Assembly: GCA_023384415.1 (NCBI GenBank)
Contig: JAHDWJ010000014.1
Coordinates: 43,943 to 107,942, forward strand
Direction of reading: 5' to 3'
From: Anaerolineae bacterium
GTDB lineage: Bacteria; Chloroflexota; Anaerolineae; Promineifilales; Promineifilaceae
Length of the DNA: 64,000 bases
How positions within the stretch are numbered: the stretch's first letter is position 1; every line of letters starts with the position of its first letter. The notes beneath the pieces were generated by a model. It searched no databases. It was given only the letters and a program-made list of their open reading frames with translations, and was not told where the DNA came from. Made by a program: the position numbers and the translations under genes. This document shows positions 1 through 64,000 of the stretch, piece by piece.

Positions 1-1
1 T

Positions 2-2512
2 CTGGTAGGACTGTTCTTGTTTGCAGCCGCGGCCTGGATCGGCCTGACTATTTTAGCTGTCCAGGTGGTCTCCTTTGCCCTGGTCGTCTCCTTTGCCCTG
101 CTGCTCCAATTGGGGTTTATCCTTCTGGGGGGACAGGCCGGACGGTTATTTGATGTGCGCCAACTGCGGCAATGTTTCCCCCTCATCGTCACCGGTTTTG
201 TCGTAGGGTTTATCGTTGGGGCTTTACTGGTGCCGTTGTTCGTGCAATGGTTTGGCAGTACGGCTGAGGCCAGCATTGGGTTGCTGCTCACTTCCCTCTT
301 CTGGCTGTTGCTGCTCCTGGTGACTAACCGGTCTTACTACGATGAACTGAGCCTGGGGCCAGAACGCGGCCGCGACAGCAGTCCCAAAACCATCACCCAA
401 CTCCTAAGAAACCGATTTGTCCTGTTCATCTTTCTCTACCAGATGTTAGCCATCGCCATCAACCAGTTGACTGAATTTATGTTGATGAGTCAGGTGGCCG
501 AACGGTACAGCAGCAGCGAAAGCACCGCCCAATTTTTTAGCCGGTTTACCGCCCTGGTCAACGGCACCGATCTGCTTTTTACCACCCTGTTGGCAACCCA
601 TCTGTTGAGCCGTTTTGGCCTAAACCGCGCCCTGTTAGCCAATCCGGCAGCGATGGCTTTGCTGCTATTGGCTTTGGGAGGGGTGTATCTATGGGGGGGT
701 GCGGCCGCGTTTCTCTTTTTCGCCCTGGCCGTCCTTATTCGGGTAGTGATGATCACCCTCAACGATGGCTTCACCCGCACCGCTACCAACATCAGCTACC
801 AGGCCCTACCCCCCCTGGAGCGCGTTCCCGTACAAACCAGTGCTGAAGGGATTGGCGGCCCTCTGGCCTTGGGGTTGACCGGCCTCTTTCTCCTTATTTT
901 TAGCCGGGTTCCCCTCTTTCATACGGGCCACCTTTTGGGTTTGGCTTTGCTTTTAGCCATCGCTTGGGGAGTAGTGGGTTGGTACATGTATCGGGATTAT
1001 GCCAATACCCTACGGCAATCGCTGCGCCGTCGTGTTTTTGATGATACCGAAATTTCCCTGGCTGACAGTGCCAGTATGGCCGTTATCGAGCGGCTGCTCA
1101 ACCGGGATCGCCTCTCTGATGTGCAGTTAGCCCTGGATGTACTGGCCCAGGCTGACCGCCCCGCTTATGAGCGATCTTTATTGCGCCTGCTCATCCATCA
1201 ACAGGCCAATATGCGCCTGGAAGCGGTAAAACGGCTAGAAAGCCGCCCCATCCCTGCCGCTCGCTCTCTGGTGGAAAGCCGCTGGCAAAATGATAGCTCC
1301 TTGATGGTTAAAGGGGGTGCGCTTCGGACTTTGTGTGCTTATGACGGGGAGCAGGGGTTGGATTGGGTAGCCCCATTGATGGAAGACCCCGCCATTGAAA
1401 TTCGTTTGGCAGCCATGGTCGGGATGCTCCGGTATGGTGGCATTGCTGGGGCGATGTTAGCCGGGGAACGGCTGATGACTTTGACCCACTCTCCCCTGGT
1501 GACGGATCGGATCATGGCCGCTCAAGTGATTGAAGGGGTGGGGCAGAATAATTTCTACCAACCCCTCTTGGCGTTGCTGGCTGATAAACGGGTGGATGTC
1601 CGGCTGGCGGCTTTGCTCGCGGCCGCGCACTGCCCTCATCCTCACCTCTTACCCCTGGTGGTAGATAATTTGCGCCAACCGGCGACCCGGTCTGCGGCCG
1701 CGGCCGCTCTCTCCGCCTATGGCGCCACCTTGCTCCCCTTTACTGATGCGGCCTTGAGCGGGCAAGAGCCATTGGAACAGCGGCAGCTAATCCGCCTGGT
1801 GCGGGCTTGTGGTCAGATTAAAGGGGAAGAGAGCATTGCTTTGCTCAAGCAGCACCTTCACTACCCAGATCGGGAGATACGGGGGCAAATCATGTTGTCT
1901 CTGATCCGCTGCGGCTATCGGGCGGTTGGCGAAGAAGTGGGAGGGATCATGGCGGCGATGCGGTCTGAGGTGGCTCATGCGGCTTATGCCCTGGCTGCCT
2001 GGCAAGATGTGGGAGAAGGGGAAGCAACCGCGCCGCTGCGCCGTGCCCTGCTCGAAGAGTGGCAGCAAGCACGACAGCATCTTTTTTATCTGTTGGCTTG
2101 CCTTTATGATAGCCAGGCGATGCTGCGGGCTGGGGAGCGGCTGGTGCGGGGGAATGAAGCAGAATGGGCGTTGGCCCTGGAACTGTTGGATGTGACTTTG
2201 ACGCCGGAACAGAAGGGGTATCTCTTTCCTTTGGCGCGGCCGCAGCTTAGGCCAGAACAGCGGCTGCAACAGTTGATGGGGCGTAATTCTCTGCCCCATT
2301 TATCCCAGGAAGAGCGGCTGCGTCAGCTTATCCTGGGAGGGGAAGAGGCTACCCCTCGTTTGTGGACCCAGGCGTGTGCGGTGTACGCGGCCGCGCAATT
2401 AAACCTGGCTTCTCTCGTCGAACCCATTGCCACCATCCACCACCTGGCTGATTCCCTACTCCTGGAAACAACCACCTGGGCTTTAAATCGTTTCGATAAT
2501 CACGATTCTTAA
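2..2512 (+). CDS. Polytopic membrane (MFS/nucleotide-transporter-like) domain fused to C-terminal HEAT-type repeats; 5' end probably outside the window
   Basis: ORF 17..2512 stays open in the same frame back to base 2. The first ~330 aa are hydrophobic helices. Residues ~360-830 carry repeated HEAT-like motifs (NMRLEAVKRL, EIRLAAMVGML, DVRLAALLAAA, EIRGQIMLSL). Confidence 0.6.
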   Translation: MVGLFLFAAAAWIGLTILAVQVVSFALVVSFALLLQLGFILLGGQAGRLFDVRQLRQCFPLIVTGFVVGFIVGALLVPLFVQWFGSTAEASIGLLLTSLFWLLLLLVTNRSYYDELSLGPERGRDSSPKTITQLLRNRFVLFIFLYQMLAIAINQLTEFMLMSQVAERYSSSESTAQFFSRFTALVNGTDLLFTTLLATHLLSRFGLNRALLANPAAMALLLLALGGVYLWGGAAAFLFFALAVLIRVVMITLNDGFTRTATNISYQALPPLERVPVQTSAEGIGGPLALGLTGLFLLIFSRVPLFHTGHLLGLALLLAIAWGVVGWYMYRDYANTLRQSLRRRVFDDTEISLADSASMAVIERLLNRDRLSDVQLALDVLAQADRPAYERSLLRLLIHQQANMRLEAVKRLESRPIPAARSLVESRWQNDSSLMVKGGALRTLCAYDGEQGLDWVAPLMEDPAIEIRLAAMVGMLRYGGIAGAMLAGERLMTLTHSPLVTDRIMAAQVIEGVGQNNFYQPLLALLADKRVDVRLAALLAAAHCPHPHLLPLVVDNLRQPATRSAAAAALSAYGATLLPFTDAALSGQEPLEQRQLIRLVRACGQIKGEESIALLKQHLHYPDREIRGQIMLSLIRCGYRAVGEEVGGIMAAMRSEVAHAAYALAAWQDVGEGEATAPLRRALLEEWQQARQHLFYLLACLYDSQAMLRAGERLVRGNEAEWALALELLDVTLTPEQKGYLFPLARPQLRPEQRLQQLMGRNSLPHLSQEERLRQLILGGEEATPRLWTQACAVYAAAQLNLASLVEPIATIHHLADSLLLETTTWALNRFDNHDS
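1694..1707. repeat. Overlapping double copy of the iterated palindrome GCGGCCGC (example of ~119 copies)
   Basis: GCGGCCGCGGCCGC read directly; it encodes AAAAA in the first ORF. Identical doubles occur at 13277-13290 and 46741-46754. Confidence 0.95.
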
Positions 2513-2517
2513 CCCCT

Positions 2518-5025
2518 TTATAAAAGGGCTAACTGCGCGGCCGCGATCATCTCGGCTGTCTCTTCTGCTTCAACCAGAGTAGGGGGAGCATTCTCCCATC
2601 TCTGGCTGACCTGCACCACCCCGGTTACCCGATTCGTTCCCCCCAGGCTGATGATCTCACGCGGCGTAATGGAACGGCGACCAATGATACTCTCTTTTAC
2701 CTTTATTTTGCGAGCCGATTCCGTCGCTGTCTTAAAAATAATCTCCTCTTTTTCATTGGCTATAGCAAAAGCCACCACCTCAGAAGCTCCCTTCACCAGC
2801 TTGAAATTTTGCACCCCCTGACCATGGCGCCCCTGCGTGGGATACTCCTCAAGGGGAGTTGCTTTAGCATACCCATTATCACTGATACTCCAGACGAAGC
2901 TGTCCGGTTGGGCCAGATCTAGCCCGATCACCCCATCTGTCTCGGCCTGGAGCTTAATCCCAGCCACCCCTCCCGCGGGCAGCCCCATCGGCCGGACTTC
3001 ATCTTCACGGAACCGTATCAATTGACCGGCGGCTGTGCCTAGCAGTACCTCATTCTCTCCCGTTGTTAATCGGGCCCAACCTAAAGCATCCCCATTCTCT
3101 ATCCGTATGACGGTGAACGGGGTAGTGGTGATGCCGGGTAAATCATCTAGCCGTACCCGCTTCACCACCCCACCCAGAGTGGCCAGAAACAGGTATCCTT
3201 CAGCAGTGGAGGGGAGAGTGAGCGCGGCCGCGACCAAATCCCGCTTACTTAACCCCGTCATATCGGCATAATGGGTACCTTGCCCCAACTCCGTTGCTAA
3301 GGGAAGCTGGTACACCGGTAAACTTACCCCCTGCCCATCCACCGTAAACAGATACAACACATCCTGGGTGCTGGCCTGGAGTAAAGCCAGAGGCAGCTCA
3401 TCTGGTTTAACCGGTACCTTCACCGGAGTGGGAGAGCTGGTGCGGGCGATTGTGCCCTTCTCCCCCACCATTACCCATACCTGCTCATCAGGCAATAAAT
3501 CGGCCTGAGTGATCACCTGGCTGGCCTCTTTATCTACAATTTGGGTGCGGCGCACGTCCCCATACTGCTTTTTGATCGCCAACAACTCTTCCTTGATCAC
3601 CGTCCGCATCTCAGCTGGGGTGGCTAGAATGCGTTGCAAATATTTAATCAGCCGCTGCTTCTCGTCATGCTCATCCTTCAATTTGCGTCGTTCCAGTCCC
3701 ACCAGGCGGCGCAGCGGCATATCCAGCACCGCTTTGGCCTGAAGTTCACTTAGCTTAAATTTCTTCTGCAAATTGGCCTGGGCCGTTTCGGTAGTTTGGG
3801 AGCGGCGAATGGTGTCAATGATGGCATCCAGGTTATCCAGGGCGATAAGCAGCCCTTCTAAAATATGGGCACGTTCCTGGGCTTTCTGTAAATCATAGGC
3901 CGACCGACGACGTACTATTTCCTGCCGATGCTCCAAATAAACGCGCAGGGCCTGTTTCAAATTTAGAACGCGCGGTTCTCCATTGACCAGAGCTAGCAGA
4001 TTAATGCTAAAGGTGGATTGCAGTGGGGTCAGTTGGAACAATTGGGCTAAAATGTCCTCTACTTTAGCCCCCCGTGCCGTCTCCAGGATAATCCGCATCC
4101 CGTTGCGGTCTGATTCATCTCGTAAATCGGTCAGCCCTTCAATCCGGTTGTCCCGGTGCAGATCGGCGATGCGTTCCAACATGTTGGCGATGTTGGTCTG
4201 GTAAGGCAGTTCCGTGATGACGATGCGGGATTTGTTGCGCTCAATTTGCTCCACATGAACTTTGGCCCGAACGGTAATCGCCCCTTTGCCGGTAGCGTAG
4301 GCGTTGGCGATGGCATCGGTTTCCCCCGTTTTGGTATCCCGGTAGCGGAAGATGAGGCCGCCGGTGGGAAAATCAGGCCCTTTGACGAACTGGAGCAAAT
4401 CGGCCACTGTGACATCATCCAGATTGTCCCAATGGTCAAGCAGGTGGGTAAGCGCGTCTATGATTTCGCCCAGGTTGTGGGGGGGAACGCTGGTAGCCAT
4501 ACCGACGGCGATCCCAGAGGCCCCGTTGACGAGCAGGTTAGGGATGGTGGCGGGTAAAACGGTTGGCTCTTTGAGGGAGTCATCAAAGTTGGGGCCGAAG
4601 TTGACGGTGTTTTTTTCAATGTCGTCAAGCAGGGCATGGCCCAGGTTAGACATACGAGCTTCGGTGTAACGCATGGCCGCGGCCGCGTCCCCGTCAATGG
4701 AGCCAAAGTTGCCCTGCCCTTCCACCAGCATGTAGCGCAAAGAAAAATCTTGAGCCATGCGCACCATGGCATCATAAACCGATTGGTCGCCATGGGGGTG
4801 GTATTTACCCAGCACTTCTCCAACGACACGGGCTGATTTGCGATACGGCTGGTTGGGGCGCAAGCCCATATCATACATGGCGTATAAAATGCGTCGCTGC
4901 ACCGGTTTCAGGCCATCTCGTGCATCGGGGAGGGCACGGGAGACGATAACGCTCATGGCATAGCTTAGATACGATTCGCGCATCTCGTGGTCAATATCAA
5001 TTGGGCGAATAAGTCCGACTTCCAT
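2518..5025 (-). CDS. gyrA: DNA gyrase subunit A
   Basis: [58 protein letters not shown] and the AAMRYTE active-site region, plus C-terminal beta-pinwheel repeats. ATG at 5025 chosen because the conserved N-terminus starts there; the 28 upstream ORF codons lie in a heptamer repeat block. Confidence 0.95.
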
Positions 5026-5036
5026 AGGGTGATCCA

Positions 5037-5078
5037 GTTTTAATTTCGAGTTTTGAGTTTCTGATTTTGAATTTGGGG
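5037..5078 (-). repeat. Heptamer tandem-repeat block (A-type, AAAnTCn) immediately 5' of the gyrA start
   Basis: Gene-sense reading: AAATTCA AAATCAG AAACTCA AAACTCG AAATTAA AACTGGA TCACCCT ATG. Confidence 0.8.
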
Positions 5079-5261
5079 TGGTAAGGTGAAAGGTTGGACG
5101 CGGCTGCAATGATAGAACATTTGTCCGATTATTTCAACCCAAATTTCACCGGTAATTTCCCCTCTTGCGGCCCACTACCCACAAAAAAGTAGGGTGCAGA
5201 CCCCTGCAACCCTACTTTGATACCTGTATACAGCCAAACAAGCAAATGGGCAAATGGGGAG

Positions 5262-5302
5262 TGGTGACTGGAGACTGGCCCACTGCCAACTGGTCACTAC
5301 CC
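5262..5302. repeat. Heptamer tandem-repeat block (D/E-type)
   Basis: GTGACTG GAGACTG GCCCACT GCCAACT GGTCACT, directly 3' of the Rieske gene stop. Confidence 0.7.
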
Positions 5303-5303
5303 C

Positions 5304-5627
5304 CTACTCATCCGGCGATTCCACCCAAATTTCATCCCCTTCAATCTTGACGGTGAAGGTGGGGACGGGTTTGACAGCGGGCATAGCCAACGCTTCCCCG
5401 GTACGAACGTCAAAAATGGCCCCATGACGGGGGCAGTGGATTTCACAATTACGGGCATCAAAAGTGCCATCTCCAAGCGGCCCATCATCATGGGTACACC
5501 GGTCAGCAACACAGTAAAGGGTGCCATTGACATTAAAAATGACAACCGTCTCATCGGCAAAATCATACCAGATGCGTTCCCCTGGGGGGACATCGGCCAG
5601 GTTGGCTACTTTAACAAACTTGGTCAT
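5304..5627 (-). CDS. Small Rieske [2Fe-2S] domain protein (NirD/ferredoxin-like)
   Basis: 107 aa. CTHDDGPL ... CPRHGAIF matches the CxH...CxxH Rieske motif. Confidence 0.8.
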   Translation of the reverse strand: MTKFVKVANLADVPPGERIWYDFADETVVIFNVNGTLYCVADRCTHDDGPLGDGTFDARNCEIHCPRHGAIFDVRTGEALAMPAVKPVPTFTVKIEGDEIWVESPDE

Positions 5628-5658
5628 TGTTTACTTCTCCGCCTTTTATTGTCTTCTG

Positions 5659-5751
5659 GTAACTACTAAACCTTCCGAAGGCTTCCCCACTGGGGATCAT
5701 TGGCAACGAAACCTGCGGAAGGTTATATCACCTGAGAGGGTTAGTAGTTAC
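5659..5751. repeat. Family-1 hairpin element, copy A (degenerate)
   Basis: Inner palindromes AAACCTTCCGAAGGCTT (5668-5684) and GAAACCTGCGGAAGGTTAT (5708-5726), 40 nt apart. An outer 11-bp inverted repeat is present: GTAACTACTAA (5659-5669) / TTAGTAGTTAC (5741-5751). Confidence 0.7.
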
Positions 5752-5760
5752 AGATTTCGG

Positions 5761-6156
5761 TTATTTTCGCATTAGCTCCGGCTCTGGCAGGCCATAAGCT
5801 CCGGCTTTTAATACCTTGAGGGAAAGTAGGGCACATTTCACCCGTGCCATACTCAGAGGAACCCCTAACAGGTCTAAGAGCCGCTCCTTAGGAAATTCCC
5901 GCACTTCGGTCAGGGTCATGCCTTTGATTTCCTCACTCAATAATGAGGCTGAGGCTTGACTGATAGCACAACCATCTCCCCCCCAGGCTACTTCCACGAC
6001 GCGCCCCTGCTCATCTAAACGGACATCCATGCGTATCACATCACCACAAAGGGGATTGTCCTCTTCGTAGGAAAATGTAGCTTTGGTTAAGGAACCATGA
6101 TTCAGAGGGTGTTGGAACAGATCAATGATTTGTTCCCGGTACATATCATCACTCAT
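5761..6156 (-). CDS. SufU/IscU-type Fe-S cluster assembly scaffold
   Basis: NPLCGDVIRMDV, GDGCAISQASASL and RVKCALL supply the three conserved Cys. A GGAGGTG Shine-Dalgarno lies just upstream of ATG 6156; the longer ORF N-terminus is probably not translated. Confidence 0.8.
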   Translation of the reverse strand: MSDDMYREQIIDLFQHPLNHGSLTKATFSYEEDNPLCGDVIRMDVRLDEQGRVVEVAWGGDGCAISQASASLLSEEIKGMTLTEVREFPKERLLDLLGVPLSMARVKCALLSLKVLKAGAYGLPEPELMRK

Positions 6157-6311
6157 AAGCACCTCCAACGGTGCTTTATTGTACCCTGAATAGGGGCAAC
6201 AGGGGCAATAAAAAAGGGGATTGGGAATTTTATATCCCAATCCCCCGGAGTATGGTCAGGCTGCAAAATCAGAACGGCTCAAAGTTTGTGGCTTGAACTA
6301 CTCAGGATTGT

Positions 6312-8228
6312 TTAACGCCCGCGGCCGCGGCCATTGCCATTGCCATTATTGCCATTGCCGTTGCCATTATTGCCGTTGCCATTGCCGTTACCATTACCAT
6401 TGCCATTGCCATTGCCGTTGCCGTTACCATTATTGCCATTGCCACCGCCTCCCCCGTTATTCGGGCAGGGGCCGAGGGTATCCCCATGGGCCAGATGAGC
6501 GGAGAGCGCGGCCGCACCTACAGTTATGGTGTGAGCATTATTGGGGTTGCCTGGCGGGATGTGACAAATGGTTACCATGCCCCCATTTCCTGGTGTCGGC
6601 ATAGGCGTCATTGTTGCCGGTACGGTGGGTGTCGCCGTAATGGTTGGGGTTACGGTGATCGGTGGGGTCACTGTGATGGGTGGTGTCACCGTAATGGTCG
6701 GGGTTGGCGTAATGGTGCTGGTGGGGGTAACTGTTGGTGTACCATTGACGCATGGGCCGAGAACATCCCCATGGGCAAGATGGGCACGGACTGCGGCCGC
6801 GCCTACAGTAATCGTATGGGCATTACCCGGGTTGCCAGGTGGGTAATGGCACAATGTCACCAAACCCCCACTGCCTGGTGTTACCGTAACCGTCACCGGG
6901 ATCGTCGGCGATGGGGTGGGGGTTGGTTCGCCCGGTGGATCTGCCAGGACAATAAGAATGAGCACCACCACATTACCCGCATCATCCGTGCAGGTGATGA
7001 GCAGTACCGGTGCGCCAACAGCCGGTGTCCCTTCCAGTAGAGTCAAATCATTCAGGTTGACAACTGTGCCATTTTCCAGGGTAATTTTCTCCTCATCAAT
7101 AGCCACGATGACCGAAGCTACAGTGACACAGGTGAGATCATCGGGCTGAAAAGCTGTCGGCCCACCCGTGAAAGTGTCTCCTAAAAAGGTACCCGGCGTT
7201 CGTTCGGGACTGATGAAATCAACCAAATAATAGCCGTCAGGAGAGATATGCCCTTCCAGATAAACGGTATCACCAGTATGGATCTTTCCAGCTACCTGGG
7301 TGTCACTGTGAGTAAAAAAGGTTTGTCCGGCCAGGTAATAGCTGTCGGGTTGGACGATGACTGTCCCCTCACCAGTAACCACGAAGGCTGGAGTTTGGGG
7401 AGCTTGCCCTGAATGGACAAGGCTCATCTTACCGGCTGAAATCGCTTGTTTGCCGGTTTGTCCGCTCAGCTCTACCAGCCCTTCAACCACGCTCACTCGT
7501 GTTTGGTTGGCGGCCGCAACCATCACCGCGAAAATAGTTCCCTTGGCCGTACTGATCCCATTGGGAGTTTCCACTTCATAGACTGAGTTAGCGGCCAAAA
7601 CGTGGGCTACATCGTGGCGGGTTTCTCCCGACCCTTGAGCTAAGCGCACCACTCGCTCTCCTTGCGTAACGGTCAGTTCTGTTACCCAAAGCTCCGTATT
7701 GGGGCCGAGGTAAACCAGAGAGCCATCGGGCAAGGCCAGCAAGGCTTTGCCATTGGCCCCGGTACGAATATGTTCACCGACCTGAATAGATGTTGCCTGG
7801 GAGATGGTAGCCCAATTGCCATCGCGCTGCAGCTCAACGACCCCAGTCAGCCGGTTGAGGACTGTACTGCTGGCGACCGTCTGGCCGCGGAAATAGGCTG
7901 CGGAGCCGATAGCGGTTACTACCAGACATAGAAAGAGGAAGGCGGCGGCAAAGGAAAAGCCAATCGCCGGTAGGGCCCAACGGGGGCGGGAAGTGAGGGC
8001 AGAATTGTTGTTCATATGTTGCTCCTTTTGCACCTGTTGTATTAGCTGCATACGCTGCTGTTGCTTGATTTGGGGGTTCCGGGCCGGATATTCCATCTGG
8101 CGCAACGATGCGGCTAAAGCCAACAATTCGGCTTCTTCGGGGGGCAGCCCCTGCTGACACGCAACCAGGGGTACCCCTGTTTCTAACTGTTCTAACTGTT
8201 CCTGGAGTAATTGTTCGGGCGGTTTCAT
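6312..8228 (-). CDS. Anti-sigma factor-like membrane protein with FecR-like domain, T/P-rich linkers, two Cys/His-rich 38-aa repeats and a poly(Gly-Asn) tail
   Basis: ATGA overlap with the upstream ECF sigma gene. One TM segment (ALPAIGFSFAAAFLFLCLVVTAIG) and a FecR-like stretch (GEHIRTGANGKALLALPDGSLVYLGPNTELWV). Repeats: CHYPPGNPGNAHTITVGAAAVRAHLAHGDVLGPC and CHIPPGNPNNAHTITVGAAALSAHLAHGDTLGPC. Confidence 0.7.
   Translation of the reverse strand: MKPPEQLLQEQLEQLETGVPLVACQQGLPPEEAELLALAASLRQMEYPARNPQIKQQQRMQLIQQVQKEQHMNNNSALTSRPRWALPAIGFSFAAAFLFLCLVVTAIGSAAYFRGQTVASSTVLNRLTGVVELQRDGNWATISQATSIQVGEHIRTGANGKALLALPDGSLVYLGPNTELWVTELTVTQGERVVRLAQGSGETRHDVAHVLAANSVYEVETPNGISTAKGTIFAVMVAAANQTRVSVVEGLVELSGQTGKQAISAGKMSLVHSGQAPQTPAFVVTGEGTVIVQPDSYYLAGQTFFTHSDTQVAGKIHTGDTVYLEGHISPDGYYLVDFISPERTPGTFLGDTFTGGPTAFQPDDLTCVTVASVIVAIDEEKITLENGTVVNLNDLTLLEGTPAVGAPVLLITCTDDAGNVVVLILIVLADPPGEPTPTPSPTIPVTVTVTPGSGGLVTLCHYPPGNPGNAHTITVGAAAVRAHLAHGDVLGPCVNGTPTVTPTSTITPTPTITVTPPITVTPPITVTPTITATPTVPATMTPMPTPGNGGMVTICHIPPGNPNNAHTITVGAAALSAHLAHGDTLGPCPNNGGGGGNGNNGNGNGNGNGNGNGNGNGNGNNGNGNGNNGNGNGRGRGR
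6330..6443. repeat. Hexanucleotide microsatellite (GCCATT/GCCGTT)x~19 encoding the (Asn-Gly)n C-terminal tail
   Basis: gccattgccattgccattattgccattgccgttgcc... read directly; translated on the minus strand it gives NGNGNG... Confidence 0.85.
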
Positions 8229-8833
8229 GGGCTAACCTCATGGGAAGGCAAAGGGGTAAATGGCGCTCGTCCATTAGCGATAGGTCTGTTTTGCAGCTGT
8301 ATACGCAGGGCGGACAGTCCCCGATGTTGTAAGGCTTTGACGGCAGCAACGGTTTTGTTGAGGGCTGCGGCCGCGTCCTTGAGGGATAGTCCCGCCAGAA
8401 AACGCAGTTCCACTACTTCTCGCTGGTCTGGGTCCAGACTGTCCATCGCTTGTTGCACCAGTTCAATGGTCAAATTTTTATGCACCGTTTCATCAGGATG
8501 ATCCGCCGGATCAGCCGCTTCGTTGGCTTGCTCAAGGGGTAAAGTGTGCCGGCTTTTATCTTGACGATAATTATCAATGATCAGGTTTTGGGCGATGCGA
8601 TAAAGCCAGGCGCGAAAAGGTAGATTGCGGTCTTGATAGCGAGGCAAATCTCGGATCATGCGCATAAACACCTCCCCGGTTAAATCTTCGGCCAGACCAT
8701 GATCCCGTACTCGAACCCAGACAAAGCGAAAAATCGCTTCCTGGTGGTTATCAAAAAGAAGCCCGGCGGCCGCAGGGTCTCCTTTTTGGGCTCTCTTAAT
8801 GATGGTAGTTTCGGGCAAACCAAACACAAGCAT
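8225..8833 (-). CDS. ECF-type RNA polymerase sigma-70 family factor
   Basis: 202 aa with region-2 (FRFVWVRVRDHGLAEDLTGEVFMRM, YRIAQNLIIDNYR) and region-4 (REVVELRFLAGLSLKDAAAALNKTVAAVKALQHRGLSALR) signatures. Its stop overlaps the anti-sigma start. Confidence 0.9.
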   Translation of the reverse strand: MLVFGLPETTIIKRAQKGDPAAAGLLFDNHQEAIFRFVWVRVRDHGLAEDLTGEVFMRMIRDLPRYQDRNLPFRAWLYRIAQNLIIDNYRQDKSRHTLPLEQANEAADPADHPDETVHKNLTIELVQQAMDSLDPDQREVVELRFLAGLSLKDAAAALNKTVAAVKALQHRGLSALRIQLQNRPIANGRAPFTPLPSHEVSP

Positions 8834-9197
8834 CCTTCTTGGTTCTGGCTGGTGGTTTTTCTATAAAGGTTAAACGGCAGAAGACGCAAAAGGATGCAAA
8901 TTAGGAGCTTAGTACCGTTTAGATTGCTGCGCCTTTACCGTTGACTGGGGGGTTCTCGACGACCACTGCCAGAGTAATTCACCCTTTTATCTTGTCCAAT
9001 CAATCAGCAAAATTCTACTGGCTATTGCCAAACGTGCGACCCTGCGTTATCCTTAGAAACGTATGAGTTACTTCAACGTGAGCAAATTCTCTATTTTCCA
9101 AGCGGCTGTGATGTCAGGGACGACGGTGCGTTCTATTAAACGCGCCTCGCTCACGGATTTTATGTAAAGTAACCAACCCATAAAACCCCCAAAATGA

Positions 9198-9230
9198 AAG
9201 CCGAGGTGCATCTGCATCTCGGCTTTTTTG
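9198..9230 (+). terminator. Intrinsic terminator-like hairpin, orphan, upstream of the ABC-F gene
   Basis: AGCCGAG (9199-9205), 12-nt loop, CTCGGCT (9218-9224), followed by TTTTTTG. No annotated + strand gene ends here. Confidence 0.6.
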
Positions 9231-9233
9231 TTT

Positions 9234-9290
9234 GGGGAACTCGTAGGAAATTAAGGGAACTTGTAGGAATAATGGTAACGGATGGTAATT
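9234..9290. repeat. Short tandem repeats (about 19-nt unit x2, then heptamers) in the ABC-F leader
   Basis: GGGGAACTCGTAGGAAATTAA / GGGAACTTGTAGGAATAA, then TGGTAAC GGATGGTAAT. Confidence 0.6.
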
Positions 9291-9366
9291 GTTTCTCATC
9301 GGTGTTTCTTCCTATCCAGGTTCCATATTATCCGTATTGTCAAGCTATTTTGGAAGGAGCAACGTA

Positions 9367-10998
9367 ATGGCAGAAATTATTCTTAATCTCGATAACATCA
9401 CTGTTAGCCTGGGCGGGCGGGCGATTTTTGCTGGCCTGGATTGGGAAATTCAAGACAAACAGCGTATAGGGCTGGTGGGACCTAATGGGGCGGGTAAGAG
9501 TACCTTGCTCAAATTGATCGCCCAGGAATTAGCCCAGGATAAAGGAGAGCTTTTTCGGGTGTCGGGGCTGACCTGGGCACGGCTAGAGCAGGAGCCGGTG
9601 CTAGACAATGATCATACGGTCTTACAAGAGGCGATGACGGCGCGGCCGCAAATCGCCACCCTGGAAGCGGAAATGGATGCCCTGGCTGCCAAAATGGGCG
9701 ATCCGGCCATTTATGAACACCCCCCCAGCCTGGAACGGGTAATGAAGCAGCATGAACGGTTGCTAGTAGCCTATGAACAGTTAGATGGGTCACGCTATAC
9801 CAGCCAGGTGAAGGACGCCCTATGCCGGGCCGGGTTTGATCAATCGTTGTGGGATAACCCGGTACGTCACCTGAGCGGCGGACAAAAAAAGCTGGTGCTT
9901 TTAGCCAAACTGATGGTACTGCGGCCGCGGCTGCTCCTGCTTGATGAACCGGATAACCACCTGGACATCCCAGCCAAACAAAACCTGGAGCGGCTCATCA
10001 ACAGCTACGATGGCTGCGTCATCCTCATCTCCCATGACCGTTATTTGCTGGATGGAGTGGCAACCCACATCGCTGAGTTAGAAAATGGCAAGTTGACCCT
10101 TTACCAGGGCAATTACACCGCCTACACTACCGAGCGGCAAATCCGTCGTTTGCGGCAGCAGCAATTATACGCCGCCCAACAGAAAGAGATTGCTCGCATT
10201 GAAGCGGCCATTGCCCGGTTTCAATTGTGGGCCTCAATGGTGGTTAACGAGCGACATATTCGCCAGGCCCGCAGCCGGCAAAAAATGTTAGAGCGAATGG
10301 ACAAAATCGAAAAGGTTAACGAATCCCGGCGGATGTCATTGGATTTGGCTGGATGGCGTGGCAGCAATAAGGTGGTTGAACTGGTGGATGTAGGGCACAT
10401 TTTGCCCAATGACCGGGTGCTATGGGATGGCTTGAACCATACCATCTGGCACGGAGAGCGAGTTGGGTTGGTTGGGCCAAACGGGGCGGGTAAATCTATG
10501 CTGCTGCGCCAGTTATTAGACCCGGAAGCGGTGGCTTTTGGGGAGATAAAAATTGGGCCTAGCTCCCAGATCGGCTATTACGCCCAGGAGCATGAGACGT
10601 TGAATTATGAGCGCACCCTCTTGGATGAGATTCGCCAGGCGGCCCCCTTGAGTGAAAATGCCGCCGTGGCCTTTTTACAGCGATTTTTGTTTAGTTATGA
10701 GCAGATTCGCGGCCGCATTGCCAATCTTAGCGGCGGTGAAAAGAGCCGGTTACAGTTGGCTAAACTGGTGCTAACCCGCCCCAACCTGCTCATCCTGGAC
10801 GAACCCACCAACAACCTGGACATCGCTTCTATAGAGGTATTAGAAGAGACACTTGAAGAGTTTGTCGGTACGGTTATCGTCATCTCCCATGACCGGTATT
10901 TCCTGGATAAGGCCGTTGACCGGATCATCGAACTCCGTGATGGCTGTCTACGCGAGTTTGCCGGCGGATACACAGATTACCTTGAGGCAATCACCTGA
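9367..10998 (+). CDS. ABC-F family ATPase (two ABC domains, no TM domain)
   Basis: Two Walker A sites (GPNGAGKST, GPNGAGKSM), two signatures (LSGGQKK, LSGGEKS) and a basic inter-domain linker. GGAAGGAG lies upstream of ATG 9367. Confidence 0.9.
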   Translation: MAEIILNLDNITVSLGGRAIFAGLDWEIQDKQRIGLVGPNGAGKSTLLKLIAQELAQDKGELFRVSGLTWARLEQEPVLDNDHTVLQEAMTARPQIATLEAEMDALAAKMGDPAIYEHPPSLERVMKQHERLLVAYEQLDGSRYTSQVKDALCRAGFDQSLWDNPVRHLSGGQKKLVLLAKLMVLRPRLLLLDEPDNHLDIPAKQNLERLINSYDGCVILISHDRYLLDGVATHIAELENGKLTLYQGNYTAYTTERQIRRLRQQQLYAAQQKEIARIEAAIARFQLWASMVVNERHIRQARSRQKMLERMDKIEKVNESRRMSLDLAGWRGSNKVVELVDVGHILPNDRVLWDGLNHTIWHGERVGLVGPNGAGKSMLLRQLLDPEAVAFGEIKIGPSSQIGYYAQEHETLNYERTLLDEIRQAAPLSENAAVAFLQRFLFSYEQIRGRIANLSGGEKSRLQLAKLVLTRPNLLILDEPTNNLDIASIEVLEETLEEFVGTVIVISHDRYFLDKAVDRIIELRDGCLREFAGGYTDYLEAIT

Positions 10999-11257
10999 GT
11001 TAAAGCTGCTTGGGCGTACATATCTGCCGGTGTTTCGGTTATAATATGGTTAAATTGTTCGTTCAATAACAAAATAGGTTTTGCTAATCGTGTGCCGCTG
11101 ACTGTTATACCCATCCAGGTTACAAGGTGACATTGAGAGTAGGGATTAGCGAGTGGCGAGTTTCTACTCTTTAGTTCCTACTCTCTCCACAAATGTCAGC
11201 TTATGCCTTTTAACGGTGTAACAGCGAGGTGCCTTATCACCCTTCAAGGAAAAGCGC

Positions 11258-13693
11258 ATGAGTAACCTGACCATTGGCCGGTACCAACTTAAGGAAGAGA
11301 TTGGACGCGGGGGCATGGCGGTTGTTTATCATGGGTATGATCCCCGCTTTAAGCGTGAGGTGGCGATTAAAGTAATGACCCTGGATTTTATGGGGGATAC
11401 GGTGCTGCGGGCACGGTTTGAGCGGGAAGCCCAAACGATTGCCGCCCTGGAGCATCCGGCCATTGTGCCGGTCTATGATTTTGGTGAGGAGCAAGGCCGC
11501 CCCTATCTGGTTATGCGGTTGATGAATGGGGGTACTTTGGCCGATCAACTCCGCAAAGGGCCTTTGTCTATTGCCGAGACGACTAAGATTTTGCAGCGTA
11601 TTGGGGCCGCTCTGGAACGTGCCCACCAGAAGGGCATTATTCACCGGGATCTGAAGCCCAGTAACATCATGTATGATGAGTATGGGGATGCCTTTCTGGG
11701 GGATTTTGGCATTGCCCGGCTGACGGAAACGGCGGTAACGCTCACGGGGGATTCGGTGGTGGGCACACCAGCTTATATGAGTCCAGAGCAGGTGAATGGG
11801 GATAAAGAGCTGGACGGCCGCAGCGATATTTATGCCCTGGGGGTTATCTGTTTTGAGATGTTGACCGGGCAGCGGCCGTTCCAGGCGGATACGGCAGCCC
11901 GGCTGATGATGAAACATCTGCTGGAGCCGATTCCCGATATTCGCCAATTCAAACCAGACCTTCCCCCAGGGGTGACGACGGTGATTGCCCGGACGATGGC
12001 TAAGACGCCGGATGAACGGTTTGCCACGGCCAGTGAATTGTCGGCGACGCTGATTCAGGTGATGCAGGGCGCGGCCGCACCCCCTCCCTTACCCCCTACG
12101 CTCCCCACTCCTTCTCCAGACAGCGCGGCCGCGACCGTTGTCGAACCTGCCCCTACACCCTCTTTAGCGGCGGCTACCGAAATTGCCCCCACGCCCCACC
12201 CCATTGTTCCCGATACGGAACTAATGGCCCCCACCCCACCCAGACCTGCCCAACCCCCATCACGACGCGGCCGCGCCTGGCTGTGGGGTGGGGTGGCTGC
12301 CGGTGTACTATTGATACTGCTGCTTGGGGGGGGGCTGCTGCTGCGATCTATGTTTAGCCGGGATGAAGTGAGCAATGGGGGGGCCATTGGGCTTCTCCCT
12401 GGTGAGCAAACAAGAGAAGCCGCCGGGTTGGGGCCAACCCATACCGCCACACCCCGCTCTACCAACACCCCCAGGCCCACATCTACCCCTGATCCACGCC
12501 CTGCTGCCGAACGGCACATGGAGCAATTTTATAACTACCTGGATCAAGGGGAACTCGAACTGGCTTTGGCCGAAGTTGACGCTGCTTTAAGCCTGCTAGA
12601 TGATGCCTGGTACCACCACGAGCGGGCCTTTGCCCTTTTTCTCTTGGGAGAGCTACAGTCAGCCCTCGCGGAAATCAACATCGCCCTGGCAGCCGAGCCT
12701 GAACAGGCTGATCATTATAATTTGCGTGGCATGATTCGCCGGAGTCTGGGGGATCATGCGGCGGCCGTGTCTGATCATCGTCGGGCGGTGCAGCTTCGCC
12801 CCGAAGAGGACTATTTTTACCATGAGATGGCTTCTACTTACCGGGAGATGGGTGATTTTGCGGCCGCCATCGCGGCCTGGGAAACTGCCCTTACTATGGC
12901 TCCGACGGTGGATTACTATTATGTGGATATTGCCTATACCTATGTCTGGATGGGTGATCCTGAAGCAGCCTTAACCACGATTGAACGAGGTTTAGACAAA
13001 TTCCCTGATCATCCTGACCTGGTTGATCTCCAAATTGAGATCAGGCTAGACTATTTACCAGATGCCGAGGCTGCCCTGGCGTTGATCAATCAGGCATTGC
13101 GCGTAGACCCAAATAACCCTTATCGCTATGGGCAACTAGGCCGGTTATATCTCCATAGGTTGAATGAACCAGAAACTGCTCTGGCTCATTTTGAGTATGC
13201 GTTGACGCTAGAAGGTGCACCGGCCTGGATTTATGGACATAAAGGGATTGCCCATAAATCGCTGGGTCAATATGAAGCGGCCGCGGCCGCTTTCAACCAG
13301 ATGATTGAGCTTGAACCGGAGTCAGGCTGGCCCTATGCGGAAATAGGGTGGCTGTTTTTAGATTCTTTGCAGCAGCCTGTCCAGGCATTGGCAGCGTTTG
13401 AGCAGGCTATTGCGGTTGAGCCAGGATTTGCTGATGCCTATTTGGGTCACGGCCGCGCCCTGCTGGCCTTAGATCATGATCCAGAGGAGATTATTGCCGC
13501 CTGGCAAAGCTGTCTGGAAATGAACCCTGGCCAATATTGGTGTTATTGGGATCTGGCCTGGCTATTTGCTGAATTAAATCAAGTAGATCAGGCCCTGGAT
13601 AATTTCCAACTGTTTCTGGACTATATTCCGACGAATGATTGTCTGGATTGCCAGCAAGAGGCTCAAACCTACATTCGTGATCATAGCCGTTAA
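11258..13693 (+). CDS. Ser/Thr protein kinase with Pro-rich linker, one TM segment and C-terminal TPR repeats
   Basis: Intact catalytic motifs: GRGGMAVVY, AIKV, HRDLKPSNIM, DFGIA, YMSPEQ. C-terminal half shows TPR-like A..Y/W..LG periodicity. Confidence 0.9.
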   Translation: MSNLTIGRYQLKEEIGRGGMAVVYHGYDPRFKREVAIKVMTLDFMGDTVLRARFEREAQTIAALEHPAIVPVYDFGEEQGRPYLVMRLMNGGTLADQLRKGPLSIAETTKILQRIGAALERAHQKGIIHRDLKPSNIMYDEYGDAFLGDFGIARLTETAVTLTGDSVVGTPAYMSPEQVNGDKELDGRSDIYALGVICFEMLTGQRPFQADTAARLMMKHLLEPIPDIRQFKPDLPPGVTTVIARTMAKTPDERFATASELSATLIQVMQGAAAPPPLPPTLPTPSPDSAAATVVEPAPTPSLAAATEIAPTPHPIVPDTELMAPTPPRPAQPPSRRGRAWLWGGVAAGVLLILLLGGGLLLRSMFSRDEVSNGGAIGLLPGEQTREAAGLGPTHTATPRSTNTPRPTSTPDPRPAAERHMEQFYNYLDQGELELALAEVDAALSLLDDAWYHHERAFALFLLGELQSALAEINIALAAEPEQADHYNLRGMIRRSLGDHAAAVSDHRRAVQLRPEEDYFYHEMASTYREMGDFAAAIAAWETALTMAPTVDYYYVDIAYTYVWMGDPEAALTTIERGLDKFPDHPDLVDLQIEIRLDYLPDAEAALALINQALRVDPNNPYRYGQLGRLYLHRLNEPETALAHFEYALTLEGAPAWIYGHKGIAHKSLGQYEAAAAAFNQMIELEPESGWPYAEIGWLFLDSLQQPVQALAAFEQAIAVEPGFADAYLGHGRALLALDHDPEEIIAAWQSCLEMNPGQYWCYWDLAWLFAELNQVDQALDNFQLFLDYIPTNDCLDCQQEAQTYIRDHSR

Positions 13694-13938
13694 GCGAATC
13701 TGGCCTTACTCTACAGGGCGACAAGGCGACAGGGTGAAAAATGCCAGAGTAAGCCCTGCGAGTGTACCTTTCGTTGCTGCGTTTTCCCCCTCCGTTTCTA
13801 CCACCAACTGTGTCACCTAAAACTGATGCGGCCGCGTAAACCCCTTACTATATCCTGTCAGGTCCGAGGCGATAAGGGCCTTGGTTCACCCATAGATCTA
13901 CGAAATGCGTATTAGCATAAATGTTCTAATGTGGTTAA

Positions 13939-14145
13939 AATAAAGACGGTTCAATAGAGGCTCTGACCGATGCGGCCGCTCAGCGTCGCTGCCACTTTAG
14001 TTGGGGTGAAGTCAGTTTTGTGGAGCTGCTGCTTTACACCATGCGCCATGTGCAGGGACATGCCGCGCAGCTAAACTTGTTTCTGGGGCAAAAGATGGAC
14101 GCATCCCCGGATTGGGTGGCACAAGCTAGAAACGGAGATAAATAG
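13939..14145 (+). pseudogene. DinB-family (DinB_2/DUF664-like) gene remnant; C-terminal ~68 codons only
   Basis: Frame 1 reads ...FSWGEVSFVELLLYTMRHVQGHAAQLNLFLGQKMDASPDWVAQARNGDK*. This is the typical C-terminal His-containing helix of DinB-like proteins. An in-frame stop lies at 13936-13938 and there is no plausible start or N-terminal domain. Confidence 0.45.
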
Positions 14146-14151
14146 ATCATT

Positions 14152-15393
14152 ATGCTAACGATCAACCTTGAGATAGCCCGTCGTTTCATCCTCGGTAAGC
14201 AGGGTTTGTGGCCGGGGCGACGCTGGCGCGGCCGCGACGGCACTGCCCCGGCCATGCGTACGATGGAATATTTGCAGCTTGACCCCCTGCAAATCATTGC
14301 TCGTAGCCACGACATCCAACTGCACAGCCGCGTTTTTGATTATACCCCTGGCCTATGGGAAGATGTGACCTACCAGGAACGTCAGTTCTTTGACTGGGGT
14401 GGTTGGTTGGCCGTCCGACCGATGGATGAACTGCCGCATTGGCGAGTCGTCATGCGCCGTGAACGTGATGAGGATACACGTATTCGTAAAATGGGGCAGG
14501 ACCACGCCGAAGCAGTTAGAGAAATGCGCGACATTTTGCGTGAGCGTGGCACAGTGAGCAACCGTGATTTTAAGATGTCCACCCGGCAGAGGACGGAAAG
14601 CTATCGCGGCCGCAAAGATAGCGCTCTGGCTTTGTATTATCTGTGGCGTATCGGCGAAGTGATGACCCACCACCGAGAGAAGTTTGAGCGTATCTATGCC
14701 CTTACCGAAACTGTCGCTCCGCCTCATCTCATTCGTGAAAGCGATGAGGCGGAGGCAGACCGTTTCTTGATTAAAAAGGAAATCAGCTTTTCTGGCCTTA
14801 CACGGGTACGACGTACCAGTGATTCCTTTCAGCGTGGGGTGCCGTTTAGCCAGACCGGACAAACGCCTGAGAAGTTGTTAGCAGATGGCGATCTCATTGA
14901 AGTGCAGGTTGAAGGCTGGAAAGGGGTGTATTACGCGCTTAACAGCGATGCTCACCTGCTGTATGAGTTGAGTGCCGGGCGTATACCGCAGGCATGGACT
15001 CCATTGGCCCATACGACGACGGAAGAAGTTCTTTTTCTTGCCCCGCTCGACCAAGTTAGTGCGCGCGGCCGCGCTAAAATTTTATTTGGCTTTGACTACG
15101 TGTGGGAAGTGTACAAACCAGAGTCAAAGCGCAAGTTTGGTTATTACACACTGCCTGTGTTGTGGGGGGACCGGCTCGTAGCACGATTTGATAGTAAACT
15201 GGATCGCACAACCAACACATTTGTCATCCTGGGTTTGTGGTTAGAAGATGAGGCATTGGGTAAAAATGAGGCTTTTGCGGCCGCGTTAGCCGCCGGCTTT
15301 ACACGTTTTGTCGCCTTTCTGGGCGCAAATAAGGTAGATGGAATGGCGATTCGTGAGCCACTACTGCGCCAGGTAATTGTACCTACTAATTGA
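14152..15393 (+). CDS. Winged-helix DNA glycosylase AlkZ/YcaQ-like (DUF1006/HTH_42) protein
   Basis: N-terminal ARRFILGKQGLW...LQLDPLQIIARSHDIQLHSRV and C-terminal FGYYTLPVLWGDRLVARFDSKLDR match the family pattern as I recall it. Confidence 0.75.
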   Translation: MLTINLEIARRFILGKQGLWPGRRWRGRDGTAPAMRTMEYLQLDPLQIIARSHDIQLHSRVFDYTPGLWEDVTYQERQFFDWGGWLAVRPMDELPHWRVVMRRERDEDTRIRKMGQDHAEAVREMRDILRERGTVSNRDFKMSTRQRTESYRGRKDSALALYYLWRIGEVMTHHREKFERIYALTETVAPPHLIRESDEAEADRFLIKKEISFSGLTRVRRTSDSFQRGVPFSQTGQTPEKLLADGDLIEVQVEGWKGVYYALNSDAHLLYELSAGRIPQAWTPLAHTTTEEVLFLAPLDQVSARGRAKILFGFDYVWEVYKPESKRKFGYYTLPVLWGDRLVARFDSKLDRTTNTFVILGLWLEDEALGKNEAFAAALAAGFTRFVAFLGANKVDGMAIREPLLRQVIVPTN

Positions 15394-15402
15394 GTAAGGT
15401 TT

Positions 15403-15705
15403 ATGACAGTAAAAAAATTGAAGACCTGTTCTAAAGGGCACAACTTTTATAAAAGCTCTGAGTGCCCAACTTGTCCGGTTTGCGCGGCGGCTGATAAACC
15501 GGAAAGTGGTTTTCTGGCACCCCTCAGTGCGCCGGCGCGCAGCGCTTTGGAACAGGCGAGCATTTCTACCCTGGCAGAGCTATCAGGCTACAGTGAGCGT
15601 GAAATTCTGAAACTACATGGTGTCGGGCCAAAATCATTGCCCATACTCCGACAGGCGTTACATGAAGCGGGCATGGCTTTTACCGAGCCAGTCAAAAAGA
15701 GATAG
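15403..15705 (+). CDS. Small Zn-ribbon plus helix-hairpin-helix (RpoA-CTD-like) protein
   Basis: CSKGHNFYKSSECPTCPVC, followed by LSAPARSALEQASISTLAELSGYSEREILKLHGVGPKSLPIL. Confidence 0.5.
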   Translation: MTVKKLKTCSKGHNFYKSSECPTCPVCAAADKPESGFLAPLSAPARSALEQASISTLAELSGYSEREILKLHGVGPKSLPILRQALHEAGMAFTEPVKKR

Positions 15706-15743
15706 CCATACGAACTGTCTTAAATATGTTCAAGGAGTCAAAA

Positions 15744-16175
15744 ATGGCCGAGATTAAAACAAAGGTGAACGAGGCGAGTGTCGAGGAATTTTTGCGTAAA
15801 GTCGAAGGCGAGCAGAAGCGCAAAGATTCCTTTGAGATCGTAAAGATAATGCAGCAGGTGACAAAGCTAGAGCCAAAAATGTGGGGACCGGCCATTATCG
15901 GCTTTGGCTCATATCATTACAAGTATGAAAGTGGGCGAGAAGGGGATATGCCGCAGATCGGATTCTCTCCCCGCAAACAAAACCTCACCCTCTATATTGG
16001 GGTAGGCGACAATTCTGACAACCCACTGCTCAAGAAACTTGGTAAATATACAACAGGTAAGGTTTGCCTGTATATTAAAAAACTGGCAGATGTGGACCGA
16101 AACGTTTTGCAGGAGCTGATCGCTGACTCGTTTCAAAGGCTCGTTGAGCCGGGTATACATTCAGCTACCTCATAA
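15744..16175 (+). CDS. DUF1801 (YdhG-like) domain protein
   Basis: MAEIKTKVNEASVEEFL..., KMWGPAIIGFGSYHYKYESGREGD, LTLYI: typical DUF1801 layout. AT-rich gene. Confidence 0.65.
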   Translation: MAEIKTKVNEASVEEFLRKVEGEQKRKDSFEIVKIMQQVTKLEPKMWGPAIIGFGSYHYKYESGREGDMPQIGFSPRKQNLTLYIGVGDNSDNPLLKKLGKYTTGKVCLYIKKLADVDRNVLQELIADSFQRLVEPGIHSATS

Positions 16176-16347
16176 ATGTCGCCCTGAGCAGATTGAGCAG
16201 CGGCGGCAAGGGTTTTTGGGCACAATCACGAACCGCCCAACACCGCGTACAGTTGACACCATTTTGCGGTGTGCTGTACCTGACGCCGGCCGTTAGCGAT
16301 TTGAAGACAGAATGCCTATCGGGTCTCGGCCCAACGGAGGAATGATG

Positions 16348-16698
16348 ATGTCTAAGCACCGTATTTTCACGACCCAATTTGCAGGGGTTTATCCGCTGTA
16401 TGTTCAAAAGGCCGAACGTAAAAATCGGACGCAAGAAGAAGTTGACCAAATCATTTGCTGGCTGACGGGCTATGACCAGACAGGATTACAGGAGCAAATC
16501 GAACAGCAAAACGATTTTGAAACCTTTTTTGCCCAAGCTCCAGCCCTACATCCGAATAGTTCGCTTATCAAGGGCGTCGTGTGCGGTATTCGTGTGGAAG
16601 AAATTGAAGATCCGCTGATGCAAAAAATACGCTATTTAGACAAGCTGATTGATGAGCTGGCTAAAGGAAAGACGATGACGAAGATTCTGCGGCAATAA
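16348..16698 (+). CDS. DUF2200 family protein
   Basis: [47 protein letters not shown] lies 7 nt upstream of ATG 16348. Confidence 0.65.
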
Positions 16699-16762
16699 CT
16701 GGCCACAACCGTTTTCCCCTGACACGGCTGAAAGTTCCGCCAAACTCAGCTACAATTCCCTC

Positions 16763-19747
16763 ATGTATGCCGAACTGGTGATCAATATTGAGGCGGGGTT
16801 GGAAAGCACGTTTCATTATCATGTGCCGGCTGATCTGCGGCCGCGTCTCCGCATTGGTCATCTGGTTGAGGTAGAGTTTGGCCGCCGATTGGCTCAGGGA
16901 GTGGTCATCGCTTTCAGTGAAACCGCCCCGGTTGAAGAGACCAAACCGATCATCGCCCTGGTGGATGAACAGCCGGCGGTGCAGCCGTACCAAATTCGCC
17001 TGGCCCAATGGCTGCACCAGCAATACCTGGCCCCCCTCAACGGCTGCCTGCGCCTCATGCTTCCCCCTGGCCTGACCCGCTGGGCCGATACCACCCTGGC
17101 CCTCAACCCCCGTTGGGATGGCACAGGTCGCCTGACGAAGATTCAGCAGGAGTTGATTGATTTACTCAGGGAAAAAGGGGATAGACGCGGCCGCCAACTC
17201 GATAAAGCATTGGGTAGAAAATCGAATTGGAAAGCGGCCGCAACTCAACTAGTCAACCGTGATATCCTCATCAAAGGGACTATCCTCGACCCGCCCCGCG
17301 TCAAACCCAAACAAATTCGTACCGTTGAACTCATCGCCGGGCCAAAACAGATTCGAGCGGCTGCGACCCAACTTGGCCGCCCCAGCAAACAGGCGGATGT
17401 ACTGGATTATCTGCTCACCAGCGACGATCCACTGCCCCGCCTGGGCACGGTGCTGGAAGCTACTGGGGCCACCGGCAAGCATGTTGAAGAACTGATAAAG
17501 GATGGGTTGGTGACGGTCGCGGCCGCAGATAGTATCATTCTACCCACAGGTATAGCCCATGATGCCCCACCTCAATGGCAGCCCATTCTGCAACAGCTTC
17601 CTTCCAGCCGTTCCCAATTGACTCCTGACCAGTGGCAGTTAATCCTTGACCATTTGCAACCACAACATCTGGTTGAACTGATCGATCAACCCGCTTCTCT
17701 TAGCCTGGCCATCCCGCCCAAAGCCGTCTTGTCCCATATTTTTACCCTGCGTCACGCTGCTTTGTACGAAGCGATACTAAACAGGCTGCGCGGCCGCGCC
17801 CAACCCATCTCCACCACCGAACTGTACGCCGAGACCGGGGCCACCCTCAGCCATCTCAAAAAACTCATTGCCCTTGACCTCATCCGGGTTAGCCAGGAAG
17901 AAATATGGCGTGACCCCCTGGCTGACCGGGATTTCACCCCTGCCGAGGCCCCTCTGCTTACCCACGACCAGGCCCGCATCTGGGGGCGGGTGAAGGTGGC
18001 GATGTTGATGGCGATGGGGGATGAGGAAGAGGAGAGTGGGCAGTTAGCCGTGAGCAGTGGGCAGTCAGGGGAACTCGAAACTCGAAACGCGAAACGCGAA
18101 ACTCACTCCTCAACCCTCACCCCTTTTCTCTTACATGGCGTTACTGGCAGTGGCAAAACAGAAATTTACATGCGGGCGATTGAGCTGGCGATTGAGTTTG
18201 GGCAGCAGGCGATTGTCCTGGTGCCGGAGATTGCCCTGACGCCGCAGACAGTGCGCCGCTTTGCCGCCCGGTTTCCGGGGCAGGTGGCTGTTTTGCACAG
18301 CCGCCTCAGTGATGGGGAGCGGTTTGACACCTGGCGGCGGGCGCGGGCCGGCCTGTTTGACATTATTGTGGGGGCGCGGAGTGCCTTATTCACCCCGCTG
18401 CCCAACCTGGGGGTCATTGTGATTGATGAAGAGCATGATCCCAGCTACAAACAAACACCACCTGTGCCCCCTCCCTACTACCACGCTCGTGACACCGCCA
18501 TCGCCTTGGGCGAAATCGCCGGGGCGACGGTCATCATGGGTAGTGCTACCCCAGACCTGGTGACTTACCATCGGGCGCGGGCGGAACGGTATCGGTTGTT
18601 GGAACTGCCCCGCCGGGTGATGGGGCATCGTCAGCGCATTGAGAGCCAGGCGGAGCGGCTCCATTTGCAAGCCAAATATGAACAGATGGGAGATGACCCG
18701 GATGATGCTCTGACCATTCCTCTCCCGCCGGTGCAGGTGGTAGATTTGCGCCAGGAACTCCGGGCCGGCAACCGCTCTATTTTTAGCCGGGCGTTACAAA
18801 CGGCGTTGGATGAGACATTAGCGCGAGGAGAGCAGGCGATTTTGTTCCTCAACCGGCGGGGGACGCACTCTTTTGTGATTTGCCGGGATTGTGGCCTGGT
18901 GCTGAAATGCCGCCACTGTGATATGCCCCTGACCTTCCATCGGCCGCAGCTGCTGTTGGTGTGCCATTATTGCGGCCGCCGCGAGCCTCAGCCCGATGAT
19001 TGCCCCCAATGTGGCTCTAAACGCATCCGGTACTTTGGCCTGGGCACAGAAGAGTTAGAGGAGCAGGTGCAGCAGCGGTGGCCGGATGCCCGGCTGGTAC
19101 GTTGGGATCGGGACACTACCGCCGGCCGGGACAGCCATGAGCAGCTTCTGGCCAGCTTTATCAACCAGGAAGCGGATATTTTGGTCGGGACACAGATGAT
19201 CGCTAAAGGGCTGGATTTGCCCCTGGTGACGCTGGTAGGGGTTATTTCGGCCGATGTGTCGCTAGGGCTGCCTGACTACCGGACCGGGGAGCGTACTTTC
19301 CAGATTTTAACCCAGGTATCTGGCCGGGCAGGGCGGGGGCTGCTGGGGGGGCGGGTGATTGTGCAGACCTATCAGCCGGAGCATTATGCTATTGTCGCGG
19401 CCGCGTCTCACGATTACACCCAATTTTATCTAGAAGAAATCCGCTTCCGCACCCAGCACAGCCTGCCCCCCTTCCGCCGCCTGGCCCGCCTCATCATCGC
19501 CGACCCGGTAGACCAACGGGCCAAACGGCAGGCCGATGAGTTGGCTCACGGGCTGCGCGTCCACATTCGGGACAAAGCCCTGGGCGGTACCGAAATCCTC
19601 GGCCCCACCCCCCCCTTTTTCAGCCGGATAGACGGCCGCTACCGCTGGCAAATCATCATCCGCTCCCCCGATCCCATCCGCCTGCTAGAAGATTTTCCCA
19701 TCCCCCATCCCTGGGTGGTAGATATTGATCCGGTCAGTACGCTATAG
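16763..19747 (+). CDS. priA: Primosomal protein N' (replication restart helicase PriA), unusually long at 994 aa
   Basis: Walker [20 protein letters not shown] box, Cys-rich zinc region [20 protein letters not shown]...[19 protein letters not shown], and [10 protein letters not shown]. Confidence 0.9.
18037..18124 (+). repeat. Composite heptamer repeat block (E + A + B' units) in frame inside priA
   Basis: GGGCAGTTAGCCGTGAGCAGTGGGCAGTCAGGGG AACTCGA AACTCGA AACGCGA AACGCGA AACTCAC TCCTCAA CCCTCAC. 20-nt identities to 60239-60258 and 27133-27152, and a 12-nt identity to 57182-57193 (reverse complement). Confidence 0.85.
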
Positions 19748-19799
19748 TTCGGGAACAGTGAGAAACTCGTGGGAACTGACCGCCAACAGAACTGATTTT

Positions 19800-20516
19800 A
19801 TGGCTCAATCACAAATTGAATGGACAGAATCTACCTGGAATCCGGTGACGGGCTGTACGAAGATTAGCCCAGGGTGCAAACATTGTTACGCTGAGCGGAT
19901 GGCGTTTCGTTTGCAGGCGATGGGGCAGCCGAATTATGCTAATGGGTTTACGGTGACGCTGCATGAACAGATGTTAACGCGGCCGCTCGAATGGAAAAAA
20001 CCGCAAACTATCTTTGTCAACTCCATGAGTGACCTTTTTCACCAAGTCGTTCCTCTGGAATTTATCCAAAGGGTGTTTGCCGTGATGAGGCTGGCCCACT
20101 GGCATCAGTTCCAGGTACTTACCAAGCGTTCGGAACGGCTATTAGAACTGAGTTCGCAGTTAGCCTGGATGGATCATATCTGGATGGGCGTTAGCGTGGA
20201 AAGCGAAAAATATAGTTTCCGTATTGACCATTTGCGCCAAACTGGCGCCGTGGTGAAGTTTTTGTCATTGGAGCCTTTGTTGGGGCCATTGCCCAATCTG
20301 GATTTGACTGGGATAAATTGGGTTATTGTTGGGGGAGAGTCTGGGCCAGGAGCGCGGCCGCTTAAACGAGAATGGGTTACAGATATTCGTGACCAGTGTC
20401 AGCAGGCCAGGGTGCCGTTTTTCTTTAAGCAGTGGGGTGGGGTGCGTAAAAAACAGCGCGGCCGCGAACTCGATGGCCGCACTTATGATGAAATGCCAGT
20501 GGGAGCAGCTGCATGA
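19800..20516 (+). CDS. DUF5131 (phage Gp37/Gp68 family) three-Cys-motif protein
   Basis: [35 protein letters not shown]..., VSVE, GGESG, FFFKQWG. Confidence 0.75.
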
Positions 20517-20527
20517 CCAAAAACAAA

Positions 20528-20551
20528 AGAGACCCCAATGGGCCTCTTTTT
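20528..20551 (+). terminator. Intrinsic terminator after the DUF5131 gene
   Basis: AGAGACCC / GGGCCTCT stem (one mismatch), 4-nt loop, then TTTTT. Confidence 0.6.
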
Positions 20552-20680
20552 ATAATAGTCTGAACTCTGGCGAAAATTGATTTCAGCAGTGGCAATAACC
20601 AATATACTAATACAGTAATAACCACTGGTCAGATCAAAAAACACCAGGCTCCAGTAATGGTTCAAGAACAGTCATACTGA

Positions 20681-21529
20681 TCAGACGGTCAGCATAATCC
20701 TGTTTTGGGATGGGTCTTGAATAAAAACCCCCTGCCCCTGGTCTTGAACCGGCCAGTTGTGGGTCTGGGCCCGTTGGATGATGGTGAGGAGCGCGGCCGC
20801 GTCCGGCAGGCGTAATTGGTACCAACGCAGCTGCGGCGCATCATCCGGGGGTGGGGGGGCCCCTTCTCCGGCCCAGGTATTTAACCCCACGTGATGGTGG
20901 TACCCGTTGTAAGAAACAAACGCTGCCGAACGCCCATAATAGGTAATCAAATCCATCCCCAAAATTTGCTGATAAAAGGCCACCGCCTGCTTGAGGTCGC
21001 TGACGTGCAGGTGAATATGCCCCATAATGGTGCCAGCGGCCAGACCTTGCCAGGGGGTTTGGTCATCCTGCACCAGAGCCAACAACTCAGGGATGTTAAG
21101 CTGGATGCTGGCCATCTCGATCTGGCCGTTACGCCGGGGCCACTCCGCTTCTGGGCGATCCCGGTAAATCTCAATGCCATGCCCGTCAGGGTCATTCAGA
21201 TAAATTGCTTCACTGACCAGATGATCGGCAAACCCCCCCAGAGGTGTTTCCGTTTCGATAAGATGGCGCAGGGTGCGCCCCAACTCGTGCCGGTTAGGGA
21301 CGAGAATGGCGAAATGGTACAGGCCAGTGACGCCCGACTGCGGCCGCGCCCCTGGCTGTTCCTGCAAAATGAGCATCTCTTCCTGGCCCACCCCCAAAAC
21401 GGCTGTTCTGCCTTCCTGGCGGTGTAAGGTCAGGCCAATGTTGTGCTGATAAAAATGCTGGGACCGCTCCAGGTCAGCCACAGTGAGGTAAACGGTGCCA
21501 ATGGTTCGAGACATAGGTGTATCCATCAA
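20681..21529 (-). CDS. Two-domain VOC/glyoxalase-family ring-cleaving dioxygenase-like protein
   Basis: Two VOC modules (YLTVADLERSQHFYQHNIGL...HFAI; IHLHVSDLKQAVAFYQQILGM...HHVGLN). The start could be 21529, 21526 or 21514. Confidence 0.75.
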   Translation of the reverse strand: MMDTPMSRTIGTVYLTVADLERSQHFYQHNIGLTLHRQEGRTAVLGVGQEEMLILQEQPGARPQSGVTGLYHFAILVPNRHELGRTLRHLIETETPLGGFADHLVSEAIYLNDPDGHGIEIYRDRPEAEWPRRNGQIEMASIQLNIPELLALVQDDQTPWQGLAAGTIMGHIHLHVSDLKQAVAFYQQILGMDLITYYGRSAAFVSYNGYHHHVGLNTWAGEGAPPPPDDAPQLRWYQLRLPDAAALLTIIQRAQTHNWPVQDQGQGVFIQDPSQNRIMLTV

Positions 21530-21676
21530 GAGGAGATTCAGTAGAGTTAAAGTTTGATTTTATCCGTAACGACTAACCGCAAAGCTACAAAGAACACAAA
21601 GCTGTTCAAGAAGTTCTTTGCGATCTTGGCGGTGAAACTCTTGTGCGCCTTAGTAGTTACTTTTATCTGCTGATTT

Positions 21677-21723
21677 CACGGATTAGCCCAGATTTTTCTT
21701 CCAGGCCAATCTGATTGATTGGC
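21677..21723. repeat. Family-2 element fragment (R1) plus a 7-bp palindrome
   Basis: CACGGATTAGCCCAGATTTTT, followed by GCCAATC tgatt GATTGGC (21705-21723). Confidence 0.5.
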
Positions 21724-21857
21724 AAAATTAATCTTTTGCCGTACTGACAACAACAAATTAAGAAGGGAACCAATTTTTCCAGAGAAGACCAGTATCCGTT
21801 TGTTTCTCAATCTGTTGTTGTCACTCTGAAAACGAGATTTATCAGTCGGCCAGCCAC

Positions 21858-21887
21858 GCCAATCCCCAAAATCTGCGTTAATCTGGG
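21858..21887. repeat. Family-2 element fragment (R2, inverted)
   Basis: The reverse complement reads CCCAGATTAACGCAGATTTTGGGGATTGGC. It matches the left half of R3 and R4. Confidence 0.55.
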
Positions 21888-21939
21888 CATGACTCTTTGG
21901 CAATGTTAGACCTATTGAATCTCTAGTCTCGCAGCAGTC

Positions 21940-22491
21940 TTAAGCCGCGACCAGTTCTTCTTCAGGTTGGGCCACTTTTTGCAGTTGCAAATCAATTTCA
22001 ATCGTGATTTTGTCACTGACCAGCCAGCCACCCGCTTCCAGGGCCACATTCCAGGTCAGCCCCCAATCTTTGCGGTTAATGGTCGTGGCGGCAGAGAAGG
22101 CGGCGACGGTGGCTCCCCAGGGATTTTTAACCGTACCCCCATATTCTACATCCAAAGCAACCTCTTTGGTAACGTCACGAATGGTCAAATCACCGATGAG
22201 GCGGCCGCTGTTGGCGTCATCCTGCTCTACTCGTTTGCTCTTGAACCGGATCACCGGGTATTTCTCCACATCAAAGAAATCTCCGGAGCGTAGATGACGA
22301 TCCCGCTGCTCTTCTTTGCTGTTGATGCTGGCGGCCTGAATGGTGATGTCAACGGTGGTATTGGTTGGGTTTTCTTCGTCATAATTGACAACCCCGGCCC
22401 AATCTTCAAAGCGGCCGCGTACTTTGGTGATCATCATGTGGCGAGCCGTAAACGTCAGTTGTGAATGGGAATAATCAATGTTCCAGGTCAT
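21940..22491 (-). CDS. YceI family polyisoprenoid-binding protein
   Basis: WNIDYSHSQLTFTARHMMITKVRGRF, and GDLTIRDVTKEVALDV. AAGGAG lies upstream of the ATG. Confidence 0.85.
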   Translation of the reverse strand: MTWNIDYSHSQLTFTARHMMITKVRGRFEDWAGVVNYDEENPTNTTVDITIQAASINSKEEQRDRHLRSGDFFDVEKYPVIRFKSKRVEQDDANSGRLIGDLTIRDVTKEVALDVEYGGTVKNPWGATVAAFSAATTINRKDWGLTWNVALEAGGWLVSDKITIEIDLQLQKVAQPEEELVAA

Positions 22492-22570
22492 GGTTGTTTT
22501 CTCCTTGAATTTAATTGGCTACTGTGTCATAGCTTCATTGCTATCTATTTGCACAAGCCTGAATTTGTAA

Positions 22571-22620
22571 GTGGACTTAAGTCCGTATATCTGCTATAAT
22601 ATTAGCGGACTTGAGTCCGT
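22571..22620. promoter_or_regulatory. Two 16-nt palindromic operator-like sites flanking a TATAAT box (yceI/tetR divergent region)
   Basis: GTGGACTTAAGTCCGT (22571-22586) and GCGGACTTGAGTCCGT (22605-22620), with TATAAT at 22595-22600. Confidence 0.6.
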
Positions 22621-22707
22621 TTGTCAAGCGATTGCCCAAATTGGCCGCGAAAGCTGTTAATCTCATTCATTTTGTGCTAACCTGGAGAGCGTAAATTAAA
22701 AACCCAT

Positions 22708-22774
22708 CCGCAGATTAAGCCAGATTTTGGGGAATCAGATAGAAGAAATCGGCCATAATCAACGAAATCTGCGG
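22708..22774. repeat. Family-2 hairpin element, copy R3 (67 bp)
   Basis: CCGCAGATT...AAATCTGCGG, a 9-bp terminal inverted repeat. 48/67 identity to R4 by hand alignment. Confidence 0.7.
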
Positions 22775-22786
22775 CTAGAATCAACG

Positions 22787-23425
22787 ATGGCCTGGACTGA
22801 TATGATTGAACTAAACTTACCCATCAACGAACACAAAGGAGAGCGAGCGGACGCGGCCGCGAACCGTCTGCTGCTCCTGGAGACGGCAGAACGCCTTTTT
22901 GCCCAATATGGGGTAGCCGCCGTTAATATGGCCGACATTGCCGAGGCGGCCGGGGTGGGCAAGGGGACGCTGTACCGCCGCTTCCCCAACAAAGCCACTC
23001 TCTGCCTGGCCCTTATGGATACGCAAATGCGGACGTTCCAGGATGAGATTCTGGCCCGCCTGCGGCAGATGCAGATGCAAAGAGTGCCTTACTTGCAACA
23101 GCTAGGCCATTTCTTAGAGGCATTTGTCCTCTTCGCCGATATTCATTTGCCTTTGCTGTGTGAAGTGCAGCGGGAAGGGTGGCTAGGGGATGAAGGAGTG
23201 GATCGCCCGTATATCTGGCGCTATTTGACGGTGAAAGGGCTACTGGACGCGGCCGCACGGCAGCAAGAAATCTCCCCTGATCTGGACACCGCCTACCTGG
23301 CCGAAGCGTTATTGGCCCCCTTGCACCCGGCCTTATTCCATTTCCAACGCAGCCAACGGGGATATGAGCTAGACCGCATCAGCACCGGCCTGCGTAGTCT
23401 GGTAGAGAGTTTGGGGAATAGTTGA
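22787..23425 (+). CDS. TetR/AcrR family transcriptional regulator
   Basis: The HTH LLETAERLFAQYGVAAVNMADIAEAAGVGKGTLYRRFPNK. ATG 22787 chosen; the upstream ORF codons fall inside repeat R3. Confidence 0.85.
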   Translation: MAWTDMIELNLPINEHKGERADAAANRLLLLETAERLFAQYGVAAVNMADIAEAAGVGKGTLYRRFPNKATLCLALMDTQMRTFQDEILARLRQMQMQRVPYLQQLGHFLEAFVLFADIHLPLLCEVQREGWLGDEGVDRPYIWRYLTVKGLLDAAARQQEISPDLDTAYLAEALLAPLHPALFHFQRSQRGYELDRISTGLRSLVESLGNS

Positions 23426-23428
23426 AAA

Positions 23429-24121
23429 TTAAGAGCGCAGCCGGCTGACGATATAATCATGGGCTTCGGCTGGGGAATCAGTTAGAAAAAAGAGGTCTAA
23501 ATCTTCAGGGGAGATTTTGCCCTCAGCCAGCATCGTTGACCGCACCCACGCTACCATCCCCCCCCAATAAGCCGTATCAAACAAAACAAGGGGGAAATTG
23601 CTCATTTTGCCCGTCTGAATGAGCGTCAACGTTTCAAAAAACTCATCTATGGTGCCAAACCCGCCAGGGAAAATAATCGAAGCCTGGGCATATTTCAACA
23701 ACATCACCTTACGCACAAAAAAATAGTGGAACTCAATCGCCAGATCAACATGGGGGTTAATATGCTGCTCAAACGGCAGTTCGATATTCAGGCCAATAGA
23801 TAACGCCCCCACCTGCCGCGCCCCTTCGTTGCCTGCCTGCATGATGCCGGGGCCACCCCCGGTAATGATGGCATAGCCTGATTGGCCTAAAAGCCGGGCT
23901 GTCTCTACCGTCTGTTGATATTGCCGATCTTCTGGCCTCGTCCGTGCCGAACCAAAAATAGTCACCGCCGGACCAACCTCCGCCAGTTCATCAAACCCTT
24001 GCACAAATTCACTCATCACCCGCAAAACTCGCCAGGGGTCGCTGCTGCGGAAAGGGGTTTTGGCCTGGGATGGGGCTTGTAAGATATGTTCGTCGTGGGT
24101 GTGGGAGCGGTGTAGTTTCAT
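23429..24121 (-). CDS. LOG family / TIGR00730 Rossmann-fold nucleotide-binding protein
   Basis: AIITGGGPGIMQAGNEGA and PGGFGTIDEFFETLTLIQTGK motifs. Confidence 0.85.
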   Translation of the reverse strand: MKLHRSHTHDEHILQAPSQAKTPFRSSDPWRVLRVMSEFVQGFDELAEVGPAVTIFGSARTRPEDRQYQQTVETARLLGQSGYAIITGGGPGIMQAGNEGARQVGALSIGLNIELPFEQHINPHVDLAIEFHYFFVRKVMLLKYAQASIIFPGGFGTIDEFFETLTLIQTGKMSNFPLVLFDTAYWGGMVAWVRSTMLAEGKISPEDLDLFFLTDSPAEAHDYIVSRLRS

Positions 24122-24123
24122 GG

Positions 24124-24160
24124 GAAATTGAGAGACTGGAGATTGGAGACTCAGGAGATC
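24124..24160. repeat. Heptamer repeat block (D-type) forming the LOG gene leader
   Basis: Plus strand GAGAGACTGGAGATTGGAGACTCAGGAGATC. Gene sense: GATCTCC TGAGTCTCC AATCTCC AGTCTCT CAATTTCCC ATG. Confidence 0.75.
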
Positions 24161-24180
24161 AAAACCAGGAAAAAATTTAT

Positions 24181-24247
24181 CTGCCGATTAACACAGATTT
24201 TAGGGATTAGCCTGAGAAAAATCGGCGTTAATCGGCGAAATCTACGG
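24181..24247. repeat. Family-2 hairpin element, copy R4 (67 bp)
   Basis: CTGCCGATTAACACAGATTTTAGGGATTAGCC...AATCGGCGAAATCTACGG. Same length as R3. Confidence 0.7.
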
Positions 24248-24323
24248 ATGAAAACCAGCTTTTGCTATACAGAGATTAGAGATTGGTGACCGGGCGGTTG
24301 GCAAACCCCTCATATCACATACC

Positions 24324-27059
24324 TTATTCATACCGTAAAACAATGAGTGGTTTTTCCTGGGCGGCCCCGTAGGCGGTGATGAGAGTGGCGGCCAGGGAGA
24401 TGATGACTGATAAGATGACCAGGCCAATCAGGGTGAGCAGGGGGAAGCTGCTTAAATTAGATGAGACGATCCCCAAAGCCAGAATCGCGGCCGCGCCAAT
24501 GCCCGTTCCTATCACCCCACCTAACAATCCTACCAGCCCATTTTCTAACAACAACAGGCGCAGCACATCGCGGGATTGTAGCCCAATCGCCTTCATAATC
24601 CCAATCTGACGACGGCGTTCCAGGGTAGCCAGGGAGACGGTATTGGCGATGATAACGGTGCTGGCAAACAGAGCCAACACGGCTACCACCAGGGGCAGAG
24701 CTGTCAACTGTCGGATGATCCGGGCGGTTAGCTCTTGCAGTTGGCTGATTTCCAGGACAAAAATCCCCCGCTCATTAGCAAACGCCCGACTCACCTCACT
24801 CACCCGCTCTTTGTCCACATCAGCAATGATGGGTGAGGAGATCGGCTCATAGCCAGGCGGAAGGCTGTTATCACTGATGATGGCCGGGCTTTCATTGCTG
24901 CCAAAGCTGAAGTTGACCGCCCCAGAGGTCAGCGACCGCGTCCACAACCCGGCCACCGTTAATTCCATTTCCGAGCCATCCGTATACTGCACCGTCAGCA
25001 CATCCCCCGGCTGCAAATCCAGCCACTCCACCACACTTGTTTTTTCCAGCAGCAGCTGCCGATTAGAGGCCGGGGTGATGTCTTGACCGGCAACAATATT
25101 GTAGGTTCGGTCAGTATCCGGGTGGCTGGCTAATTGCAGTTCAAGGGGATTGACCAGGCTTTGGATTTGGAACTCGTACAAGTCAAAGCGGCCTTGCCCG
25201 GTGTTGATTTCACTGTCTGGGGCGCGGCCGCTGCGACTAGAGGCGGCCGCGGCTTCCAGAGCGCGTTCACGGGCTTCAGCCGTTAGCCGGGTCATATCTC
25301 TGTCACCATTAATGGCTACAATCTGGCTCTCATACACCACATCCTGCTGAATCGAGTTAACTCCTTCTAACCCCTGTAATACCTCTTGCGCCCGTTCACT
25401 ATCGGCCAATGTTTGGGGCACGATGAGGACATTCCCCCCAATCGCCTGGGCAAAACTGACCTCAATGACGTTGATGACGCTTTGGGTGAGCAACAAAATG
25501 AGGCTGAGAGAAAACATGCCAATCACCAAAGCCAGCAAGGTGCTGGCGGTACGGCTGGCATGGGTGCCAATGGCTCGTTGGGCCAGCCGTATGGTGACGA
25601 AGCCAAATGAGGGTAAAACGCTCATAATGATGACGATGACCCAAAAGAAGAGTAGGGCTAACCCCAACACCACCAACGCCCCATAAGCGATACCAAACCC
25701 AACCCAGCCATTGCCGACGATGAGCGTAACCATCAGGCCAATGATGCCAGTCATAATCAAGACAACAAAAATGGAAATGAGGCGGCCGGCCTGGGGCAAA
25801 GCGGCGTCGGTGGGGTTCAGGACAACCTGCGGCCGCACCCGACCTGCAGCAATGGTGGGCAAAAAGCCAAAAACCAGGGTGACAACGGAGCCGGTGATCA
25901 GCCCCATCAAAATCGCTTCCGGGTAGAGGGTAAAGGCTAACTGCTGCGCTAACACCCGCTCCGCCACTGATTGCAGCCCGGAGACCATGCCCAACCCTAA
26001 CAGGATGCCTAAAATACTGCCAAACAACCCCATCAGGGCCGCTTCGATGAGGAACATGAGGGTAATTTGATTGGCCTGCACTCCCACCGTTTTTAAGACA
26101 CCGATTTCCAGGGTGCGCCGCCCAACGACGACGTTCATGGTGTTGGCGATGCCGATACCGCCGATGAGCAGGGAGACCAGCCCCATGGTCGTAATTAGCT
26201 TGGTCAGGTTTTCGCTGAGGCTTTCGTTTTGCTCCCGCAAATCGGCGGTAGTGGTGACTGGTATGCCGGTAAAAGTTTCACTGAATGATTCCCCTGCGGC
26301 CGCGCTGTCTGCACCCTCTGGCAGCTTAAAATAAACCGTATCGGCCTGCACATTGAGCCGTGCGGCCGCCATGTCATAACGCAAATAGACATACGGGAAC
26401 AGCACCGCATTCAGATCACGCAGGCTGGCCTCAGCCCCATCATCCACAATCCCCGTGACCACATACACATCTGGACCAACCAGCCGCAGCTCTGTGCCAA
26501 TCTCCGCCCCTAACAGCCGGGCCAGCCGTTCCGCAATGACAATATCATTCTCCCCTCGGAGCGTCGTCGCCAGGGTTCCCCCGGCCGGGGCCACAAAGGT
26601 AATTTCCGCATAATACGGATATTTCTCCGGCTCAATAAAAAAGGCCAGAATACTCTCCGGTTGGCTGTCATTTTGATTAAGCCGGATCCGATCCGTGTCA
26701 CTGTTACGTGAGGCAACTGTCATCTCATACCCATTCTCATCTGCCCAGGCGGCCATACGTTCCAGCCCTACCTGGCTAAAACTGGGTGAGATAAACATTG
26801 AGCTGCCCCGGTTAATCAATTCCGGGTCAAACTCCCCAACCCCCATAATTGCGGTTACCGGCACAGAAGCAGACAAGTCTCCCCGGTTATCTTGTTGCAG
26901 GTTTTGGGTCAGGCTGTCCCCAATCATCAGCCCCAGGGTGCGTAAAGAGACAATCGCCGCCACTCCGACAGCAATACAAAACAGGACAAAAATCGTCCGC
27001 TGCCGGTTGCGGTTCATATTCGCCATTGCCTGACGGAAAAAGAAAGGTAAATGTTTCAT
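24324..27059 (-). CDS. ABC transporter permease with two FtsX/MacB-type domains
   Basis: About 911 aa from MKHLPFFFRQAMANMNRNRQRT. There are two 4-TM FtsX-like modules separated by large extracytoplasmic regions. It lies downstream of a MacB/LolD-type ATPase gene. Confidence 0.85.
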   Translation of the reverse strand: MKHLPFFFRQAMANMNRNRQRTIFVLFCIAVGVAAIVSLRTLGLMIGDSLTQNLQQDNRGDLSASVPVTAIMGVGEFDPELINRGSSMFISPSFSQVGLERMAAWADENGYEMTVASRNSDTDRIRLNQNDSQPESILAFFIEPEKYPYYAEITFVAPAGGTLATTLRGENDIVIAERLARLLGAEIGTELRLVGPDVYVVTGIVDDGAEASLRDLNAVLFPYVYLRYDMAAARLNVQADTVYFKLPEGADSAAAGESFSETFTGIPVTTTADLREQNESLSENLTKLITTMGLVSLLIGGIGIANTMNVVVGRRTLEIGVLKTVGVQANQITLMFLIEAALMGLFGSILGILLGLGMVSGLQSVAERVLAQQLAFTLYPEAILMGLITGSVVTLVFGFLPTIAAGRVRPQVVLNPTDAALPQAGRLISIFVVLIMTGIIGLMVTLIVGNGWVGFGIAYGALVVLGLALLFFWVIVIIMSVLPSFGFVTIRLAQRAIGTHASRTASTLLALVIGMFSLSLILLLTQSVINVIEVSFAQAIGGNVLIVPQTLADSERAQEVLQGLEGVNSIQQDVVYESQIVAINGDRDMTRLTAEARERALEAAAASSRSGRAPDSEINTGQGRFDLYEFQIQSLVNPLELQLASHPDTDRTYNIVAGQDITPASNRQLLLEKTSVVEWLDLQPGDVLTVQYTDGSEMELTVAGLWTRSLTSGAVNFSFGSNESPAIISDNSLPPGYEPISSPIIADVDKERVSEVSRAFANERGIFVLEISQLQELTARIIRQLTALPLVVAVLALFASTVIIANTVSLATLERRRQIGIMKAIGLQSRDVLRLLLLENGLVGLLGGVIGTGIGAAAILALGIVSSNLSSFPLLTLIGLVILSVIISLAATLITAYGAAQEKPLIVLRYE

Positions 27060-27062
27060 AGT

Positions 27063-27165
27063 AGTTTCGAGTTTCGAGTGATCGTATTCATAATCGAGTG
27101 GGCGAGTGGGCGAGTAGGGGAGTGAGCGAGTCACTCACTCCTCAACCCTCACTCCTCATCCCTCA
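27063..27165. repeat. Composite 7/8-mer repeat block (B + C + A units) spanning the ATPase stop codon and the permease leader
   Basis: Gene sense: GAGGGATGAGGAGTGAGGGTTGAGGAGTGAGTGA CTCGCTCACTCCCCTACTCGCCCACTCGCCCACTCGA...CACTCGAAACTCGAAACTACT ATG. Confidence 0.85.
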
Positions 27166-27835
27166 CCAGTTTCCCATCCACCAGCGTCAACATCCGGTCG
27201 GCCTGGCTGGCGATATGGGGATCATGGGTGACCAGGATAACCGTAGTGCCAAAATCATCCCGCACCTGTCGTAAAGTTGACATAACCAGTTCGCTCGCCT
27301 CAGTATTGAGATTTCCCGTTGGTTCATCGGCCAGGAGAATAGGGGGATTGTTAGCCAGGGCGCGGGCGATAGCTACCCGCTGCTGCTGACCACCAGAAAG
27401 TTGGTTTGGCCGATGGCGTAACCTGTCCCCCATGCCAAAATGGGTGAGCAGTTCGGTGGCCCGTGCCTGGGGTTTGAACTGGGGACGGTGGGCAAACTCA
27501 ACCGGCAAGGCCACATTTTCCAGGGCGTTCAGGTTGGGGATGAGGTTAAAAAATTGGAAAACAAAGCCTAACTTTTCATTTCGAATAGTCGTTAAGTCTC
27601 GTTCGTTTAGAGTGCTGATTTCTGTGCCATCCAGGACAATGCTGCCTTCATCGGCCTTATCCAAACCGCCAATGAGGCCGAGCAGGGTACTTTTCCCCCC
27701 GCCAGACGGGCCAACAATGCCGACCATTTCCCCCCGATTGATGGTGAAGGTGACATTATCAACCGCGTGGACGGTTTGTTCGCCAAGTTTAAAGGTTTTA
27801 CGCAAATCGCGTACTTCAATGATGGGTGTAGACAT
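27149..27835 (-). CDS. ABC transporter ATP-binding protein (MacB/LolD-like)
   Basis: GPSGGGKST, LSGGQQQRVAIARAL, LLADEPTGNLD. AGGAG lies upstream of ATG 27835. Confidence 0.9.
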   Translation of the reverse strand: MSTPIIEVRDLRKTFKLGEQTVHAVDNVTFTINRGEMVGIVGPSGGGKSTLLGLIGGLDKADEGSIVLDGTEISTLNERDLTTIRNEKLGFVFQFFNLIPNLNALENVALPVEFAHRPQFKPQARATELLTHFGMGDRLRHRPNQLSGGQQQRVAIARALANNPPILLADEPTGNLNTEASELVMSTLRQVRDDFGTTVILVTHDPHIASQADRMLTLVDGKLVRDEE

Positions 27836-27912
27836 GAGGTACTCCTGTGTTTGGTGAGGACTGAGGATTGAATTCTCTGAAGTTCCTAACCTGGACAAGC
27901 CAGAAGAGATTT

Positions 27913-27969
27913 ATCCACAGATGTCACAGATTTTCAAGACATCGGTGGAAATCTATGTCATCTGTGGAT
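27913..27969. repeat. Short hairpin element R5 (family-2-related)
   Basis: 14-bp terminal inverted repeat ATCCACAGATGTCA / TGTCATCTGTGGAT (one mismatch), enclosing CAGATTTTCAAGACATCGGTGGAAATCTA. Confidence 0.6.
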
Positions 27970-28141
27970 CACTTCTTATTTTTTGTCCAAGAAGTTGACT
28001 TGTAAGGTACTGTCGTCCTGCTGAGGTCTTGGTTATGATAGCCAATTCATGCTGATGGATATGGGGCATGGTATGGGGGAATGTCAAGAAACCGATTGCT
28101 GTACGCAGAAATGGGGGCCAGGTTGCGGAAAGGGGGGACGG

Positions 28142-31063
28142 TTATTTGCGCCGTTTGCCCAGGTATTTGAGGATAACCAGGGTGATGTCATCAAATTGGG
28201 CGGTCTCGCCAACGTGGGTGCTGATGGCTTCGGTGATGGATTGCAGCATGGTAGAGGCGGATTTTTGATGACTTGCGGCCGCGACTATTTGCAGCCGGCT
28301 GATCCCAAACTCATTGTACGTTTCATCAATCGCTTCGGTGATACCATCGGTGTAAAAGATGAGGCTGTCTTGCGGCCGCAGCCGAATCTCATGCCGCTCT
28401 ATCTCAATTGGATCTACTACCCCCAGGGCTACCCCACTTCCTTTAAGCTGGCTAATGCGGCCATCGCCTCGTATGAGCAGAGGCGGATTGTGCCCTCCAT
28501 TAGCGTAAGTCAAGGTCTGATGGGCTGGATCCCATATGGCGTAAAACACCGTCACAAACAGGTCAGAGTAGGAATCATTGCAGATAATTTGGTTAGCGCG
28601 GAGCAATGTTTCTACCGGATCGGTGCGGCTAAAGGCAACTGCCCGGATAATAGTACGACACAGGGCCATAAACAGGGCCGCTCCAAACCCTTTATCTGCC
28701 ACATCAGCGATGACAATGCCCCACCGCCCTTCTTGTAAGGGCACAAAATCATAAAAGTCGCCGCTGACCTGCCGGGCGGGCTGCCAGTAACTAACTACAT
28801 CCAGGAAGGGGATGTCCGGGCTTTTTTCGGGCATGAGGCTGCTCTGAATGCGCCGGGCCACATCTAACTCCCGCTCCAGGCGGCTCCGTTCCGCCGATTC
28901 CCGGTATAGTTGGTCATTCATCACCGCCGTGGCGGCCTGGTGGGCGATGCCAGCCAAAATTTGCAGCCGCCGACCGGTAAGGGGGCGACCATTGGCGGTG
29001 GGGCCAATAAGCAAGGCCCCCACCAGATTGCTGCGGGCATGGAGCATGAAGGTCTCCGCCTGCTCACTGCCGATGATCTCACTTAACCATTTGGGCAGCC
29101 GGATGGTGTAATAAGCTGTGCCTGGGTTTAAGCTGTCCTCTTCATGGGGATGCACAGCGACAAATTCACCCCATTCAATTGCCTGGGCCTCGATGATGCC
29201 GCGCCCCATTTCGCTGAGGCCATAGCTGGGGCCGCAGTGGAACATCTCCGTTTCTTCGTCCCATATCAGGATGAGGCTGGATTGCACGCCTACGAGCATG
29301 GGGATGAAGCGGACGATGGTATCTAAAATTTCGTTGAGTTCGATCAAGCTGTTGACCGTTTCGGCGACGCGGAGCAGGGCGGTGTTTACCCATGCTTCCT
29401 CTTGTTGGGCCTGTTGTAATTGGTCGTTGGCGATGGTTTGGGCCGTCTGGCTGGCGATGTTTCGCAGCAGCTCTAGCTGACGGGGGGGCAGGCCAACCTG
29501 TTCTCGCCCTTCGTGGTCACGTGGGCAGGGTAGGGTGACGACAAGCTGGCCGAGGGTTTGATTTTTAGCGATCAGGGGAAAGAGGCTGGTCTCCTGATTG
29601 GCTGATTCGGTCGGCCAGGGGGGTGGTTTATGGGTCGTGAGTGGTTCCTGGCCGACGTGGGCCGCGTCCAGGGTAGGCCAATGGCCGATGGGGAAGGGGC
29701 CGGGCTGAGTATCTGGGGGTAAGCCAAACTGCGCGGCCGCGACATATTGTTCCATCTCCTCATCCCAAATCAGTACCAGACATTGGGCCACCCCCAGCAG
29801 CATGGGGGTGAGGCGGGCTACGGTCGCGGCCGCGTCATCTATGCTGTCGGTATGGCTTAACGCTTCCGCCATTTGCAGTTGGGCGGTAGTCAGCCATGCC
29901 TGCTCCCGCTGAACGCTGATCTGCCGGGCCCGATGGATGGCGGTAGCCACTCCGGCCGCCAGCACTTCGAGGACCATCTGATCTTGGGGGGTGAAGGCGT
30001 TGACATCCCGTGCTTGTACATCCAAAAGCCCCAGCAGCTCATTTTCAATCAACAGGGGAATGACCATCTCCGCATGGGTGCCGGCCAAGATTTCATCCAG
30101 TGAAGGATCGCCAGATATGCCGATATAACGCTCATCTCTGGTGGTGTTATTGCTAATGACTGTCTGCTGGCTGAGTAGAGCCAGGCCGATCAACCCTTGC
30201 CCAGGGTTGATCCGCATCTGGTTGGTTTTAACCTGGGGAGAACTGGAGGCCTTAAAAACGGCCTGATGGGTCTCTGGGTCAAGGGCGAGAATGGAGACCA
30301 GTTGAAAATCAAACTGCTCCCGGGTGAGGTGGACGACCTCGGCGAAAATCTCATCTAAATCCTGAATGGCGTTGACTTTTCGGGCGATTTCGCCTACTAA
30401 TTCCAGTTGAGCGGCTCGTTTACGTTCAGCGGCATAGAGGTAGGCGTTGGCGATAGCGGCCGCAGCCTGGTTGGCCAAAATCATGAGGCGGCGCATATCC
30501 TCTTCATTAAAGCGGTTAGGCTGGCTGCTTTGGGCAGCCATGATGCCGATGGCCCGCTCGTTGCTGACCAGGGGGATGAAGATGGCGGAGCGGGGGGGGG
30601 AATGGCTGATGTAACGCGGCCGCGCCGGTAAACTGTCTAGCTCTTTCTGAAAATCTCGGACCAGGAGGGGCTTGTTTTCCTGCCGCACCCAGCCCACCAC
30701 CCCCATATTTTCGCTCAGATCAAAGGTCTGGTGCTTTTGTGGCTCATCGTTGATTGTCCAGTAGACGATATGATACAGGTTGTCCTCAAACAGCCCAATC
30801 TGGAAGGTGCGGTTATCAATAACTGTCCCAACTTCGTGGGCGATTAGCTTCACCAATTCATCTAAATCAATTTGGGCGGCCACAATGGCCTGACCAGCCT
30901 GGCTTAATTTGCTGAGTTCATCAATTTGCTGCACTAGCAGGCGCCGGGAACGGGAGCGGCGCCATAAGATCGCGGCCGCTAACGATATAGCTGCTGCCAA
31001 AATGAGCCACCAAACAATTGAGGTATACTCGCTTGATTTCGGTTGGAAAATTTCCCACAGCAT
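28142..31063 (-). CDS. Membrane-anchored multi-GAF PP2C/SpoIIE-type Ser phosphatase (RsbU-like)
   Basis: N-terminal TM segment and several GAF-like modules. C-terminal SpoIIE motifs: PARQVSGDFYDF, GIVIADVADKGFGAALFMA, GGHNPPLL, DSLIFYTDGITEA. Confidence 0.85.
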   Translation of the reverse strand: MLWEIFQPKSSEYTSIVWWLILAAAISLAAAILWRRSRSRRLLVQQIDELSKLSQAGQAIVAAQIDLDELVKLIAHEVGTVIDNRTFQIGLFEDNLYHIVYWTINDEPQKHQTFDLSENMGVVGWVRQENKPLLVRDFQKELDSLPARPRYISHSPPRSAIFIPLVSNERAIGIMAAQSSQPNRFNEEDMRRLMILANQAAAAIANAYLYAAERKRAAQLELVGEIARKVNAIQDLDEIFAEVVHLTREQFDFQLVSILALDPETHQAVFKASSSPQVKTNQMRINPGQGLIGLALLSQQTVISNNTTRDERYIGISGDPSLDEILAGTHAEMVIPLLIENELLGLLDVQARDVNAFTPQDQMVLEVLAAGVATAIHRARQISVQREQAWLTTAQLQMAEALSHTDSIDDAAATVARLTPMLLGVAQCLVLIWDEEMEQYVAAAQFGLPPDTQPGPFPIGHWPTLDAAHVGQEPLTTHKPPPWPTESANQETSLFPLIAKNQTLGQLVVTLPCPRDHEGREQVGLPPRQLELLRNIASQTAQTIANDQLQQAQQEEAWVNTALLRVAETVNSLIELNEILDTIVRFIPMLVGVQSSLILIWDEETEMFHCGPSYGLSEMGRGIIEAQAIEWGEFVAVHPHEEDSLNPGTAYYTIRLPKWLSEIIGSEQAETFMLHARSNLVGALLIGPTANGRPLTGRRLQILAGIAHQAATAVMNDQLYRESAERSRLERELDVARRIQSSLMPEKSPDIPFLDVVSYWQPARQVSGDFYDFVPLQEGRWGIVIADVADKGFGAALFMALCRTIIRAVAFSRTDPVETLLRANQIICNDSYSDLFVTVFYAIWDPAHQTLTYANGGHNPPLLIRGDGRISQLKGSGVALGVVDPIEIERHEIRLRPQDSLIFYTDGITEAIDETYNEFGISRLQIVAAASHQKSASTMLQSITEAISTHVGETAQFDDITLVILKYLGKRRK

Positions 31064-31078
31064 GATTCGTTTGGACTC

Positions 31079-31444
31079 CTACTTTTCTTGCACCGAATCA
31101 CCTGTTTTCAGCAAATCTGTTTGGGCTTCGCGGCTGGTTGGATAAATCTGGAACACTTTATCAAAACCAACCATGCTGAAGATCTCTTTAAGCCGGTGGT
31201 TGAGACCGCAAAGCCACAAATTGCCCCCTTTTTCTCTGGCTTTACGCCATGCGCCAACCAGGCAGCGCAGTCCGGCACTGTTGACATAATCTACCCGGGA
31301 TAAATCAATAACCAACCGATTTTGTTGTTCCTGGATGAGTTGGGTTAGCTCATTTTCTAATAAAGGTGCCTGCTCTTGATCCAGGCGGCCGCTAATCTCT
31401 ACCAACCATAATGTCTCATCGAGGGTACTCAGTTTGATGCTCAT
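31079..31444 (-). CDS. STAS-domain anti-sigma-factor antagonist
   Basis: VIDLSRVDYVNSAGLRCLVGAW (conserved phospho-Ser context), and GLNHRLKEIFSMVGFDKVFQIY. Confidence 0.85.
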   Translation of the reverse strand: MSIKLSTLDETLWLVEISGRLDQEQAPLLENELTQLIQEQQNRLVIDLSRVDYVNSAGLRCLVGAWRKAREKGGNLWLCGLNHRLKEIFSMVGFDKVFQIYPTSREAQTDLLKTGDSVQEK

Positions 31445-31538
31445 GTGCTGCCTACTTTGGGTTACCGAAAGCGACGGAAAAATCGAGGAGGAATGATGGA
31501 ATAACTACTTTTCACCTTCTGGCGTTTGTTTTCCACGC

Positions 31539-31973
31539 TTAAAGTTTTTTAATCATAATGAGTTGATTCCCCTTTTCTTTGTCAAAAGCAAAAATCACCT
31601 CATCCATCAATTTTTTCATAAAGTGAAGTCCCAAACCCCCCACTTTAAGATCATCTAAATTATCCAGATTTTGTAACTCTTGGGTCGAAAGGGGTAAGGG
31701 TACTTGATCCGGATCAAAGGATTGGCCCTGGTCTGTGAAGATAATCGTGAAATTATGGGCATTTATCTGCCAGGTCACTTCTATAGGGCCGCTGTTTTCC
31801 TGGCCATAGGCATGTTCGATGATATTGGTACAGGCCTCATCACAGGCCAATTCAATGTGAAAAATGTCATCTTCATCTAACCGGGCCGCTTTAGCCCCTT
31901 CGGCGACAAATTCACATATAAGTCGAATCTGATCATAACGTCCTGGAACCTTCAGGCTTTTTTGTTGGCTCAT
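31539..31973 (-). CDS. Anti-sigma regulatory factor, HATPase_c Ser kinase (RsbW/SpoIIAB-like)
   Basis: ELACDEACTNIIEHAY (N-box) and GGLGLHFMKKLMDEV (G-box). Confidence 0.8.
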   Translation of the reverse strand: MSQQKSLKVPGRYDQIRLICEFVAEGAKAARLDEDDIFHIELACDEACTNIIEHAYGQENSGPIEVTWQINAHNFTIIFTDQGQSFDPDQVPLPLSTQELQNLDNLDDLKVGGLGLHFMKKLMDEVIFAFDKEKGNQLIMIKKL

Positions 31974-32035
31974 GGGTGTATTTGCATGGGGGTAAATGGT
32001 CTGTGGTGTTGGGGATTGTGCTGCGAATGTGGTTT

Positions 32036-32069
32036 AGAGTTGACAACTTTGTGAAAAGTTGTCAACTCT
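32036..32069. promoter_or_regulatory. Perfect 14-bp inverted repeat containing TTGACA on both strands
   Basis: AGAGTTGACAACTT tgtgaa AAGTTGTCAACTCT, between the STAS and kinase genes. Confidence 0.5.
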
Positions 32070-32176
32070 GAGCGGAACTTACTTTATAAGCGATTACTTA
32101 GCAGGAGTCATGAGGAGTTTGGTCACGAATCTCACAAATTGACTCGTGGTAATTTGTGACCAAAAATTCTGGCGGC

Positions 32177-32509
32177 TTAGAAATCACCAACTGCGGCCGT
32201 ATCATCCTCATAAATTTGGAACAAGGTATGCAGGCCGGCCAATTCCAGCACTTCCCGCACCCGGTCTGAGGGTTGGGAGAGATGGACATTGCCACCGCTT
32301 TTCTTGGCGGCACGCAGGGCCGTGACGATAGCCCGCAGCCCGGCACTGCTCATATAGTCAACCTGGGATAGGTTCAGGACCAGTTGGTGTCGATCCTGGT
32401 CAGCCAACTGTTTGAGGGTTTCGTCTAATTCTGGGGCATTGCTGCTGTCAATGCGGCCGCTTACCTCAATCAAATCCACACGTTTGAATGATTCAACTTT
32501 GATAGCCAC
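32177..32509 (-). CDS. STAS-domain anti-sigma-factor antagonist (second copy)
   Basis: VLNLSQVDYMSSAGLRAIVTAL. GTG at 32509 is preceded by AGGAGG with a 5-nt spacer; the longer ORF N-terminus is unlikely to be translated. Confidence 0.8.
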   Translation of the reverse strand: MAIKVESFKRVDLIEVSGRIDSSNAPELDETLKQLADQDRHQLVLNLSQVDYMSSAGLRAIVTALRAAKKSGGNVHLSQPSDRVREVLELAGLHTLFQIYEDDTAAVGDF

Positions 32510-32661
32510 GGGTTCCTCCTGTAAACTCAGTAACAAAAATCGGCCTTTTGGGGATTTAAGGGGGTGCCAGTTTGTGATGCGTGACCAGAGAAATCTCACG
32601 TATCACCTTTCGCGCATCACCATAACATGGGCATTATACCAATGACGGGACTTAGGGCAAC

Positions 32662-33819
32662 ATGTATGAAATAGCGGCCTTGACTGAATTGTTGAAAGAA
32701 GAAGCCCGCCGGTTGGGGTTTAACCGGGTGGGGGTAATCGCGGCCGCGCCCGGTCAGCGGCTGGTGGCCTATCTGGATTGGTTGCAGCGGCAATATCATG
32801 GGGAGATGGGGTACCTGGCCCGCCCAGATAGAATAGCCCGCCGACAAGACCCGGCCCTGATTTTGCCCGGCATCCAGAGCATCGTCTGTGTAGGGCTAGA
32901 TTATTATACGGTGACGCCACCCCCGGAAATAACGGCTGATCCGGCCCGCGGCCGCATCTCCAATTATGCCTGGCAGGTAGATTACCATGAGGTGATGACC
33001 CCCCGTCTGGAGCAGTTGAGTCGCTGGCTGCAAATGATGAGCGGCCGCAACGCGGTGCAATCACGGGCCTATGTGGACACCGGGGCGATTCTAGAGCGGG
33101 ATCACGGGGAGCAGGCTGGGCTGGGATTTACCGGTAAAAACACAATGCTCATTGATCCCCGTCGGGGGTCCTGGTTTTTCCTGGGGGAGCTGCTGACCAC
33201 CATCTCCCTACAACCAGATGAGCCGAAACGGATGCCGGGCTGCGGCCGCTGCACCCGCTGCCTGACTGCCTGCCCCACCGATGCTTTCCCGGCCCCCTAC
33301 CAGCTAGATGCCCGCCGCTGTATCTCTTATCTGACCATTGAGCTAAAAGGGTGGATTCCCCGGGACCTGCGGCCGCTCATGGGGAACTGGATTTATGGCT
33401 GTGATGTGTGCCAGGACGTGTGCCCGTTTAACCGGTTTGCCCCGGAGACGGTTGAGCCTGTTTTTAAGCCGCTGGGGTGGGACGCGGCCGCGCCGCCGCT
33501 GCTAGAGCTGTTGACCTTGGATGAGGCCAGGTTCCAGACCCGGTTTGCCCACAGCCCGATCCAACGGATCAAGCGCGGCCGCTTCCTGCGTAATGTGTGT
33601 GTGGCGGTGGGCAATTGGGGGGATGCGGCCGCTGTTCCTCACCTGGCCTCTCTGCTTGCCGACTCTGACCCGCTGGTGCGGGGCCATGCCGCCTGGGCCT
33701 TGGGGCAAATAGGGGGTGAGGTGGCGCGTGATCTGTTACAGGGGAGTGCGGCCGCGGAGAGTGATCCCCATGTCCAACAGGAAATCCACCTGGCGATTCA
33801 CCCCGCGAATCACCAATAA
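32662..33819 (+). CDS. queG: tRNA epoxyqueuosine(34) reductase with C-terminal HEAT repeats
   Basis: CGRCTRCLTACPTDAF and CDVCQDVCPFNRF ferredoxin-type clusters; N-terminal GFNRVGV...YLDW. Confidence 0.9.
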   Translation: MYEIAALTELLKEEARRLGFNRVGVIAAAPGQRLVAYLDWLQRQYHGEMGYLARPDRIARRQDPALILPGIQSIVCVGLDYYTVTPPPEITADPARGRISNYAWQVDYHEVMTPRLEQLSRWLQMMSGRNAVQSRAYVDTGAILERDHGEQAGLGFTGKNTMLIDPRRGSWFFLGELLTTISLQPDEPKRMPGCGRCTRCLTACPTDAFPAPYQLDARRCISYLTIELKGWIPRDLRPLMGNWIYGCDVCQDVCPFNRFAPETVEPVFKPLGWDAAAPPLLELLTLDEARFQTRFAHSPIQRIKRGRFLRNVCVAVGNWGDAAAVPHLASLLADSDPLVRGHAAWALGQIGGEVARDLLQGSAAAESDPHVQQEIHLAIHPANHQ

Positions 33820-33844
33820 CGTAAGCAATTATGCGTGACATTCT

Positions 33845-33937
33845 CAGTAAAACGTGTAACCTTCGGAAGGTTTGGTCCAAGAGCTTGTCCATCACAGAAA
33901 CCTTCCGAAGGTTCGCCCCAACTTATTGAGAAGATAC
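33845..33937 (+). repeat. Family-1 hairpin element, copy B (93 bp)
   Basis: About 90% identical (84/93 by hand) to the reverse complement of 59101-59193. Contains AACCTTCGGAAGGTT (33858) and AACCTTCCGAAGGTT (33899), 41 nt apart. Confidence 0.85.
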
Positions 33938-33951
33938 GGTTATGCCAACTA

Positions 33952-33986
33952 AAAAGGGGCTGGATCACCTTGATCCAGCCCCTTTT
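33952..33986. terminator. Bidirectional intrinsic terminator between convergent queG and the adhesin gene
   Basis: AAAAGGGGCTGGATCA cct TGATCCAGCCCCTTTT. Confidence 0.8.
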
Positions 33987-34118
33987 CTATTGCGTCACTA
34001 TCTTTTCCATAACCGTTGGTTTATTGGTTGCACTTGTCGAAACCAACCGCCTTAGACAAGAGCGGAATCCGTTAGTTGGGAACTATTGCGAGAATAGCAG
34101 CCTATCAACCCAAGACGG

Positions 34119-37100
34119 CTAAGGGATGATAAAGAACCCGTTGATCAGTTCACCAGCCAGCCCACTAACATTGTTGGTATTGGTTCCACCAATGAAATAA
34201 CGTGGGTTGATAAACGTGCCCGTTGTTGTTGCTCCAAGTTGGTTCGGGATAAAGATGCCAATATCATTACCCAAACCTGTTAACGTGGTACTACTGTGGG
34301 AGACGGTAAAGTTGCCAAAGGTACTAAAGTAGACATGTCCCTGACTATTTAGCCAGAACGCCACAATGTTTTCAGCCGCATTGTTTGCATCGAAGCCAAT
34401 ATCAGAACCATCTATGAACCATGAATAATATCCTGTCGTTGGATTGAAAAGAACAATATCCTCATCATTCGCGTCAATATTTTGAGTGGCTGAAGATGGC
34501 ACTCGCATATTGCCTACCGTTGAGATGAGAATGGTTCCAGTTGACTGAACAAAGAACCCGTCAATGTATTCCAGGCGGCCATTGGAAGTATCTCCTAGCC
34601 CATATTGGGAACCATCAAAGAACATACTGAAACTGCCACTTGTGTTGGTTCCCAGGCTGGTGGGGGTAAAGCGGACAATATCTTCAGGATTGTAAGTATT
34701 GCCGCCATGATTAAACAGGTTGGCGAAGGTCATCAAAATTGTGCCATCGGGCAGCAGTTGGAAATCCTGAAGATTTTGCCCTACGCCAACATCTGAGCCA
34801 TCAAAGAATAAGCTGTATCCCCCGTTGACAAAGAGAACAATATCTTCGTCATTAACCCCACCTAAAGGGACGCCGTTCGGGCCAGTGATGGTGTTGTTGT
34901 CATCATTCAGCGTCAGCAGCAGGCCGCTCAGGGTGCTGAACTCCAGATAATCGTAGGTGGCCCCGGTGTTAATAACGTTGAGTTGAACGGTGTGCTGCCC
35001 GGCAGTTAAATACATGCCTGTCACCAGGATATTGCTGTAATTGCCGGCCCCCCCGTTGGGGACAGCGTAAGGGCCATAGGTACCGATGCCATTGAGCAGC
35101 AGGCTAAATTGAGCGTTATTGGTGTTCGCGGCCGCGCGCACCGTCACATTATAAAAGCCAGGGGTCGCCACATTGATCCTATAGCGCAGCCATTCCCCAT
35201 TGGCCGTTGCCCCCACAAAAACCCCATTGCTGGTGCCGCCGCTGAACAGATCAACCGACTCCCAGAACCGGTAAGAAGAGGTGCCCTGATTGCCGGGGGT
35301 CGTATCATTGTACCCGGTTGCCTGGCCACCACAGGTGAAATTCTCAGCTTCTACCCGGCCGGGCACATTGTACGGGCCAAATGAACATTCATCATCAATG
35401 ATGTTCAGAACCGCCGTCGTTTGTACCCCAAGCTGCCCATTCACCGGGTTAGAAAGGGCGAGATTAACCGTTTTGAACGGGGGGCCAGCAATGGTGTTGT
35501 TGATGATAGGGATGGAGAAAGTGCCACTGTTTTGGCCGGCGGGGATAGTGAGCGTACCGCTGGTGGCAGTATAGTCTGCCCCAGCAATGGCTGTGCCATT
35601 GCTAGTAGCATAGTTGACCGAAACCGGCTGGCTAACCACCGACCCCAGGTCTACGGTAATAATCGCCTGGCCGTCATTTTCGAATACCACATAGCTGCTA
35701 TTGTTAAATTGGATAGTGGTACCAGATGTCGTTTGCACCTGGATATAATCAAAGTACGCGCCGCCATTCACAATTTCCAGGCGCAAAATACGCGGCCCCT
35801 GGCTGAAAACAACCCAGGGGACGGTAATATTTTGGAAACTGAATGTATTGCCGGTATTGGGGACTTGAATTGGGTTGGCCGTCACGGAGACCCCATCTAC
35901 CAAAAGTCGGAACGATGCCCCATTCACATCAGAAGCGGCCCGGACAATGACATCGTAAGGAGAAGAGACGGCCACATTGACATCATAATGCAGCCATTCC
36001 CCGGCCACTGTCCAGCCTAGATCAATCCCCCCCGTCTGGGCGTTGGCCCGCAAATCTACGCCAGGGGCATCTACGACCCGGTAAGGGGAATTCCCTTGAT
36101 TTACCTCATCAATATCAAAATGGGTCACCCCTCTGGCCCCACACATGAAGTTTTCCACTTCAATGCGCGTGGGGATGGCGTGAGGGCCATAAGCGCAATC
36201 ATCGTCAATAATCGTGACCGTCACCGGGTTATTGCCTACAATCGGGATGTTAGGCGGCTGCGGATTGGAGAGACGAACGCTGAAAAATTCCTCCCATTCA
36301 TGGAGATTGTCATTGGTGATGGGAACGGTGATGATGCGATTTGTCACTCCCGGCGAGAAAGTGACTACCCCTTGACTGTGGGTGTAATCCCCTGGGGCAA
36401 AAGCGGTGCCTGGCTCAGTCTGGTACTCTACTGTTACCTGGGTGCTGTAGCTTCGGCTCAACTGAACGTAAAGGAGGGCAGTGCCCTGGTTCTCATTAAC
36501 GATGTAATTGGTGGCCGTGAAGGTAATGGTGGGGGCCGTTTCATCATCAATGATGGTCACGGGGACAGGGTTTGTCCCACTGATAGTTGATCCCGGGGGG
36601 GTGGGGTTGCTCAGGACGATAGAGAAATTAGCATCGCCTTCGGCCAGGCTGTTATTACAAATCTGGATGGTGATGGTTTGTTCATTAACGCCTGAGGGGA
36701 AGTTCAAGGTGCCGCTTTGAGTGACATACCGTATACCCCCGCTGCAGCTGCTTCCCCCAGTGGCGGTGCCATTTTGGGTGGTAAAGGCCACGGACGCGGC
36801 CGCGTTATACATCCGATCCATTCGCACGACAACTTGCAAAGGACCCTGGTTTTCTTCCACCAGATAAACCGATTCCGCAAACGAAAAGGCCGGGGGAACA
36901 TCATCATCCAAGATAGTCAGGGTGGCATCGGGTCCCACATTAGAGATATTGGCATTGCTCAACCGTAAGATGACCGTTTCATCTGGCTCAATTTCCGTGT
37001 CCTGCAAAATGGTGATGGTGAACTGCCCATTGGTTTGCCCTTGGGGAATGGTCACCGTTGTATTGACCGGCTCATAATCTGCCCCGGCAGTGGCCGTCCC

Positions 37101-37448
37101 ATCTACACTAGAAACAGTCACCACGACATCCTGGTAAAATTCATATGATAAGGACAGGAATAATGTGACCGTACCCTGGGCTTCACTAACAGTGGGGCTG
37201 GCGTTGGTGAAAGAGATGGTGGGAGCTGGTCGTGGCGTAAAATGACCCCCAATAGGGCCAATCTCGGGCGGGGCCAGGGGTGCCCGTTCCACAAATCGTC
37301 TGAAGGTATCTTCAATTGTAGGCCACAGAAGGGACAAAATTAAAACTACGGCCATACCCACCAAAAGTAGGATGACGGCATACTCAATGAAGCCCTGGCC
37401 GGCCTGCCGGGTAAAGCGTCGTTTGGGGGAATGGTTGTGTTTGAACAC
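34119..37448 (-). CDS. Giant Flp-type-leader protein with several Calx-beta-like and CBM-like domains (adhesin-like)
   Basis: N-terminus RQAGQGFIEYAVILLLVGMAVVLIL fits the Flp G-x4-EY prepilin motif plus a hydrophobic helix. Repeated GTATAGADY...TV.IP.GQ..G.F.I.I modules are Calx-beta-like. Two EVENF/EAENFxCGG modules are CBM-like. GTG start with AAGGAAGG upstream. Confidence 0.7.
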   Translation of the reverse strand: MFKHNHSPKRRFTRQAGQGFIEYAVILLLVGMAVVLILSLLWPTIEDTFRRFVERAPLAPPEIGPIGGHFTPRPAPTISFTNASPTVSEAQGTVTLFLSLSYEFYQDVVVTVSSVDGTATAGADYEPVNTTVTIPQGQTNGQFTITILQDTEIEPDETVILRLSNANISNVGPDATLTILDDDVPPAFSFAESVYLVEENQGPLQVVVRMDRMYNAAASVAFTTQNGTATGGSSCSGGIRYVTQSGTLNFPSGVNEQTITIQICNNSLAEGDANFSIVLSNPTPPGSTISGTNPVPVTIIDDETAPTITFTATNYIVNENQGTALLYVQLSRSYSTQVTVEYQTEPGTAFAPGDYTHSQGVVTFSPGVTNRIITVPITNDNLHEWEEFFSVRLSNPQPPNIPIVGNNPVTVTIIDDDCAYGPHAIPTRIEVENFMCGARGVTHFDIDEVNQGNSPYRVVDAPGVDLRANAQTGGIDLGWTVAGEWLHYDVNVAVSSPYDVIVRAASDVNGASFRLLVDGVSVTANPIQVPNTGNTFSFQNITVPWVVFSQGPRILRLEIVNGGAYFDYIQVQTTSGTTIQFNNSSYVVFENDGQAIITVDLGSVVSQPVSVNYATSNGTAIAGADYTATSGTLTIPAGQNSGTFSIPIINNTIAGPPFKTVNLALSNPVNGQLGVQTTAVLNIIDDECSFGPYNVPGRVEAENFTCGGQATGYNDTTPGNQGTSSYRFWESVDLFSGGTSNGVFVGATANGEWLRYRINVATPGFYNVTVRAAANTNNAQFSLLLNGIGTYGPYAVPNGGAGNYSNILVTGMYLTAGQHTVQLNVINTGATYDYLEFSTLSGLLLTLNDDNNTITGPNGVPLGGVNDEDIVLFVNGGYSLFFDGSDVGVGQNLQDFQLLPDGTILMTFANLFNHGGNTYNPEDIVRFTPTSLGTNTSGSFSMFFDGSQYGLGDTSNGRLEYIDGFFVQSTGTILISTVGNMRVPSSATQNIDANDEDIVLFNPTTGYYSWFIDGSDIGFDANNAAENIVAFWLNSQGHVYFSTFGNFTVSHSSTTLTGLGNDIGIFIPNQLGATTTGTFINPRYFIGGTNTNNVSGLAGELINGFFIIP

Positions 37449-37505
37449 GGAGACCTTCCTTATGAGATAAATAATGAATATGAATAGAATTCAGGATTTC
37501 CCATC

Positions 37506-37538
37506 AACCCTGACAAGTCTCAGAGACCTGTCAGGGTT
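37506..37538. other. 10-bp stem hairpin between the TadG-like and adhesin genes
   Basis: AACCCTGACA (13-nt loop) TGTCAGGGTT. Confidence 0.4.
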
Positions 37539-37568
37539 TGTTTCCGATGATCTCTAATGAAATCTGTA

Positions 37569-39542
37569 TTATTTGATGAGATAGGGCAGCCCCGGCAGGC
37601 GGATTTGCCAGCCGTAGGTGTCATGATTCCCGGCCCAATAGTGGGCGATGAGCCGACCGCCATAAAACGGGGTACACCATTGGGGGGTCGTAGCCTGATT
37701 GACGCAGCGTGCTGGGTCCAAAGTGGGCACTTGAATACGGTATGCTGGCTCAATCCACCGATTTTCACACCCTTGGGGGTTGGTTGAACTTCCCGAAGTG
37801 TATGGAACACAGTTCCGCACTTCTCCAGGAGCCAGGTCAGGGTCTGCGGTGCGGGTATGGTTGACGGCAAAAGCCAGGTGCCAGTCAGTCAGACTGGTAT
37901 TGGTTGGATTTTGTGGGGTTGGGGGCACCGGGTCTCGCAGGGTGAATGCCAGGGTATCAAAGTAAAAAACAACCGGTGAGCGCGAACCAGCATCAGGATC
38001 AAACATGCTGATCAAAATTTGCGACCCGCCATATTCCGCGCCAACGTAGATCAGAGGGATATCTACGGCAAAGTTGGCGTTGGAGTTCATGGGCAAATTG
38101 CCCATACCAAACACCGTTACCCCTTTGGAGCTGTGAGAAGTGTTGCCACAGCGAACGACGTGAAGATTGCGGGCATTGGCCTTGCTGGGAACGCCAGCAG
38201 GAGGAAATTGGCCTGGGGCACCACAAGGAGCCAGAGGGTCATGTGAGCCGCTGGCATAATAAGGAGGCCCGGCCCAAATTTCAAACCCATTTTCGGAAGC
38301 CCCAGCAATGGCGGTGACATCCAGGTAGAGGAAGCGGGTATTGTTCTGATCTCGCATGATGCCGGTGTGAGACCCTAGATCAATCTCAAATGTGCCTGAG
38401 CCAGAGGTAACAGGTACCGTGGCGGGGCAGCCTGGTACATTGCGGTGATCATAGGCATCTTGTGCCCCGGGGGAAACCCAGCGCATGTCGGTGCAGTGGG
38501 CATTGTCAGCTCGACCTACATATTTAGCGAGGGTTACCGGTTCAATGATGCCAGTGATCCCGTTGATCTGGTAATAATATAAATCAAATGAGGTTTGGGT
38601 TGGGTGCCCACTGGCATAGTTGTTACTGGTGGGGTTGCCACAACTGCTGCCAAAATTTTGCCGTATTTCATCAATGCGAATGAACCAAAATGGGTTGGCG
38701 TCTTGACTTTCCCCGGTCTGAAAAATACAGGGTTGGAATCGGTAGCGGTCATCTCCCGGGCAGGCGGCCGCGCCGGTGGTACCGTCGGAGCGGGTGAAGG
38801 GGTGGGTAGCGCCATTTTCATCATTGGTATTGCCCAGGGACCAATTATAAGTATCAGGGTCAAACAGCTCTACCCGGATAATGCTGGTACCGGCAGTGGC
38901 TTCATAATTTGGCGGGATCATGATCCGGTAGCGGTAGGTGAAGAAGCTGTTGCTGTAATCCGGGTTGACATAATGGTTCGGCGGGCGGAAGGTACTGGTG
39001 GTGGGGGAGAATGGGTCCCCTAGACCGGTACGGCAGTTAGGCCCAAAGATTGCCTGATTAGATGTGCCCAGAGTACCCAGTTCAACGCGGCGGCTGGCAT
39101 AAATATCTACTAGAGGGAAATAAGCCGCTGTAGCTGATCGTTGAATGTTAAATTCGTTAAAGGTGAGCAGGCGCATGAAATAAAGCTCAACTGGCCAGGT
39201 TGCGGTTACGGTGAATTGGGTAGCCCCAATGGCATTGGCGCCAGGCATATATTGGGTGCCAGACATGACGACGCTGGCGGGAATGTTGTTGCTGTAGAGA
39301 AACTGTTCGGCTTTGGTAATGGCCCCGCTGAGGCCGAGTTGGGTTTCTATTTCGGTGACGCCAGCTAATGCGGCCGCGTCTACTGCGGCTGTCAACTGGG
39401 CACTCCGTACCCATACCATGCCTAAATCTATGGCCAGTCCGACAAAAGCCAGCAAGGCAACCATGACCACCGCAATGAGGACAATGCTTTGCCCAGCTTC
39501 CTTATGATTATTTGTTGGAGATGTCCTGTGTTGTCTCATCAT
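37569..39542 (-). CDS. TadG-like (Flp pilus assembly, PF13400-type N-terminus) large secreted protein
   Basis: GQSIVLIAVVMVALLAFVGLAIDLGMVWVRSAQLTAAVDAAALAG matches the TadG N-terminal pattern as I recall it. The remaining ~600 aa have no motif I recognise. Confidence 0.65.
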   Translation of the reverse strand: MMRQHRTSPTNNHKEAGQSIVLIAVVMVALLAFVGLAIDLGMVWVRSAQLTAAVDAAALAGVTEIETQLGLSGAITKAEQFLYSNNIPASVVMSGTQYMPGANAIGATQFTVTATWPVELYFMRLLTFNEFNIQRSATAAYFPLVDIYASRRVELGTLGTSNQAIFGPNCRTGLGDPFSPTTSTFRPPNHYVNPDYSNSFFTYRYRIMIPPNYEATAGTSIIRVELFDPDTYNWSLGNTNDENGATHPFTRSDGTTGAAACPGDDRYRFQPCIFQTGESQDANPFWFIRIDEIRQNFGSSCGNPTSNNYASGHPTQTSFDLYYYQINGITGIIEPVTLAKYVGRADNAHCTDMRWVSPGAQDAYDHRNVPGCPATVPVTSGSGTFEIDLGSHTGIMRDQNNTRFLYLDVTAIAGASENGFEIWAGPPYYASGSHDPLAPCGAPGQFPPAGVPSKANARNLHVVRCGNTSHSSKGVTVFGMGNLPMNSNANFAVDIPLIYVGAEYGGSQILISMFDPDAGSRSPVVFYFDTLAFTLRDPVPPTPQNPTNTSLTDWHLAFAVNHTRTADPDLAPGEVRNCVPYTSGSSTNPQGCENRWIEPAYRIQVPTLDPARCVNQATTPQWCTPFYGGRLIAHYWAGNHDTYGWQIRLPGLPYLIK

Positions 39543-39588
39543 GTTCTGTCCTACGTGATAAAGATTGAGGCAATCTTATCGTTTGTGC

Positions 39589-39628
39589 TGCGTGACGAGT
39601 GCTATATTCACGCAGCACTCGTCACGCA
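39589..39628. other. 15-bp perfect stem hairpin in the TadG-like gene leader
   Basis: TGCGTGACGAGTGCT (39589-39603), 10-nt loop, AGCACTCGTCACGCA (39614-39628). No T-tract on either strand. Confidence 0.6.
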
Positions 39629-39771
39629 ATCTATTATGGCTCCTTAGGAATTCAAAGGATTGATGCCAGATGTAAGGGACTGGCCTTCTACCTGCCCAGT
39701 CGAGGGCAACCACAAGGATATGCCCCTACATTTAGCCTTGTCCCACGAAACCCCAAAGACCCTGTATTAAT

Positions 39772-41106
39772 TTAGGGTGTAGACGTTGTTTGCCCACAAC
39801 TGGTGTCATAGCTCACAAATTGCACCAACAGCCAGCGGTTGGTTTCTCCAGACACAAATTGGTAGCCTAACAGCCGCACATTGGCAAATTGGGCTACGCG
39901 TACAAAAGGTTGATCAGAATTGCCAGGACCACCCCCTTGTAGTACGCCATGTTCCCGCCACATAATGACCCGCAAGGTGCGCCTCCGGTCAATATGTCCG
40001 GCGGCTTCGTCAGAAACGGCTGAACCATTGGCGTTACTATAAGCTACCCGGTCGCCAATGCTTAATTCGGTATCGGGCCAATTACCTACTTCATGGAAGC
40101 CCAGGTCAACAGGGGTACGCACCGTGCTGTTGCCGGGCCAGGTCATGCTGGCTCGCAAACGGGTGTGCCCCTGATTGCAGCCAGTACAGGTGGAATCCGT
40201 ATTCCATTGCAGCCAGGCATAATTAACGGCCGGTGAAACGTTTAGCCCTTCACCCAGGAACAAGAAAACATCCCCCTCGGTAGCCCCAGCCTGGAGCGGA
40301 TTGTTGGCGACATGCCCTTGCTGGACAAGCTGGGCATAAGTGGGCAAAACGGCAGGGTACCGTTGATTGACCGGGTGCCAGCCGGTGGCGATGGCGTAGG
40401 TTGCCGGGTCAACGGATCGGATCACATCATCTCGTAAGGCCAGGGGGAAGGCATCACACCCCGCCGTTTGGTTGTTGGAGACGACGGAAGTTACGCGAAA
40501 TACATGCAAGGCCCGCACGGTGAATACTCTTTCCAGGAACACATCTAACCCCAGAATAGATTCAATGTCATGGGCTGAATACATGGCGACAAATTCCAGG
40601 TTGTTAATATCTGGAGCCGGGTTGCTGGGGTTTTGGCAGGTGCCGGTGCCCCCCTGGACTAATTTGTTCATAACATCCTGGCGGAATTGTGGTGAAAAAA
40701 CATAGCTGTTGGTTTCGGTAAAAGCGACGGTTTGGGAAATGCCGTAGCTGTGTTCAACGGTGAAATTTTGGTCGTTGGGACCAAAATCTAGGGTAGGGCT
40801 GCCATTGGTCCCATTGAGGCAGCGTGCCCGGACGCGGCCGCGGACAGACCATAAATCCCATTGGTCAATCTCTAACTTGAGCGTTTGCGTCACCGTATTA
40901 AGAGCTACCGAGACCATACCGGCATTTTCTCCCCCATTGGCTCCAAAGCGGGCAGCCTCGCGGGTAGCCGTATTGACCTTATTCTGCGTTACCAGATACA
41001 GGCTTAATTCCACCAGCCCGGCAATGATGATCAGGGCTACCGGCAGAAAGATAGCGACTTCAACTAAACTTTGACCTTTTTGCTGCCACCTTGTTTTTGT
41101 TTGCAT
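39772..41106 (-). CDS. TadE-like pseudopilin-leader protein (444 aa)
   Basis: KGQSLVEVAIFLPVALIIIAGLVELSLYLVTQNKVNTATREAARFGANGG is a TadE-family N-terminus. Confidence 0.65.
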   Translation of the reverse strand: MQTKTRWQQKGQSLVEVAIFLPVALIIIAGLVELSLYLVTQNKVNTATREAARFGANGGENAGMVSVALNTVTQTLKLEIDQWDLWSVRGRVRARCLNGTNGSPTLDFGPNDQNFTVEHSYGISQTVAFTETNSYVFSPQFRQDVMNKLVQGGTGTCQNPSNPAPDINNLEFVAMYSAHDIESILGLDVFLERVFTVRALHVFRVTSVVSNNQTAGCDAFPLALRDDVIRSVDPATYAIATGWHPVNQRYPAVLPTYAQLVQQGHVANNPLQAGATEGDVFLFLGEGLNVSPAVNYAWLQWNTDSTCTGCNQGHTRLRASMTWPGNSTVRTPVDLGFHEVGNWPDTELSIGDRVAYSNANGSAVSDEAAGHIDRRRTLRVIMWREHGVLQGGGPGNSDQPFVRVAQFANVRLLGYQFVSGETNRWLLVQFVSYDTSCGQTTSTP

Positions 41107-41227
41107 GATTACGCTCCTACGAAAATCAGAACCGATGACGGATAATCCAGGACGGATGAATCACTTTCCACTGCCTGTTGTCTGTCATTTTCATCCCTCA
41201 AATTTGTCACTCTGCCTCAACTTTCCT

Positions 41228-41875
41228 TTAAGATGAAGTCAAAGGCATGATCTCACCACTGTTGGCATCCAGTCGAATGGTCAGTGATTGGCCTGTCTGG
41301 CTGCTAAACAGCGAAATAGTCCACTCCATGCGGCCGCTTTCGGTTACCGCACTTAAATTCATATTCAAGATCGAAACCCCTTGCGTCCGTAAAAATTGAT
41401 CCCCGCCCGCCTGCTCCAACAAAATTTGCACTGCTTCCGGGCTGTCAATCCGCCAGCCCGTGCTAGAAGCAGGCGTAAGTGGGTTAGGTGCCGGATTTTG
41501 GCTAATCAGTTGGGCAACATTTTCTAATACTTCGATGTTAGCGACACTGCTTTGTCCTGGGGAGTAAAAGATAAAGCTCCAAACAGTAGTCCCAGTTAAA
41601 ATATCGCTGCGAGTGACCCCTTGCGGCCAGGTTGCTTTGGCTTCTATTAATTGGGCATCACTTTGCCATTCACGGGCCACATTGGTGGCGGAAGTAAAGG
41701 CTAAAACGGCGGTGCCCCCCTGGAAAGCCAGGGTGGGGGCTACCGGCACCGTAACCGCCAGGGTAGGCGGGAGCTCCACGGTTGGTTTAGGCAGCCAGAG
41801 GATCGCGGCCGCGATCAGCACAATCGCCAGCAGCAATACCAAAATCGTTCCTAAAATCCATTCGGCTCGGCTCAT
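41228..41875 (-). CDS. N-terminally anchored hypothetical protein
   Basis: A single TM segment (ILGTILVLLLAIVLIAAAILWL). ATGA overlap with the upstream gene stop. Confidence 0.55.
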   Translation of the reverse strand: MSRAEWILGTILVLLLAIVLIAAAILWLPKPTVELPPTLAVTVPVAPTLAFQGGTAVLAFTSATNVAREWQSDAQLIEAKATWPQGVTRSDILTGTTVWSFIFYSPGQSSVANIEVLENVAQLISQNPAPNPLTPASSTGWRIDSPEAVQILLEQAGGDQFLRTQGVSILNMNLSAVTESGRMEWTISLFSSQTGQSLTIRLDANSGEIMPLTSS

Positions 41876-43260
41876 GATCGTCTTATAAACGGCAGGAATA
41901 CCCCTGGTTGGGGCAGTTCCCGCCGGCGATAATAAATCTGGATATCCCCATTAGCAGGATTTCGCAGCTCAAAAACCAATTGAAACCACTGCCCATCTGT
42001 GGTCAGGCGTGGATAAAGGGTACGGGTGTTAAAATCAGTTGCCCGGTCTAAATTCGATCCCCAACCACCGCAACTGTTGCTGCCCCATACCACTTCTAAA
42101 GAATGGTTAGGATCACCATCCAGCCCATGATAATAAACCGCCACACAAGTGCCATAACTAATCATGGACGGGATGATAAAAAATGGGTCTTGTGTATTAA
42201 CCCCTACCGGCGCACTGCCACTGATGGGATTACTGGGGTGAGATACCCAACTGGCGGCATTGGTGCAATTACTGCTGCAAGAGGTCACATACACCTCTTG
42301 CCAGACAGGTTCACCCGGCTGTGCCCCCCCATAGCGATAGCTGTAAGCCACAAACAAGGTATTCCCCTGAGCCACAATGTCAGGGCGGGCGGCTTCATCT
42401 ATAGATGGATCCGCAATGTTAATCGGATTGGCCGCGTTGTACTCCCAACTGGAAGTTGTATTCGTGCCTGTCACCGTGCCCCTGGCATAACGAATCCGGC
42501 TGAACTCATTATTGGGGGGTTCAATAATCGCTTCTTCCCAAACAACATGGAGTTTGCCGTCTGTGGTTATAGCCAGAGATGGGTTAAACGAATTGGGACC
42601 AGTAATGGCGACCGGGTTGGGATTGGTGCTCCAACTGCCGCCGCCGTTGGCGGATCGTTTGTGCAAGATATTAAGTTGGAATTGGGTGTCAGGAAAAACC
42701 TGGCTCCATACCACATCTAGCCGGTTGTTACTGCTGGCGACAATGCGCGGGGACACCATCGCGGCCGAAACAGCAGATGTTGCCTGGCTTAACGTCTGCG
42801 GGGCACTCCAACTACCAGATACATTATTGGCATAATACAGCCTGGTCAACTGCCCCAGGCCGGCATTTTCTAACCAGACAATGTGCACCCGATTGTTGGC
42901 ATCCACCGCCACATCAACCGCCGTACCATTGACCGTACTTCCCGGTACCACTCGGGTTGGTCCGTTCCAACTCACCCCGTCATTGGTTGAAATCCGCACA
43001 TACGGGGTGTAGAAAGAGCCAGTATGCTGCAAATAAACCACAGCCAGGGTTGAACCGTCGGCTGAATAAGCAATTGCAGGAGCAATGGCGCGGCCAGTAG
43101 TTGTGGAAAGATGGACCCCTGGGGGTGTTCCTTCCCAATCCCCTAGAGCTTCTGGGGCTGAGGCGGCTGGAGCAACCTGGATCAGGCTGACCATGCCCAG
43201 CAGTACCAGCAGCAGCACCGGGAGCAATATTGTTTGGCGGGAGATAGTTCGCTTTACCAT
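41872..43260 (-). CDS. Secreted BNR/sialidase-like beta-propeller protein
   Basis: Signal/anchor MVKRTISRQTILLPVLLLVLLGM. BNR-like motifs STNDGVSWNGP and SANGGGSWST. ATG 43260 chosen. Confidence 0.65.
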   Translation of the reverse strand: MVKRTISRQTILLPVLLLVLLGMVSLIQVAPAASAPEALGDWEGTPPGVHLSTTTGRAIAPAIAYSADGSTLAVVYLQHTGSFYTPYVRISTNDGVSWNGPTRVVPGSTVNGTAVDVAVDANNRVHIVWLENAGLGQLTRLYYANNVSGSWSAPQTLSQATSAVSAAMVSPRIVASSNNRLDVVWSQVFPDTQFQLNILHKRSANGGGSWSTNPNPVAITGPNSFNPSLAITTDGKLHVVWEEAIIEPPNNEFSRIRYARGTVTGTNTTSSWEYNAANPINIADPSIDEAARPDIVAQGNTLFVAYSYRYGGAQPGEPVWQEVYVTSCSSNCTNAASWVSHPSNPISGSAPVGVNTQDPFFIIPSMISYGTCVAVYYHGLDGDPNHSLEVVWGSNSCGGWGSNLDRATDFNTRTLYPRLTTDGQWFQLVFELRNPANGDIQIYYRRRELPQPGVFLPFIRRS

Positions 43261-43298
43261 TTTACCAATCCTAAAAATCCGTGTTCCCCAAGCTGTCT

Positions 43299-45440
43299 TT
43301 ATCGGAACGTATGCCCAGATGTTGGGGCCGGGCAACCACTCACACTTTCCATCATAAACATGTCTATATAGAAGTTGGGCGCGGTAATGCCGGGGCGAAC
43401 GGCGGCATAATAGACATTCCCATTGGCTGTATTCAGGGTAAAACAGGCATAAACAGTGTAAGTAACCCCTAACTCAGCATAATTAAAGAAGTAACTCCCG
43501 GTGACACTGCTGTCCGTTTGGGCCACCAGCGTTGGGGTGGGGACACCAGACGTTTGCACCAGGTAAACGGTAGCCCGGAATTGGGGCACCCAGTCGCTCC
43601 CGGTGAAGATACGCACAATCCCGGCGATGGTATTACTCCCTGATGGGGTGGGAGTGGGAGTAGGTGTTTCAAACGGGGGTGTCACGGGAACGACGAGATT
43701 ACCGGTAATGTTGTTAAACTCGTTGGCTTCAGTAACCTGCCGTATGGAATCAACCATACCCACCACGGTGTGAGTGGTGGCTATGCCAGGGAACCCACCC
43801 CCTATGGTCATGGTAATCGTTCGGCTGTCACCACCGGGAAGACCCCCAACGGCCACATAAGCAACACTATAGGTGATGGGCACTGTGTCCGACGTTACGC
43901 CCAAAGGATTGAAGTAGGTGTCCACATAAAACTGGCTGGAGATGTTAATGTTGCCGGTGTTGGTAATGACATAGCTAAAGGTCACCGGTTGGCCGCCATT
44001 AATTGGCGGGGTACTGATCAGGGTCGGGTAGCTCACAATGACCAGATCTGCCGGGTTGGGTGATGGTGTCGGTGTAGGTGAAATAATCGTTGGTTGGGCA
44101 CAAGGGACATCGAACCGTCTTTCGGCATACGCTCCATTGATAGCCTGAGCCGCAAAAGTATAGGGTGAATTGGCTTGAGTAAAGGCAGCCACGCTGACCA
44201 TAACTTCGGCAAAGCTGCCCCCATGTCCCTGGGCTATGGTGGTTATATTGATACTGTTACCAAACCGATCATAAACAGAGATGTTGATAGGGGATTGCGG
44301 CGGAGGGGTGATGGGCCAATTGCCCCCAAACAGCTCAATGACAGCATTGGGTGAGCCAGGGTTCCAACAGGTTGACGAAGCGTTGATATAGGGACCAATA
44401 GGTGTGGCGCTGGGGGTTGGGGTCAGGCTAGGGGTGGGGGTAGCCGTTGGTATAGCTGTATTGGTTGGCAAGGGGGTTGGGGTGGGGGTGCCAGGCAAAA
44501 CAAAGGTGTAACTATTGGTATTGTCTACCAGGTTTGTTACTAGCAGCAGCATGCCTGCTACTAAGTTGACGCCAGGCTCCAGGACAAATTCCCCATGCCC
44601 AGGGCAGGCCCAACCCGGCCCTTCATCTTCCAGGAAGGCTAAATCAAGTTCGACGTTGTTGACCCCATCTATCCAGTCTAAGCGAACGGTGATAGGCGGA
44701 GCCGCGCCTAAACCACCAGTCACGCCAATGAACCGATCCCCTGCTACTACTGGTCCCGTGAACTGAGTTCTACAAGTTGGGGTAGCTGTTATGGACGGGA
44801 TGGGGGTATTGGTTTCGGTGGGCCCGGGTGATGGGGTAGCTGTTTCTGTAGGTGTTGGGGTGAAGCTGGGAGTTGGTCCGGGTGTGGGCACGGCTGGCAC
44901 GGGCGGGGGAAGACCCTGCCCCTGGTTAGCACTTCCTTGCTGCCCAAACTGTTCGTTGTTGACGACGACTTGCCCCATAACGGGAATGTTTTCTACGATG
45001 CCAGATAGGATAGGGGTGACGATGGGCACGTTGTAGACGACGCGAACCACCAGGGGAAGTCCAGGCATGCCGGCATAATCTTCCTGGAAAAACCCCAGAG
45101 CATTGACGCCATAAACTTGAACGATATAGAAGTAATCATCTTCATAAGCAGCGTCGGCATTGAGAGGCAGCCCGGTTAGATTTTCTTCAGCCAGGGATTT
45201 GATGGAAAAGACACGAGGATCGGCACATGGGGGGGTGTTGTTAAGACAGGCCAGATTGGCTTCACCGGTGATGCCGTAACGAGCTGCGGCACGGGCGGCG
45301 TTTTGCACTGTAACCCAGGCCCATAAAATCCGGCTGGCTTCGATAATGAAGAAAATGATGAGCAGTAAGACGATGATGATGAGGGCAAACTCAACGATGG
45401 CCTGACCCTTGTTGTCCATTTTATGCTTGGTTCGGAACAT
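43299..45440 (-). CDS. TadE-like pseudopilin-leader protein with T/P-rich linkers and Ig-like (CARDB-like) C-terminal modules
   Basis: KGQAIVEFALIIIVLLLIIFFIIEASRILWAWVTVQNAARAAARYG fits the G-x4-EF TadE motif. The start could be 45440 or 45419. Confidence 0.65.
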   Translation of the reverse strand: MFRTKHKMDNKGQAIVEFALIIIVLLLIIFFIIEASRILWAWVTVQNAARAAARYGITGEANLACLNNTPPCADPRVFSIKSLAEENLTGLPLNADAAYEDDYFYIVQVYGVNALGFFQEDYAGMPGLPLVVRVVYNVPIVTPILSGIVENIPVMGQVVVNNEQFGQQGSANQGQGLPPPVPAVPTPGPTPSFTPTPTETATPSPGPTETNTPIPSITATPTCRTQFTGPVVAGDRFIGVTGGLGAAPPITVRLDWIDGVNNVELDLAFLEDEGPGWACPGHGEFVLEPGVNLVAGMLLLVTNLVDNTNSYTFVLPGTPTPTPLPTNTAIPTATPTPSLTPTPSATPIGPYINASSTCWNPGSPNAVIELFGGNWPITPPPQSPINISVYDRFGNSINITTIAQGHGGSFAEVMVSVAAFTQANSPYTFAAQAINGAYAERRFDVPCAQPTIISPTPTPSPNPADLVIVSYPTLISTPPINGGQPVTFSYVITNTGNINISSQFYVDTYFNPLGVTSDTVPITYSVAYVAVGGLPGGDSRTITMTIGGGFPGIATTHTVVGMVDSIRQVTEANEFNNITGNLVVPVTPPFETPTPTPTPSGSNTIAGIVRIFTGSDWVPQFRATVYLVQTSGVPTPTLVAQTDSSVTGSYFFNYAELGVTYTVYACFTLNTANGNVYYAAVRPGITAPNFYIDMFMMESVSGCPAPTSGHTFR

Positions 45441-45724
45441 GGTTGCTTCCCTGTTGGGAACAATTGGTATATTACCCAACTGCTCAATGAAAATGATAAA
45501 AAATTAATGGTTGTATGCCTCTGGTATTTTGGTCATGGTAACTGGTGTACCTGGTGGGCATTTGTTGGTTGTTTAAGTTAAGATTGTCGCGGCCGCAGCC
45601 CATTCGCCTGATCATACCTTTTTTTGGACAATCTGCGCTGTTGAGGGCATGCTGCTACTATCTCTACCCTTACCTTAGCAGATAGGTGCTAACTAACCGT
45701 TAATTGATCATTAATCACCAAACG

Positions 45725-45795
45725 GGTTAGGTAGGTAGATGGTACTAGTTAGGATGGGAGATTGAGAGATGGGGGATTGCTAACTGCTAACTGCC
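45725..45795. repeat. Heptamer repeat block (D + E' units) in the E1 gene leader
   Basis: GGTTAGG TAGGTAG ATGGTAC TAGTTAG GATGGGA GATTGAG AGATGGG GGATTGC TAACTGC TAACTGC, followed by AGGAGG and TTG 45811. Confidence 0.75.
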
Positions 45796-45810
45796 GACAG
45801 GAGGTTTTTC

Positions 45811-47874
45811 TTGAACACATTACACCCTGCTTTTGATTGGCTTCAGGTGGCCCGATTGATGTTGACATCACGGGTGATGGATGATTTGGAAGAGAATGAA
45901 CTGACCCCAAAAGGGCAGGTGATTTACCAATTTTGTGCCCGTGGACATGAGTTGGGTCAGGTGCTGCTCAGTCAGTTAATGGAGTATCCGTTTGATGGGG
46001 CATCGGTCTATTACCGGTCGCGGCCGTTTTTGTTAGGGGTAGGGTTGACAGTGGCAGAGTCGTTTGCTTCGGGCATGGGCAAGGCGGCGGGAGTGAGCCG
46101 CGGCCGCGATGTAGGTGTTGTCATTAATTTACCCCGGCGGGAGAAATGCACCGTACTGCCGATGGCTGGTGATGTAGGGGCACAATATACCCCGGCGGCC
46201 GGTTGGGCCCAGGCCATCCGCTACCGCCAGGAAGAGCTGGGGGAAACTCACCTGGCCGGGAGCATCGGCATCGTTTTTGGTGGAGATGGGGCGGTGGCTA
46301 CCAATGGGTTTTGGTCGGCCTTGAATATTGCTACGACGTTAGATTTGCCACTTCTCTTTGTGGTAGAAGATAACGGGTATGCTATCTCCGTGCCGGGGCC
46401 GGCCCAGACTCCCGGCAGTAACATCGCGGCTAACCTGGCCTCTTTTCGCCACCTCAAAATTTGGGATGGGGATGGCACCAATCCGGCGGAGACGGCGGAA
46501 TTGGTGAGCCAGGCGGTAGCTTATGTTCGCAGCGGTCAAGGAGCCGGGCTGCTGCGGCTGACCGTTCCCCGCCTGGCCGGACATTCCAGCGCGGATAATC
46601 AGGCATATAAATCTAAGGCCGAGATGGAAGCCGAATGGGCCCGCGACCCGCTCAAATCGCTGCATGATTATCTGGTGCCGGCCCTGTTGGATGAGGCCGG
46701 GTGGCAGGCGTTAAGGCAAGAAGTAGAGGTGGAAGTACGGGCGGCCGCGGCCGCAGCCTGGGCTTCTCCCGACCCAGAGGTGGAGGGTACAACCGATTTT
46801 GTCTTTGCGGACCCGGCGCGGCCGCAGCAAGTTGGCGGCCTGTTACCAGAAGGAATTACCCTGCCCCAGGGCACAACCCAACCCCAGGTCAGCGATCCGC
46901 GCCGGATCAACATGGTGGAAGCGGTACGCCGGACGTTAGATGTGGAGCTGCGAGTCAATAATCGCTGCCTGGTCTTTGGCGAAGATGTGGGGTTTAAGGG
47001 GGGGGTTCATGCGGCTACGATGGGGTTACAGACAGCCCATGGGCGCGGCCGCGTCTTTGATACCAGCCTCTCCGAAGAGGGAATCATTGGTCGGGCGGTG
47101 GGGTTAGCCCTGGCCGGCCTGACCCCGGTGCCGGAAATTCAGTTTCGCAAATATGCCGACCCGGCTACCGAGCAGTTAAACAACTGTGGCACCCTGCGCT
47201 GGCGGACCGTCAACCGGTTTGCGGCCCCCATCATTGTGCGGATGCCCGGCGGGTTTGGCCGTAAATTGGGCGACCCCTGGCACAGTGTCACCAGCGAATC
47301 TATTTATGCCCACGCTGTAGGCTGGCAAGTGGTATTCCCCTCGAATGCCGAAGATTTGGTCGGGCTGCTCCGTTTTGCCCTACGGGATAACAACCCGACT
47401 ATTTTCTTTGAACACCGGGCGTTGATGGATGCAGCCTGGGCACGACGACCATACCCCGGTGATGAGTATGTGGTCCCTTTTGGGCAGGCCCGGTTTATCA
47501 GCCAGGGGGATGAGTTGACGGTGGTGACCTGGGGGGCGATGGTGGAACGGTGTGACGCGGCCGCGCAGTCGTTAAAGCGCAGCATCGAAATTCTCGATCT
47601 CCGCACCATCATGCCCTGGGACAAAGCGGCCGTTCTGGACTCAGTACGGAAAACCAGCAAATGTCTCATTGTCCATGAAGATATTGCCGTAGCCGGTTTT
47701 GGAGCTGAAATTGCCGCCGTGATTGCCCAGGAAGCTTTTACCGATTTAGATGCCCCAGTGGAGCGGCTCGCTATGCCCTCAGTCCCTGTTCCCTACAGCA
47801 CCCGGTTGATGAATGCCGTTGTGCCCAGTGTAGAGCAAATTCAAGAACGGATGGAATGGCTGCTGAACTTTTGA
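45811..47874 (+). CDS. Fused alpha-beta E1 component of a TPP-dependent 2-oxoacid dehydrogenase
   Basis: TPP motif GDGAVATNGFWSALNIATTLDLPLLFVVEDNGYAIS in the N-terminal half. Transketolase-type pyrimidine-binding region (VFGEDVG..GGVH, FDTSLSEEGIIG) in the C-terminal half. TTG start with AGGAGG 6 nt upstream. Confidence 0.85.
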   Translation: MNTLHPAFDWLQVARLMLTSRVMDDLEENELTPKGQVIYQFCARGHELGQVLLSQLMEYPFDGASVYYRSRPFLLGVGLTVAESFASGMGKAAGVSRGRDVGVVINLPRREKCTVLPMAGDVGAQYTPAAGWAQAIRYRQEELGETHLAGSIGIVFGGDGAVATNGFWSALNIATTLDLPLLFVVEDNGYAISVPGPAQTPGSNIAANLASFRHLKIWDGDGTNPAETAELVSQAVAYVRSGQGAGLLRLTVPRLAGHSSADNQAYKSKAEMEAEWARDPLKSLHDYLVPALLDEAGWQALRQEVEVEVRAAAAAAWASPDPEVEGTTDFVFADPARPQQVGGLLPEGITLPQGTTQPQVSDPRRINMVEAVRRTLDVELRVNNRCLVFGEDVGFKGGVHAATMGLQTAHGRGRVFDTSLSEEGIIGRAVGLALAGLTPVPEIQFRKYADPATEQLNNCGTLRWRTVNRFAAPIIVRMPGGFGRKLGDPWHSVTSESIYAHAVGWQVVFPSNAEDLVGLLRFALRDNNPTIFFEHRALMDAAWARRPYPGDEYVVPFGQARFISQGDELTVVTWGAMVERCDAAAQSLKRSIEILDLRTIMPWDKAAVLDSVRKTSKCLIVHEDIAVAGFGAEIAAVIAQEAFTDLDAPVERLAMPSVPVPYSTRLMNAVVPSVEQIQERMEWLLNF

Positions 47875-47913
47875 GGCGAGAAGTGTGATACGGAGGATGC
47901 CTCTGGTCACGTA

Positions 47914-49539
<1,626 letters not shown>

Positions 49540-49552
49540 TCACTAAAGCTCC

Positions 49553-49603
49553 ATGCAAACAGAAAAGTGGGGCAGGTACTTGATGGTAGCCTGCCCCACT
49601 TTT
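49553..49603 (-). terminator. Intrinsic terminator after the Roadblock gene
   Basis: Minus strand: AAAAGTGGGGCAGG (13-nt loop) CCTGCCCCACTTTT CTGTTT. Confidence 0.8.
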
Positions 49604-49658
49604 GCGAGACTTACTATTTTTAGTTTATGTTAGGGCCATGAAGACCCTGGTATAGGGA

Positions 49659-50027
49659 TTAAAGCAGTCGTTCCAGGTCTTCGGTAGCACGTTTGGCATC
49701 CAGGAAAATAAGGCCCAATTTGGCACTGCTGCGAGCCAATACGGTTAATACGGCTTCTTCACCAATAGCCATGAGGACAATAATGCCATCAGAACCGCTG
49801 ATATATACCCGGTCCAGCGTCCCTCGTTTTAGCTCACTGGCAATACGATCCCCCAGGGACAGCATAGCAGCCGACATCGCCGAGATTCGGTCTTCATCTA
49901 CACCGGCGGGCAACGAGGAAGCCATAATCAACCCATCAACGCTTACGACTGCTGATGCTTCTATATCTGGCGTACCGGCCTGCAAATCTTTAAGCCGATC
50001 AACCATCATCTCAGTGCGCGATCTCAT
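49659..50027 (-). CDS. Roadblock/LC7 (MglB-like) domain protein
   Basis: 122 aa. IEASAVVSVDGLIMASSLP...DEDRISAMSAAMLSLG is the typical LC7 pattern. Confidence 0.7.
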   Translation of the reverse strand: MRSRTEMMVDRLKDLQAGTPDIEASAVVSVDGLIMASSLPAGVDEDRISAMSAAMLSLGDRIASELKRGTLDRVYISGSDGIIVLMAIGEEAVLTVLARSSAKLGLIFLDAKRATEDLERLL

Positions 50028-50159
50028 TCGCCATGCTCCTTACTGTGTGGTTTTCTGTCTTGAGGATTGTCACAACGCGACATTTATTTTGTGACGTTAT
50101 GTTAGGCTAAGACCGTTGCATATTACCATAAGGGGTACACCCTGTCAAACAAACGAAAG

Positions 50160-50281
50160 GGCTATTCTCCAGAGCGGTTTTCACTGTAAATGACAGAAAC
50201 CTTCCGAAGGTTTGATTCCCTGCCAATACCGGTCAGAAAACCTTCGGAAGGTTATGATGAATAAAGGCTATTCTCCAGAGC
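50160..50281. repeat. Family-1 hairpin element, copy C, with flanking 16-nt direct repeats
   Basis: GGCTATTCTCCAGAGC occurs at 50160-50175 and 50266-50281. The second copy includes the stop codon and last codons of the acyl-CoA synthetase gene. Between them: AAACCTTCCGAAGGTTT (50197) and AAAACCTTCGGAAGGTT (50237). Confidence 0.75.
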
Positions 50282-52058
50282 TACCCTCGCTGTACATGGC
50301 TTCGATCTCGTTGGCGTATTTTTGATGAATGATGCGCCGTTTGAGCTTGAGGGTTGGGGTGAGTTCACCCCCTTCGGTGGAGAAGTTGTTGGGCAGGATG
50401 GTGAATTTGCGCACATGCTCCACTTTGGCGAATAGGCTGTTGACTTTATCTACCGCTTTTTGGACTTCGGCGATGCAGCCGGGATGGGTATGGAGTTCGG
50501 TTACAGGGATGCCTAGCTGGTCGGCCAGTTTTGCGGCCGCGCCCTGTTCTAAAGTTACAAGAGCCGTCAGGAACCGCCGCTGTTCCCCGATGATAACTGC
50601 ATCAGCCAGGAGCGGTTGGTCGGTGAGGGCGGCTTCAATGTTCTTGGGAGCGATGTTTTTACCCCCAGAGGTGATAATGATCTCTTTCTTGCGCCCGGTA
50701 ATGCTCAAGAAGCCATCTTTATCTATTGAGCCGAGGTCTCCCGTGTACAGCCAGCCATCTATCAGGGTTTCCGCGGTTGCTTGTGGGTCTTTGTAATATC
50801 CCATCATCATGGTTGGCCCTTTGGCTAAGATTTCCCCATCATCGGCCAGCTTCAGCTCGACGGTGGGCCAGGTCAGGCCAACCGTGCCCACTTTGGTTTT
50901 ATTGGGCAGGTTGAAGGTGAGAACGCCACAGCTTTCGGAAAGGCCATACACCTCAAAGATGCGGACATCCAGGCTGCCAAAAAAATCTATAATCTCACGG
51001 GAGATGGGGGCAGCGCCGGTAACGGCGATTTTGGATTCGGCCAGACCGGTGCGATCTTTGACTTTGGAGAAGACGAGACGGTCAGCCAGTTTGTATTGTA
51101 GCGATAACAACCCTGAAGGAGATTTCCCCTGATTACGCAGGTTGGTGACCTGGCTGCCGACTCCTCTAGCCCAGGCGGCAATTTTGGCTTTGAGGCCGGT
51201 GGTCTGGGCCATATTGGTGGAGACAGCGGTGTGGAAACGCTCCCAAACGCGGGGAACGCCGAAGATAACGGTGGGGCGAACTTCGCGCACGTTATCAGCC
51301 ACTTTGAGGCCCGATTCGGCATAGTAGACCTGGTAGCCATTGACCGCGGCCGCGTGAATGGTGAACATTTGCTCGGCGATGTGGGAGAGGGGCAGGTAGG
51401 AAAGCTGCCGGTCTGTAGGTTGCAGGTCAAATAAATCTTTGGCGACGCGGGAGTTAGTGTACACGGCCCCATGGGAGAGCATAACTGCTTTGGGCGGCCC
51501 GGTGGTGCCAGAGGTGTAGATGAGGGTAGCCAGATCGTCGGCTTTGATGGCTTCCAGATTCTCATCGGCCTGACTTTCGGGTATGCTGTCTCCTTTGGCC
51601 AAGAATTCTTCCCAGGACATGGCCATTGGGTCATCAATTTTAGGGCCATTTTTCATCATCACTACATGCTTGAGATTGGGGCATTCGGCGCGGATGGCCT
51701 GAATTTTTTGCCACTGCCCTTCATCTTCCAGCAAAATGATGGGGGCTTCGGCGTGGTTGACGATATATTGGACTTCAGAGGGGGCGTTGCTGGTGTAAAT
51801 GCCAGCGGCCGACCCGCGGGCTAACATCCCGCCCAAGGCCATAATCGTCCATTCGGGGGTATTAAAACCGAGGATACACACTTTATCATTCGGTTTGAAT
51901 CCTAGAGCGATCAGGGCACGGCTGGTTTGCCGCACCTGGTTACAATAATCGCGCCAGCTTGTTGCTACCCATCGCTCATTTATTTTGACATGATAAGCGG
52001 GGTCTTGCGGCCGCATGCGGGCGTGGTCATGTAACTTCTTCAGTACTGTGTCCTCCAT
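50268..52058 (-). CDS. Long-chain acyl-CoA synthetase (AMP-forming)
   Basis: AMP-binding motif YTSGTTGPPKAVMLSH, plus TGDLGSIDKDGFLSITGRKKEII and GKNIAP. AAGGAG lies upstream of ATG 52058. Confidence 0.85.
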   Translation of the reverse strand: MEDTVLKKLHDHARMRPQDPAYHVKINERWVATSWRDYCNQVRQTSRALIALGFKPNDKVCILGFNTPEWTIMALGGMLARGSAAGIYTSNAPSEVQYIVNHAEAPIILLEDEGQWQKIQAIRAECPNLKHVVMMKNGPKIDDPMAMSWEEFLAKGDSIPESQADENLEAIKADDLATLIYTSGTTGPPKAVMLSHGAVYTNSRVAKDLFDLQPTDRQLSYLPLSHIAEQMFTIHAAAVNGYQVYYAESGLKVADNVREVRPTVIFGVPRVWERFHTAVSTNMAQTTGLKAKIAAWARGVGSQVTNLRNQGKSPSGLLSLQYKLADRLVFSKVKDRTGLAESKIAVTGAAPISREIIDFFGSLDVRIFEVYGLSESCGVLTFNLPNKTKVGTVGLTWPTVELKLADDGEILAKGPTMMMGYYKDPQATAETLIDGWLYTGDLGSIDKDGFLSITGRKKEIIITSGGKNIAPKNIEAALTDQPLLADAVIIGEQRRFLTALVTLEQGAAAKLADQLGIPVTELHTHPGCIAEVQKAVDKVNSLFAKVEHVRKFTILPNNFSTEGGELTPTLKLKRRIIHQKYANEIEAMYSEGSSGE

Positions 52059-52123
52059 TGCTCGACTCCTTATAACTATGATCCTGCACGATTTTCGGAA
52101 ATGGTTGTAAAACAGATTGGTTA

Positions 52124-52157
52124 AGAAATTCAACTTCTCCAGAGAAGTTGAATTTCT
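52124..52157 (-). terminator. 16-bp palindromic hairpin after the substrate-binding-protein gene (possible terminator)
   Basis: AGAAATTCAACTTCTC ca GAGAAGTTGAATTTCT. The T-rich tail is only weak. Confidence 0.4.
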
Positions 52158-52323
52158 AAAGGTCTAACTGTTTGCGTGTCATGCCTGAAGGGATAGGGCT
52201 ATGATATACGATAGGTGAGACACGCATCACCTGATGGTATGGGAGAGAATAAAGGAGTATCCCTGGTTGACTGACGAGATTATAACTGATTTTCTCTGGC
52301 TGTAAATATGCCGCACTGTGTCA

Positions 52324-54267
52324 TCAGGGTGATTCCAGGCGATCTAACTCATATAGGTTCCACAATTCTGAGGGTTGGGTGGTGTCGGGCTGGAAATGGC
52401 GTACTGATGGGTGGGTCACGGCCAGGCGCAGATAGTGGAAGAGAGGCAGGGAGGGGATGTCTTGGGCGAACAAGTGGAATGTTTCCTGGATCGCGGCCGC
52501 ATATGGGTCACTGCCCCAATATTGCTGCCGGGCCTGGGTGCAAGCCGTATCAAAAGCGGGGTTGCTCCAACCGGTCTGGTTATTTCCCTGCCAGTTGTTA
52601 TTTTCATCGGGAATGGCGGCGGTGGTATAAAAAACACAGGCGGGGGTCAAATCGGTAATCCAGGGGAAGATTGCCAAATCAAAGCGGCGGCCAAAAAGTG
52701 GCCCCTGAGGGGCAAACCATTCGGCGGGGGAGTGGGGGGTAAGTTGTACATCCAGGCCACACTTGGCCAGGTTGCTGACGAGAAGTTCGCCTAACCGCTG
52801 CTGGGTGGGATTGTTGCGGCTAATGCCCAGGGTAACGCGAAAGGTGCGGCCGCTGCGTGGATGTTGACGGAACCCGTCCCCGTTGTAATCACGATACCCT
52901 AACTCTTCTAAAATGGCGTTTGCGGCCGCGACATCATATGGCCATTGGGCTATATCATCCGGGATAAGGGGATGATCTGGGGGGACAAAGAGGTGGGATA
53001 CCTGCCCCAGCCCATACAGGATAACCTCGGCCATGGTTGTCCGGTCGGTACAGTGGGCGATGGCCTGGCGTATTTGGGATGATTCAAACCAGTCGGGCCG
53101 TTTGCTGGCATAATCGGCCGCGGAGTTGATACCAAAATCGAGATGTTCAAAGACCATTGAGGGGGTGAAATAGGGAATCAGGAGTTCGCGTGCGGCCGCG
53201 TCCTGGATTGTAGATGCCTGGGGCAAATCCAACCCGTCTTGTGTACCGATATGACATTCTCCGGCCAAAAGCAGGGCCAGAAGCTGATCACTGCTGCCCA
53301 CAAAACGAAAAGTCAATTGATCCAGACGGGGGAACCCTTCGTCCCGGCGATAATAATGTTCATTACGGATCAATTTGATCTGCTGGCCGGGTAACCATTC
53401 CGTAATGACAAACGGGCCGCTGCTGAGAGGTGTGCGCGTTGTTTCTGGGGCCAGGAGCAAGTCGGCGGCAGTCAGGCCGGCTAGTTGATGGGCCGGTAGG
53501 GGCATCCACACATTGGTAAAGTAAAGTGGGTCTAACCAGCCGGGCAGGCCACGCCATTCGACGGTGTGATCATTCAAAGCCAGATAGCTGGCCGTGTAGC
53601 TGATTTTGCGCTTATCCGCCGGTGTGTTTGGGTCGCGGGCGACCTTATAACTAAAGACAGAATCCTGAGCCGTTACTGGCTGTCCGTCTGACCAGACGAG
53701 AGGGCGGAAGGTGAATTGCACCTGCATCTGCAACAGGGGAACGGCCTCGCCGTTAAAAATAATTTCCTGACCGTTGGCGTGGCGCAGGCGGGTACCGGTC
53801 TGTACGGTAACAATCCGGTTCTGGCTGTCCACGGCTAAGGCTCCTGCACTGACAATCACCGGCACCAGCACGGCATCCCCATCAGCCAGGCTGGGTAATT
53901 TTTGTAATCCCTGGGGCTGGTAGCTGTACTGACGGCTGGTGAATGGGTTTTCGTAGATGGCGTGGAGAATGGCGGTTTGGCTGTGGGCGGCCGCGCCAAA
54001 AGGCGGGGCATCATACCAGTACAAACTTTGGGGTTCGGTGACGAGGCAGACGGTGAGCTGTTTGGGAGCGGGGGTCCCGCTTACGGCATCGGGTGAGGGG
54101 GTGATGGTGACGGGCACCGTCACCCGTTCAGTAACCAGGCGGGTGATTTCGGTAGGCGGCCGCGTTACCATGACGGTAACGATTTCGGTAGACAATTCTT
54201 GGGTACAGGCTGTTAACCCGGTGAGAAGCAGGAACAGCCAAAGAAAAGAGGAATGTTTTGCCAGCAT
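52324..54267 (-). CDS. ABC transporter substrate-binding lipoprotein (family 5, peptide/nickel type)
   Basis: Lipobox LLLTGLTAC. About 640 aa with a family-5 SBP-like layout. Confidence 0.75.
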   Translation of the reverse strand: MLAKHSSFLWLFLLLTGLTACTQELSTEIVTVMVTRPPTEITRLVTERVTVPVTITPSPDAVSGTPAPKQLTVCLVTEPQSLYWYDAPPFGAAAHSQTAILHAIYENPFTSRQYSYQPQGLQKLPSLADGDAVLVPVIVSAGALAVDSQNRIVTVQTGTRLRHANGQEIIFNGEAVPLLQMQVQFTFRPLVWSDGQPVTAQDSVFSYKVARDPNTPADKRKISYTASYLALNDHTVEWRGLPGWLDPLYFTNVWMPLPAHQLAGLTAADLLLAPETTRTPLSSGPFVITEWLPGQQIKLIRNEHYYRRDEGFPRLDQLTFRFVGSSDQLLALLLAGECHIGTQDGLDLPQASTIQDAAARELLIPYFTPSMVFEHLDFGINSAADYASKRPDWFESSQIRQAIAHCTDRTTMAEVILYGLGQVSHLFVPPDHPLIPDDIAQWPYDVAAANAILEELGYRDYNGDGFRQHPRSGRTFRVTLGISRNNPTQQRLGELLVSNLAKCGLDVQLTPHSPAEWFAPQGPLFGRRFDLAIFPWITDLTPACVFYTTAAIPDENNNWQGNNQTGWSNPAFDTACTQARQQYWGSDPYAAAIQETFHLFAQDIPSLPLFHYLRLAVTHPSVRHFQPDTTQPSELWNLYELDRLESP

Positions 54268-54396
54268 GGGGCCAATTGTAACCCCAATGCCCTATGATTT
54301 TCCATTGATTAAGGATGGTTCACTCAATCTCAGTAGATCCCAAATCCGGGGTTTATCCCCAGAGTTGGGGTAAGCAAAGCCGTAGGTGCGGTCTGC

Positions 54397-56799
54397 TCAT
54401 AACAACTGGGGCAAGAGTAAGAGGAAGAGGGTGATGAGCAGACAAAAAAGTCCCGTCGCCAGGAGAACCCATAATGGCATGATCGGGGGGATTTCGATTT
54501 CTCCGACTTTGATTTGGGTGTCGCCGTGACTCGCTTTGATCTGAACGCGGAACGGGATGGTTTGAGGTTTTCCCCACAGCGGCCGCGTACTGGTCCAAAT
54601 AGTCAGGGGTAAACTACCCTGTTGGCCAGGAGCCAGCCGCAGCCGCTCAGCTTGACCAGTGAATTGGAGCGGGGTTTCGTTGTCACTGGTGCGGGCTAAT
54701 AGGGCGAAGGTGGTTTCGATGTTGCCCAGGTTATGAATCTGAACGACGCAGGGCTGCTGCGGCCGCACCTGTTCCGGGGTTAATGTGGCTGTAAAAGAGA
54801 TATTCTCCTTAATCTGTACATAACCAGTGGCTACCGTAACAATATCTGGGGCCGTCTCTGGGGAAACACGAACGATAAAGGTGCGCTGCCCTGGCTCAAC
54901 GGCCCGTTCCAGGGTGTTTAGCAAATTGATTTGCAGCACATCTTGTTCCCCCGCCTCTAAAACGAGCCGGTTTTCGGGAATGCTCACCCAGGTTGGAGGC
55001 AGCCCTTCTACCTGGAGATAAAACCGCTCGGCCATTTGCCCCTGATTGGTGATTAGCACCTGGATAAACGATTCCTGCCCTGGGGTAATTTCTACCATAG
55101 TAGGGATAAGGGTGAGATTTACCAGCGGTACAGGCAGGGGAGAAACTGGTGTCATGGGTTCGATGAGAGGAAGGAGTGAGGGCGAAAAATCAGGAACAGA
55201 AGGCTCGCTTTCCGGCATCCATCCTTCGTCACCAGTTGTCACAAGAAGTGTAGAGGGGTGGCCGAAGAGGGGAGATTCACTTTCCGTTATCCGTCCTTCG
55301 TCACCTGTCCTCACAAGGAGTGAGGATGGAGGATCAAAAAGGGTAGACTCACGTTCGGTTATCTGTCCTTCGTCACCTGGCCTTATAAGGAGTGAGGATG
55401 GCGGACCGAAGTGGGAAGGCTCACTTTCCGTCATCGTTCCTTCGTCTTTCGTCGCCAACCCAAAAGCCAGGGGGAATACCGCCCGAAATCGCTCGGCAGC
55501 GGAAATGTCTTGCTCTTGTGATGGGGGTGGGGGTAAAGGCGGGATTGACAAGGGCTGTTGATTGGGGTCAATGGGCTGCCAGCGCAAGGTGAATCCCCCT
55601 AATTGGGCTGGTTCATTGGCGGCCCAGTGATAAGGTTGACGCGGCCGCAGTCGTTCTTGACTCATCCATACCCCATTGGTGCTGTCCAGGTCTAACAAAT
55701 GCCAGCCAGTGCCGAGCCACTCAATGCGAGCATGGTAGCGAGATACGCCCTGTTCGGGCAGCGGTAAATCATTTTTCTGGCTGCGGCCAATCGTCAATAT
55801 GGGCTTATCCAAAGAGATACGCTGTTCTGGGGATCCGGTGTGGCTAATGATCAATTCGGCTGGGGAAGGGGCAACAGGTGGGGCAGACATTTTATGGCTG
55901 GTCAGCCATTCTTGAACGGATTCGCCCCCTGTTGTATCTTTACTTTTACTGACCTCGCGCAAGGCGGCCAGGAGATGGCTGGCTGATTGTAAACGATGTC
56001 CTGGCTGTTTGGCTAACCCTTTTTGCAAAATAGCAGTTACTTTTGGGGAAAGCTGAGGGCGTAGGTTTGCAGGGGGTAGGGGAACTACCTGCTGATGGTG
56101 GTAGCGGGCTTCATCCAGAGAATGGGTGATGAAAGGGGGTTGCCCGGTGATGAGATGGTATAAATTGGCGGCCAGGTTATACAGGTCAGTAGCGGGTGAT
56201 GGGGTGAACCCATCGGTTTGTTCTGGGGCGGCATAGGGCCAGAGGGAGGGAAAAGGAGTGAGTAGATGCGGGTGGCGGCCGGCCAGCAAAGACCAGACAC
56301 CGCTGTCCAGAACGGTTAATTTCCAGGGGGTATCGTCGTTATCGGAGAGGGGGATGAGCCACAAGTTGACCGGGTGGATGGCCCCGTGAATTTCGTTTTG
56401 GTGGTGGAGGTAATCGAGCGCGGCCGCGGCCTGCTGTCCCAAGGTGAGTGTATCAGCCAGGGTGATATGGGAATGGCGTGAGGCCAGCCGTTGCAGCAGA
56501 ACCGCCAGGGAGAGGCCGTCATAGGCCGGGCGCACCCAGTAGCCGGTTTGTTGGTGCCAGCCATAGGCCAGGATGGGGGCCAGGTGAGGATGATGGAGAG
56601 TCGCGGCCGCATGCCCCCACTGCCGGAATCGTTTTTCGTCTGGAGACAGATGGGGATGGAGCAGCTTGATAATGACTGTCTGGTCGGAGAGTAGGTTGCG
56701 GCCGCGGAAAACCGCTGTCACCCCACCCTCACCCAACAATTCCTGTAGCTGGTACTCGCCCAACTGTTCTCCGCTCCAATCTAACCAATTCGTGCTCAT
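54397..56799 (-). CDS. Predicted pseudokinase (degenerate Ser/Thr kinase fold) with FHA domain, 24-aa tandem repeats, Ig-like modules and a C-terminal TM anchor
   Basis: The catalytic loop reads IHGAIHPVNL instead of HRDLKPxN (Asp->Ala, Lys->His). DSG replaces DFG. The VIIK lysine and AAPE are retained. FHA: LTIGRSQKNDLPLPEQGVSRYHARIEW...DLDSTNGVW. Confidence 0.75.
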   Translation of the reverse strand: MSTNWLDWSGEQLGEYQLQELLGEGGVTAVFRGRNLLSDQTVIIKLLHPHLSPDEKRFRQWGHAAATLHHPHLAPILAYGWHQQTGYWVRPAYDGLSLAVLLQRLASRHSHITLADTLTLGQQAAAALDYLHHQNEIHGAIHPVNLWLIPLSDNDDTPWKLTVLDSGVWSLLAGRHPHLLTPFPSLWPYAAPEQTDGFTPSPATDLYNLAANLYHLITGQPPFITHSLDEARYHHQQVVPLPPANLRPQLSPKVTAILQKGLAKQPGHRLQSASHLLAALREVSKSKDTTGGESVQEWLTSHKMSAPPVAPSPAELIISHTGSPEQRISLDKPILTIGRSQKNDLPLPEQGVSRYHARIEWLGTGWHLLDLDSTNGVWMSQERLRPRQPYHWAANEPAQLGGFTLRWQPIDPNQQPLSIPPLPPPPSQEQDISAAERFRAVFPLAFGLATKDEGTMTESEPSHFGPPSSLLIRPGDEGQITERESTLFDPPSSLLVRTGDEGRITESESPLFGHPSTLLVTTGDEGWMPESEPSVPDFSPSLLPLIEPMTPVSPLPVPLVNLTLIPTMVEITPGQESFIQVLITNQGQMAERFYLQVEGLPPTWVSIPENRLVLEAGEQDVLQINLLNTLERAVEPGQRTFIVRVSPETAPDIVTVATGYVQIKENISFTATLTPEQVRPQQPCVVQIHNLGNIETTFALLARTSDNETPLQFTGQAERLRLAPGQQGSLPLTIWTSTRPLWGKPQTIPFRVQIKASHGDTQIKVGEIEIPPIMPLWVLLATGLFCLLITLFLLLLPQLL
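55204..55456. repeat. 72-bp tandem repeat, about 3.3 copies, inside the pseudokinase gene
   Basis: Encodes ESEPSHFGPPSSLLIRPGDEGQIT / ERESTLFDPPSSLLVRTGDEGRIT / ESESPLFGHPSTLLVTTGDEGWMP / ESEPS... Confidence 0.85.
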
Positions 56800-57004
56800 G
56801 CGCTTTTGCCTTAAAGAGGTTTTGGCTCCTTATGAATTCAAGAGGTAAATACGGTGCCTCAATTTAGAAAGGCCCCGGCTCATTCGTAGTGAACCTTTTT
56901 GTTTACATCCATGGGCATATTAACCATACACCCATACTGTTTCAGTTTACGGGCAAATGGGGGGGAAGCAACGAGTTTTCGCGTAAATTTAACGACCCGT
57001 TTGC

Positions 57005-57056
57005 GGGGATTTAACTGGGGATTGGGGGGATTCAGAGATTCAGAGATTGGAGACTG
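57005..57056. repeat. Heptamer/octamer repeat block (D-type)
   Basis: GGGGATTTAACTGGGGATTGGGGGGATTCAGAGATTCAGAGATTGGAGACTG. Confidence 0.75.
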
Positions 57057-57161
57057 CAAGAACTACCCGACGCGGTGACAAAGCGAGGGGGCGATAGGGG
57101 GAAATAAAAGCGCAAATTGCGCTCTTTGGCAATATAAGGGGAGTGGGAGAGTGATATGGGT

Positions 57162-57194
57162 CAACTGCTTACTGCCCACTGCGGCTAACTGCCA
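57162..57194. repeat. Heptamer repeat block (E-type) overlapping the stop codon of the FHA-gpI gene
   Basis: CAACTGC TTACTGC CCACTGC GGCTAACTGCC. The reverse complement shares GGCAGTTAGCCG with 18039-18050. Confidence 0.75.
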
Positions 57195-58195
57195 AACGAC
57201 AGCACATAACTGGTATGGGCAGGTTTGTAGGTGTTGATCAGGTTTTCAATCAACTCCCGTTTCACCTGTTTTTCAGACAGGGGGATTTTGATGGCAAAGG
57301 TGAAATCATCCAGCTTTTCATCTCGATCATCAATCTCAGGTTGGACGCCGGTGTATATCTCTATGACACGGCTGACGGCCCATCGGGTGCCGCGTCGGGC
57401 ATATATCTGGGCCGCTTCACGGAGCATTTCCCGTTTTTTCTGATCATCCCAGGTGGAGTCAAAGGGAAGATTAAACCAGCTTTCTAGCCAGGGCATAAAT
57501 TCTGGGGGGGTGGTTTTGGGGTCGAGGAACAGGTCAAAATTGTCTACATTCCATTCGATGGGAGCCATGATGGCTTCTAACATGCCCAAGAGCCGTCCCA
57601 TGAAATCGTTTTGGTAGATGCCAGGCAAAAATTGTAAATACCGGTCGCTGTGTAAGGCCAGACCGGGTGGGGGGGTGGTGTGATCTGGGGGCTGCGGCCG
57701 CACTGGAGGTTGTGGGGGTAAGGATGCTGGCGGTTCATCGGCTGGGGGCTGCGCTTCCTGGGTTGGTTTGCGCGGCGGAGGTTTCCGGGCCGGTTCTGCT
57801 TTGGCGGGGGGTTCTTCTTTGCTGGCAGGTTTCGCGGCCGCGGGCGGTTCCACTTTGACTGGGGCCGGTTCAGGGGCGGCCACGACAATTTCCGTTTGCT
57901 GGTAAGTAAGCTTAAATGGCCCTATCTGTATGGTGGCTTGATCCGCTAAAGGGTAAGGCACATTAGCGGCCAGCCGTTCATTATTGAGCGTCGTTCCGTT
58001 GGCACTGCCCAAATCAATGAGGGTACAGCCCCGGTCGCTGCATTCGATTCGGGCATGTTGGCGGGAAATAAGCGGATCGGGAAGATGGATTTCGGTGCCT
58101 GCTTGCCGGCCAATCGTAGAGGTACCAGGGGGGATGATAAGGCTGCGTGTGCCTTCGGGTCCTTCAATGGTCAAACGAAAGATAAATTCAGCCAC
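57185..58195 (-). CDS. FHA domain fused to a phage-tail P2 gpI-like (TIGR02242-type) baseplate domain
   Basis: FHA: STIGRQAGTEIHLPDPLISRQHARIEC...DLGSANGTTLN. A Pro-rich linker follows. C-terminal YLQFLPGIYQNDFMGRLLGMLEAIMAPIEWNVDNFDLFLDPKTTPPEFMPWLESWFNLPFDSTWDDQKKREMLREAAQIYARRGTRWAV matches the tail-protein-I domain pattern from memory. GTG start with AGGAG upstream. Confidence 0.7.
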   Translation of the reverse strand: MAEFIFRLTIEGPEGTRSLIIPPGTSTIGRQAGTEIHLPDPLISRQHARIECSDRGCTLIDLGSANGTTLNNERLAANVPYPLADQATIQIGPFKLTYQQTEIVVAAPEPAPVKVEPPAAAKPASKEEPPAKAEPARKPPPRKPTQEAQPPADEPPASLPPQPPVRPQPPDHTTPPPGLALHSDRYLQFLPGIYQNDFMGRLLGMLEAIMAPIEWNVDNFDLFLDPKTTPPEFMPWLESWFNLPFDSTWDDQKKREMLREAAQIYARRGTRWAVSRVIEIYTGVQPEIDDRDEKLDDFTFAIKIPLSEKQVKRELIENLINTYKPAHTSYVLSFGS

Positions 58196-58210
58196 GGGTA
58201 TCTCCTGGAA

Positions 58211-58245
58211 GGATGAATTAAGAATGATGAATTATGAAGGATAAG
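58211..58245. repeat. Heptamer repeat block (GATGAAT type)
   Basis: GGATGAAT TAAGAAT GATGAAT TATGAAG GATAAG. Shares GATGAATTATGA with 60212-60223. Confidence 0.7.
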
Positions 58246-58301
58246 CCAGGGTGAATCTTATGTACAGACTTGCCCACTCGCAAATTCGCCAACATTGTAA
58301 C

Positions 58302-59093
58302 TCAAAATTCCCCTTTGCGTAAGGCTTGAATATACGGTTCATAGGCGATGGCTTGTTGGTCATTCTGGTTCAAGAGGCGGTAATAATCTTGGGCGATCTG
58401 AGCCTGCTGCTCGCGAGTATATTTGTGGTAAGGTTTGCCCTCTCGTTGGGCCTGTTTAAGCCCCTGGCTGCCCCCATATCGGTATGCTTCGTGTCCCAAT
58501 GTCCATTGAGCATGGAGGGCTTCGCCGATGTAGATAGAGCCAAGCTGCTCGTATTGATAGATGTGGGTGATTTCATGGACGAGTAAGGAAAGATCGCTGC
58601 GGCTACCTTCAGGCAGGTGAACGGTGTGCCAAAGAGCAAAAGCCCGCCCTTTGTTGGCCCGGAAAATGAAGCGCAAAACGCCCCCTTCGGCTACCCGAAT
58701 TTCTCCATAACGTAAAGCGGTTGGGCCTAAGATGGTCGCGGCCGCGTGCATTTCGGTCACGGTGAGAGGAGTAGTGGGTATGGCCAGGTGCATCACGAAT
58801 TGTACCAGTTCTGGCCCGCCGATGAGGTCAAACAGGTAACAGCCCAGGTGATGCAGGCCAAAAGTAACGCGGCCGCGCCAGGTACGTCCCCAGCCGGCTG
58901 GTTTCGGTTGGAACAGATCAGCCAATAAACGGCCCAGTCCGGTTACACCATAAACCAGCAGTCTGAGCAGGCGACCCAGCCGCACCGGTAAATCTCGCAC
59001 CAGGTTGATCGGCCACGCGGCCGCGTCTCGCAGCCGCTCTGCCAGCCACCCGGTCACCAACATTAAAACCAGGCCTATCTTAACCATAACCAC
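58302..59093 (-). CDS. DUF4157-like HExxH metallopeptidase-fold protein with hydrophobic N-terminus
   Basis: GRAFALWHTVHLPEGSRSDLSLLVHEITHIYQYEQLG resembles the DUF4157 core (...AFT.G..I.F....LLAHELTHVVQ). The start could be GTG 59093 or ATG 59087. Confidence 0.6.
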   Translation of the reverse strand: MVMVKIGLVLMLVTGWLAERLRDAAAWPINLVRDLPVRLGRLLRLLVYGVTGLGRLLADLFQPKPAGWGRTWRGRVTFGLHHLGCYLFDLIGGPELVQFVMHLAIPTTPLTVTEMHAAATILGPTALRYGEIRVAEGGVLRFIFRANKGRAFALWHTVHLPEGSRSDLSLLVHEITHIYQYEQLGSIYIGEALHAQWTLGHEAYRYGGSQGLKQAQREGKPYHKYTREQQAQIAQDYYRLLNQNDQQAIAYEPYIQALRKGEF

Positions 59094-59214
59094 CCTTACC
59101 GTATCTTCTCAATAAGTTGGGGCGAACCTTCGGAAGGTTTGGGAAATGGACAAGCTCTTGAGTCAAACCTTCCGAAGGGTACATGTTTTACTGTGATGTT
59201 ACCCCTTACCGTAT
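59093..59214. repeat. Family-1 hairpin element, copy D (59101-59193, inverted), with flanking 12-nt direct repeats
   Basis: CCCTTACCGTAT occurs at 59093-59104 and 59203-59214. The core is 84/93 identical to copy B in reverse complement. Confidence 0.8.
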
Positions 59215-59976
59215 ATTAAAGCAGCCTCGTGTTGAAGCGATTACCGTCCGCTGACTCTGGTTCATATAAGCCACCTGCCAATGGTAATCATTGGTCGTGT
59301 CCTGGTAAAAAGTTGAAACCGGCACCCGCCAGACCCATAAATTTTGCGCCGGAATAGAGAGAACATCATTATTTAGCCCTCCCAAACTGGTCAAATTGGT
59401 TGCCCCCCTGGGGCCAACCCGCACTTCTAGATAAAACCCATTGGCCGTATCTACTCGTTGCGTCCAGGTCCATTGGAACTCAATAGTGCTGCCTCGGTCA
59501 AAGGTGCTGATGTTGTTCTGGCAGTTAGTGTGATTAGCCAGGCGGGGGGCGGGAATGCCGGTTCCTGCTGTGGCAGTGGGGGATGGGGTATCGGTAGGCA
59601 GCAGGGTGGGCGATGGTTCACTCCCGGGAGTGGCCGTAATCGGGGCTTTGACCGTAGGTGTAGCTGTGGGTGGTAGTTCGGTGGGGGTAGAGGTGAATAT
59701 GGGCAGAGTGGCCGGGGCGGTCGTGGCTGTGTCCGTAGCCGGGATTGGCGAGGGGGTTGATGTTGTTTCGGCAGCCACCGTAAGTTCTGAGGTAATGTCG
59801 GCGACGGTTTCGGGGGTGAGGGATAGGGTAATGTCGCTGGTGGGAGGTTCACCAGTGCCCGTACTTTGGGTTTGGGGGTAGACCAGAAAAAAAGCGGCCG
59901 CAGCCAGAACAAGCAAACACAGGCATCCCAAAAACAAGATACCAATGATCACAAAAATAGAGCGTTTATCGTTCAT
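59206..59976 (-). CDS. Membrane-anchored T/P-rich protein with an unknown ~110-aa C-terminal domain
   Basis: TM segment IFVIIGILFLGCLCLLVLAAAAFFLV, then a Thr/Pro-rich spacer, then a Trp-rich C-terminal domain. Confidence 0.55.
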   Translation of the reverse strand: MNDKRSIFVIIGILFLGCLCLLVLAAAAFFLVYPQTQSTGTGEPPTSDITLSLTPETVADITSELTVAAETTSTPSPIPATDTATTAPATLPIFTSTPTELPPTATPTVKAPITATPGSEPSPTLLPTDTPSPTATAGTGIPAPRLANHTNCQNNISTFDRGSTIEFQWTWTQRVDTANGFYLEVRVGPRGATNLTSLGGLNNDVLSIPAQNLWVWRVPVSTFYQDTTNDYHWQVAYMNQSQRTVIASTRGCFNIR

Positions 59977-60204
59977 ACTATTACCCCCACGATTTGATTA
60001 TGGCACGTCTTTAGGGTTTTGCGGGGTTTTGTCTGATGGGGAATGCCTCTCTGTCACATTGTATGACCCCCACAAACGCCGCAAGAGCCATGGTGGCATT
60101 TTCCCACTTGTTAGCAGCCTGTATTTTTACGTAAAAACGCAGAGACGCAAATGTTGCCTGCCCTTTTCTCTGGTCAAACCTGCATAACCCGTTTAGAATC
60201 CGGT

Positions 60205-60303
60205 TATGAGGGATGAATTATGAGGGATGAAAGGGTGAGGGAACTCGAAACTCGAAACTAGAAACTAGAAACTCGGAACTAGAAACTAGAAACTCGGAAC
60301 TAA
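60205..60303 (+). repeat. Composite heptamer array (B units, then nine A units) in the muramidase gene leader
   Basis: TATGAGGGATGAATTATGAGGGATGAAAGGGTGAGG, then GAACTCG AAACTCG AAACTAG AAACTAG AAACTCG GAACTAG AAACTAG AAACTCG GAACTAA. AAGGAG and ATG 60319 follow. Confidence 0.9.
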
Positions 60304-60318
60304 ACAAGGAGTCATCTT

Positions 60319-61515
60319 ATGAGTGAGCGAACTGGTCAGACTATAGCCGTGCCGGTTTATATGCGGAGTGGTCCAGGGATTCAACACCCCGCGGCCGCGA
60401 CCCTACCCCCTGTTACCCCTTTCACTGTCTTAATGGAGATGGCTCCCTGGCTCCATATCCATTGTGACCTGGGCGAAGGGTATTTGCACCAAAATTTTGC
60501 CACTTTAGACCCCATTGAAGATTGGGCCGTCTCTTTTGCCCTGGAGATTGTCCGCACCGGCAAGGCACGTAACTTTCTCAACTTACGCTCCGGCCCTGGC
60601 ACCCACTTTGATCGCATTGTTGTCCTGGCTCCAGAGACACCGCTGGAGATTCAATCTCAAGAAGGGGTGTGGCTTAAAGTATCGGCTGAGGGGGTTGTGG
60701 GGTATGTTCACAGCGATTTTGTCGTCTTAGACCCACTGCCTACACCAACAATCCCGCCCGGCACCAACCCACCCCCACAGCTGCCCGTGGACATTCGCCC
60801 CGGAGAGGAGAATTTGCAGCCCCCAGCCCACGAGATGCTGACAGCCCCTGTTGGCAGTGATACCACAACCCGCAGCGTGGCCCGAATCTGGAACCGGTTT
60901 GGTGGTCTGTTTCAGGAGCTGTCACAGCAGCTGCGGATTGATCCTGGGGTGGCGGTGGCTGTTTTTCTCATCGAATCCGGGGGCGAAGGGTTTGGGTCTG
61001 ATGGCCGGTTGAAGATTCGTTTTGAGAACCATGTGTTCCGCAACTATTGGGGCAAACTCAATCCTGACCGGTTCGCCCAACATTTTCGCCATGATTCCCC
61101 CCGTACCTGGGAGAATCATTTCTGGCGGCCGCATCCCGATGGCGAATGGTTATCTTTTCATGGTAACCAGGCGAAAGAGTGGGAGGTATTTAACTTTGCC
61201 CGCACTCTGGACGACACGGCGGCCAAAATGTGTATTAGTATGGGGGGGCCACAAATTATGGGGTTCAATCATGCTACCACTGGCTTTGAGTCGGTGCATC
61301 AGATGTTTGATGCTTTTGCTCAGGGCAACCGGGGGCAGATTATCGGCTTTTTCCGCTTTGTGCAGGGGGGGACACCCAACTCCCAGCGGTTGGTGGCTCT
61401 GCAAACACTTGATTTTGAGAAATTCGCCAGCCTATACAACGGCCCCGGTCAGGCTGCCCGCTATGCCGGTCTGATCCAGGGGGCGTATGAGCGGTTCCGG
61501 CAGTTGAGGGGGTAA
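60319..61515 (+). CDS. Two SH3b-like domains plus N-acetylmuramidase (DUF3380-type) domain; endolysin-like
   Basis: Two SH3b-like modules: MRSGPGIQHP...GEGYLHQNF, and LNLRSGPGTHFDRIVVL...VWLKVSAEGVVGYVHSDFV. C-terminal AVFLIESGGEGF...IRFENHVF...FASLYNGPGQAARYAGLI. No signal peptide is evident. Confidence 0.7.
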   Translation: MSERTGQTIAVPVYMRSGPGIQHPAAATLPPVTPFTVLMEMAPWLHIHCDLGEGYLHQNFATLDPIEDWAVSFALEIVRTGKARNFLNLRSGPGTHFDRIVVLAPETPLEIQSQEGVWLKVSAEGVVGYVHSDFVVLDPLPTPTIPPGTNPPPQLPVDIRPGEENLQPPAHEMLTAPVGSDTTTRSVARIWNRFGGLFQELSQQLRIDPGVAVAVFLIESGGEGFGSDGRLKIRFENHVFRNYWGKLNPDRFAQHFRHDSPRTWENHFWRPHPDGEWLSFHGNQAKEWEVFNFARTLDDTAAKMCISMGGPQIMGFNHATTGFESVHQMFDAFAQGNRGQIIGFFRFVQGGTPNSQRLVALQTLDFEKFASLYNGPGQAARYAGLIQGAYERFRQLRG

Positions 61516-61594
61516 GGGAGACAGGGAGAACGGGAGGGTTGGAGACTCTTTACTCGCCTACTCGCCTACTCGCTCACTCGCTCACTCGCAAACT
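61509..61594 (+). repeat. Composite 7/8-mer repeat block bridging the muramidase stop and the rlmI-like start
   Basis: GGGTAAG GGAGACA GGGAGAA CGGGAGG GTTGGAG ACT, then TACTCGCC TACTCGCC TACTCGC TCACTCGC TCACTCGC AAACT ATG. Confidence 0.85.
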
Positions 61595-62791
61595 ATGATA
61601 AACGGCACATTGATTTTAGCAGCGGGCCGGGAGAAGTCGGTGTTGAATCGGCATCCCTGGCTGTTTTCGGGAGGGATTGCCCGTGTGGAAGGGCAGCCGG
61701 CGCCGGGAGATGTGGTGCGGGTGGTGGATACCCGCGGCCGCGCTCTGGCTTTGGCTTACTATAATCCCCATTCGCAAATACGCGGCCGCATCCTCACCTG
61801 GAACCCAGATGAACGGATTGATGACAGTTTCTGGTTGGAGCGTATCCGGCGGGCCATACGCGGCCGCGAACGGCTCAAGCTCACCCCGCACACCACCGCT
61901 TACCGCCTCATCAACGCTGAAGCGGATGGGCTGCCTGGCCTGGTGGTGGACCGGTACGGGGAGTTTCTGGTGCTGCAATCGGGCACGATGGGCATAGAGA
62001 AGCGCAAAGCCCAGTTGGTGCGATTGTTGGCCGATGAGTTAAACCCGGTAGGTGTGGTAGAACGCTCTGATATGGAGACGCGGCCACATGAGGGATTGTC
62101 ATCGCAAACGGGGTTACTTGCTGGCGAGTCCCCACCCCCGGAACTGCTTGTCAGCGAAAATGGACTGTCTTTTGGGGTTAATTTGCTCACCGGGCACAAA
62201 ACAGGGCTGTATCTTGACCAGCGGGAGAACCGGCAGCGTGTGTGCCAACCCCATTTTGTAGCCGGGCAGGCGGTGCTAAATGTTTTTGCTTACACAGGGG
62301 GATTTGCGGTGTATGCGGCCGCACACGAGGCCGGCCCCATCATCAACATAGATAGCTCCTTCGCCATGTTAGAGCAGGCAGAGCGTAATGTCGAACGGGC
62401 AGCCTCACGCCCGGATGATCAATATCTGGCCGGGGATGCGTTCCGCATTTTGCGTGATTACCGGGATGAAGGGCGGCAGTTCGATCTCATCATCCTCGAC
62501 CCGCCCAAATTTGCCCCCAGCAAAGGGGATGTGCCTAAAGCCAGCCGGGGGTACAAAGATATAAACTGGCTGGCTCTGCGCCTCCTACGGCCAGGTGGCC
62601 TGTTGGCTACCTTCTCTTGTTCCGGCCATATTGGGGCGGATCTGTTTCAGAAAATTGTGTTTGGCGCGGCGGTAGATGCCCGGCGTGAAGTGCAGATACT
62701 CTATCCCCTGGGGCAGCCCCCCGATCACCCCGTTTTACTCACCTTTCCCGAATCCGCTTATCTCAAAGGGCTGTTTTGCCGGGTCTGGTAG
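61595..62791 (+). CDS. rlmI: Class I SAM-dependent rRNA (m5C) methyltransferase with PUA-like N-terminus (RlmI family)
   Basis: HPWLFSGGI, VLNVFAYTGGFAVYAA (SAM motif I) and FDLIILDPPKFA (motif IV). Confidence 0.8.
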   Translation: MINGTLILAAGREKSVLNRHPWLFSGGIARVEGQPAPGDVVRVVDTRGRALALAYYNPHSQIRGRILTWNPDERIDDSFWLERIRRAIRGRERLKLTPHTTAYRLINAEADGLPGLVVDRYGEFLVLQSGTMGIEKRKAQLVRLLADELNPVGVVERSDMETRPHEGLSSQTGLLAGESPPPELLVSENGLSFGVNLLTGHKTGLYLDQRENRQRVCQPHFVAGQAVLNVFAYTGGFAVYAAAHEAGPIINIDSSFAMLEQAERNVERAASRPDDQYLAGDAFRILRDYRDEGRQFDLIILDPPKFAPSKGDVPKASRGYKDINWLALRLLRPGGLLATFSCSGHIGADLFQKIVFGAAVDARREVQILYPLGQPPDHPVLLTFPESAYLKGLFCRVW

Positions 62792-63842
62792 CTGTAACGG
62801 TCCAAATGATATTGCCTAAAAAGAGGAGAATCGCCACAGCATTTAACATTCCCCCCCACTGTCGCCCGGCAATCCAGACCGTCAGGTTGCCGACAACCCG
62901 CAGCAGCAGGGATAAATGGAGTAGGGCCAGGGGCAGATAGAATCGGCGTGAGAAATGCACCTGTAACCCGGTCAGGCTCGGCAAGATAATGGGGGCATGG
63001 CCGAAAATCATGCTGAATACGAACCCTACAAACAGGGCATGGAGCAGGGCATCGTACCATAGCCCGGCCATCACTCCCCCACCGATGGCGGCCAATCCCC
63101 CGGCCACAGCCAGCCAGAGGTAGCCCAAAAGCAGGCAAAGGGCAATGTAGCGGGTCAGCCCCTCTTTACGCACAGTGAAGCGGGCGATGTCGTAGTAGGC
63201 CAGCCATCCCGCCAGGGCGAATAGGCCTATACCGGTGAGGTGCATCGCGGCCGCGTAATGGATCCCCATTAGCCCTAACCCAACCGCCAACAGGAGCAAT
63301 ACCCCGCCAAATAGCTGATGCGCCAGCCGGTTCAACTTTCTGACCCGGCTGAGTTCTAACCGTTCTCCGGCGATGGTCAGGACCAGGAAGCAGCCCCACC
63401 AGAGGACAAGCTGATAAAAGGGGCGACCAAGCAGCCACAAGCCGTTGCCGACCAACCAGGTCACACCGCCCAACAGCAGAGTGAAGGTGAAGAGGGTGGT
63501 TTGCTGCCGTAAGATGGCCCCGTTGACCAGAAGAAACAGGGCAGCGGCCAGAGTAAAAAGCGCGGCCGCGAAGGTGCCATTTCCCCCCGCCAGTAAGACG
63601 GCGGCCGCAATACCGCTGAAAACAGGGGAGGCGAATCCCCAGCCTACTCGCAAAGCCACTGCCCGCTCAAGAGCGATTAGCGTCCCCAAAAAGCCCGAAA
63701 CCATCAGCGGCCCATGCAGCAGTGGCCCCAATAGCGGGGTCGCCAGTGATGTCCAGCCCAACCGCACCAAACCGACCCATAAGCCTGATAGTAAAGCCAG
63801 CAATATTATCGGCAGAATGAAGAAAGGCAGACGTGAGGGCAT
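62763..63842 (-). CDS. Polytopic membrane protein of unknown function
   Basis: About 10-12 predicted TM helices. Conserved-looking His motifs (LLHGPLMVSGFLG, LHALFVGFVFSMIFGHAPIILP). Its 3' end overlaps the convergent rlmI-like gene by 29 nt. Confidence 0.55.
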   Translation of the reverse strand: MPSRLPFFILPIILLALLSGLWVGLVRLGWTSLATPLLGPLLHGPLMVSGFLGTLIALERAVALRVGWGFASPVFSGIAAAVLLAGGNGTFAAALFTLAAALFLLVNGAILRQQTTLFTFTLLLGGVTWLVGNGLWLLGRPFYQLVLWWGCFLVLTIAGERLELSRVRKLNRLAHQLFGGVLLLLAVGLGLMGIHYAAAMHLTGIGLFALAGWLAYYDIARFTVRKEGLTRYIALCLLLGYLWLAVAGGLAAIGGGVMAGLWYDALLHALFVGFVFSMIFGHAPIILPSLTGLQVHFSRRFYLPLALLHLSLLLRVVGNLTVWIAGRQWGGMLNAVAILLFLGNIIWTVTATRPGKTAL

Positions 63843-63897
63843 AACGTGGATGGTGAAGGACCCCTGGCAAAATAGCTATCTAGTTACAGCCGGTTTT

Positions 63898-64000
63898 TTA
63901 TCCTGGCAGCATGAGCAGCAGCATGATGACGGGGCTGCGGGCCAGAATGCTGTGAGGCAGATGAGGGGGCATGTGGATCCAGGTGCCGGTCGCGGCCGCG
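63898..64000 (-). CDS. 3' end of a gene running off the window (cupin-like C-terminus?)
   Basis: The minus strand reads AAATGTWIHMPPHLPHSILARSPVIMLLLMLPG*. Only 34 codons are visible. Confidence 0.3.
   Translation of the reverse strand, partial: AAATGTWIHMPPHLPHSILARSPVIMLLLMLPG

Follow-up and report, generated by a model that had tools for sequence, protein, structure and literature searches.

The 64-kb stretch of DNA analyzed here (the window) contains 119 exact copies of GCGGCCGC, the NotI site, and we class this octamer as a HIP-class element that is new in both sequence and phylum. It shows several of the properties by which that class is recognized, being the top octamer, hyper-abundant, dispersed in all frames, spread by substitution, and conserved. 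With moderate confidence, we favor as the best explanation of the whole that GCGGCCGC is a G+C-rich HIP-class palindrome that is distributed genome-wide by substitution and kept by a force acting at the DNA level. The features on which this account draws are collected in the table.

Table. Coordinates of GCGGCCGC sites and site-related features in the window
Feature	Position	Strand	Basis or remark
Dispersed copies of GCGGCCGC, n=119, consensus Y-GCGGCCGC-R	366..63999	.	Count, flank, and spacing analysis
Overlapping double site GCGGCCGCGGCCGC, two copies with a common GC	1694..1707	.	Site pair 6 nt apart
gyrA, 3 sites, all Ala-Ala-Ala	2518..5109	-	Pfam DNA_topoisoIV; codon alignment
Two non-coding copies, 13828 and 13972	13828..13979	.	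Spacer between kinase-TPR gene and AlkZ-like gene
Stretch re-found in independent Logan assemblies, 18/18 sites	27902..33871	.	Four SRA runs, 99.2-99.7% identity
queG (epoxyqueuosine reductase), highest site density of any gene (9 over 1.16 kb)	32662..33819	+	Pfam, density
Site-poor block, surface-protein genes	34119..45479	-	7 sites in 11.4 kb; Pfam

The exact count, which agrees with the ≈119 copies given in an earlier note on this DNA, amounts to 1.86 copies per kb, or 1859 per Mb. Positions listed in that note were exact for 117 of the 119 copies, and the two others (39369 and 63246) were off by one (true positions 39370 and 63247). GC content of the window is 53.7% (G 0.2815, C 0.2556). 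The zero-order expectation is 1.7 copies rather than about 3, and the excess over base composition is ≈69 fold rather than ≈40 fold. Expectations from Markov models of orders 1, 2, and 3 were 2.0, 3.0, and 7.0 copies, and observed copies divided by expected ones (O/E) gave 69, 40, and 17 at orders 0, 2, and 3, respectively. GCGGCCGC ranks first among the octamers of the window and is followed by overlaps of itself, CGGCCGCG (71 copies) and CGCGGCCG (69 copies); the second palindromic octamer, GCCGCGGC, has 11 copies.

A by-product of codon, amino-acid, or oligonucleotide bias is a very improbable source of this excess. GCC and GCG are common Ala codons, and a maximal-order Markov model, the check proposed in the earlier note, predicted 113.7 copies (O/E 1.05), which is formally the near-expectation value that the note had set against its own reading. 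However, this result is circular and uninformative, because nearly all of the component heptamers sit within GCGGCCGC (119 of 130 GCGGCCG and 119 of 125 CGGCCGC, or >90%; 83% for the hexamer CGGCCG, the EagI/Eco52I site). Outside the octamer, there are 24 CGGCCG, 11 GCGGCCG, and 6 CGGCCGC, and the leave-motif-out expectation is ≈2.8 copies. By contrast, 300 shuffles of synonymous codons, with protein sequence and codon usage held fixed, gave 12.6±3.0 genic sites (maximum 21) compared to the 115 observed (≈9 fold). The excess is as large in non-coding DNA, Ala-Ala-Ala is over-represented solely in lineages with the motif, and relatives of similar GC and Ala content have no GCGGCCGC. An origin in codon or oligonucleotide bias is thus refuted by the shuffle null, the clade-limited Ala-Ala-Ala excess, the circularity of the Markov result, and the non-coding excess. 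The outer bases of the two half-sites are close to independent (130 x 125 / 143 = 114 compared to 119 observed), as expected of recognition by a symmetric dimer.

As the earlier note had claimed, the sites fall mostly within genes, on either strand and in every codon phase: 115 of the 119 are genic, with 66, 30, and 19 in phases 0, 1, and 2, respectively. Non-coding DNA (GC 46%) holds four sites, compared to 0.05 expected (79 fold), and the excess in coding DNA is 66 fold; the two non-coding copies that are not in the table are at 45589 and 63992. That genes and non-coding DNA show the same fold excess, and that all three frames are used, implies that the excess works at the level of DNA and not of protein. 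The base at -1 is Y at 100 of the 119 sites and the base at +1 is R at 99; the flank tally gave C 66 and T 33 at -1 and G 68 and A 30 at +1, and the extended 10-mer CGCGGCCGCG accounts for 43 copies. These tallies reproduce the earlier count for the first 30 copies (27 with Y on the 5' side, 26 with R on the 3' side), and the consensus proposed from it, Y-GCGGCCGC-R, holds over all copies and within each phase; no conservation was found beyond -1 and +1 in the flank tally of the 119 window sites. The overlapping double arrangement occurs again at 13277-13290 and 46741-46754.

Mean spacing is 539 bp, and the distribution of spacings over the 64 kb is indistinguishable from Poisson (KS against exponential, p=0.94; CV 0.99). 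The site-poor block, which has no sites across 41872-45479, encodes Calx-beta/CBM, Tad-pilin-like, and BNR/CARDB surface proteins by Pfam. Tripeptides that are compatible with GCGGCCGC are scarce in these proteins (2.7 compared to 9.2 per 1000 aa), and those present are used as sites to a similar extent (7 of 10 in the block and 108 of 143 elsewhere). Site density follows protein tolerance rather than position.

The octamer leaves a strong imprint on proteins. In the window, it encodes 115 of the 153 compatible tripeptides (74%), including 66 of 88 AAA, 30 of 36 [RSCG]GR, and 19 of 29 xRP[QHLPR], and Ala-Ala-Ala is raised about 5-6 fold over expectation. The octamer was earlier said to explain the many AAA, RGR, and RP strings in the translations, which these counts support, and the residues read at individual copies were correct (RGR at 366; AAA at 701, 1619, 1694, 1700, and 2387; (A)RPQ at 2236). 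In an alignment of 120 QueG homologues, two of the nine queG sites fall in strongly conserved peptides (RGR, in 99% of distant homologues, and LRPL, in 82%), three in partly conserved peptides (CGR, AAA, and RGR, 24-32%), and four at variable positions that are occupied by different residues in the homologues; one of the nine adjoins an alignment gap in a variable loop. We conclude that a DNA-level force outweighs codon choice and, where a position is tolerant, amino-acid sequence as well.

Codon alignment of gyrA from the window and from L001, L003, L004, L005, and L006 revealed no indels at the sites, and the orthologues match codon for codon. Two of the three gyrA sites recur in each of the three further clade genomes in the comparison; the remaining site occurs in L001 and L003. 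The queG sites show the same in-frame pattern against an orthologue. These alignments indicate that GCGGCCGC sites originate through point substitution rather than as insertions of a mobile unit. Once present, the sites persist: relatives at ≈75% nucleotide identity share 12 of 13 (L016) and 7 of 12 (L004) sites, compared to 14% for control octamers. Single-mismatch variants are at background (2-16 each compared to 197 perfect copies in 126 kb), and C-to-T one-base variants of the octamer show no clear depletion, the counts being small.

Almost certainly, the sites are neither an artefact from NotI linkers or from assembly nor relics of mobile repeats (REP, MITE). GCGGCCGC is indeed common as a cloning-linker site. 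However, all 18 sites of the stretch that was re-found recur in four independent SRA-run assemblies (L220-L223; SRR29287881, SRR29287883, SRR24308231, and SRR24130422), where the earlier note had suggested that an artefact would be missing, and the same excess and shared gyrA positions occur in MAGs of different projects. In addition, the sites are in-frame in conserved genes without indels, and their flanks are unconserved past ±1. A REP- or MITE-type repeat was ruled out by the lack of a longer shared unit, the genic position of 115 of the 119 sites, and the absence of indels in gyrA.

The conservation of sites far above that of control octamers could also reflect a structural role, in which the sites bind a nucleoid-associated or chromosome-organizing protein and purifying selection maintains them, the proposal made for HIP1 by Xu et al. 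2018 (PMC5861425), who argue for selection and for a HIP1 periodicity of 10-90 kb. We consider such a role improbable for GCGGCCGC, since local spacings across the 64 kb are Poisson-like and irregular, density follows protein tolerance and not position, and carriage on phage and mobile-element contigs (see below) is not predicted by chromosome architecture. Moreover, strong conservation is expected under neutral fixation bias or selection alike, given that 74% of the tripeptides that could carry a site do so already. From sequence alone, neutral fixation bias cannot be separated from selection for function.

The window lineage belongs to Promineifilaceae near Ca. Trichofilum; the source is a filamentous wastewater bacterium of the Chloroflexota akin to Candidatus Trichofilum. 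Clade genomes from other projects (MAGs) show the same excess, and five independent relatives also have GCGGCCGC as their commonest octamer. In sister lineages (Ca. Leptofilum and others), its place is taken by ACGGCCGT, to our knowledge not a known restriction site, at 1-2.5 copies per kb and at times at identical codon positions. At queG column 707, TGCGGCCGCT stands opposite TACGGCCGTT in the ACGGCCGT-type orthologue, both encoding LRPL, and at column 822, CGCGGCCGCG (AAA) stands opposite AACGGCCGTT (TAV). Such pairs indicate in-place conversion of some sites between GCGGCCGC and ACGGCCGT, by transitions at the outer positions. Protein marks are likewise clade-specific, with O/E of 4.9 for AAA in the GCGGCCGC clade and of 6.45 for TAV solely in the ACGGCCGT clade. 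Variants at positions 1/8, 2/7, 3/6, and 4/5 number 26, 26, 30, and 10 in the GCGGCCGC clade and 22, 3, 4, and 1 in the ACGGCCGT clade, all of them small counts; in the first set the central pair is rarely hit and the outer pair does not stand out, and in the second a bias to the outer pair is clear.

In further relatives, the CGGCCG core alone is enriched, with a loose R..Y preference around it in L099, and the relatives form a graded series from hexamer-only enrichment to the strict octamer. In distant Anaerolineae loci, CGGCCG has 0 copies compared to 9-21 for other GC-only hexamer palindromes; such avoidance is a classical signature of restriction-modification and suggests that CGGCCG-specific enzymes circulate in the Anaerolineae group. 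Some phage and mobile-element contigs are dense in ACGGCCGT, and relatives of these that are 41-54% identical have none. As part of the explanation that we favor, and with the same moderate confidence, symmetric R-CGGCCG-Y is taken as the recognized unit, whose outer pair is G:C in the window lineage and A:T in sister Promineifilaceae.

No published equivalent of GCGGCCGC or ACGGCCGT, nor any HIP outside cyanobacteria, was found in the literature searched, in keeping with the earlier remark that no described equivalent was known; the analogies drawn here come from Elhai 2015 (PMC4390886), Xu et al. 2018 (PMC5861425), and Kamoku & Nielsen 2024 (bioRxiv 10.1101/2024.09.10.611283). The likening to HIP1 in the earlier note is borne out by density and excess (1859 per Mb and ≈69 fold), which fall within the 300-2700 per Mb and 55-228 fold reported for HIP1 (Elhai 2015, PMC4390886). 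HIP1 (GCGATCGC) is also an 8-bp G+C-rich palindrome built as G + a 6-bp CG...CG core + C (G-CGATCG-C compared to G-CGGCCG-C). Both octamers are found inside and outside coding DNA and in every frame, spread by substitution without indels, have a palindromic 10-mer extension in most copies, and are conserved above control octamers. The small variant counts given above may also parallel HIP1 in their least deviant central positions and, for the ACGGCCGT form, their most deviant outer positions. Unlike HIP1, GCGGCCGC occurs in Chloroflexota, family Promineifilaceae, and its center is GC rather than AT, so that it has no GATC/Dam component. Single-mismatch copies are common for HIP1 and at background for GCGGCCGC, and HIP1 has a cognate methyltransferase, whereas none was found for GCGGCCGC in the window and ≈400 kb of loci.

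Alternate cyanobacterial HIPs (GGGATCCC, TCGATCGA, CAGGCCTG, GCsGC, and rCCGGy; Elhai 2015, PMC4390886; Xu et al. 2018, PMC5861425) provide a parallel in that related lineages of one phylum swap one iterated palindrome for another, and the core may be kept while outer bases change (TCGATCGA compared to GCGATCGC, as in ACGGCCGT compared to GCGGCCGC). However, the published ones are all cyanobacterial and none equals GCGGCCGC or ACGGCCGT, which in addition show in-place conversion at orthologous codons and a graded series from core to octamer.

Under the explanation that we favor, a lineage-specific dimeric protein that reads the palindrome would bias allele fixation. The likeliest agent, on the model of HIP1 (G-CGATCG-C with the orphan m5C methyltransferase DmtC), would be a cytosine methyltransferase of the CGGCCG family. 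Methylated sites may be favored in mismatch correction, or in uptake or recombination of incoming DNA, and perfect sites would then build up wherever Ala-Ala-Ala, x-Gly-Arg, or Arg-Pro can be accommodated in the protein. An altered outer-base specificity could re-tune the whole genome together with its resident prophages and mobile elements. The A-CGGCCG-T form does not fit the rule of Elhai 2015 (PMC4390886) that G must precede the methylated C. Genes for a DNA methyltransferase, Vsr, or a restriction enzyme were not found in the 64-kb window, and a motif search for them in host and viral loci that bear the sites, ≈400 kb in all, was likewise negative; the avoidance of CGGCCG in related lineages hints only indirectly at a methyltransferase that reads the core. 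The sole SAM methyltransferase of the window is read as a probable RlmI-like rRNA methyltransferase from its PUA + SAM-methyltransferase architecture.

Two enzyme systems offer partial precedents. In E. coli, Dcm/Vsr (CCWGG) pushes word frequencies toward a methylated site by means of a cytosine methyltransferase and a mismatch endonuclease. The earlier note had invoked this type of mechanism as a possible driver of the excess, combining a 5mC methyltransferase with very-short-patch-type repair or gene conversion. However, the effect in E. coli is well under 2 fold and at one position, and single-position VSP-type bias, judging from E. coli, is far too weak for an exact-octamer excess of ≈70 fold that alters proteins; the loci searched yielded neither a Vsr-like nor a Dcm-like gene. 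NotI/EagI restriction-modification matches in site identity and in the complete avoidance of CGGCCG in some distant Anaerolineae loci, as under active restriction. Yet restriction-modification targets are normally avoided, whereas GCGGCCGC is ≈69 fold over-represented, and the window has no restriction-modification gene.

A self signal like DUS or Chi, read by competence or recombination machinery and spread by molecular drive with no role for repair, is unlikely but compatible with the methyltransferase model. Site-bearing DNA of close relatives would be preferred for uptake or recombination, and GCGGCCGC and ACGGCCGT would in that case act as dialects and restrict exchange from one lineage to another. 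DUS of Neisseriaceae and USS of Pasteurellaceae occur at ≈1 per kb, build up by substitution, imprint tripeptides, and have lineage variants of a conserved core. GCGGCCGC resembles these sequences, as known from Neisseria and Haemophilus, in its density of ≈1-2 per kb, its origin by substitution, its tripeptide imprint at tolerant positions, and its lineage-specific variants around a common core. Moreover, methylated HIP1 raises transformation efficiency, an uptake or Chi-like role has been suggested for HIP1, and the ACGGCCGT form is carried on phages and mobile elements. Against this reading, known uptake sequences and Chi are asymmetric, DUS and USS being motifs of 9-12 nt that a pilin or uptake receptor recognizes, whereas GCGGCCGC is perfectly palindromic and its half-sites are independent, traits more typical of sites for a dimeric methyltransferase, endonuclease, or regulator. 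No linked competence machinery was found in the window (ComEA, ComEC, and DprA genes are absent), and the Tad-like pilin genes (37.6-45.5 kb) are of adhesion type and themselves site-poor. We know of no documented natural transformation in the group of the source bacterium.

There is about an even chance, in our judgment, that these lineages hold an independent, non-cyanobacterial HIP system caught in the course of evolution, from the CGGCCG core to R-CGGCCG-Y and on to ACGGCCGT or GCGGCCGC, with in-place conversion, tripeptide marks, and phage carriage. On this reading, enrichment of the core would span a Promineifilales-like radiation; relatives of the phages and mobile elements in other samples lack the signature. 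In practice, NotI or EagI digestion would cut these genomes into ≈0.5-kb pieces, the octamer may serve as a sharp marker for binning and for assigning phages and plasmids to hosts in activated-sludge metagenomes, and codon-usage and tripeptide statistics of these organisms are distorted by it. Pressure from a DNA word reshapes their proteins strongly, as the Ala-Ala-Ala excess attests.

HIP1 has been a cyanobacteria-only puzzle for thirty years, and its origin and function are still debated, with a methylation-guided repair ratchet, selection for chromosome structure, and an uptake or Chi-like signal as the contenders. A second system in an unrelated phylum has the G-CGxxCG-C architecture with a different center, and two sister forms, core-only enrichers, core avoiders, and signature-bearing resident phages give comparative leverage that cyanobacteria alone do not. 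One may now ask what genes were gained or lost in step with the palindrome's emergence and with the exchange of its outer base. If this reading is true, the two forms and the core-avoiding lineages would be a natural experiment for methylation-repair, uptake or recombination, and selection models of HIP1, and genome-wide word writing would be a general and portable process that depends on one specificity-determining protein rather than a cyanobacterial peculiarity.

Direct counting placed 119 copies of the NotI-site palindrome GCGGCCGC in the 64,000-base window, and its hyperabundance, correctly described in the earlier note, is real and strong. The start positions listed there were exact except for two that were one base out (true starts 39370 and 63247), and the zero-order expectation of about 3 copies, or an excess of about 40-fold, was corrected by computation to 1.7 copies and a 69-fold excess (window G 0.2815, C 0.2556, GC 53.7%). 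Markov models of orders 1, 2, and 3 predicted 2.0, 3.0, and 7.0 copies, respectively. GCGGCCGC is the top octamer of the window and is followed by its own one-base shifts; the next palindromic octamer, GCCGCGGC, occurs 11 times. The maximal-order Markov comparison proposed earlier gave 113.7 expected compared to 119 observed copies (O/E 1.05), but this test is circular and uninformative, because most of the sub-words that enter the expectation come from the octamer itself (119 of 130 GCGGCCG, 119 of 125 CGGCCGC, and 119 of 143 CGGCCG lie inside GCGGCCGC). We relied instead on Markov models of low order, a count leaving the motif out, and a shuffle of synonymous codons. The 24 CGGCCG, 11 GCGGCCG, and 6 CGGCCGC words outside GCGGCCGC led to a leave-motif-out expectation of ≈2.8 copies. 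Shuffles that preserved each protein sequence and per-gene codon usage produced 12.6 ± 3.0 sites (maximum 21 in 300) compared to 115 observed within genes, and this null is itself inflated, because the proteins bear the imprint of the motif. Moreover, the fold excess was equal in coding DNA (66-fold) and in the 6.4 kb of non-coding DNA at 46% GC (79-fold; 4 copies vs 0.05 expected), which implies a pressure on DNA and not on peptides. Codon or peptide bias is ruled out as the source by the shuffle and by the equal non-coding excess. Thus, we conclude that the pressure behind GCGGCCGC acts at the DNA level.

The translations and flank counts reported earlier were all confirmed on recount. Over the full set of 119 copies, 100 have C or T immediately 5′ and 99 have G or A immediately 3′; the 10-mer CGCGGCCGCG occurs 43 times. 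This preference is present in every codon phase (66, 30, and 19 copies in phases 0, 1, and 2) and in the non-coding copies, and is therefore a property of the motif. Further out than ±1, no conservation was detected around the window copies, implying that the sites are not pieces of a longer repeat and excluding a REP or MITE mobile repeat. Polar signals of the Chi or KOPS type were rejected, since a palindrome is unable to carry strand polarity, and restriction avoidance was likewise rejected as a reading of GCGGCCGC in the window. Spacing was indistinguishable from Poisson (mean 539 bp, CV 0.99, KS p = 0.94), with 19 gaps of ≤100 bp compared to 20 expected; three overlapping double sites, GCGGCCGCGGCCGC, are present.

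The motif is sharply bounded. In 126 kb pooled from the GCGGCCGC clade, there are 197 perfect sites, and 197 of 238 CGGCCG hexamers lie within the octamer. The 12 classes of one-base variants have 2-16 copies each compared to ≈6 by composition; the rarest are those altered at central positions, and no clear deficit of C-to-T variants was apparent among these small counts. At CGGCCG in the window, the two outer bases vary almost independently of each other (130 x 125 / 143 = 114 vs 119 observed), as expected for a symmetric dimer reading two half-sites. GCCGCGGC is the second commonest palindromic octamer across the GCGGCCGC-clade loci (the window and relatives L001-L004, L007, and L013; 8 copies in L004 and 4 in L001). 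In the window, 8 of the 11 GCCGCGGC copies specify Ala-Ala-Ala through GCC-GCG-GC, compared to ≈2 predicted by Ala codon usage among the 22 Ala-Ala-Ala outside the main motif; this palindrome may be a second target or a by-product.

The window represents ordinary chromosomal DNA (Table). Its GyrA is 85-89% identical to that of "Chloroflexi bacterium" MAGs, including Candidatus Trichofilum aggregatum Hirt_MAXAC.142 (Promineifilaceae, Promineifilales, Chloroflexota), a filamentous bacterium of activated sludge (PMC10746286). Conserved window genes show ≈78% nucleotide identity to the Ca. Trichofilum aggregatum genome, and the window therefore comes from a species or genus related to, and distinct from, Ca. 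Trichofilum. Pfam detected no DNA methyltransferase, Vsr, or restriction enzyme among the 47 window ORFs, and a regular-expression scan detected no C5-methyltransferase or Vsr motifs in the host loci examined; as these cover a small fraction of any one genome, the negative outcome carries little weight. The one PUA plus SAM-methyltransferase gene listed has an architecture that we take to be that of RlmI-type rRNA methyltransferases. An Rfam scan of the window gave no matches, and a genome-contig search found no relatives of the HEAT-repeat protein; looking up the exact GyrA sequence of the window also gave no match. The genes at 57185-59093 may belong to an incomplete module of contractile-injection-like or phage-derived type.

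Features of the window (positions in nt) and groups of compared loci and contigs
Feature	Position	Content	Basis
Window gene content		gyrA, priA, pyrG, queG, ABC-F protein, Ser/Thr kinases, others	Pfam
Window gene content		SpoIIE/STAS partner-switching set; Tad-like pilin cluster	Pfam
HEAT-repeat protein	17-2512		
Stretch matched by Logan contigs	27902-33871		
Surface-protein block	34119-45479	Calx-beta plus CBM6/35, TadG-like and TadE-like pilin-domain, BNR-like, CARDB proteins; large, secreted or surface-located	
FHA/kinase gene	54397-56799	adjoins the putative 57185-59093 module	
FHA fusion gene	57185-58195	FHA domain fused to phage-baseplate-like Tail_P2_I/Mu Gp48 domain	
Next gene	58302-59093	weak eCIS-core match	under Pfam's own cut-off
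SH3-muramidase gene	60319-61515	follows 58302-59093	
PUA plus SAM-methyltransferase gene	61595-62791		Pfam domains
ACGGCCGT-bearing loci		L005, L006, L017, L018, L021, L022, L024, L096, L098, L224	
CGGCCG-enriched loci		L099, L081, L039, L036, L043, L041, L030, L051	
CGGCCG-avoiding loci, 0 copies		L068, L083, L080, L052, L049, L076, L059, L008	
CGGCCG-avoiding loci, 1-2 copies		L088, L072, L094, L058	
L241 (IMGVR_UViG_3300033417_000002)		49 ACGGCCGT in 13 kb of 100-kb contig; ParA, FtsK/SpoIIIE, Ant anti-repressor, RadC, SLT transglycosylase	
L293, ACGGCCGT-dense		large terminase	
L311, ACGGCCGT-dense		portal and terminase-like protein	weak match for the terminase-like protein
L294, ACGGCCGT-dense		head protein and protease	
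L319, ACGGCCGT-dense		integrase plus tail/lysis protein	
L344, ACGGCCGT-dense		tail spike	

The earlier note had raised the possibility of an assembly or linker artefact. Logan contigs assembled from four separate SRA runs encode a protein 99% identical to the window QueG. These contigs align to all or part of one stretch of the window (99.2-99.7% identity) and include every one of its 18 GCGGCCGC sites (or 10, for partial cover), with 10-12 mismatches to the window and none within a site. MAGs from other projects show an equal excess, with gyrA sites at identical codons. Recurrence of the sites in the four run assemblies and in these MAGs excludes an artefact. The two longest Logan contigs (L220 and L221) begin at the left end of the matched stretch and all four stop at its right end, suggesting a repeat or strain-variable boundary at these positions.

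The motif has left a strong imprint on the window proteins. Ala frequency predicts 14.6 Ala-Ala-Ala tripeptides and 88 are present, of which 66 use GCG-GCC-GC; similarly, 30 of 36 [RSCG]-Gly-Arg tripeptides and 19 of 29 x-Arg-Pro-[QHLPR] peptides are GCGGCCGC sites, and sites fill roughly three quarters of the compatible positions. The queG gene contains 9 sites within 1.16 kb, of which two lie in peptides conserved over 108 distant homologues (RGR 99%, LRPL 82%), three in partly conserved peptides (24-32%), and four where homologues differ (e.g., AAA vs PAG, PAA, ETA, or LAR). This pattern implies that sites were made by synonymous tuning and by residue replacement at tolerant positions. Just 7 sites fall within the 11.4 kb of the surface-protein block, owing to its scarcity of compatible tripeptides (2.7 vs 9.2 per 1000 aa elsewhere); those present are used at an equal rate (7 of 10 vs 108 of 143 elsewhere). 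Density of GCGGCCGC follows protein tolerance.

The sites also persist between relatives. A locus with PyrG 93% identical to that of the window (L016; ≈75% nucleotide identity over 8.7 kb) has 12 of 13 sites in common with it, and the Ca. Trichofilum locus (L004) has 7 in common, with 3 found only in the window and 2 only in the relative; for control octamers, conservation was 14%. With roughly three quarters of the compatible positions filled, high conservation is expected under either purifying selection or continuing fixation bias, and does not separate the two. Only 10-30 substitutions separate L001-L003, one outer site position being polymorphic for A/G, and these and the Logan mismatches comprise too few changes to give the direction of change. 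We conclude that GCGGCCGC sites originate by substitution and are long-lived, with compatible positions near saturation.

Sister Promineifilaceae loci surrounding gyrA, pyrG, and queG contain 0-1 copies of GCGGCCGC per locus, and bear ACGGCCGT, often as AACGGCCGTT, at 1-2.5 per kb, a 70-100-fold excess over composition that is higher where the DNA is AT-richer; over the ACGGCCGT-bearing loci of the Table, density spans about 0.6-2.5 per kb. The set included several metagenome contigs and MAGs labelled "Ardenticatenaceae" or "Promineifilaceae", as well as the closed Ca. Leptofilum genome. The proteins are marked accordingly: Thr-Ala-Val reached an O/E of 6.45 in the ACGGCCGT clade, against 0.7 for the GCGGCCGC clade and 1.2 for motif-free relatives, and O/E for Ala-Ala-Ala was 2.4, 4.9, and 1.4, respectively. 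The two forms occupy different positions in gyrA, and two positions in queG are common to both: TGCGGCCGCT faces TACGGCCGTT at one, each encoding Leu-Arg-Pro-Leu, and CGCGGCCGCG (Ala-Ala-Ala) lies opposite AACGGCCGTT (Thr-Ala-Val) at the other. A third pair in queG is one codon out of register. Since the forms differ solely by transitions at the outer base pair, the sites were converted in place; thus, the outer-base form varies by lineage and switches in place. In a single-gene PyrG tree, the window and L016 fall among ACGGCCGT-bearing lineages, which weakly suggests that GCGGCCGC is the derived form.

In IMG/VR, at least 120 stretches have two ACGGCCGT copies separated by 1-31 nt, and at least 21 of those listed were dense (≥1 per kb and ≥5 copies), with 1.7-3.7 per kb in L241, L295, L225, L237, L293, L311, L294, L319, and L344. 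L241 resembles a plasmid or an ICE-like element. The viral and mobile genes of these contigs (Table) contain 0.6-5 copies per kb, and a regular-expression scan found no C5- or N-methyltransferase motifs in the dense viral loci. No copies occur in viral contigs with terminase or portal proteins 41-54% identical (L345-L364), which ties the signature to host context rather than to phage lineage. Thus, the ACGGCCGT form is borne by resident phages and mobile elements, whose hosts are assigned from the motif only and some of which may be prophages. The corresponding scans for GCGGCCGC (GCGGCCGCGGCCGC, and two copies 7-37 nt apart) gave no convincingly dense phage among the matches listed, which were mainly GC-rich contigs; L186 has a local cluster only, and L108 and L141 are weak. 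In L141 (IMGVR_UViG_3300025818_003922), a GC-rich viral contig, a different over-represented word overlaps the NotI site, the top octamers being CGCGGCCG, which is not palindromic and occurs 30 times in 14.7 kb, and CCGCGGCC, with 20 copies.

In further relatives, which lack a strict octamer, the CGGCCG core is raised 3-8-fold relative to composition as well as to the seven remaining GC-only hexamer palindromes. Such loci include L099 (82 copies in 22.5 kb, R..Y flanks in 50%) and L081 (43 copies in 7.9 kb), in which CCGGCCGG occurs 10 times and may be a third form. By contrast, more distant Anaerolineae loci avoid CGGCCG nearly completely: none occurs in 21.6 kb at 66% GC, where the other GC-only hexamer palindromes average 21, and further distant loci gave 0 vs 15, 0 vs 10, and 2 vs 21. 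Near-complete site avoidance is the usual mark of an active restriction system, and this is the pattern that would be expected from an EagI-type restriction-modification system in these distant lineages.

HIP1 (GCGATCGC) occurs in cyanobacteria at 300-2700 per Mb (O/E 55-228), is often extended palindromically, spreads by substitution, is conserved above control palindromes, has alternates in some lineages (TCGATCGA, GGGATCCC, CAGGCCTG, and others), and includes the CGATCG target of DmtC, an orphan m5C methyltransferase (PMC4390886; PMC5861425; bioRxiv 10.64898/2026.06.24.733823). GCGGCCGC has the same G-CGxxCG-C layout, and is likewise a palindrome that is abundant, frame-independent, spread by substitution, and conserved. 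"Iterated palindrome" papers from 2016 on in the searchable library all concern cyanobacteria, and none was found there that ties GCGGCCGC, ACGGCCGT, or CGGCCG to iterated palindromes, methylation motifs, or Chloroflexota, an absence that is not proof of novelty.

We consider it very probable that GCGGCCGC is a recognition-driven, substitution-spread palindrome of the HIP class. A dimeric protein reading R-CGGCCG-Y would bias fixation, and the most likely reader would be a CGGCCG-family cytosine methyltransferase, coupled, as proposed for HIP1, to mismatch correction or to uptake and recombination. By this analogy methylation is a tentative candidate for the agent, and the reading as a whole, recognition together with methylation, is somewhat favoured. 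Elhai's specific rule of "G before methyl-C" is not borne out by the A-CGGCCG-T form, which speaks against it. Foremost among the rivals is a self signal of uptake or Chi-like type, roles that have been proposed for HIP1, and methylated HIP1 increases transformation efficiency in Synechococcus PCC 7002 (bioRxiv 10.1101/2024.09.10.611283); such a signal may coexist with methylation. A purely architectural role, in which the sites would serve chromosome organisation, is less likely. We classify GCGGCCGC as an element of the HIP class with a new sequence, in a new phylum, and with sister forms.

Follow-up and report, generated by a model that had tools for sequence, protein, structure and literature searches.

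Heptamer and octamer tandem repeat arrays adjoining start and stop codons in an Anaerolineae (Chloroflexota) genome

The STRR heptanucleotides of heterocystous cyanobacteria (Calothrix, Anabaena and Nostoc) were reportedly described by Mazel et al. in 1990, and Elhai et al. are said to have described the small dispersed repeats (SDR) of Nostoc in 2008. According to a citation in a later paper, Calothrix PCC7601 has three tandemly repetitive heptanucleotides (PMC4692102). As cited in another, Mrázek, Guo and Shah (2007) found heptanucleotides to be the most abundant class of long simple-sequence repeats (LSSR5-11, 5-11 nt) in most prokaryotic genomes (PMC4679880). Rehm et al. (2015) described quadruplex-forming GGGNATC and GGGGA(C/T)T heptamers in Xanthomonas and Nostoc, with the G-rich strand non-coding when the array lies within 50 bp upstream of an ORF and coding when it lies within 50 bp after, or overlaps, a stop codon (PMC4692102). 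MacGregor (2015) reported TAACTGA direct repeats in marine Beggiatoaceae, Cyanobacteria and Bacteroidetes; in Beggiatoaceae and Bacteroidetes they sit just before start codons, and indels between close strains come in 7-nt steps (PMC4679880).

The window analysed here is a 64-kb stretch of DNA, 12.7% of it non-coding, from an Anaerolineae/Ardenticatenia-type Chloroflexota MAG. A preliminary description had noted that the proteins do not look cyanobacterial; the NCBI name of the genome ("Anaerolineae bacterium") and the nearest PriA and GyrA relatives, in Ardenticatenaceae and Promineifilaceae, confirm that it is not a cyanobacterium. About 79 kb of sequence was covered for the host genome, and the repeat family extends beyond the window. 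All 12 repeat blocks previously listed read as quoted at the positions given, and two arrays (5242-5258 and 13713-13731) can be added (Table 1). TRF found 11 period-7 and six period-8 arrays; 40 dinucleotide shuffles gave means of 1.2 and 1.27 (maxima 5 and 4), a five- to nine-fold excess. Thirteen of the 17 TRF arrays fall in non-coding DNA. The blocks also share a vocabulary beyond chance, as had been proposed: 14 block pairs have a common 10-mer, where mono-shuffles predict 0.26 and random window segments 0.92, and seven have a common 12-mer (0.03 and 0.15, respectively). The four shared strings reported earlier were verified, namely GGGAACTCGAAACTCGAAAC (18069 and 60239), ACTCACTCCTCAACCCTCAC (18101 and 27133), GGCAGTTAGCCG (18039, and in reverse complement at 57182) and GATGAATTATGA (58226 and 60212), and an unbiased repeat search found these block-to-block matches again (D4, D9, D15, I9). 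Since the blocks are identical across independent SRA assemblies, they are not assembly artefacts. They belong to the STRR type of long simple-sequence repeats, with heptamer and octamer units.

Table 1. Repeat arrays in the 64-kb window (positions are those of the window; A to E denote unit types)
Position	Strand	Repeat units	Context
5036..5074	-	G-poor A-like heptamers, sense ...AATCAGAAACTCAAAACTCGAAATTAAAAC; TRF period 7 x5.7	gyrA 5'UTR, 10 nt upstream of ATG (5025); no SD
5242..5302	-	GCAAATGG x2.1; ACTGG/ACTGC-type	Rieske 3'UTR, between stop codon (5304) and terminator hairpin (5208-5191)
9234..9290	+	GGGGAACTCGTAGGAA / GGGAACTTGTAGGAA	ABC-F leader, between attenuator-like terminator (9197-9229) and start (9367)
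13713..13731	+	ACAAGGCG octamer x2.4	19 nt past STK-TPR gene stop
18037..18124	+	Composite: GGGCAGT-type, AACTCGA/AACGCGA, CTCACTCC/CTCACCC	Inside priA
24123..24160	-	D units, GGAGATT/GGAGACT on + strand; G-poor TCTCC-type on mRNA	LOG-family gene leader, 1 nt upstream of start (24121); no SD
27063..27079	-	A units, sense ACTCGAAACTCGAAACT	3 nt upstream of MacB/FtsX start (27059); no SD
27095..27131	-	C units, octamer, sense ACTCGCCC x4.6; G-poor in sense	Intercistronic, ABC ATPase/MacB; inverted match to 61568-61594 (I9)
27134..27166	-	B units, sense GAGGGAT/GAGGAGT/GAGGGTT; G-rich in sense	Overlaps final codons and stop (27149-27151) of ABC ATPase gene
45725..45795	+	GGTAGGT / GGGAGATT / GGGGGATT / TGCTAAC	Upstream of E1 dehydrogenase gene
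57005..57056	-	GGGGATT (STRR1/Nostoc-type) and CAGAGATT on + strand; G-poor on mRNA	Between FHA and STK-FHA genes
57162..57194	-	E units, xACTGCx; G-rich in sense	Overlaps FHA gene stop (57185-57187)
58208..58245	-	GGATGAA/GAATGAT on + strand; G-poor on mRNA	12 nt upstream of FHA gene start (58195)
60204..60242	+	TTATGAGGGATGAA (14-nt) / GAGGGAT; G-rich in sense	Distal muramidase gene leader; D15
60242..60302	+	A units, AACTCGA/AACTAGA/AACTCGG x8.7, 21-nt super-period	16 nt upstream of SH3-muramidase ATG (60319); AAGGAG SD follows array
61509..61546	+	G-rich octamers, AAGGGAGA-type	Overlaps muramidase stop (61513-61515)
61551..61589	+	C units, TACTCGCC/CACTCGCT x4.9; G-poor in sense	5 nt upstream of PUA-methyltransferase ATG (61595); no SD

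The window also carries 119 copies of the palindrome GCGGCCGC. This is the HIP-like palindrome mentioned earlier; it is not HIP1 (GCGATCGC), of which the window has no copy. The host genome has a true palindromic family (AACCTTCSGAAGGTT) separate from the tandem blocks.

The arrays are concentrated in transcribed untranslated regions adjoining start and stop codons, with one further array set in a disordered-type protein linker, that of priA. The bias towards gene boundaries suggested in the preliminary description holds, since nine of the 12 intergenic blocks have a start or stop codon no more than 20 nt away and random placement within intergenic DNA would give 2.4 (P<0.0002); the three stop-codon overlaps it had noted are also correct. 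Strand polarity accompanies this placement. Of the arrays lying no further than 40 nt upstream of a start, seven of seven are G-poor in sense; of those after stops, five of seven are G-rich. Independent loci replicated the polarity (11/15 before starts, 14/19 after stops), with combined values of p=0.004 and p=0.03, respectively, over about 48 array-boundary pairs, in which some arrays enter twice, once for a stop and once for a start. Between -30 and -1, array-led leaders have 3.5 G against 6.7 (p=0.004). The same positional and strand rule was published for the GGGNATC/GGGGAYT repeats (PMC4692102). Read towards the downstream gene, the leaders at 27063-27165 and 60205-60303 both show B, (C) and A units in that succession, as earlier noted; the general polarity, G-rich after stops and G-poor before starts, explains the order better than a composite element of fixed structure would. 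In priA, A units and then a C-rich string stand in direct orientation, and at 27063-27165 the orientation is inverse.

In genus-level relatives the gyrA leader, the Rieske 3'UTR and the priA linker also carry arrays; these three orthologous positions are kept across 11-15% protein divergence, with different units. These include GTTTCGA/TCAATCTC as against GGCAGTG-type units in the window, as well as TCGCCCCC, GACAAGGG/TCTCCCCC and CAGTGAA/ATTCACT; orthologous leaders differ likewise (AATACGG versus AAACTCG). In the ABC-F leader of relative L146, GGAACTCGTAGGAA...GGGAACTTG is kept and expanded to a longer A-type array (AACTTGA AACCTGA AACTCGA AACTCGA). A and D units occur at non-orthologous sites in L146, as do C and D units in relative L143. 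A conserved TATAAT-type box and a terminator flank the arrays of the Rieske-gyrA spacer; in the window the box corresponds to a promoter-like site at 5137-5109(-). Beyond the genus, three-unit arrays of the A unit are found at at least 118 loci in more than 10 phyla, and 824 kb of other-phyla loci contained 390 period-7 and 61 period-8 arrays. The view that heptamer arrays outside the cyanobacteria are notable was thus overstated, heptanucleotides being reported as the leading long-SSR class of most prokaryotic genomes and arrays having been described in Beggiatoaceae, Bacteroidetes and Xanthomonas. In viral contigs the A unit was about as frequent as composition-matched control heptamers (7 versus 0, 2 and 7), which, with the strand counts at the 118 loci given below, counts against a universality tied to its sequence.

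Seven start codons have an array 1-16 nt away, every one G-poor in sense, and the SD core is absent from four of six array-led genes (gyrA, LOG, MacB and PUA methyltransferase). In four genus-level genomes the gyrA leader in each case lacks an SD and ends in a short array. These features, with the A, C and D vocabulary kept across the genus, could indicate a post-transcriptional regulon, in which the G-poor arrays would be cis-acting RNA sites driving or regulating SD-independent initiation, recognised by a ribosome component or an RNA-binding protein (S1, a cold-shock protein or a CsrA-like factor). MacGregor proposed that TAACTGA repeats act in this way, and BOGUAY offers a parallel, with repeats that overlap where a ribosome-binding site would be expected, and with SDs rare (PMC4679880). 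We regard this reading as unlikely. The SD depletion is not significant (SD in 2/6 array-led genes versus 20/36, p=0.40), the genes led by arrays are functionally unrelated, and their units recur in 3'UTRs, in antisense and inside priA. A sequence-specific binder would not readily fit the different units at orthologous leaders, and in other phyla the A arrays of the 118 loci favour neither strand with respect to genes (34 versus 25; 29 versus 37).

The arrays might instead be structure-forming elements, the G-rich ones folding into G-quadruplexes and the paired G-rich/C-rich ones into hairpins, in DNA or RNA, serving as 3'UTR stabilisers, terminators or attenuators, or inter-cistron insulators in the sense of Rehm et al. 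(2015) or of REP/BIME. In four of five cases a composite G-to-C block has a better fold than its shuffles: the hairpin GGAGTGAG...CTCACTCC predicted for the B and C units of ABC ATPase/MacB has a z of -1.64, another window block reaches -2.08, and blocks in relatives L143 and L145 reach -2.67 and -3.14. Relatives and other phyla again have inverted arrays on either side of a spacer, the published G4 repeats obey an equal rule of position and strand, and GGGGATT is a published G4-forming Nostoc unit (PMC4692102). These z-scores are modest, however, and the priA block of the window is unstructured (z +0.75). The canonical G-quadruplex motif is found in one block only (61508-61534, muramidase stop), the Rieske arrays already have a true terminator after them, and most leader arrays (A, C, D) look designed for absence of structure, as in the gyrA leader (MFE -0.6 kcal/mol, z +1.76) and the FHA leader (z +1.30). 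A structural role as the general explanation is therefore distinctly unlikely.

Among strains diverged by 0.2-0.5% (contigs differing by 26-82 SNPs), no indel was found in any block. Slippage was thus not observed directly, and any array turnover must be slow. The gyrA array is identical in eight strain contigs, the priA block in 11, the 45725..45795 block in four and the 61551..61589 array in eight. Contingency loci, in which changes in copy number switch the expression of a neighbouring gene, classically have short tandem repeats placed between the promoter and the start codon. Some pathogens use 7-bp repeats for such phase variation (PMC4679880). This explanation is largely refuted by the constant copy number across contigs of many SRA runs, in which a coding (GCCATT)n array does vary; the adjoining genes are, moreover, housekeeping ones (gyrA, priA, LOG, rRNA methyltransferase) and not surface or virulence genes.

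The block at 18037-18124 lies in frame within priA, and is not a leader; the residues that it encodes directly precede the Walker A strand. It is a mosaic: stretches of 12-36 nt match 60239, 27133 and 57182 at 85-100%, and a non-periodic 20-mer is among them. Seven independent SRA assemblies end precisely at the 5' edge of the muramidase A array (60242..60302), which implies further near-identical copies in the genome. Identical non-periodic 12-20-nt strings at unlinked loci, together with an apparent in-frame insertion in an essential gene, are what might be expected of miniature mobile or actively copied elements resembling Nostoc SDR, composite blocks being inserted as units by a trans-acting machinery. 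Neither the priA block nor any other shows terminal inverted repeats or target-site duplications, though, and block length, order and orientation are all variable. The priA linker differs by its arrays in all relatives and is not empty in some and filled in others, the shared 20-mer is not dispersed in the metagenome collection, and no transposase or candidate enzyme is linked. Mobile elements of this kind are highly unlikely.

We favour, with a probability of roughly 0.55, arrays born by slippage, copied ectopically and filtered in UTRs by selection at the mRNA level. Slipped-strand mispairing in a 7-8-nt register would create and remodel arrays in place; polymerase slippage is an idea that a later paper attributes to Mrázek (2007) (PMC4679880). 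Ectopic gene conversion or template switching may occasionally copy pieces between arrays, which would yield a small common vocabulary per genome and identical non-periodic 20-mers at unlinked loci. Selection on the mRNA would then decide which arrays survive. Next to start codons the only orientations to survive would be G-poor, structure-free ones, since these leave initiation unobstructed; they could even stand in for a Shine-Dalgarno leader. Directly after stop codons G-rich orientations would be tolerated, so that tandem junctions would read stop, G-rich array, C-rich array, start, sometimes with a hairpin. Since array positions are kept across the genus and units turn over, the particular unit sequences are probably not themselves the functional signal. 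Given the deletion bias of bacteria, the persistence of arrays and the retention of the A/C/D vocabulary across the genus could nevertheless mean positive selection on arrays or units. The G-rich-then-C-rich polarity of the priA linkers, where there is no stop or start codon, is not explained by a filter acting in UTRs.

No paper linking heptamer repeats with Chloroflexi was found in the literature searched. The class itself has already been described, and this is, as far as could be found, its first case in a filamentous-type Chloroflexota lineage. Like the cyanobacterial STRR, the window has several tandem heptamer types at many mostly intergenic loci in composite side-by-side blocks, and the block at 57005-57033 holds an STRR1-type unit (CCCCAAT/CCCCAGT = GGGGATT), with two canonical STRR1-type units (CCCCAATCCCCAGT, minus strand) at 57014-57027. 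Unlike them, most units (AACTCGA, ACTCGCC, GAGGGAT, GGAGACT) are not among the canonical three, octamers occur almost as often as heptamers, the arrays, at 2-9 units, are short and the host is a chloroflexotan. The period-7 preference recalls LSSR5-11, whose over-represented 7-nt arrays belong, in what is cited of that survey, to large-genome non-pathogenic bacteria; the survey predates Anaerolineae/Ardenticatenia genomes. The blocks resemble REP/BIME-type extragenic palindromes and the Nostoc SDR in that their families of very short intergenic repeats are specific to the genome, the same strings recur at many loci and paired arrays have hairpin potential, but they are tandem arrays and not discrete palindromes, and have no defined ends, TIRs or TSDs. 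With the TAACTGA repeats they share forward heptamer arrays a few nucleotides from starts, often without an SD, occasional in-ORF arrays, mixing with other heptamers and the assembly breaks caused; the E (TAACTGC) and A (AACTCGA) units resemble TAACTGA. The window has no exact TAACTGA array, however, its many unit types include none that is dominant, and its arrays are equally common after stop codons. The repeats of Rehm et al. obey the identical positional and strand rule and share paired inverted arrays, genetic stability, the GGGGATT unit and a lack of association with mobile elements; the window differs from them in its single G4-motif block, in having no preference for four units, and in a broader vocabulary that includes G-poor units without G-tracts.

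All block coordinates and shared strings of the preliminary description were recovered by a direct check of the window. The blocks are not independent low-complexity runs, as had been argued there: a 10-mer is common to 14 block pairs (0.26-0.92 expected) and a 12-mer to seven (0.03-0.15 expected by chance). An unbiased repeat search of the window found the same block-to-block links again (direct matches D4, D9 and D15, inverted match I9). TRF revealed 11 period-7 and six period-8 arrays of 2.1-8.7 head-to-tail copies, against means of 1.2 (maximum 5) and 1.27 (maximum 4), respectively, in 40 dinucleotide shuffles. Non-coding DNA, 12.7% of the window, holds 13 of these 17 arrays. In total, at least 14 array loci are dispersed over the 64 kb, with several unit types and with composite blocks in which different units stand side by side. 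The gene map comprises 42 genes, drawn from the called genes of matching loci. The suggested bias towards gene boundaries is borne out, since 9 of the 12 intergenic blocks lie within 20 nt of a start or stop codon (2.4 expected under random intergenic placement, P<0.0002). Near-identical contigs are present in many SRA runs, and the blocks are base-for-base the same in independent SRA assemblies. Seven assemblies break precisely where the (AACTCGA/AACTAGA)n array starts (5' edge, 60242), as would be expected if the genome holds further near-identical copies. Arrays of the family (CGAGTAGG, CTCACTC and GAAACTA) are also present in 15 kb of DNA on the flanks of the window.

At 1-35 nt upstream of their start codons, gyrA, LOG, MacB (two arrays), FHA, SH3-muramidase and PUA-methyltransferase carry seven arrays in all, each of them G-poor in the mRNA sense of the adjoining gene. 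Seven arrays directly follow or overlap a stop codon, and five of these are G-rich in sense. Independent loci yielded 11 of 15 upstream arrays that are G-poor and 14 of 19 downstream arrays that are G-rich; pooled with the window, 18/22 upstream (p=0.004) and 19/26 downstream (p=0.03) obey the strand rule. Tandem gene junctions run stop, G-rich units, C-rich units, start, and the previously noticed order of B units (GAGGGAT and variants) before A units (AACTCGA/AACTAGA), which is present, can be put down to this layout. Replication strand was rejected as the cause of the polarity: the + strand is the G-rich one in 11 of 18 arrays, a poorer fit than gene orientation.

Array-led leaders contain 3.5 G residues at -30 to -1, versus 6.7 in other leaders (p=0.004). 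The Shine-Dalgarno (SD) core is absent from 4 of 6 array-led genes and 16 of 36 others, a trend only (p=0.40). On the G-poor leaders and this trend one might build a regulon relying on an RNA-binding protein or on SD-independent initiation, which we regard as possible, if rather unlikely. Structure is essentially lacking in the array-led leaders, with -0.6 kcal/mol (z +1.76) for gyrA and z +1.30 for FHA. For the composite G-to-C junction blocks, folding is moderately more stable than in shuffles (z -1.64 and -2.08). Across the entire window, none of the Rfam 15 covariance models reached its gathering threshold. It seems to us quite unlikely that the arrays are structure-forming elements, a role to which the junction blocks would lend themselves better than the leaders.

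In the Rieske-gyrA spacer, a pattern scan picked out a terminator-like hairpin and a promoter-like site. The only parts of the spacer which genus-level relatives have kept (...AGTAGGGTGCAG..CTGCGCCCTACTTTTTT and ...AAACAAATGTTCTATAATTGCGGCCGCG) coincide with these two sites, which would place the arrays on either side in the Rieske 3'UTR and the gyrA 5'UTR, respectively. Coordinates of these and other features are collected in the table.

Features of the window and of related loci (window coordinates unless a locus is named; L143-L145, loci of relatives with priA; L273, locus with the HEAT-like gene)
Feature	Coordinates	Strand	Remarks
Array, probable gyrA 5'UTR	5036-5074		UTR of ~77 nt
Promoter-like site	5137-5109	-	Rieske-gyrA spacer
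Terminator-like hairpin	5208-5191	-	Rieske-gyrA spacer
Arrays, probable Rieske 3'UTR	5242-5302		
Junction block	27060-27166	-	stop / G-rich / C-rich / start
Junction block	61509-61594		stop / G-rich / C-rich / start
In-frame priA block	18037-18124		within 994-aa PriA ORF; 5 residues before strand into Walker A motif
priA linker arrays, L143			GACACGGC + TCGCCCCC; fold z -2.67
priA linker arrays, L144			GACAAGGG + TCTCCCCC; fold z -1.22
priA linker arrays, L145			CAGTGAA + ATTCACT; fold z -3.14
Second in-frame priA array site, L143	10854-10946 (L143)		GATTTAC x4.6 + CAGTCTCC x5.9
Second in-frame priA array site, L145	10879-10912 (L145)		CCCAATTA x4.2
Tandem GGGGATT (STRR1-type unit)	57005-57033		
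TAACTGC/CAACTGC/CCACTGC	45778-45794, 57162-57194		
Canonical G4 motif	61508-61534		
GCGGCCGC, examples	4678-4685, 12125-12132, 29730-29737, 47044-47051		
Paired palindromes AACCTTC(C/G)GAAGGTT	5669-5724, 33842-33940, 50198-50253, 59098-59196		41 nt apart
Third intergenic repeat type	21863-21898 vs 22698-22733		...CCGCAGATTAAxCCAGATTTTGGGGA... / ATCTGCG motifs; inverted match I4 (36 nt, 81% complementary)
Strings akin to the I4 repeat	24170-24250, 27905-27975		
(GCCATT)n coding array	6330-6459	-	gene 6312-8228, downstream of ECF sigma gene
18-nt PT-rich repeats	6624-6730		same gene
Small ORF, 34 codons	9063-9167	+	MSYFNVSKFSIFQAAVMSGTTVRSIKRASLTDFM
Intrinsic-terminator hairpin	9197-9229	+	upstream of ABC-F gene
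Called 61-aa gene	9114-9299	-	probably spurious
72-nt tandem repeat	55199-55446		x3.4 (77% matches); inside STK-FHA coding gene 54397-56799 (-)
HEAT-like membrane protein gene	1-2512	+	runs on left of window (L273 12514-15255)
18-nt repeat	64-100		near 5' end of HEAT-like gene
256-aa ORF	59206-59976	-	hydrophobic N-terminal segment; annotation uncertain
108-aa ORF	59555-59881	+	public gene call

Strain contigs are 0.2-0.5% diverged from the window, with 26-82 SNPs and no gaps in 5-17 kb, and copy number was the same among strains in every spanned block (4-11 contigs per block). The coding (GCCATT)n array varies in the same contigs where the heptamer blocks do not. Contingency loci vary among close strains; since the blocks are identical in all strain contigs spanning them, we consider it extremely improbable that these arrays are such loci.

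In genus-level relatives, with 85-89% identity in GyrA, arrays keep their positions and differ in their units. Among the relatives' loci with the Rieske-gyrA region, L146 carries (GTTTCGA)n and (TCAATCTC)n directly after the Rieske stop, and L148 carries other units there. Abutting the gyrA ATG, L146 and L147 possess (AATACGG)n and the window AAACTCA/AAACTCG; all of these leaders are devoid of an SD sequence. The family-level relative Ca. Leptofilum (L149) has no arrays at the Rieske-gyrA sites. In the ABC-F leader, L146 keeps GGAACTCGTAGGAA...GGGAACTTG, lengthened into an A-type array, which directly attests to expansion in place. Arrays stay at the same sites across 11-15% protein divergence. 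Units also recur at non-orthologous places, A and D (GGAGATT/GGAGACT) in L146 and C (octamers) and D in L143, and the vocabulary thus outlives individual arrays. Miniature mobile elements might likewise disperse shared units; we hold this to be very unlikely. Inspection of block borders and the priA comparison, within ~79 kb of this genome, revealed no TIR, target-site duplication or empty/filled sites of the kind that mark a MITE or SDR.

One block lies in frame within priA, shortly before the strand into the Walker A motif. The alignment to solved PriA (4NL4) picks up again at that very point (query residue 450 = residue 230), so the block forms an enlarged loop ahead of the P-loop strand. 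The same loop is hypervariable in 119 relatives (0-60 unrelated residues). In L143, L144 and L145 the linkers are G-rich first and C-rich second, with partly complementary halves, and they keep this polarity without any start or stop codon. L143 and L145 possess a second in-frame array site further upstream, at which no tandem array was found in the window priA. The window block is a mosaic, pieces of which match 60239, 27133 and 57182. Synteny around priA is not kept in the 85% relative, and flanks were compared at the gyrA and ABC-F neighbourhoods instead. A search of metagenome contigs with the non-periodic 20-mer ACTCACTCCTCAACCCTCAC gave three matches, all from one unrelated gut locus, which are uninformative on dispersal.

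We propose a three-step account as the best explanation, with a probability of about 0.55. Slippage would give rise to arrays and remodel them in place, pieces would occasionally be copied between arrays at ectopic sites, and selection at the mRNA level would decide which orientation survives at each place. Such copying would explain why the priA block is a mosaic and why a non-periodic 20-mer recurs unchanged. The priA polarity and the persistence of arrays over 11-15% divergence both lie outside the three-step account and leave room for its rivals. If the polarity rule holds genome-wide, it would support a general mRNA-level filter on simple-repeat survival in bacteria, namely for unstructured G-poor leaders and G-rich 3' ends. 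The gyrA leader, the Rieske 3'UTR and the priA linker are clean comparative sites which separate "array present" from "sequence needed", and the priA case shows that arrays can remodel essential proteins too. In practical terms, the arrays break short-read assemblies, lead to small ORFs being called spuriously and make start codons ambiguous.

The earlier remark that the proteins do not look cyanobacterial agrees with the closest PriA and GyrA relatives, which come from MAGs of Ardenticatenaceae and Promineifilaceae, "Candidatus Leptofilum" among them (Chloroflexota/Ardenticatenia). By exact protein matches, the window belongs to contig JASNYM010000001.1 (1.47 Mb) of the MAG GCA_048500155.1. 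The window PriA is named "MAG: primosomal protein N' [Anaerolineae bacterium]" at NCBI. Gene content (Tad pili, a clade-II-type nos cluster, ECF sigma, Ser/Thr kinases and GAF-SpoIIE) is consistent with Chloroflexota, and HIP1 (GCGATCGC) is absent from the window. On these grounds the genome is not cyanobacterial. A HIP-like palindrome had also been described; HIP1 itself is lacking, but a hyper-abundant palindrome does exist. This is GCGGCCGC, the top 8-mer, with 119 copies in 64 kb versus ~1.7 expected from base composition. Coding DNA holds 114 of the 119, and 43 extend to the full 10-mer CGCGGCCGCG. Genus-level relatives (L143, L146, L147 and L148) contain 27-36 copies per ~20 kb, a density similar to the window, and family-level relatives (L144, L145 and L149) just 1-3 copies. 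GCGGCCGC is a HIP1-like highly iterated palindrome of a Chloroflexota genus. Neither it nor Chloroflexi is mentioned in two HIP papers (PMC4390886, PMC5861425), and it may be a more novel lead than the arrays.

Taken jointly, the arrays might form a UTR "grammar" under selection in one Chloroflexota genus, a reading that we offer as speculative and unlikely. G-poor, position-conserved and unit-variable arrays would be SD-independent ribosome landing leaders for housekeeping genes (gyrA, LOG, MacB, rRNA methyltransferase) and G-rich ones 3'UTR marks, and the same process would build the hypervariable, in-frame PriA linkers across an Ardenticatenia/Promineifilales-like clade. With GCGGCCGC, this would amount to convergent gain of the HIP and STRR hallmarks of cyanobacterial genomes by a filamentous-type lineage, and such convergence would point to a shared underlying cause in DNA metabolism.

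Several other repeats and genes were observed. The paired AACCTTC palindromes form a separate dispersed family, intergenic and REP/MITE-like, at whose elements SRA contigs end; a ~99-nt element occurs as an inverted pair 25 kb apart with 90% complementarity (I1). A strain contig departs from the window sequence at 21526, on the border of the spacer that contains the first I4 copy. The (GCCATT)n array gives an anti-sigma-like protein of 638 aa its (NG)n C-terminal tail; the length of this protein ranges over 614-640 aa among SRA assemblies, and contigs break inside the array. The Q-x-AVMSG core of the small ORF before the ABC-F gene and the terminator that follows are conserved in L146 and L148, and together they look like a leader-peptide attenuator of this ARE-like gene. 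The large HEAT-like membrane protein beside gyrA has 913 aa in the MAG versus 923 aa in seven SRA contigs. The two ORFs at the end of the table lie in 1.2 kb of "intergenic" DNA ahead of the muramidase gene.

A scan of one genome per species with (AACTMGA)3, for which we calculate ~2 chance matches, gave at least 118 stretches in more than 10 phyla. Acidobacteriota, Planctomycetota, Bacteroidota, Verrucomicrobiota, Chloroflexota, Desulfobacterota, Cyanobacteria, Vibrionaceae and others are represented among the matches listed, where other heptamer arrays flank the A arrays, which sometimes occur as inverted arrays around a spacer. The 824 kb around the matches listed contain 390 period-7 arrays (239 with ~160 other units) versus 61 of period 8, and period 7 also predominates in the relatives' loci. 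A universal sense-strand function of the A unit was rejected, as the 118 listed loci revealed no bias with crude ORF calls (34 vs 25 upstream, 29 vs 37 downstream). A vocabulary shared across phyla, or a horizontal element, was likewise discarded: viral contigs, a collection other than the genome set which gave the 118 stretches, hold seven A arrays versus 0, 2 and 7 for composition-matched controls. TAACTGA arrays number 107 in the viral contigs. We ascribe the breadth of the A unit to the abundance that heptamer SSRs are known to have in general, and not to a shared element.

As the preliminary description had it, the blocks are STRR-like: tandem 7-8-nt arrays of mixed unit types, in excess over chance and dispersed over mainly intergenic loci, as in heptameric long SSRs. 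STRRs (short tandemly repeated repetitive heptanucleotides) sensu stricto belong to (heterocystous) cyanobacterial hosts and have the units CCCCA(A/G)T, TTGGTCA and CAACAGT. Here the host is a member of the Chloroflexota, and just one block carries two STRR1-type units, the rest being different. That such repeats occur outside cyanobacteria had been called notable; it is already established biology (Mrázek, MacGregor, Rehm). According to the account in PMC4679880, the survey of Mrázek et al. (2007) put heptanucleotides first in abundance among long-SSR classes in most genomes, and its authors suggested that the polymerase slips over ~7 nt. The TAACTGA arrays of Beggiatoaceae, Cyanobacteria and Bacteroidetes lie in forward orientation a few nt upstream of start codons, often without SD, are intermixed with other heptamers, show 7-nt-step indels between strains and cause assembly breaks (MacGregor 2015; PMC4679880). 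The window has seven arrays in this position with the SD trend noted, and related units, whereas the exact unit is not arrayed. Rehm (2015; PMC4692102) described GGGNATC arrays in Xanthomonas and GGGGA(C/T)T arrays in Nostoc, which with at least four G-tracts can form a G4, include paired inverted arrays, are transcribed, locally stable in the genome and without mobile-element link. Up to 50 bp upstream of ORFs their G-rich strand is the non-coding one; in the 50 bp after a stop codon, or across it, the G-rich strand is the coding one. Our arrays obey the same position and strand rule (18/22 and 19/26), but mostly consist of other units: tandem GGGGATT occurs at one site only. G-quadruplex formation was rejected as a general property, the canonical motif overlapping just one block. 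A literature search linking heptamer repeats with Chloroflexi or Anaerolineae found no relevant prior report; STRR-type arrays and the Xanthomonas/Nostoc rule are now extended to this phylum. We conclude that the arrays are a further case of the known heptamer-repeat class, to which the window adds a Chloroflexota host, confirmation of the strand rule, position-conserved but unit-variable arrays, and in-frame arrays in PriA.

What the first reader, a model, noticed from the sequence alone, without database searches (positions are those of the whole stretch)
33845..33937. Family 1: ~90-bp intergenic elements built on two copies of the palindrome AACCTTC[C/G]GAAGGTT spaced 40-41 nt apart, with direct-repeat flanks
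There are four copies, all intergenic: 5659-5751, 33845-33937, 50176-50265 and 59101-59193. Copies B (33845-33937) and D (59101-59193, inverted) are both 93 bp and about 90% identical by hand alignment (9 mismatches). Each copy has two 15-nt palindromes that are reverse complements of each other. An RNA or single strand could therefore form either two small hairpins or one 15-bp long-range stem enclosing about 26 nt. Copy D is flanked by the 12-nt direct repeat CCCTTACCGTAT (59093-59104 and 59203-59214). Copy C is flanked by the 16-nt direct repeat GGCTATTCTCCAGAGC (50160-50175 and 50266-50281), and the second copy of that repeat includes the stop codon and last codons of the acyl-CoA synthetase gene. 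Copy A has an extra 11-bp outer inverted repeat. Flanking duplications suggest insertion events (MITE-like) or recombination at the element.
Basis: seen in the sequence. Interest (0 to 1): 0.65.

Follow-up and report, generated by a model that had tools for sequence, protein, structure and literature searches.

The report
Small hairpin transposons (MITEs) in Chloroflexota
The four ~90-100-bp palindrome-pair elements are real: they are miniature, non-coding "jumping" DNA elements (MITEs) with inverted ends and target-site duplications, an ordinary kind of selfish DNA, described here in a little-studied group of filamentous Chloroflexota.

Summary
AACCTTCSGAAGGTT occurs 8 times in 4 pairs, always 41 nt start-to-start (0.11 expected). 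Both direct repeats are exact, and B and D are 90.6% identical.

The window comes from a Chloroflexota genome (GCA_048500155.1) related to Ca. Trichofilum aggregatum, not from a cyanobacterium.

Homologous elements in Trichofilum and another Chloroflexota MAG show classical MITE anatomy:
- Terminal inverted repeats start GTAA(GCG) and end (T/A)TAC.
- Target-site duplications are 8 bp. They are 8/8 or 7/8 identical in most copies, against about 2.4/8 in shifted controls.

Window copy A belongs to family "T1". B and D belong to family "T3". C is a single-copy oddity with a 16-bp repeat.

All four sit 2-15 nt after a stop codon and are absent from the orthologous Trichofilum sites.

Covariation supports the long P1:P2 stem, not two small hairpins.

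GTAA(GCG) ends plus 8-bp duplications are the published hallmark of IS66-family elements, but no transposase could be looked for in the source genome.

Verdict: new members of a known kind, of low to moderate interest.

Side note: GCGGCCGC is about 55-fold over-represented in this lineage.

The parts
5659..5751 (-). Element A (93 nt). A diverged member of MITE family T1. On the minus strand it reads GTAACTACTAA-CCCTCTCAGGTGATAT-P-N26-P-TAGTAGTTAC.
   Evidence: Aligns end to end with T1 copies of Ca. Trichofilum and Chloroflexota Go_Eff_bin_125, and similarity stops at GTAA...TTAC. Identity is 64-66/93. Most Logan contigs break inside it.
5659..5669 (+). A, terminal inverted repeat GTAACTACTAA. 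Its partner TTAGTAGTTAC is at 5741-5751.
   Evidence: Inverted repeat 5659-5673 / 5737-5751, 93% complementary.
5669..5683 (.). A, palindrome P1 AACCTTCCGAAGGCT (1 mismatch)
5710..5724 (.). A, palindrome P2 AACCTGCGGAAGGTT (1 mismatch)
33835..33937 (+). Element B (103 nt), MITE family T3: GTGACATTCTCAGTAAAACGTGT-P-N26-P-CGCCCCAACTTATTGAGAAGATAC
   Evidence: Homologous over its full length to D (89%) and to L040/L105 of Go_Eff_bin_125 (75%). Seven Logan contigs from seven runs all stop at 33871.
33841..33850 (+). B, core of the left terminal inverted repeat TTCTCAGTAA. Its partner TTATTGAGAA is at 33923-33932. The full ends are GTGACAT... and ...GAGAAGATAC.
   Evidence: 90% complementary; outer stem in the fold
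33858..33872 (.). B, palindrome P1 AACCTTCGGAAGGTT
33899..33913 (.). B, palindrome P2 AACCTTCCGAAGGTT
33827..33834 (+). B, left flank AATTATGC: a decayed 8-bp target-site duplication, 6/8 identical to GGTTATGC at 33938-33945
   Evidence: read; boundaries
50176..50265 (.). Element C (90 nt between the direct repeats). It has the palindrome-pair core with a T3-like 22-nt arm (GGTTTTCACTGTAAATGACAGA) and a short 12-nt arm. Its family is unassigned.
   Evidence: No relatives beyond the palindromes. Logan contigs read through it, so it is unique at k=31.
50160..50175 (+). C, distal copy of the 16-nt direct repeat GGCTATTCTCCAGAGC. The proximal copy at 50266-50281 is the native gene end (...SSGE, TAG, CC on the minus strand).
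   Evidence: 100%. The gene end is conserved in relatives L113 and L139, which lack the element.
50198..50212 (.). C, palindrome P1 AACCTTCCGAAGGTT
50239..50253 (.). C, palindrome P2 AACCTTCGGAAGGTT
59101..59202 (-). Element D (102 nt), MITE family T3. On the minus strand it reads GTAACATCACAGTAAAACATGT-P-N26-P-CGCCCCAACTTATTGAGAAGATAC.
59093..59100 (+). D, 8-bp target-site duplication CCCTTACC (GGTAAGGG on the minus strand). The second copy at 59203-59210 contains the TAA stop of gene 59206-59976(-).
   Evidence: 8/8 identical, shifted controls 1-4/8. The Trichofilum ortholog ends CFNIR* with ATTCGTTAGGAC and has no element.
59125..59139 (.). D, palindrome P1 AACCTTCGGAAGGTT
59166..59180 (.). 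D, palindrome P2 AACCTTCCGAAGGGT (1 mismatch)

Best explanation
[quoted passage not shown] They are short, non-coding, non-autonomous DNA transposons that a transposase encoded elsewhere in the genome moves in trans.

Anatomy. Each element has terminal inverted repeats, two subterminal arms, and a central core. The core is two mutually complementary 15-16-nt palindromes (P1, P2) separated by 24-26 nt. A single strand of the element therefore folds into one long hairpin: an outer stem from the terminal repeats and an inner 16-bp P1:P2 stem.

Insertion. The transposase makes a staggered 8-bp cut, and repair of the gaps gives the 8-bp target-site duplication.

Families. A belongs to family T1 and B and D to family T3. 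Both families are shared with Ca. Trichofilum aggregatum and another Chloroflexota MAG. C is a single-copy relative with an atypical 16-bp flanking repeat.

Likely transposase. The ends (GTAAGCG... in T1; GTAAC/GTGAC...(T/A)TAC in the window copies) together with the 8-bp duplication point to an IS66-family transposase.

Shown: terminal repeats, duplications, homology between genomes, absence from orthologous sites, and covariation of P1 with P2.

Inferred: genome-wide copy number, the identity of the transposase, and any role of the palindromes (for example as inner transposase-binding parts of the ends). In T1 and A, one palindrome directly abuts the 10-nt terminus, giving a 25-nt end within the 20-30-bp range published for IS66 ends.
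For: Terminal inverted repeats:
- A is 11/11, extendable to 15 nt at 93%. B is 10 nt at 90%.
- Family alignments lose similarity exactly at GTAA...TTAC (T1) and at GTrAC...GATAC (T3).

Target-site duplications:
- 8/8: L008, L050b, L145, L148 (T1); L040, L105 and window D (T3); and a 159-nt T1-ended variant in L101.
- 7/8: L034, L048, L085, L101, L146.
- Shifted controls average about 2.4/8.
- Window B is 6/8.

Mobility:
- No palindrome pair is found in 21.8 kb, 21 kb and 10.5 kb of syntenic Trichofilum DNA, including all four orthologous intergenic regions.
- The native gene ends that make up the proximal repeat copies of C and D are conserved in relatives that lack the elements.

Multi-copy status:
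- Logan k=31 contigs from many runs end at fixed bases inside A, B and D.
- At D the break falls exactly where the 43-nt block shared with B predicts, which validates this reasoning.
- B's left break and A's break require further near-identical copies elsewhere in the genome.

Structure:
- All four fold through the P1:P2 stem, and the fold is significantly more stable than shuffles on at least one strand of each copy (best z -5.2, -4.8, -3.5, -2.2).
- The long P1:P2 stem has 4 pairs and 8 cells with compensatory double changes, including the centre C-G/G-C swap (0/500 shuffles). The two local hairpins show no excess (419/500).

IS66 hallmark:
[quoted passage not shown] 8-bp DRs' (PMC11946415).

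Negative results consistent with this reading:
- No Rfam family matches.
- No terminator-like site is called at the elements.
Against: - No transposase is encoded in the window or in the 10 kb beyond it. No autonomous element with matching ends was found in about 0.4 Mb of related Chloroflexota loci. The IS66 assignment therefore rests only on the end sequence and the duplication length.
- B starts GTGA rather than GTAA. A has no recognisable duplication (3/8).
- C has a 16-bp repeat, no convincing terminal inverted repeat and no family relatives.
- Only 4 copies were seen directly, in 74 kb. Genome-wide copy number was not measured.
- No presence/absence polymorphism was found among the sampled strains.
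- A third family in the related MAG (T2) has different ends flanked by TA, yet carries the same palindrome core. A simple view of the core as part of IS66-type ends does not explain this.
Confidence: 0.82

Rival explanations
1. REP/REPIN-type elements. Each palindrome would be a REP hairpin, the inverted pair a REPIN, and a RAYT (IS200/IS605-like tyrosine transposase) would spread them as single-stranded hairpins.
For: - Inverted pairs of short palindromes lie downstream of genes.
- The long-hairpin fold is supported by covariation.
- In Ignavibacteriota and Bacteroidota MAGs the same 15-mer occurs in clusters of alternating orientation without recognisable outer arms, much like BIME/REP clusters.
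Against: - REPs are defined by a GTAG or CGTC tag at one end (PMC3733652). The palindromes here have neither.
- REPINs make no target-site duplication, whereas these families show 8-bp duplications and terminal inverted repeats outside the palindromes.
- No Y1/RAYT gene is found in the window or next to the palindrome clusters examined in other phyla.
Confidence: 0.05
2. The palindrome-pair core is an independent functional or mobile module. It could be a host- or transposase-factor binding site, or a stabilising 3'-UTR RNA hairpin. On this view it was captured by, or recombined into, several unrelated MITE backbones, and selection on this module rather than transposition explains its conservation.
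For: - The core (P, 26-27 nt, P) is far better conserved than the arms or termini across families T1, T2, T3 and A-D.
- Family T2 has TA-flanked, IS630-like ends but the same core, and its spacer resembles that of T1 (GGTACA next to P2).
- T3-type ends also occur around a different hairpin core, at L085 6219-6319.
- All four window copies lie 2-15 nt after a stop codon and would be transcribed as 3' ends.
- Spacing is fixed at 41 nt in the window even though the spacers are unrelated.
Against: - There is no expression data.
- No T-tract or terminator call is found at the elements, and no Rfam family matches.
- The elements are not conserved at orthologous sites.
- Modular, chimeric MITEs and recombination at shared 15-17-mers would give the same picture without any function.
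- Position after stop codons can result from purifying selection in a compact genome.
Confidence: 0.1
3. IS200/IS605-derived palindrome-associated elements (PATEs). The two palindromes would be the left- and right-end hairpins recognised by a TnpA Y1 transposase.
For: There are two similar subterminal hairpins, with conserved arms of about 10-27 nt outside them.
Against: By established knowledge of the family, IS200/IS605 elements have no terminal inverted repeats, make no target duplication, and insert 3' of a fixed tetra- or pentanucleotide. Here terminal repeats and 8-bp duplications of variable sequence are seen. Covariation links P1 with P2 rather than the arms of each hairpin.
Confidence: 0.02
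4. Conserved cis-regulatory sites: a paired operator for a dimeric DNA-binding protein, or a structured regulatory RNA belonging to the neighbouring genes.
For: There are two palindromic sites with centres 41 bp apart, about four helical turns.
Against: - The neighbouring genes are unrelated: NifU/Rieske, QueG/Calx-beta, acyl-CoA synthetase/Roadblock, and hypothetical genes.
- The elements lie downstream of genes, in one case between convergent genes.
- They are absent at orthologous sites.
- Rfam gives no match.
Confidence: 0.01

Closest known systems
IS66-family insertion sequences and their non-autonomous derivatives
   Same: - The T1 relatives start with the family's signature heptamer GTAAGCG.
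- Window copies A and D start GTAAC and end TTAC or ATAC.
- Target duplications are 8 bp, as published for IS66 (PMC11946415).
- In T1 and A, one end (10-nt terminus plus palindrome, 25 nt) falls within the published 20-30-bp length of IS66 ends.
   Different: - The elements have no coding capacity (93-103 nt, against 1.3-3 kb for the insertion sequences).
- No TnpA/TnpB/TnpC partner was found.
- B begins GTGA.
- The palindromic subterminal core is not a described IS66 feature, as far as I know.
Classical bacterial MITEs, e.g. MITEPsy1 of Pseudomonas syringae (100 nt, 18-nt terminal repeats, 4-nt duplication; PMC3189936)
   Same: - Size is about 100 nt.
- They have terminal inverted repeats and a target-site duplication, and are mostly intergenic.
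- They fold into a long hairpin.
- They are lineage-restricted and multi-copy, and are presumed to be mobilised in trans.
   Different: - The termini and the duplication length (8 nt) differ.
- Several families with different termini share one strongly conserved double-palindrome core.
- Mobility has not been shown experimentally here.
REP / BIME / REPIN elements mobilised by RAYTs (PMC3733652)
   Same: They are short palindromes in inverted pairs, lie downstream of genes, and form a long hairpin maintained by compensatory change.
   Different: There is no GTAG or CGTC tag. Terminal inverted repeats lie outside the palindromes. 8-bp target duplications are present. No RAYT was found.
IS630/Tc1-mariner-type MITEs (TA duplication)
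   Same: Family T2 of the related MAG (ends TAGACATTATCGGCAAT, flanked by TA) carries the same palindrome core.
   Different: None of the four window copies has these ends or TA flanks.

Membership tests
MITE (generic) | Short (<~300 bp) and non-coding | tested here: met
   The elements are 90-103 nt and lie in intergenic DNA between annotated genes.
MITE (generic) | Terminal inverted repeats | tested here: met
   - A: 11/11.
- B: 10 nt at 90%, within roughly 16-nt imperfect ends.
- D: 11/15 by eye.
- The families align up to GTAA...TTAC or ...GATAC.
- C: not convincing.
MITE (generic) | Target-site duplication of fixed length flanking the termini | tested here: met
   The duplication is 8 bp. 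D is 8/8 and B is 6/8. Among relatives, 7 copies are 8/8 and 5 are 7/8, against about 2.4/8 in shifted controls. A is 3/8 (decayed). C has 16 bp (atypical).
MITE (generic) | Multiple dispersed copies in the genome | tested here: inconclusive
   Four copies were seen in 74 kb. Contig breaks at fixed bases imply further near-identical A-type and B-type copies.
MITE (generic) | Insertion polymorphism: absent at orthologous sites in relatives | tested here: met
   All four orthologous Trichofilum intergenic regions lack the elements. L139 lacks C. The regions are diverged, so a clean empty site can be inferred only for C and D. No polymorphism was seen among conspecific strains.
MITE (generic) | An autonomous element with the same termini in the same genome | not testable with these tools
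   The source genome cannot be searched. None was found in the window or in the fetched related loci.
IS66-family derivative | Terminal repeat starting GTAAGCG (family ends GTAA) | tested here: inconclusive
   T1 relatives start GTAAGCGTTCAG, an exact match. Window A starts GTAACTA, D starts GTAACAT, and B starts GTGACAT. The right ends are GTTAC or GATAC. The definition is taken from PMC11946415.
IS66-family derivative | 8-bp target duplication | tested here: met
IS66-family derivative | Mobilised by a TnpC-type DDE transposase (with TnpA/TnpB) present in the genome | not testable with these tools
REP/REPIN-RAYT | GTAG or CGTC tetranucleotide tag at one end of the palindrome | tested here: not met
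   The palindrome and its immediate flanks (for example acgtgtAACCTTCGGAAGGTTtgg) carry no such tag. The definition is from PMC3733652.
REP/REPIN-RAYT | No target duplication; RAYT gene flanked by the repeats | tested here: not met
   8-bp duplications are present. No Y1 transposase is found in the window or near the palindrome clusters of other phyla.
IS200/IS605 PATE | No terminal inverted repeats, no target duplication, and insertion 3' of a fixed short motif | tested here: not met
   Terminal repeats and duplications of variable sequence are present.
Known RNA families (Rfam 15) | Covariance-model match at gathering score | tested here: not met
   There are 0 matches in the window. Across 18 related loci there are no matches at the elements.
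Intrinsic terminator | GC-rich hairpin followed by a T-run | tested here: not met
   No terminator-like site is called at any of the four elements.

The most novel reading that the evidence does not exclude
The double-palindrome core (AACCTTCSGAAGGTT, 26-27 nt, and its reverse complement) may be a portable module in its own right. It could be the binding site of a still unidentified dimeric protein, either a transposase accessory or a host factor. Alternatively it could be a tiny REPIN-like mobile hairpin that has colonised MITE backbones with unrelated ends: IS66-like ends with 8-bp duplications and IS630-like ends with TA. On this reading the same module also exists on its own in Ignavibacteriota and Bacteroidota genomes.
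Probability: 0.1. Interest if true: 0.55.

Novelty: new member of a known kind. Interest (0 to 1): 0.27.

Why it matters
These are ordinary selfish elements, so the biological surprise is small. They still matter in four practical ways:

1. They appear to be undescribed MITE families of filamentous, wastewater-type Chloroflexota (relatives of Ca. Trichofilum). They break short-read assemblies at fixed positions.
2. They insert within a few bases of stop codons, duplicating the gene's last codons. This can mislead gene-end annotation and may alter 3'-end or operon structure. D splits two formerly adjacent genes and carries an outward-facing -35-like hexamer.
3. IS66-type MITEs are rarely documented. 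A palindromic subterminal core shared by families with different termini gives a testable handle on what the transposase or its accessory proteins bind.
4. They are useful strain and lineage markers.

Tried and rejected
Searches that led nowhere:
- Genome-collection scan. The pattern CCTTCSGAAGG-N24-36-CCTTCSGAAGG was too loose. It did, by luck, bring in the related Chloroflexota MAG loci that revealed the MITE anatomy.
- Strict metagenome scan: 0 hits. A looser scan gave 12 loci and a few more T1 copies.
- Literature search for the palindrome sequence itself: only unrelated primer hits.
- Search for an autonomous partner. No lone or distant terminal-repeat pairs around a transposase were found, and no multi-copy ORFs were found among the Chloroflexota loci.
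- Strain polymorphism. Every Logan contig carrying the flanking genes either contains the element or breaks in it.
- Extending the window by 10 kb found no new copy. One look-up failed because I chose the wrong start codon.

Ideas rejected:
- Cyanobacterial origin. I assumed this at first from the heptamer repeats and the abundant octamer palindrome. Protein homologs show Chloroflexota.
- Rfam families and intrinsic terminators.
- RAYT association. Pfam scans of the genes next to palindrome clusters in L058, L061 and L103 found none.
- Variable 12- or 16-bp duplications as a sign of retro- or microhomology-mediated insertion. Rejected for D, because the family end ...GATAC and the 8-bp rule explain it. 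Still open for C.

Full report
**1. The observation**

The palindrome AACCTTCSGAAGGTT (up to 2 mismatches) occurs 8 times in the window against 0.11 expected. It forms four pairs, each exactly 41 nt start-to-start: 5669/5710 (A), 33858/33899 (B), 50198/50239 (C) and 59125/59166 (D). In B and C the two palindromes, extended by one base, are perfect 16-nt inverted repeats with 24 nt between them. B(+) and D(-) are 90.6% identical over 96 nt. A and C share only the palindromes and the spacing with them. The 16-nt repeat around C, the 12-nt repeat around D and the 11-nt outer inverted repeat of A are all exact. All four copies lie between genes.

**2. Origin of the window**

The window is part of contig JASNYM010000001.1 (1.47 Mb) of NCBI assembly GCA_048500155.1. 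Its proteins are closest to Chloroflexota/Anaerolineae MAG proteins. The nearest named relative is Ca. Trichofilum aggregatum (GCA_016716885.1). Gene order is conserved, and amino-acid identity is 77% for QueG, 88% for GyrA and 87% for acyl-CoA synthetase. My first guess of a cyanobacterium, based on heptamer repeats and an abundant octamer palindrome, was wrong.

**3. Anatomy, from related copies**

My loose genome-collection scan was a planning mistake. It did, however, bring in loci from Ca. Trichofilum and from Chloroflexota MAG Go_Eff_bin_125 that carry the same palindrome pairs at 41-42 nt spacing. Reading their flanks and aligning them gives three families.

- **T1.** GTAAGCGTTCAG-TCCCTCTGGTGAAAC-P-N27-P-GAACGGTTAC, 94 nt, with 12-nt terminal inverted repeats. 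Window A on its minus strand aligns with T1 from GTAA to TTAC and not beyond. Identity is 64-66/93, including the arm CCCTCT..GGTGA and the spacer TCGTT...CCAGTGG.
- **T3.** GTAACCTCTCAATAAAGTGCGG-P-N26-P-TGCCCCGGAATATTGAGAAGATAC, 102 nt. Window B (33835-33937) and D (59101-59202, minus strand) are members, at 75% identity to L040/L105 and 89% to each other.
- **T2.** Ends TAGACATTATCGGCAAT flanked by TA, with the same palindrome core. No window copy belongs to T2.

C has a T3-like 22-nt arm (TCACTGTAAA against TCACAGTAAA) but only 12 nt on the other side. It has no relatives among the held sequences.

**4. Target-site duplications**

I compared the 8 nt on either side of the termini (supplemented).

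- Identical 8/8: T1 copies L008, L050b, L145, L148; T3 copies L040, L105 and window D; and a 159-nt T1-ended variant in L101.
- 7/8: L034, L048, L085, L101, L146.
- Other cases: one copy has a 9-bp duplication (L036), one tandem copy has an outer 8/8 duplication (L097), and two or three copies show none.
- Shifted controls average about 2.4/8.
- Window B is 6/8 (AATTATGC/GGTTATGC). Window A is 3/8.

ATAC is the conserved right terminus of the family (...GAGAAGATAC in B, L040 and L105) and also happens to precede the target. Chance for 4 nt is about 1/256 per site.

The 16-nt repeat of C does not fit the 8-bp rule. Its proximal copy is the native gene end: relatives end GGCTCTGGCGAATAACC (L139) or GGTTCGGCTGAATAACC (Trichofilum) and lack the element. 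The distal copy is therefore a true duplication, but I cannot explain its length.

**5. Evidence for insertion**

None of the syntenic Trichofilum loci contains a palindrome pair. These are L113 (21.8 kb), L119 (21 kb) and L158 (10.5 kb). The orthologous intergenic regions of all four sites carry other sequence.

At D the upstream gene ends CFNIR* in both genomes, ATACGGTAAGGG against ATTCGTTAGGAC. In the window the second duplication copy runs straight into the start of the next gene. The two genes were therefore almost contiguous before the insertion.

All four elements lie 2-15 nt after a stop codon. I read this as purifying selection in short intergenic spaces, although a target preference is not excluded.

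Model R1 finds only these four copies in the 74 kb of source genome available.

**6. Copy number (inferred)**

Logan contigs (k=31) from many sequencing runs that carry the flanking genes stop at fixed bases.

- Left of B they stop at 33871, in 7 runs.
- At D they start at 59127 or 59129.
- At A they start at 5714 or 5712 in most runs, while two runs read through.

The D break is exactly where the 43-nt block shared by B and D ends plus 30 nt, which validates the reasoning. B's left arm differs from D's at three positions, so its break requires at least a third B-like copy. A's break requires another copy with the same spacer. Contigs read through C in every run, with identical sequence, so C is unique. 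No strain lacking an element was found.

**7. Structure**

On at least one strand, each element folds as one long hairpin through the P1:P2 stem significantly more stably than shuffled sequence does (best z -5.2 to -2.2). On an alignment of 22 cores, the 16-pair long-range stem is 95.5% paired. It has 4 pairs and 8 cells with changes on both sides, including the central C-G/G-C exchange (0/500 shuffles reach this). The two local 6-bp hairpins show no excess (1 cell, 419/500).

So what is maintained is the inverted-repeat relation of P1 to P2, not the self-complementarity of each palindrome. This may act on DNA, as paired binding sites or arm-to-arm conversion, or on a folded single strand. I cannot say which.

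In T1 and A, one palindrome directly abuts the 10-nt terminus (GTAACCGTTC-AGCCTTCCGAAGGTT; GTAACTACTA-AACCTTCCGAAGGCT). That makes a 25-nt end, within the 20-30-bp length published for IS66 ends. This suggests, but does not show, that the palindrome is the inner, protein-binding part of the end.

**8. Which transposase?**

IS66-family elements have 20-30-bp ends that start GTAAGCG and make 8-bp duplications (PMC11946415). T1 matches this exactly. A and D begin GTAAC and B begins GTGAC. I therefore propose mobilisation by an IS66-family transposase, with about 0.5-0.6 confidence for this sub-claim.

No transposase gene is present in the window, in the 10 kb beyond it, or among the related loci. 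The source genome could not be searched.

**9. Rivals**

- REP/REPIN-RAYT fails on the defining GTAG/CGTC tag (PMC3733652), on the presence of duplications, and on the absence of any Y1 transposase.
- IS200/IS605-type elements fail on the terminal repeats and duplications.
- No Rfam family matches, and no terminator-like site is called at the elements.
- A conserved regulatory site is excluded by absence at orthologous sites and by the unrelated neighbouring genes.

**10. What remains odd**

- The palindrome core is much better conserved than the termini. It is shared by families with IS66-like and TA-flanked ends, while T3-type ends also enclose a different hairpin core. This could reflect modular recombination at the shared 15-17-mers, or a module with its own function or mobility. 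I rate the second possibility at about 0.1.
- The same 15-mer occurs in inverted pairs or clusters in Ignavibacteriota and Bacteroidota MAGs. My search pattern selected for the 11-nt core, so part of this is ascertainment. The AA/TT extension was not imposed by the pattern.
- C's 16-bp repeat is unexplained.

**11. Verdict**

These are real, non-random MITEs, new members of a known kind. Interest is low to moderate.

The 55-fold excess of GCGGCCGC across this lineage, noticed in passing, may deserve its own look more than this finding does.

Noticed in passing
whole window (e.g. 366-373, 33242-33755, 63992-63999); also L113, L116, L119 and the Go_Eff_bin_125 loci: The octamer palindrome GCGGCCGC (a NotI site) occurs 119 times in 64 kb (1.86/kb) against 2.2 expected, mostly inside genes. 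The next most frequent 8-mer palindrome occurs 11 times. The density is similar (1.1-2.0/kb) in Ca. Trichofilum and two other related Chloroflexota genomes, while cyanobacterial HIP1 (GCGATCGC) is absent. This looks like a HIP1-type 'highly iterated palindrome' outside cyanobacteria. I found no paper in the searchable library that mentions it.
   Followed up: partly
18069-18134, 27133-27180, 58204-58242, 60204-60309; L125 ends; L139 2010-2038; L158 ~3260-3300: Intergenic regions of this genome and its relatives contain short tandem heptamer repeats (GGGAACTCGAAACTCGAAAC..., ACTCCTCAACCCTCACTCC..., GATGAATTATGAAGGAT...). They resemble cyanobacterial STRR sequences and end many short-read contigs.
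   Followed up: no
L113 11850-11905 and L113 2150-2290 (Ca. Trichofilum sites orthologous to C and D): At the sites orthologous to C and D, the sister genus carries other hairpin-rich inserts. One has T1-like ends (GTTACGTTAAGGC...GCTTTAACGCTAAC) around a different core hairpin. The short gene-3' intergenic spaces seem to be recurrent landing sites for different MITEs.
   Followed up: partly
L022 1841-1944, L071 3401-3505, L076 7329-7433, L084 2633-2735, L108 5715-5818 (Chloroflexota Go_Eff_bin_125; boundaries approximate): MITE family T2 has ends TAGACATTATCGGCAAT flanked by TA, like IS630/mariner elements. It contains the same palindrome-pair core as the GTAA-ended families, which suggests modular or chimeric MITEs.
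   Followed up: partly
L085 6219-6319; L101 4476-4635; L022 2276-2630; L048 4584-4636: Elements with T3- or T1-type termini and 8-bp duplications have other cores: a GTCGAAA...TTTCGAC hairpin, G-rich repeats of 159-355 nt, or a 53-nt mini-element. The same ends therefore mobilise several different cargoes.
   Followed up: partly
L103 3292-3483, L058 2112-2511, L061 4598-5605, and single pairs in L017, L023, L032, L041, L047, L049, L052, L056, L090, L094: Ignavibacteriota, Bacteroidota and Chlorobi MAGs carry the same 15-mer AACCTTCSGAAGGTT in inverted pairs (spacing 18, 34-37 or 41) or in clusters of alternating orientation. They have no obvious outer arms, so they look REP/BIME-like. One pair lies between a TPP riboswitch and its gene (L056). 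The neighbouring genes are ordinary and no RAYT was found. The ascertainment is partly biased by my search pattern.
   Followed up: partly
L004 2877-3277 and many Alistipes/Coprenecus loci (L013, L029, L030, L063, L066...): These loci hold tandem arrays with a 117-nt period, each unit containing two CACCTTCCGAAGGTG palindromes 39 nt apart. This is a different, unexplained repeat of gut Bacteroidales.
   Followed up: no
33946-33988: A long perfect hairpin flanked by A- and T-runs (AAAAAGGGGCTGGATCACCTTGATCCAGCCCCTTTT) lies between the convergent QueG and Calx-beta genes, just beyond element B. It looks like a bidirectional intrinsic terminator. The simple scan did not call it, because only four T follow the stem and the scan requires five.
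   Followed up: no
50120-50148 (minus strand): A promoter-like site (TTGACA, 17 nt, TG-n-TAATAT) lies upstream of the Roadblock/LC7 gene, within a block conserved nearly base for base with Ca. Trichofilum. Element C sits between this block and the stop codon of the upstream gene.
   Followed up: no
59083-59112 (minus strand): The right end of element D supplies an outward-facing -35-like hexamer (TTGAGA). Together with TATGGT 18 nt downstream it forms a weak promoter-like site facing gene 58302-59087. The match is only 9/12, and its function is untested.
   Followed up: no
6327-6449, 6465-6895 and 55171-55446: There are in-frame coding repeats: GCCATT/GCCGTT hexamer runs and a 285-nt duplication in the FecR-domain protein, and three 72-nt repeats in the kinase/FHA protein.
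   Followed up: no
59206-59976 (minus) versus 59555-59881 (plus): The public gene calls for this assembly list a 108-aa plus-strand ORF here. The 256-aa minus-strand ORF has a called ortholog with the same C-terminus (CFNIR*) in Ca. Trichofilum. The deposited annotation is probably wrong at this locus.
   Followed up: partly
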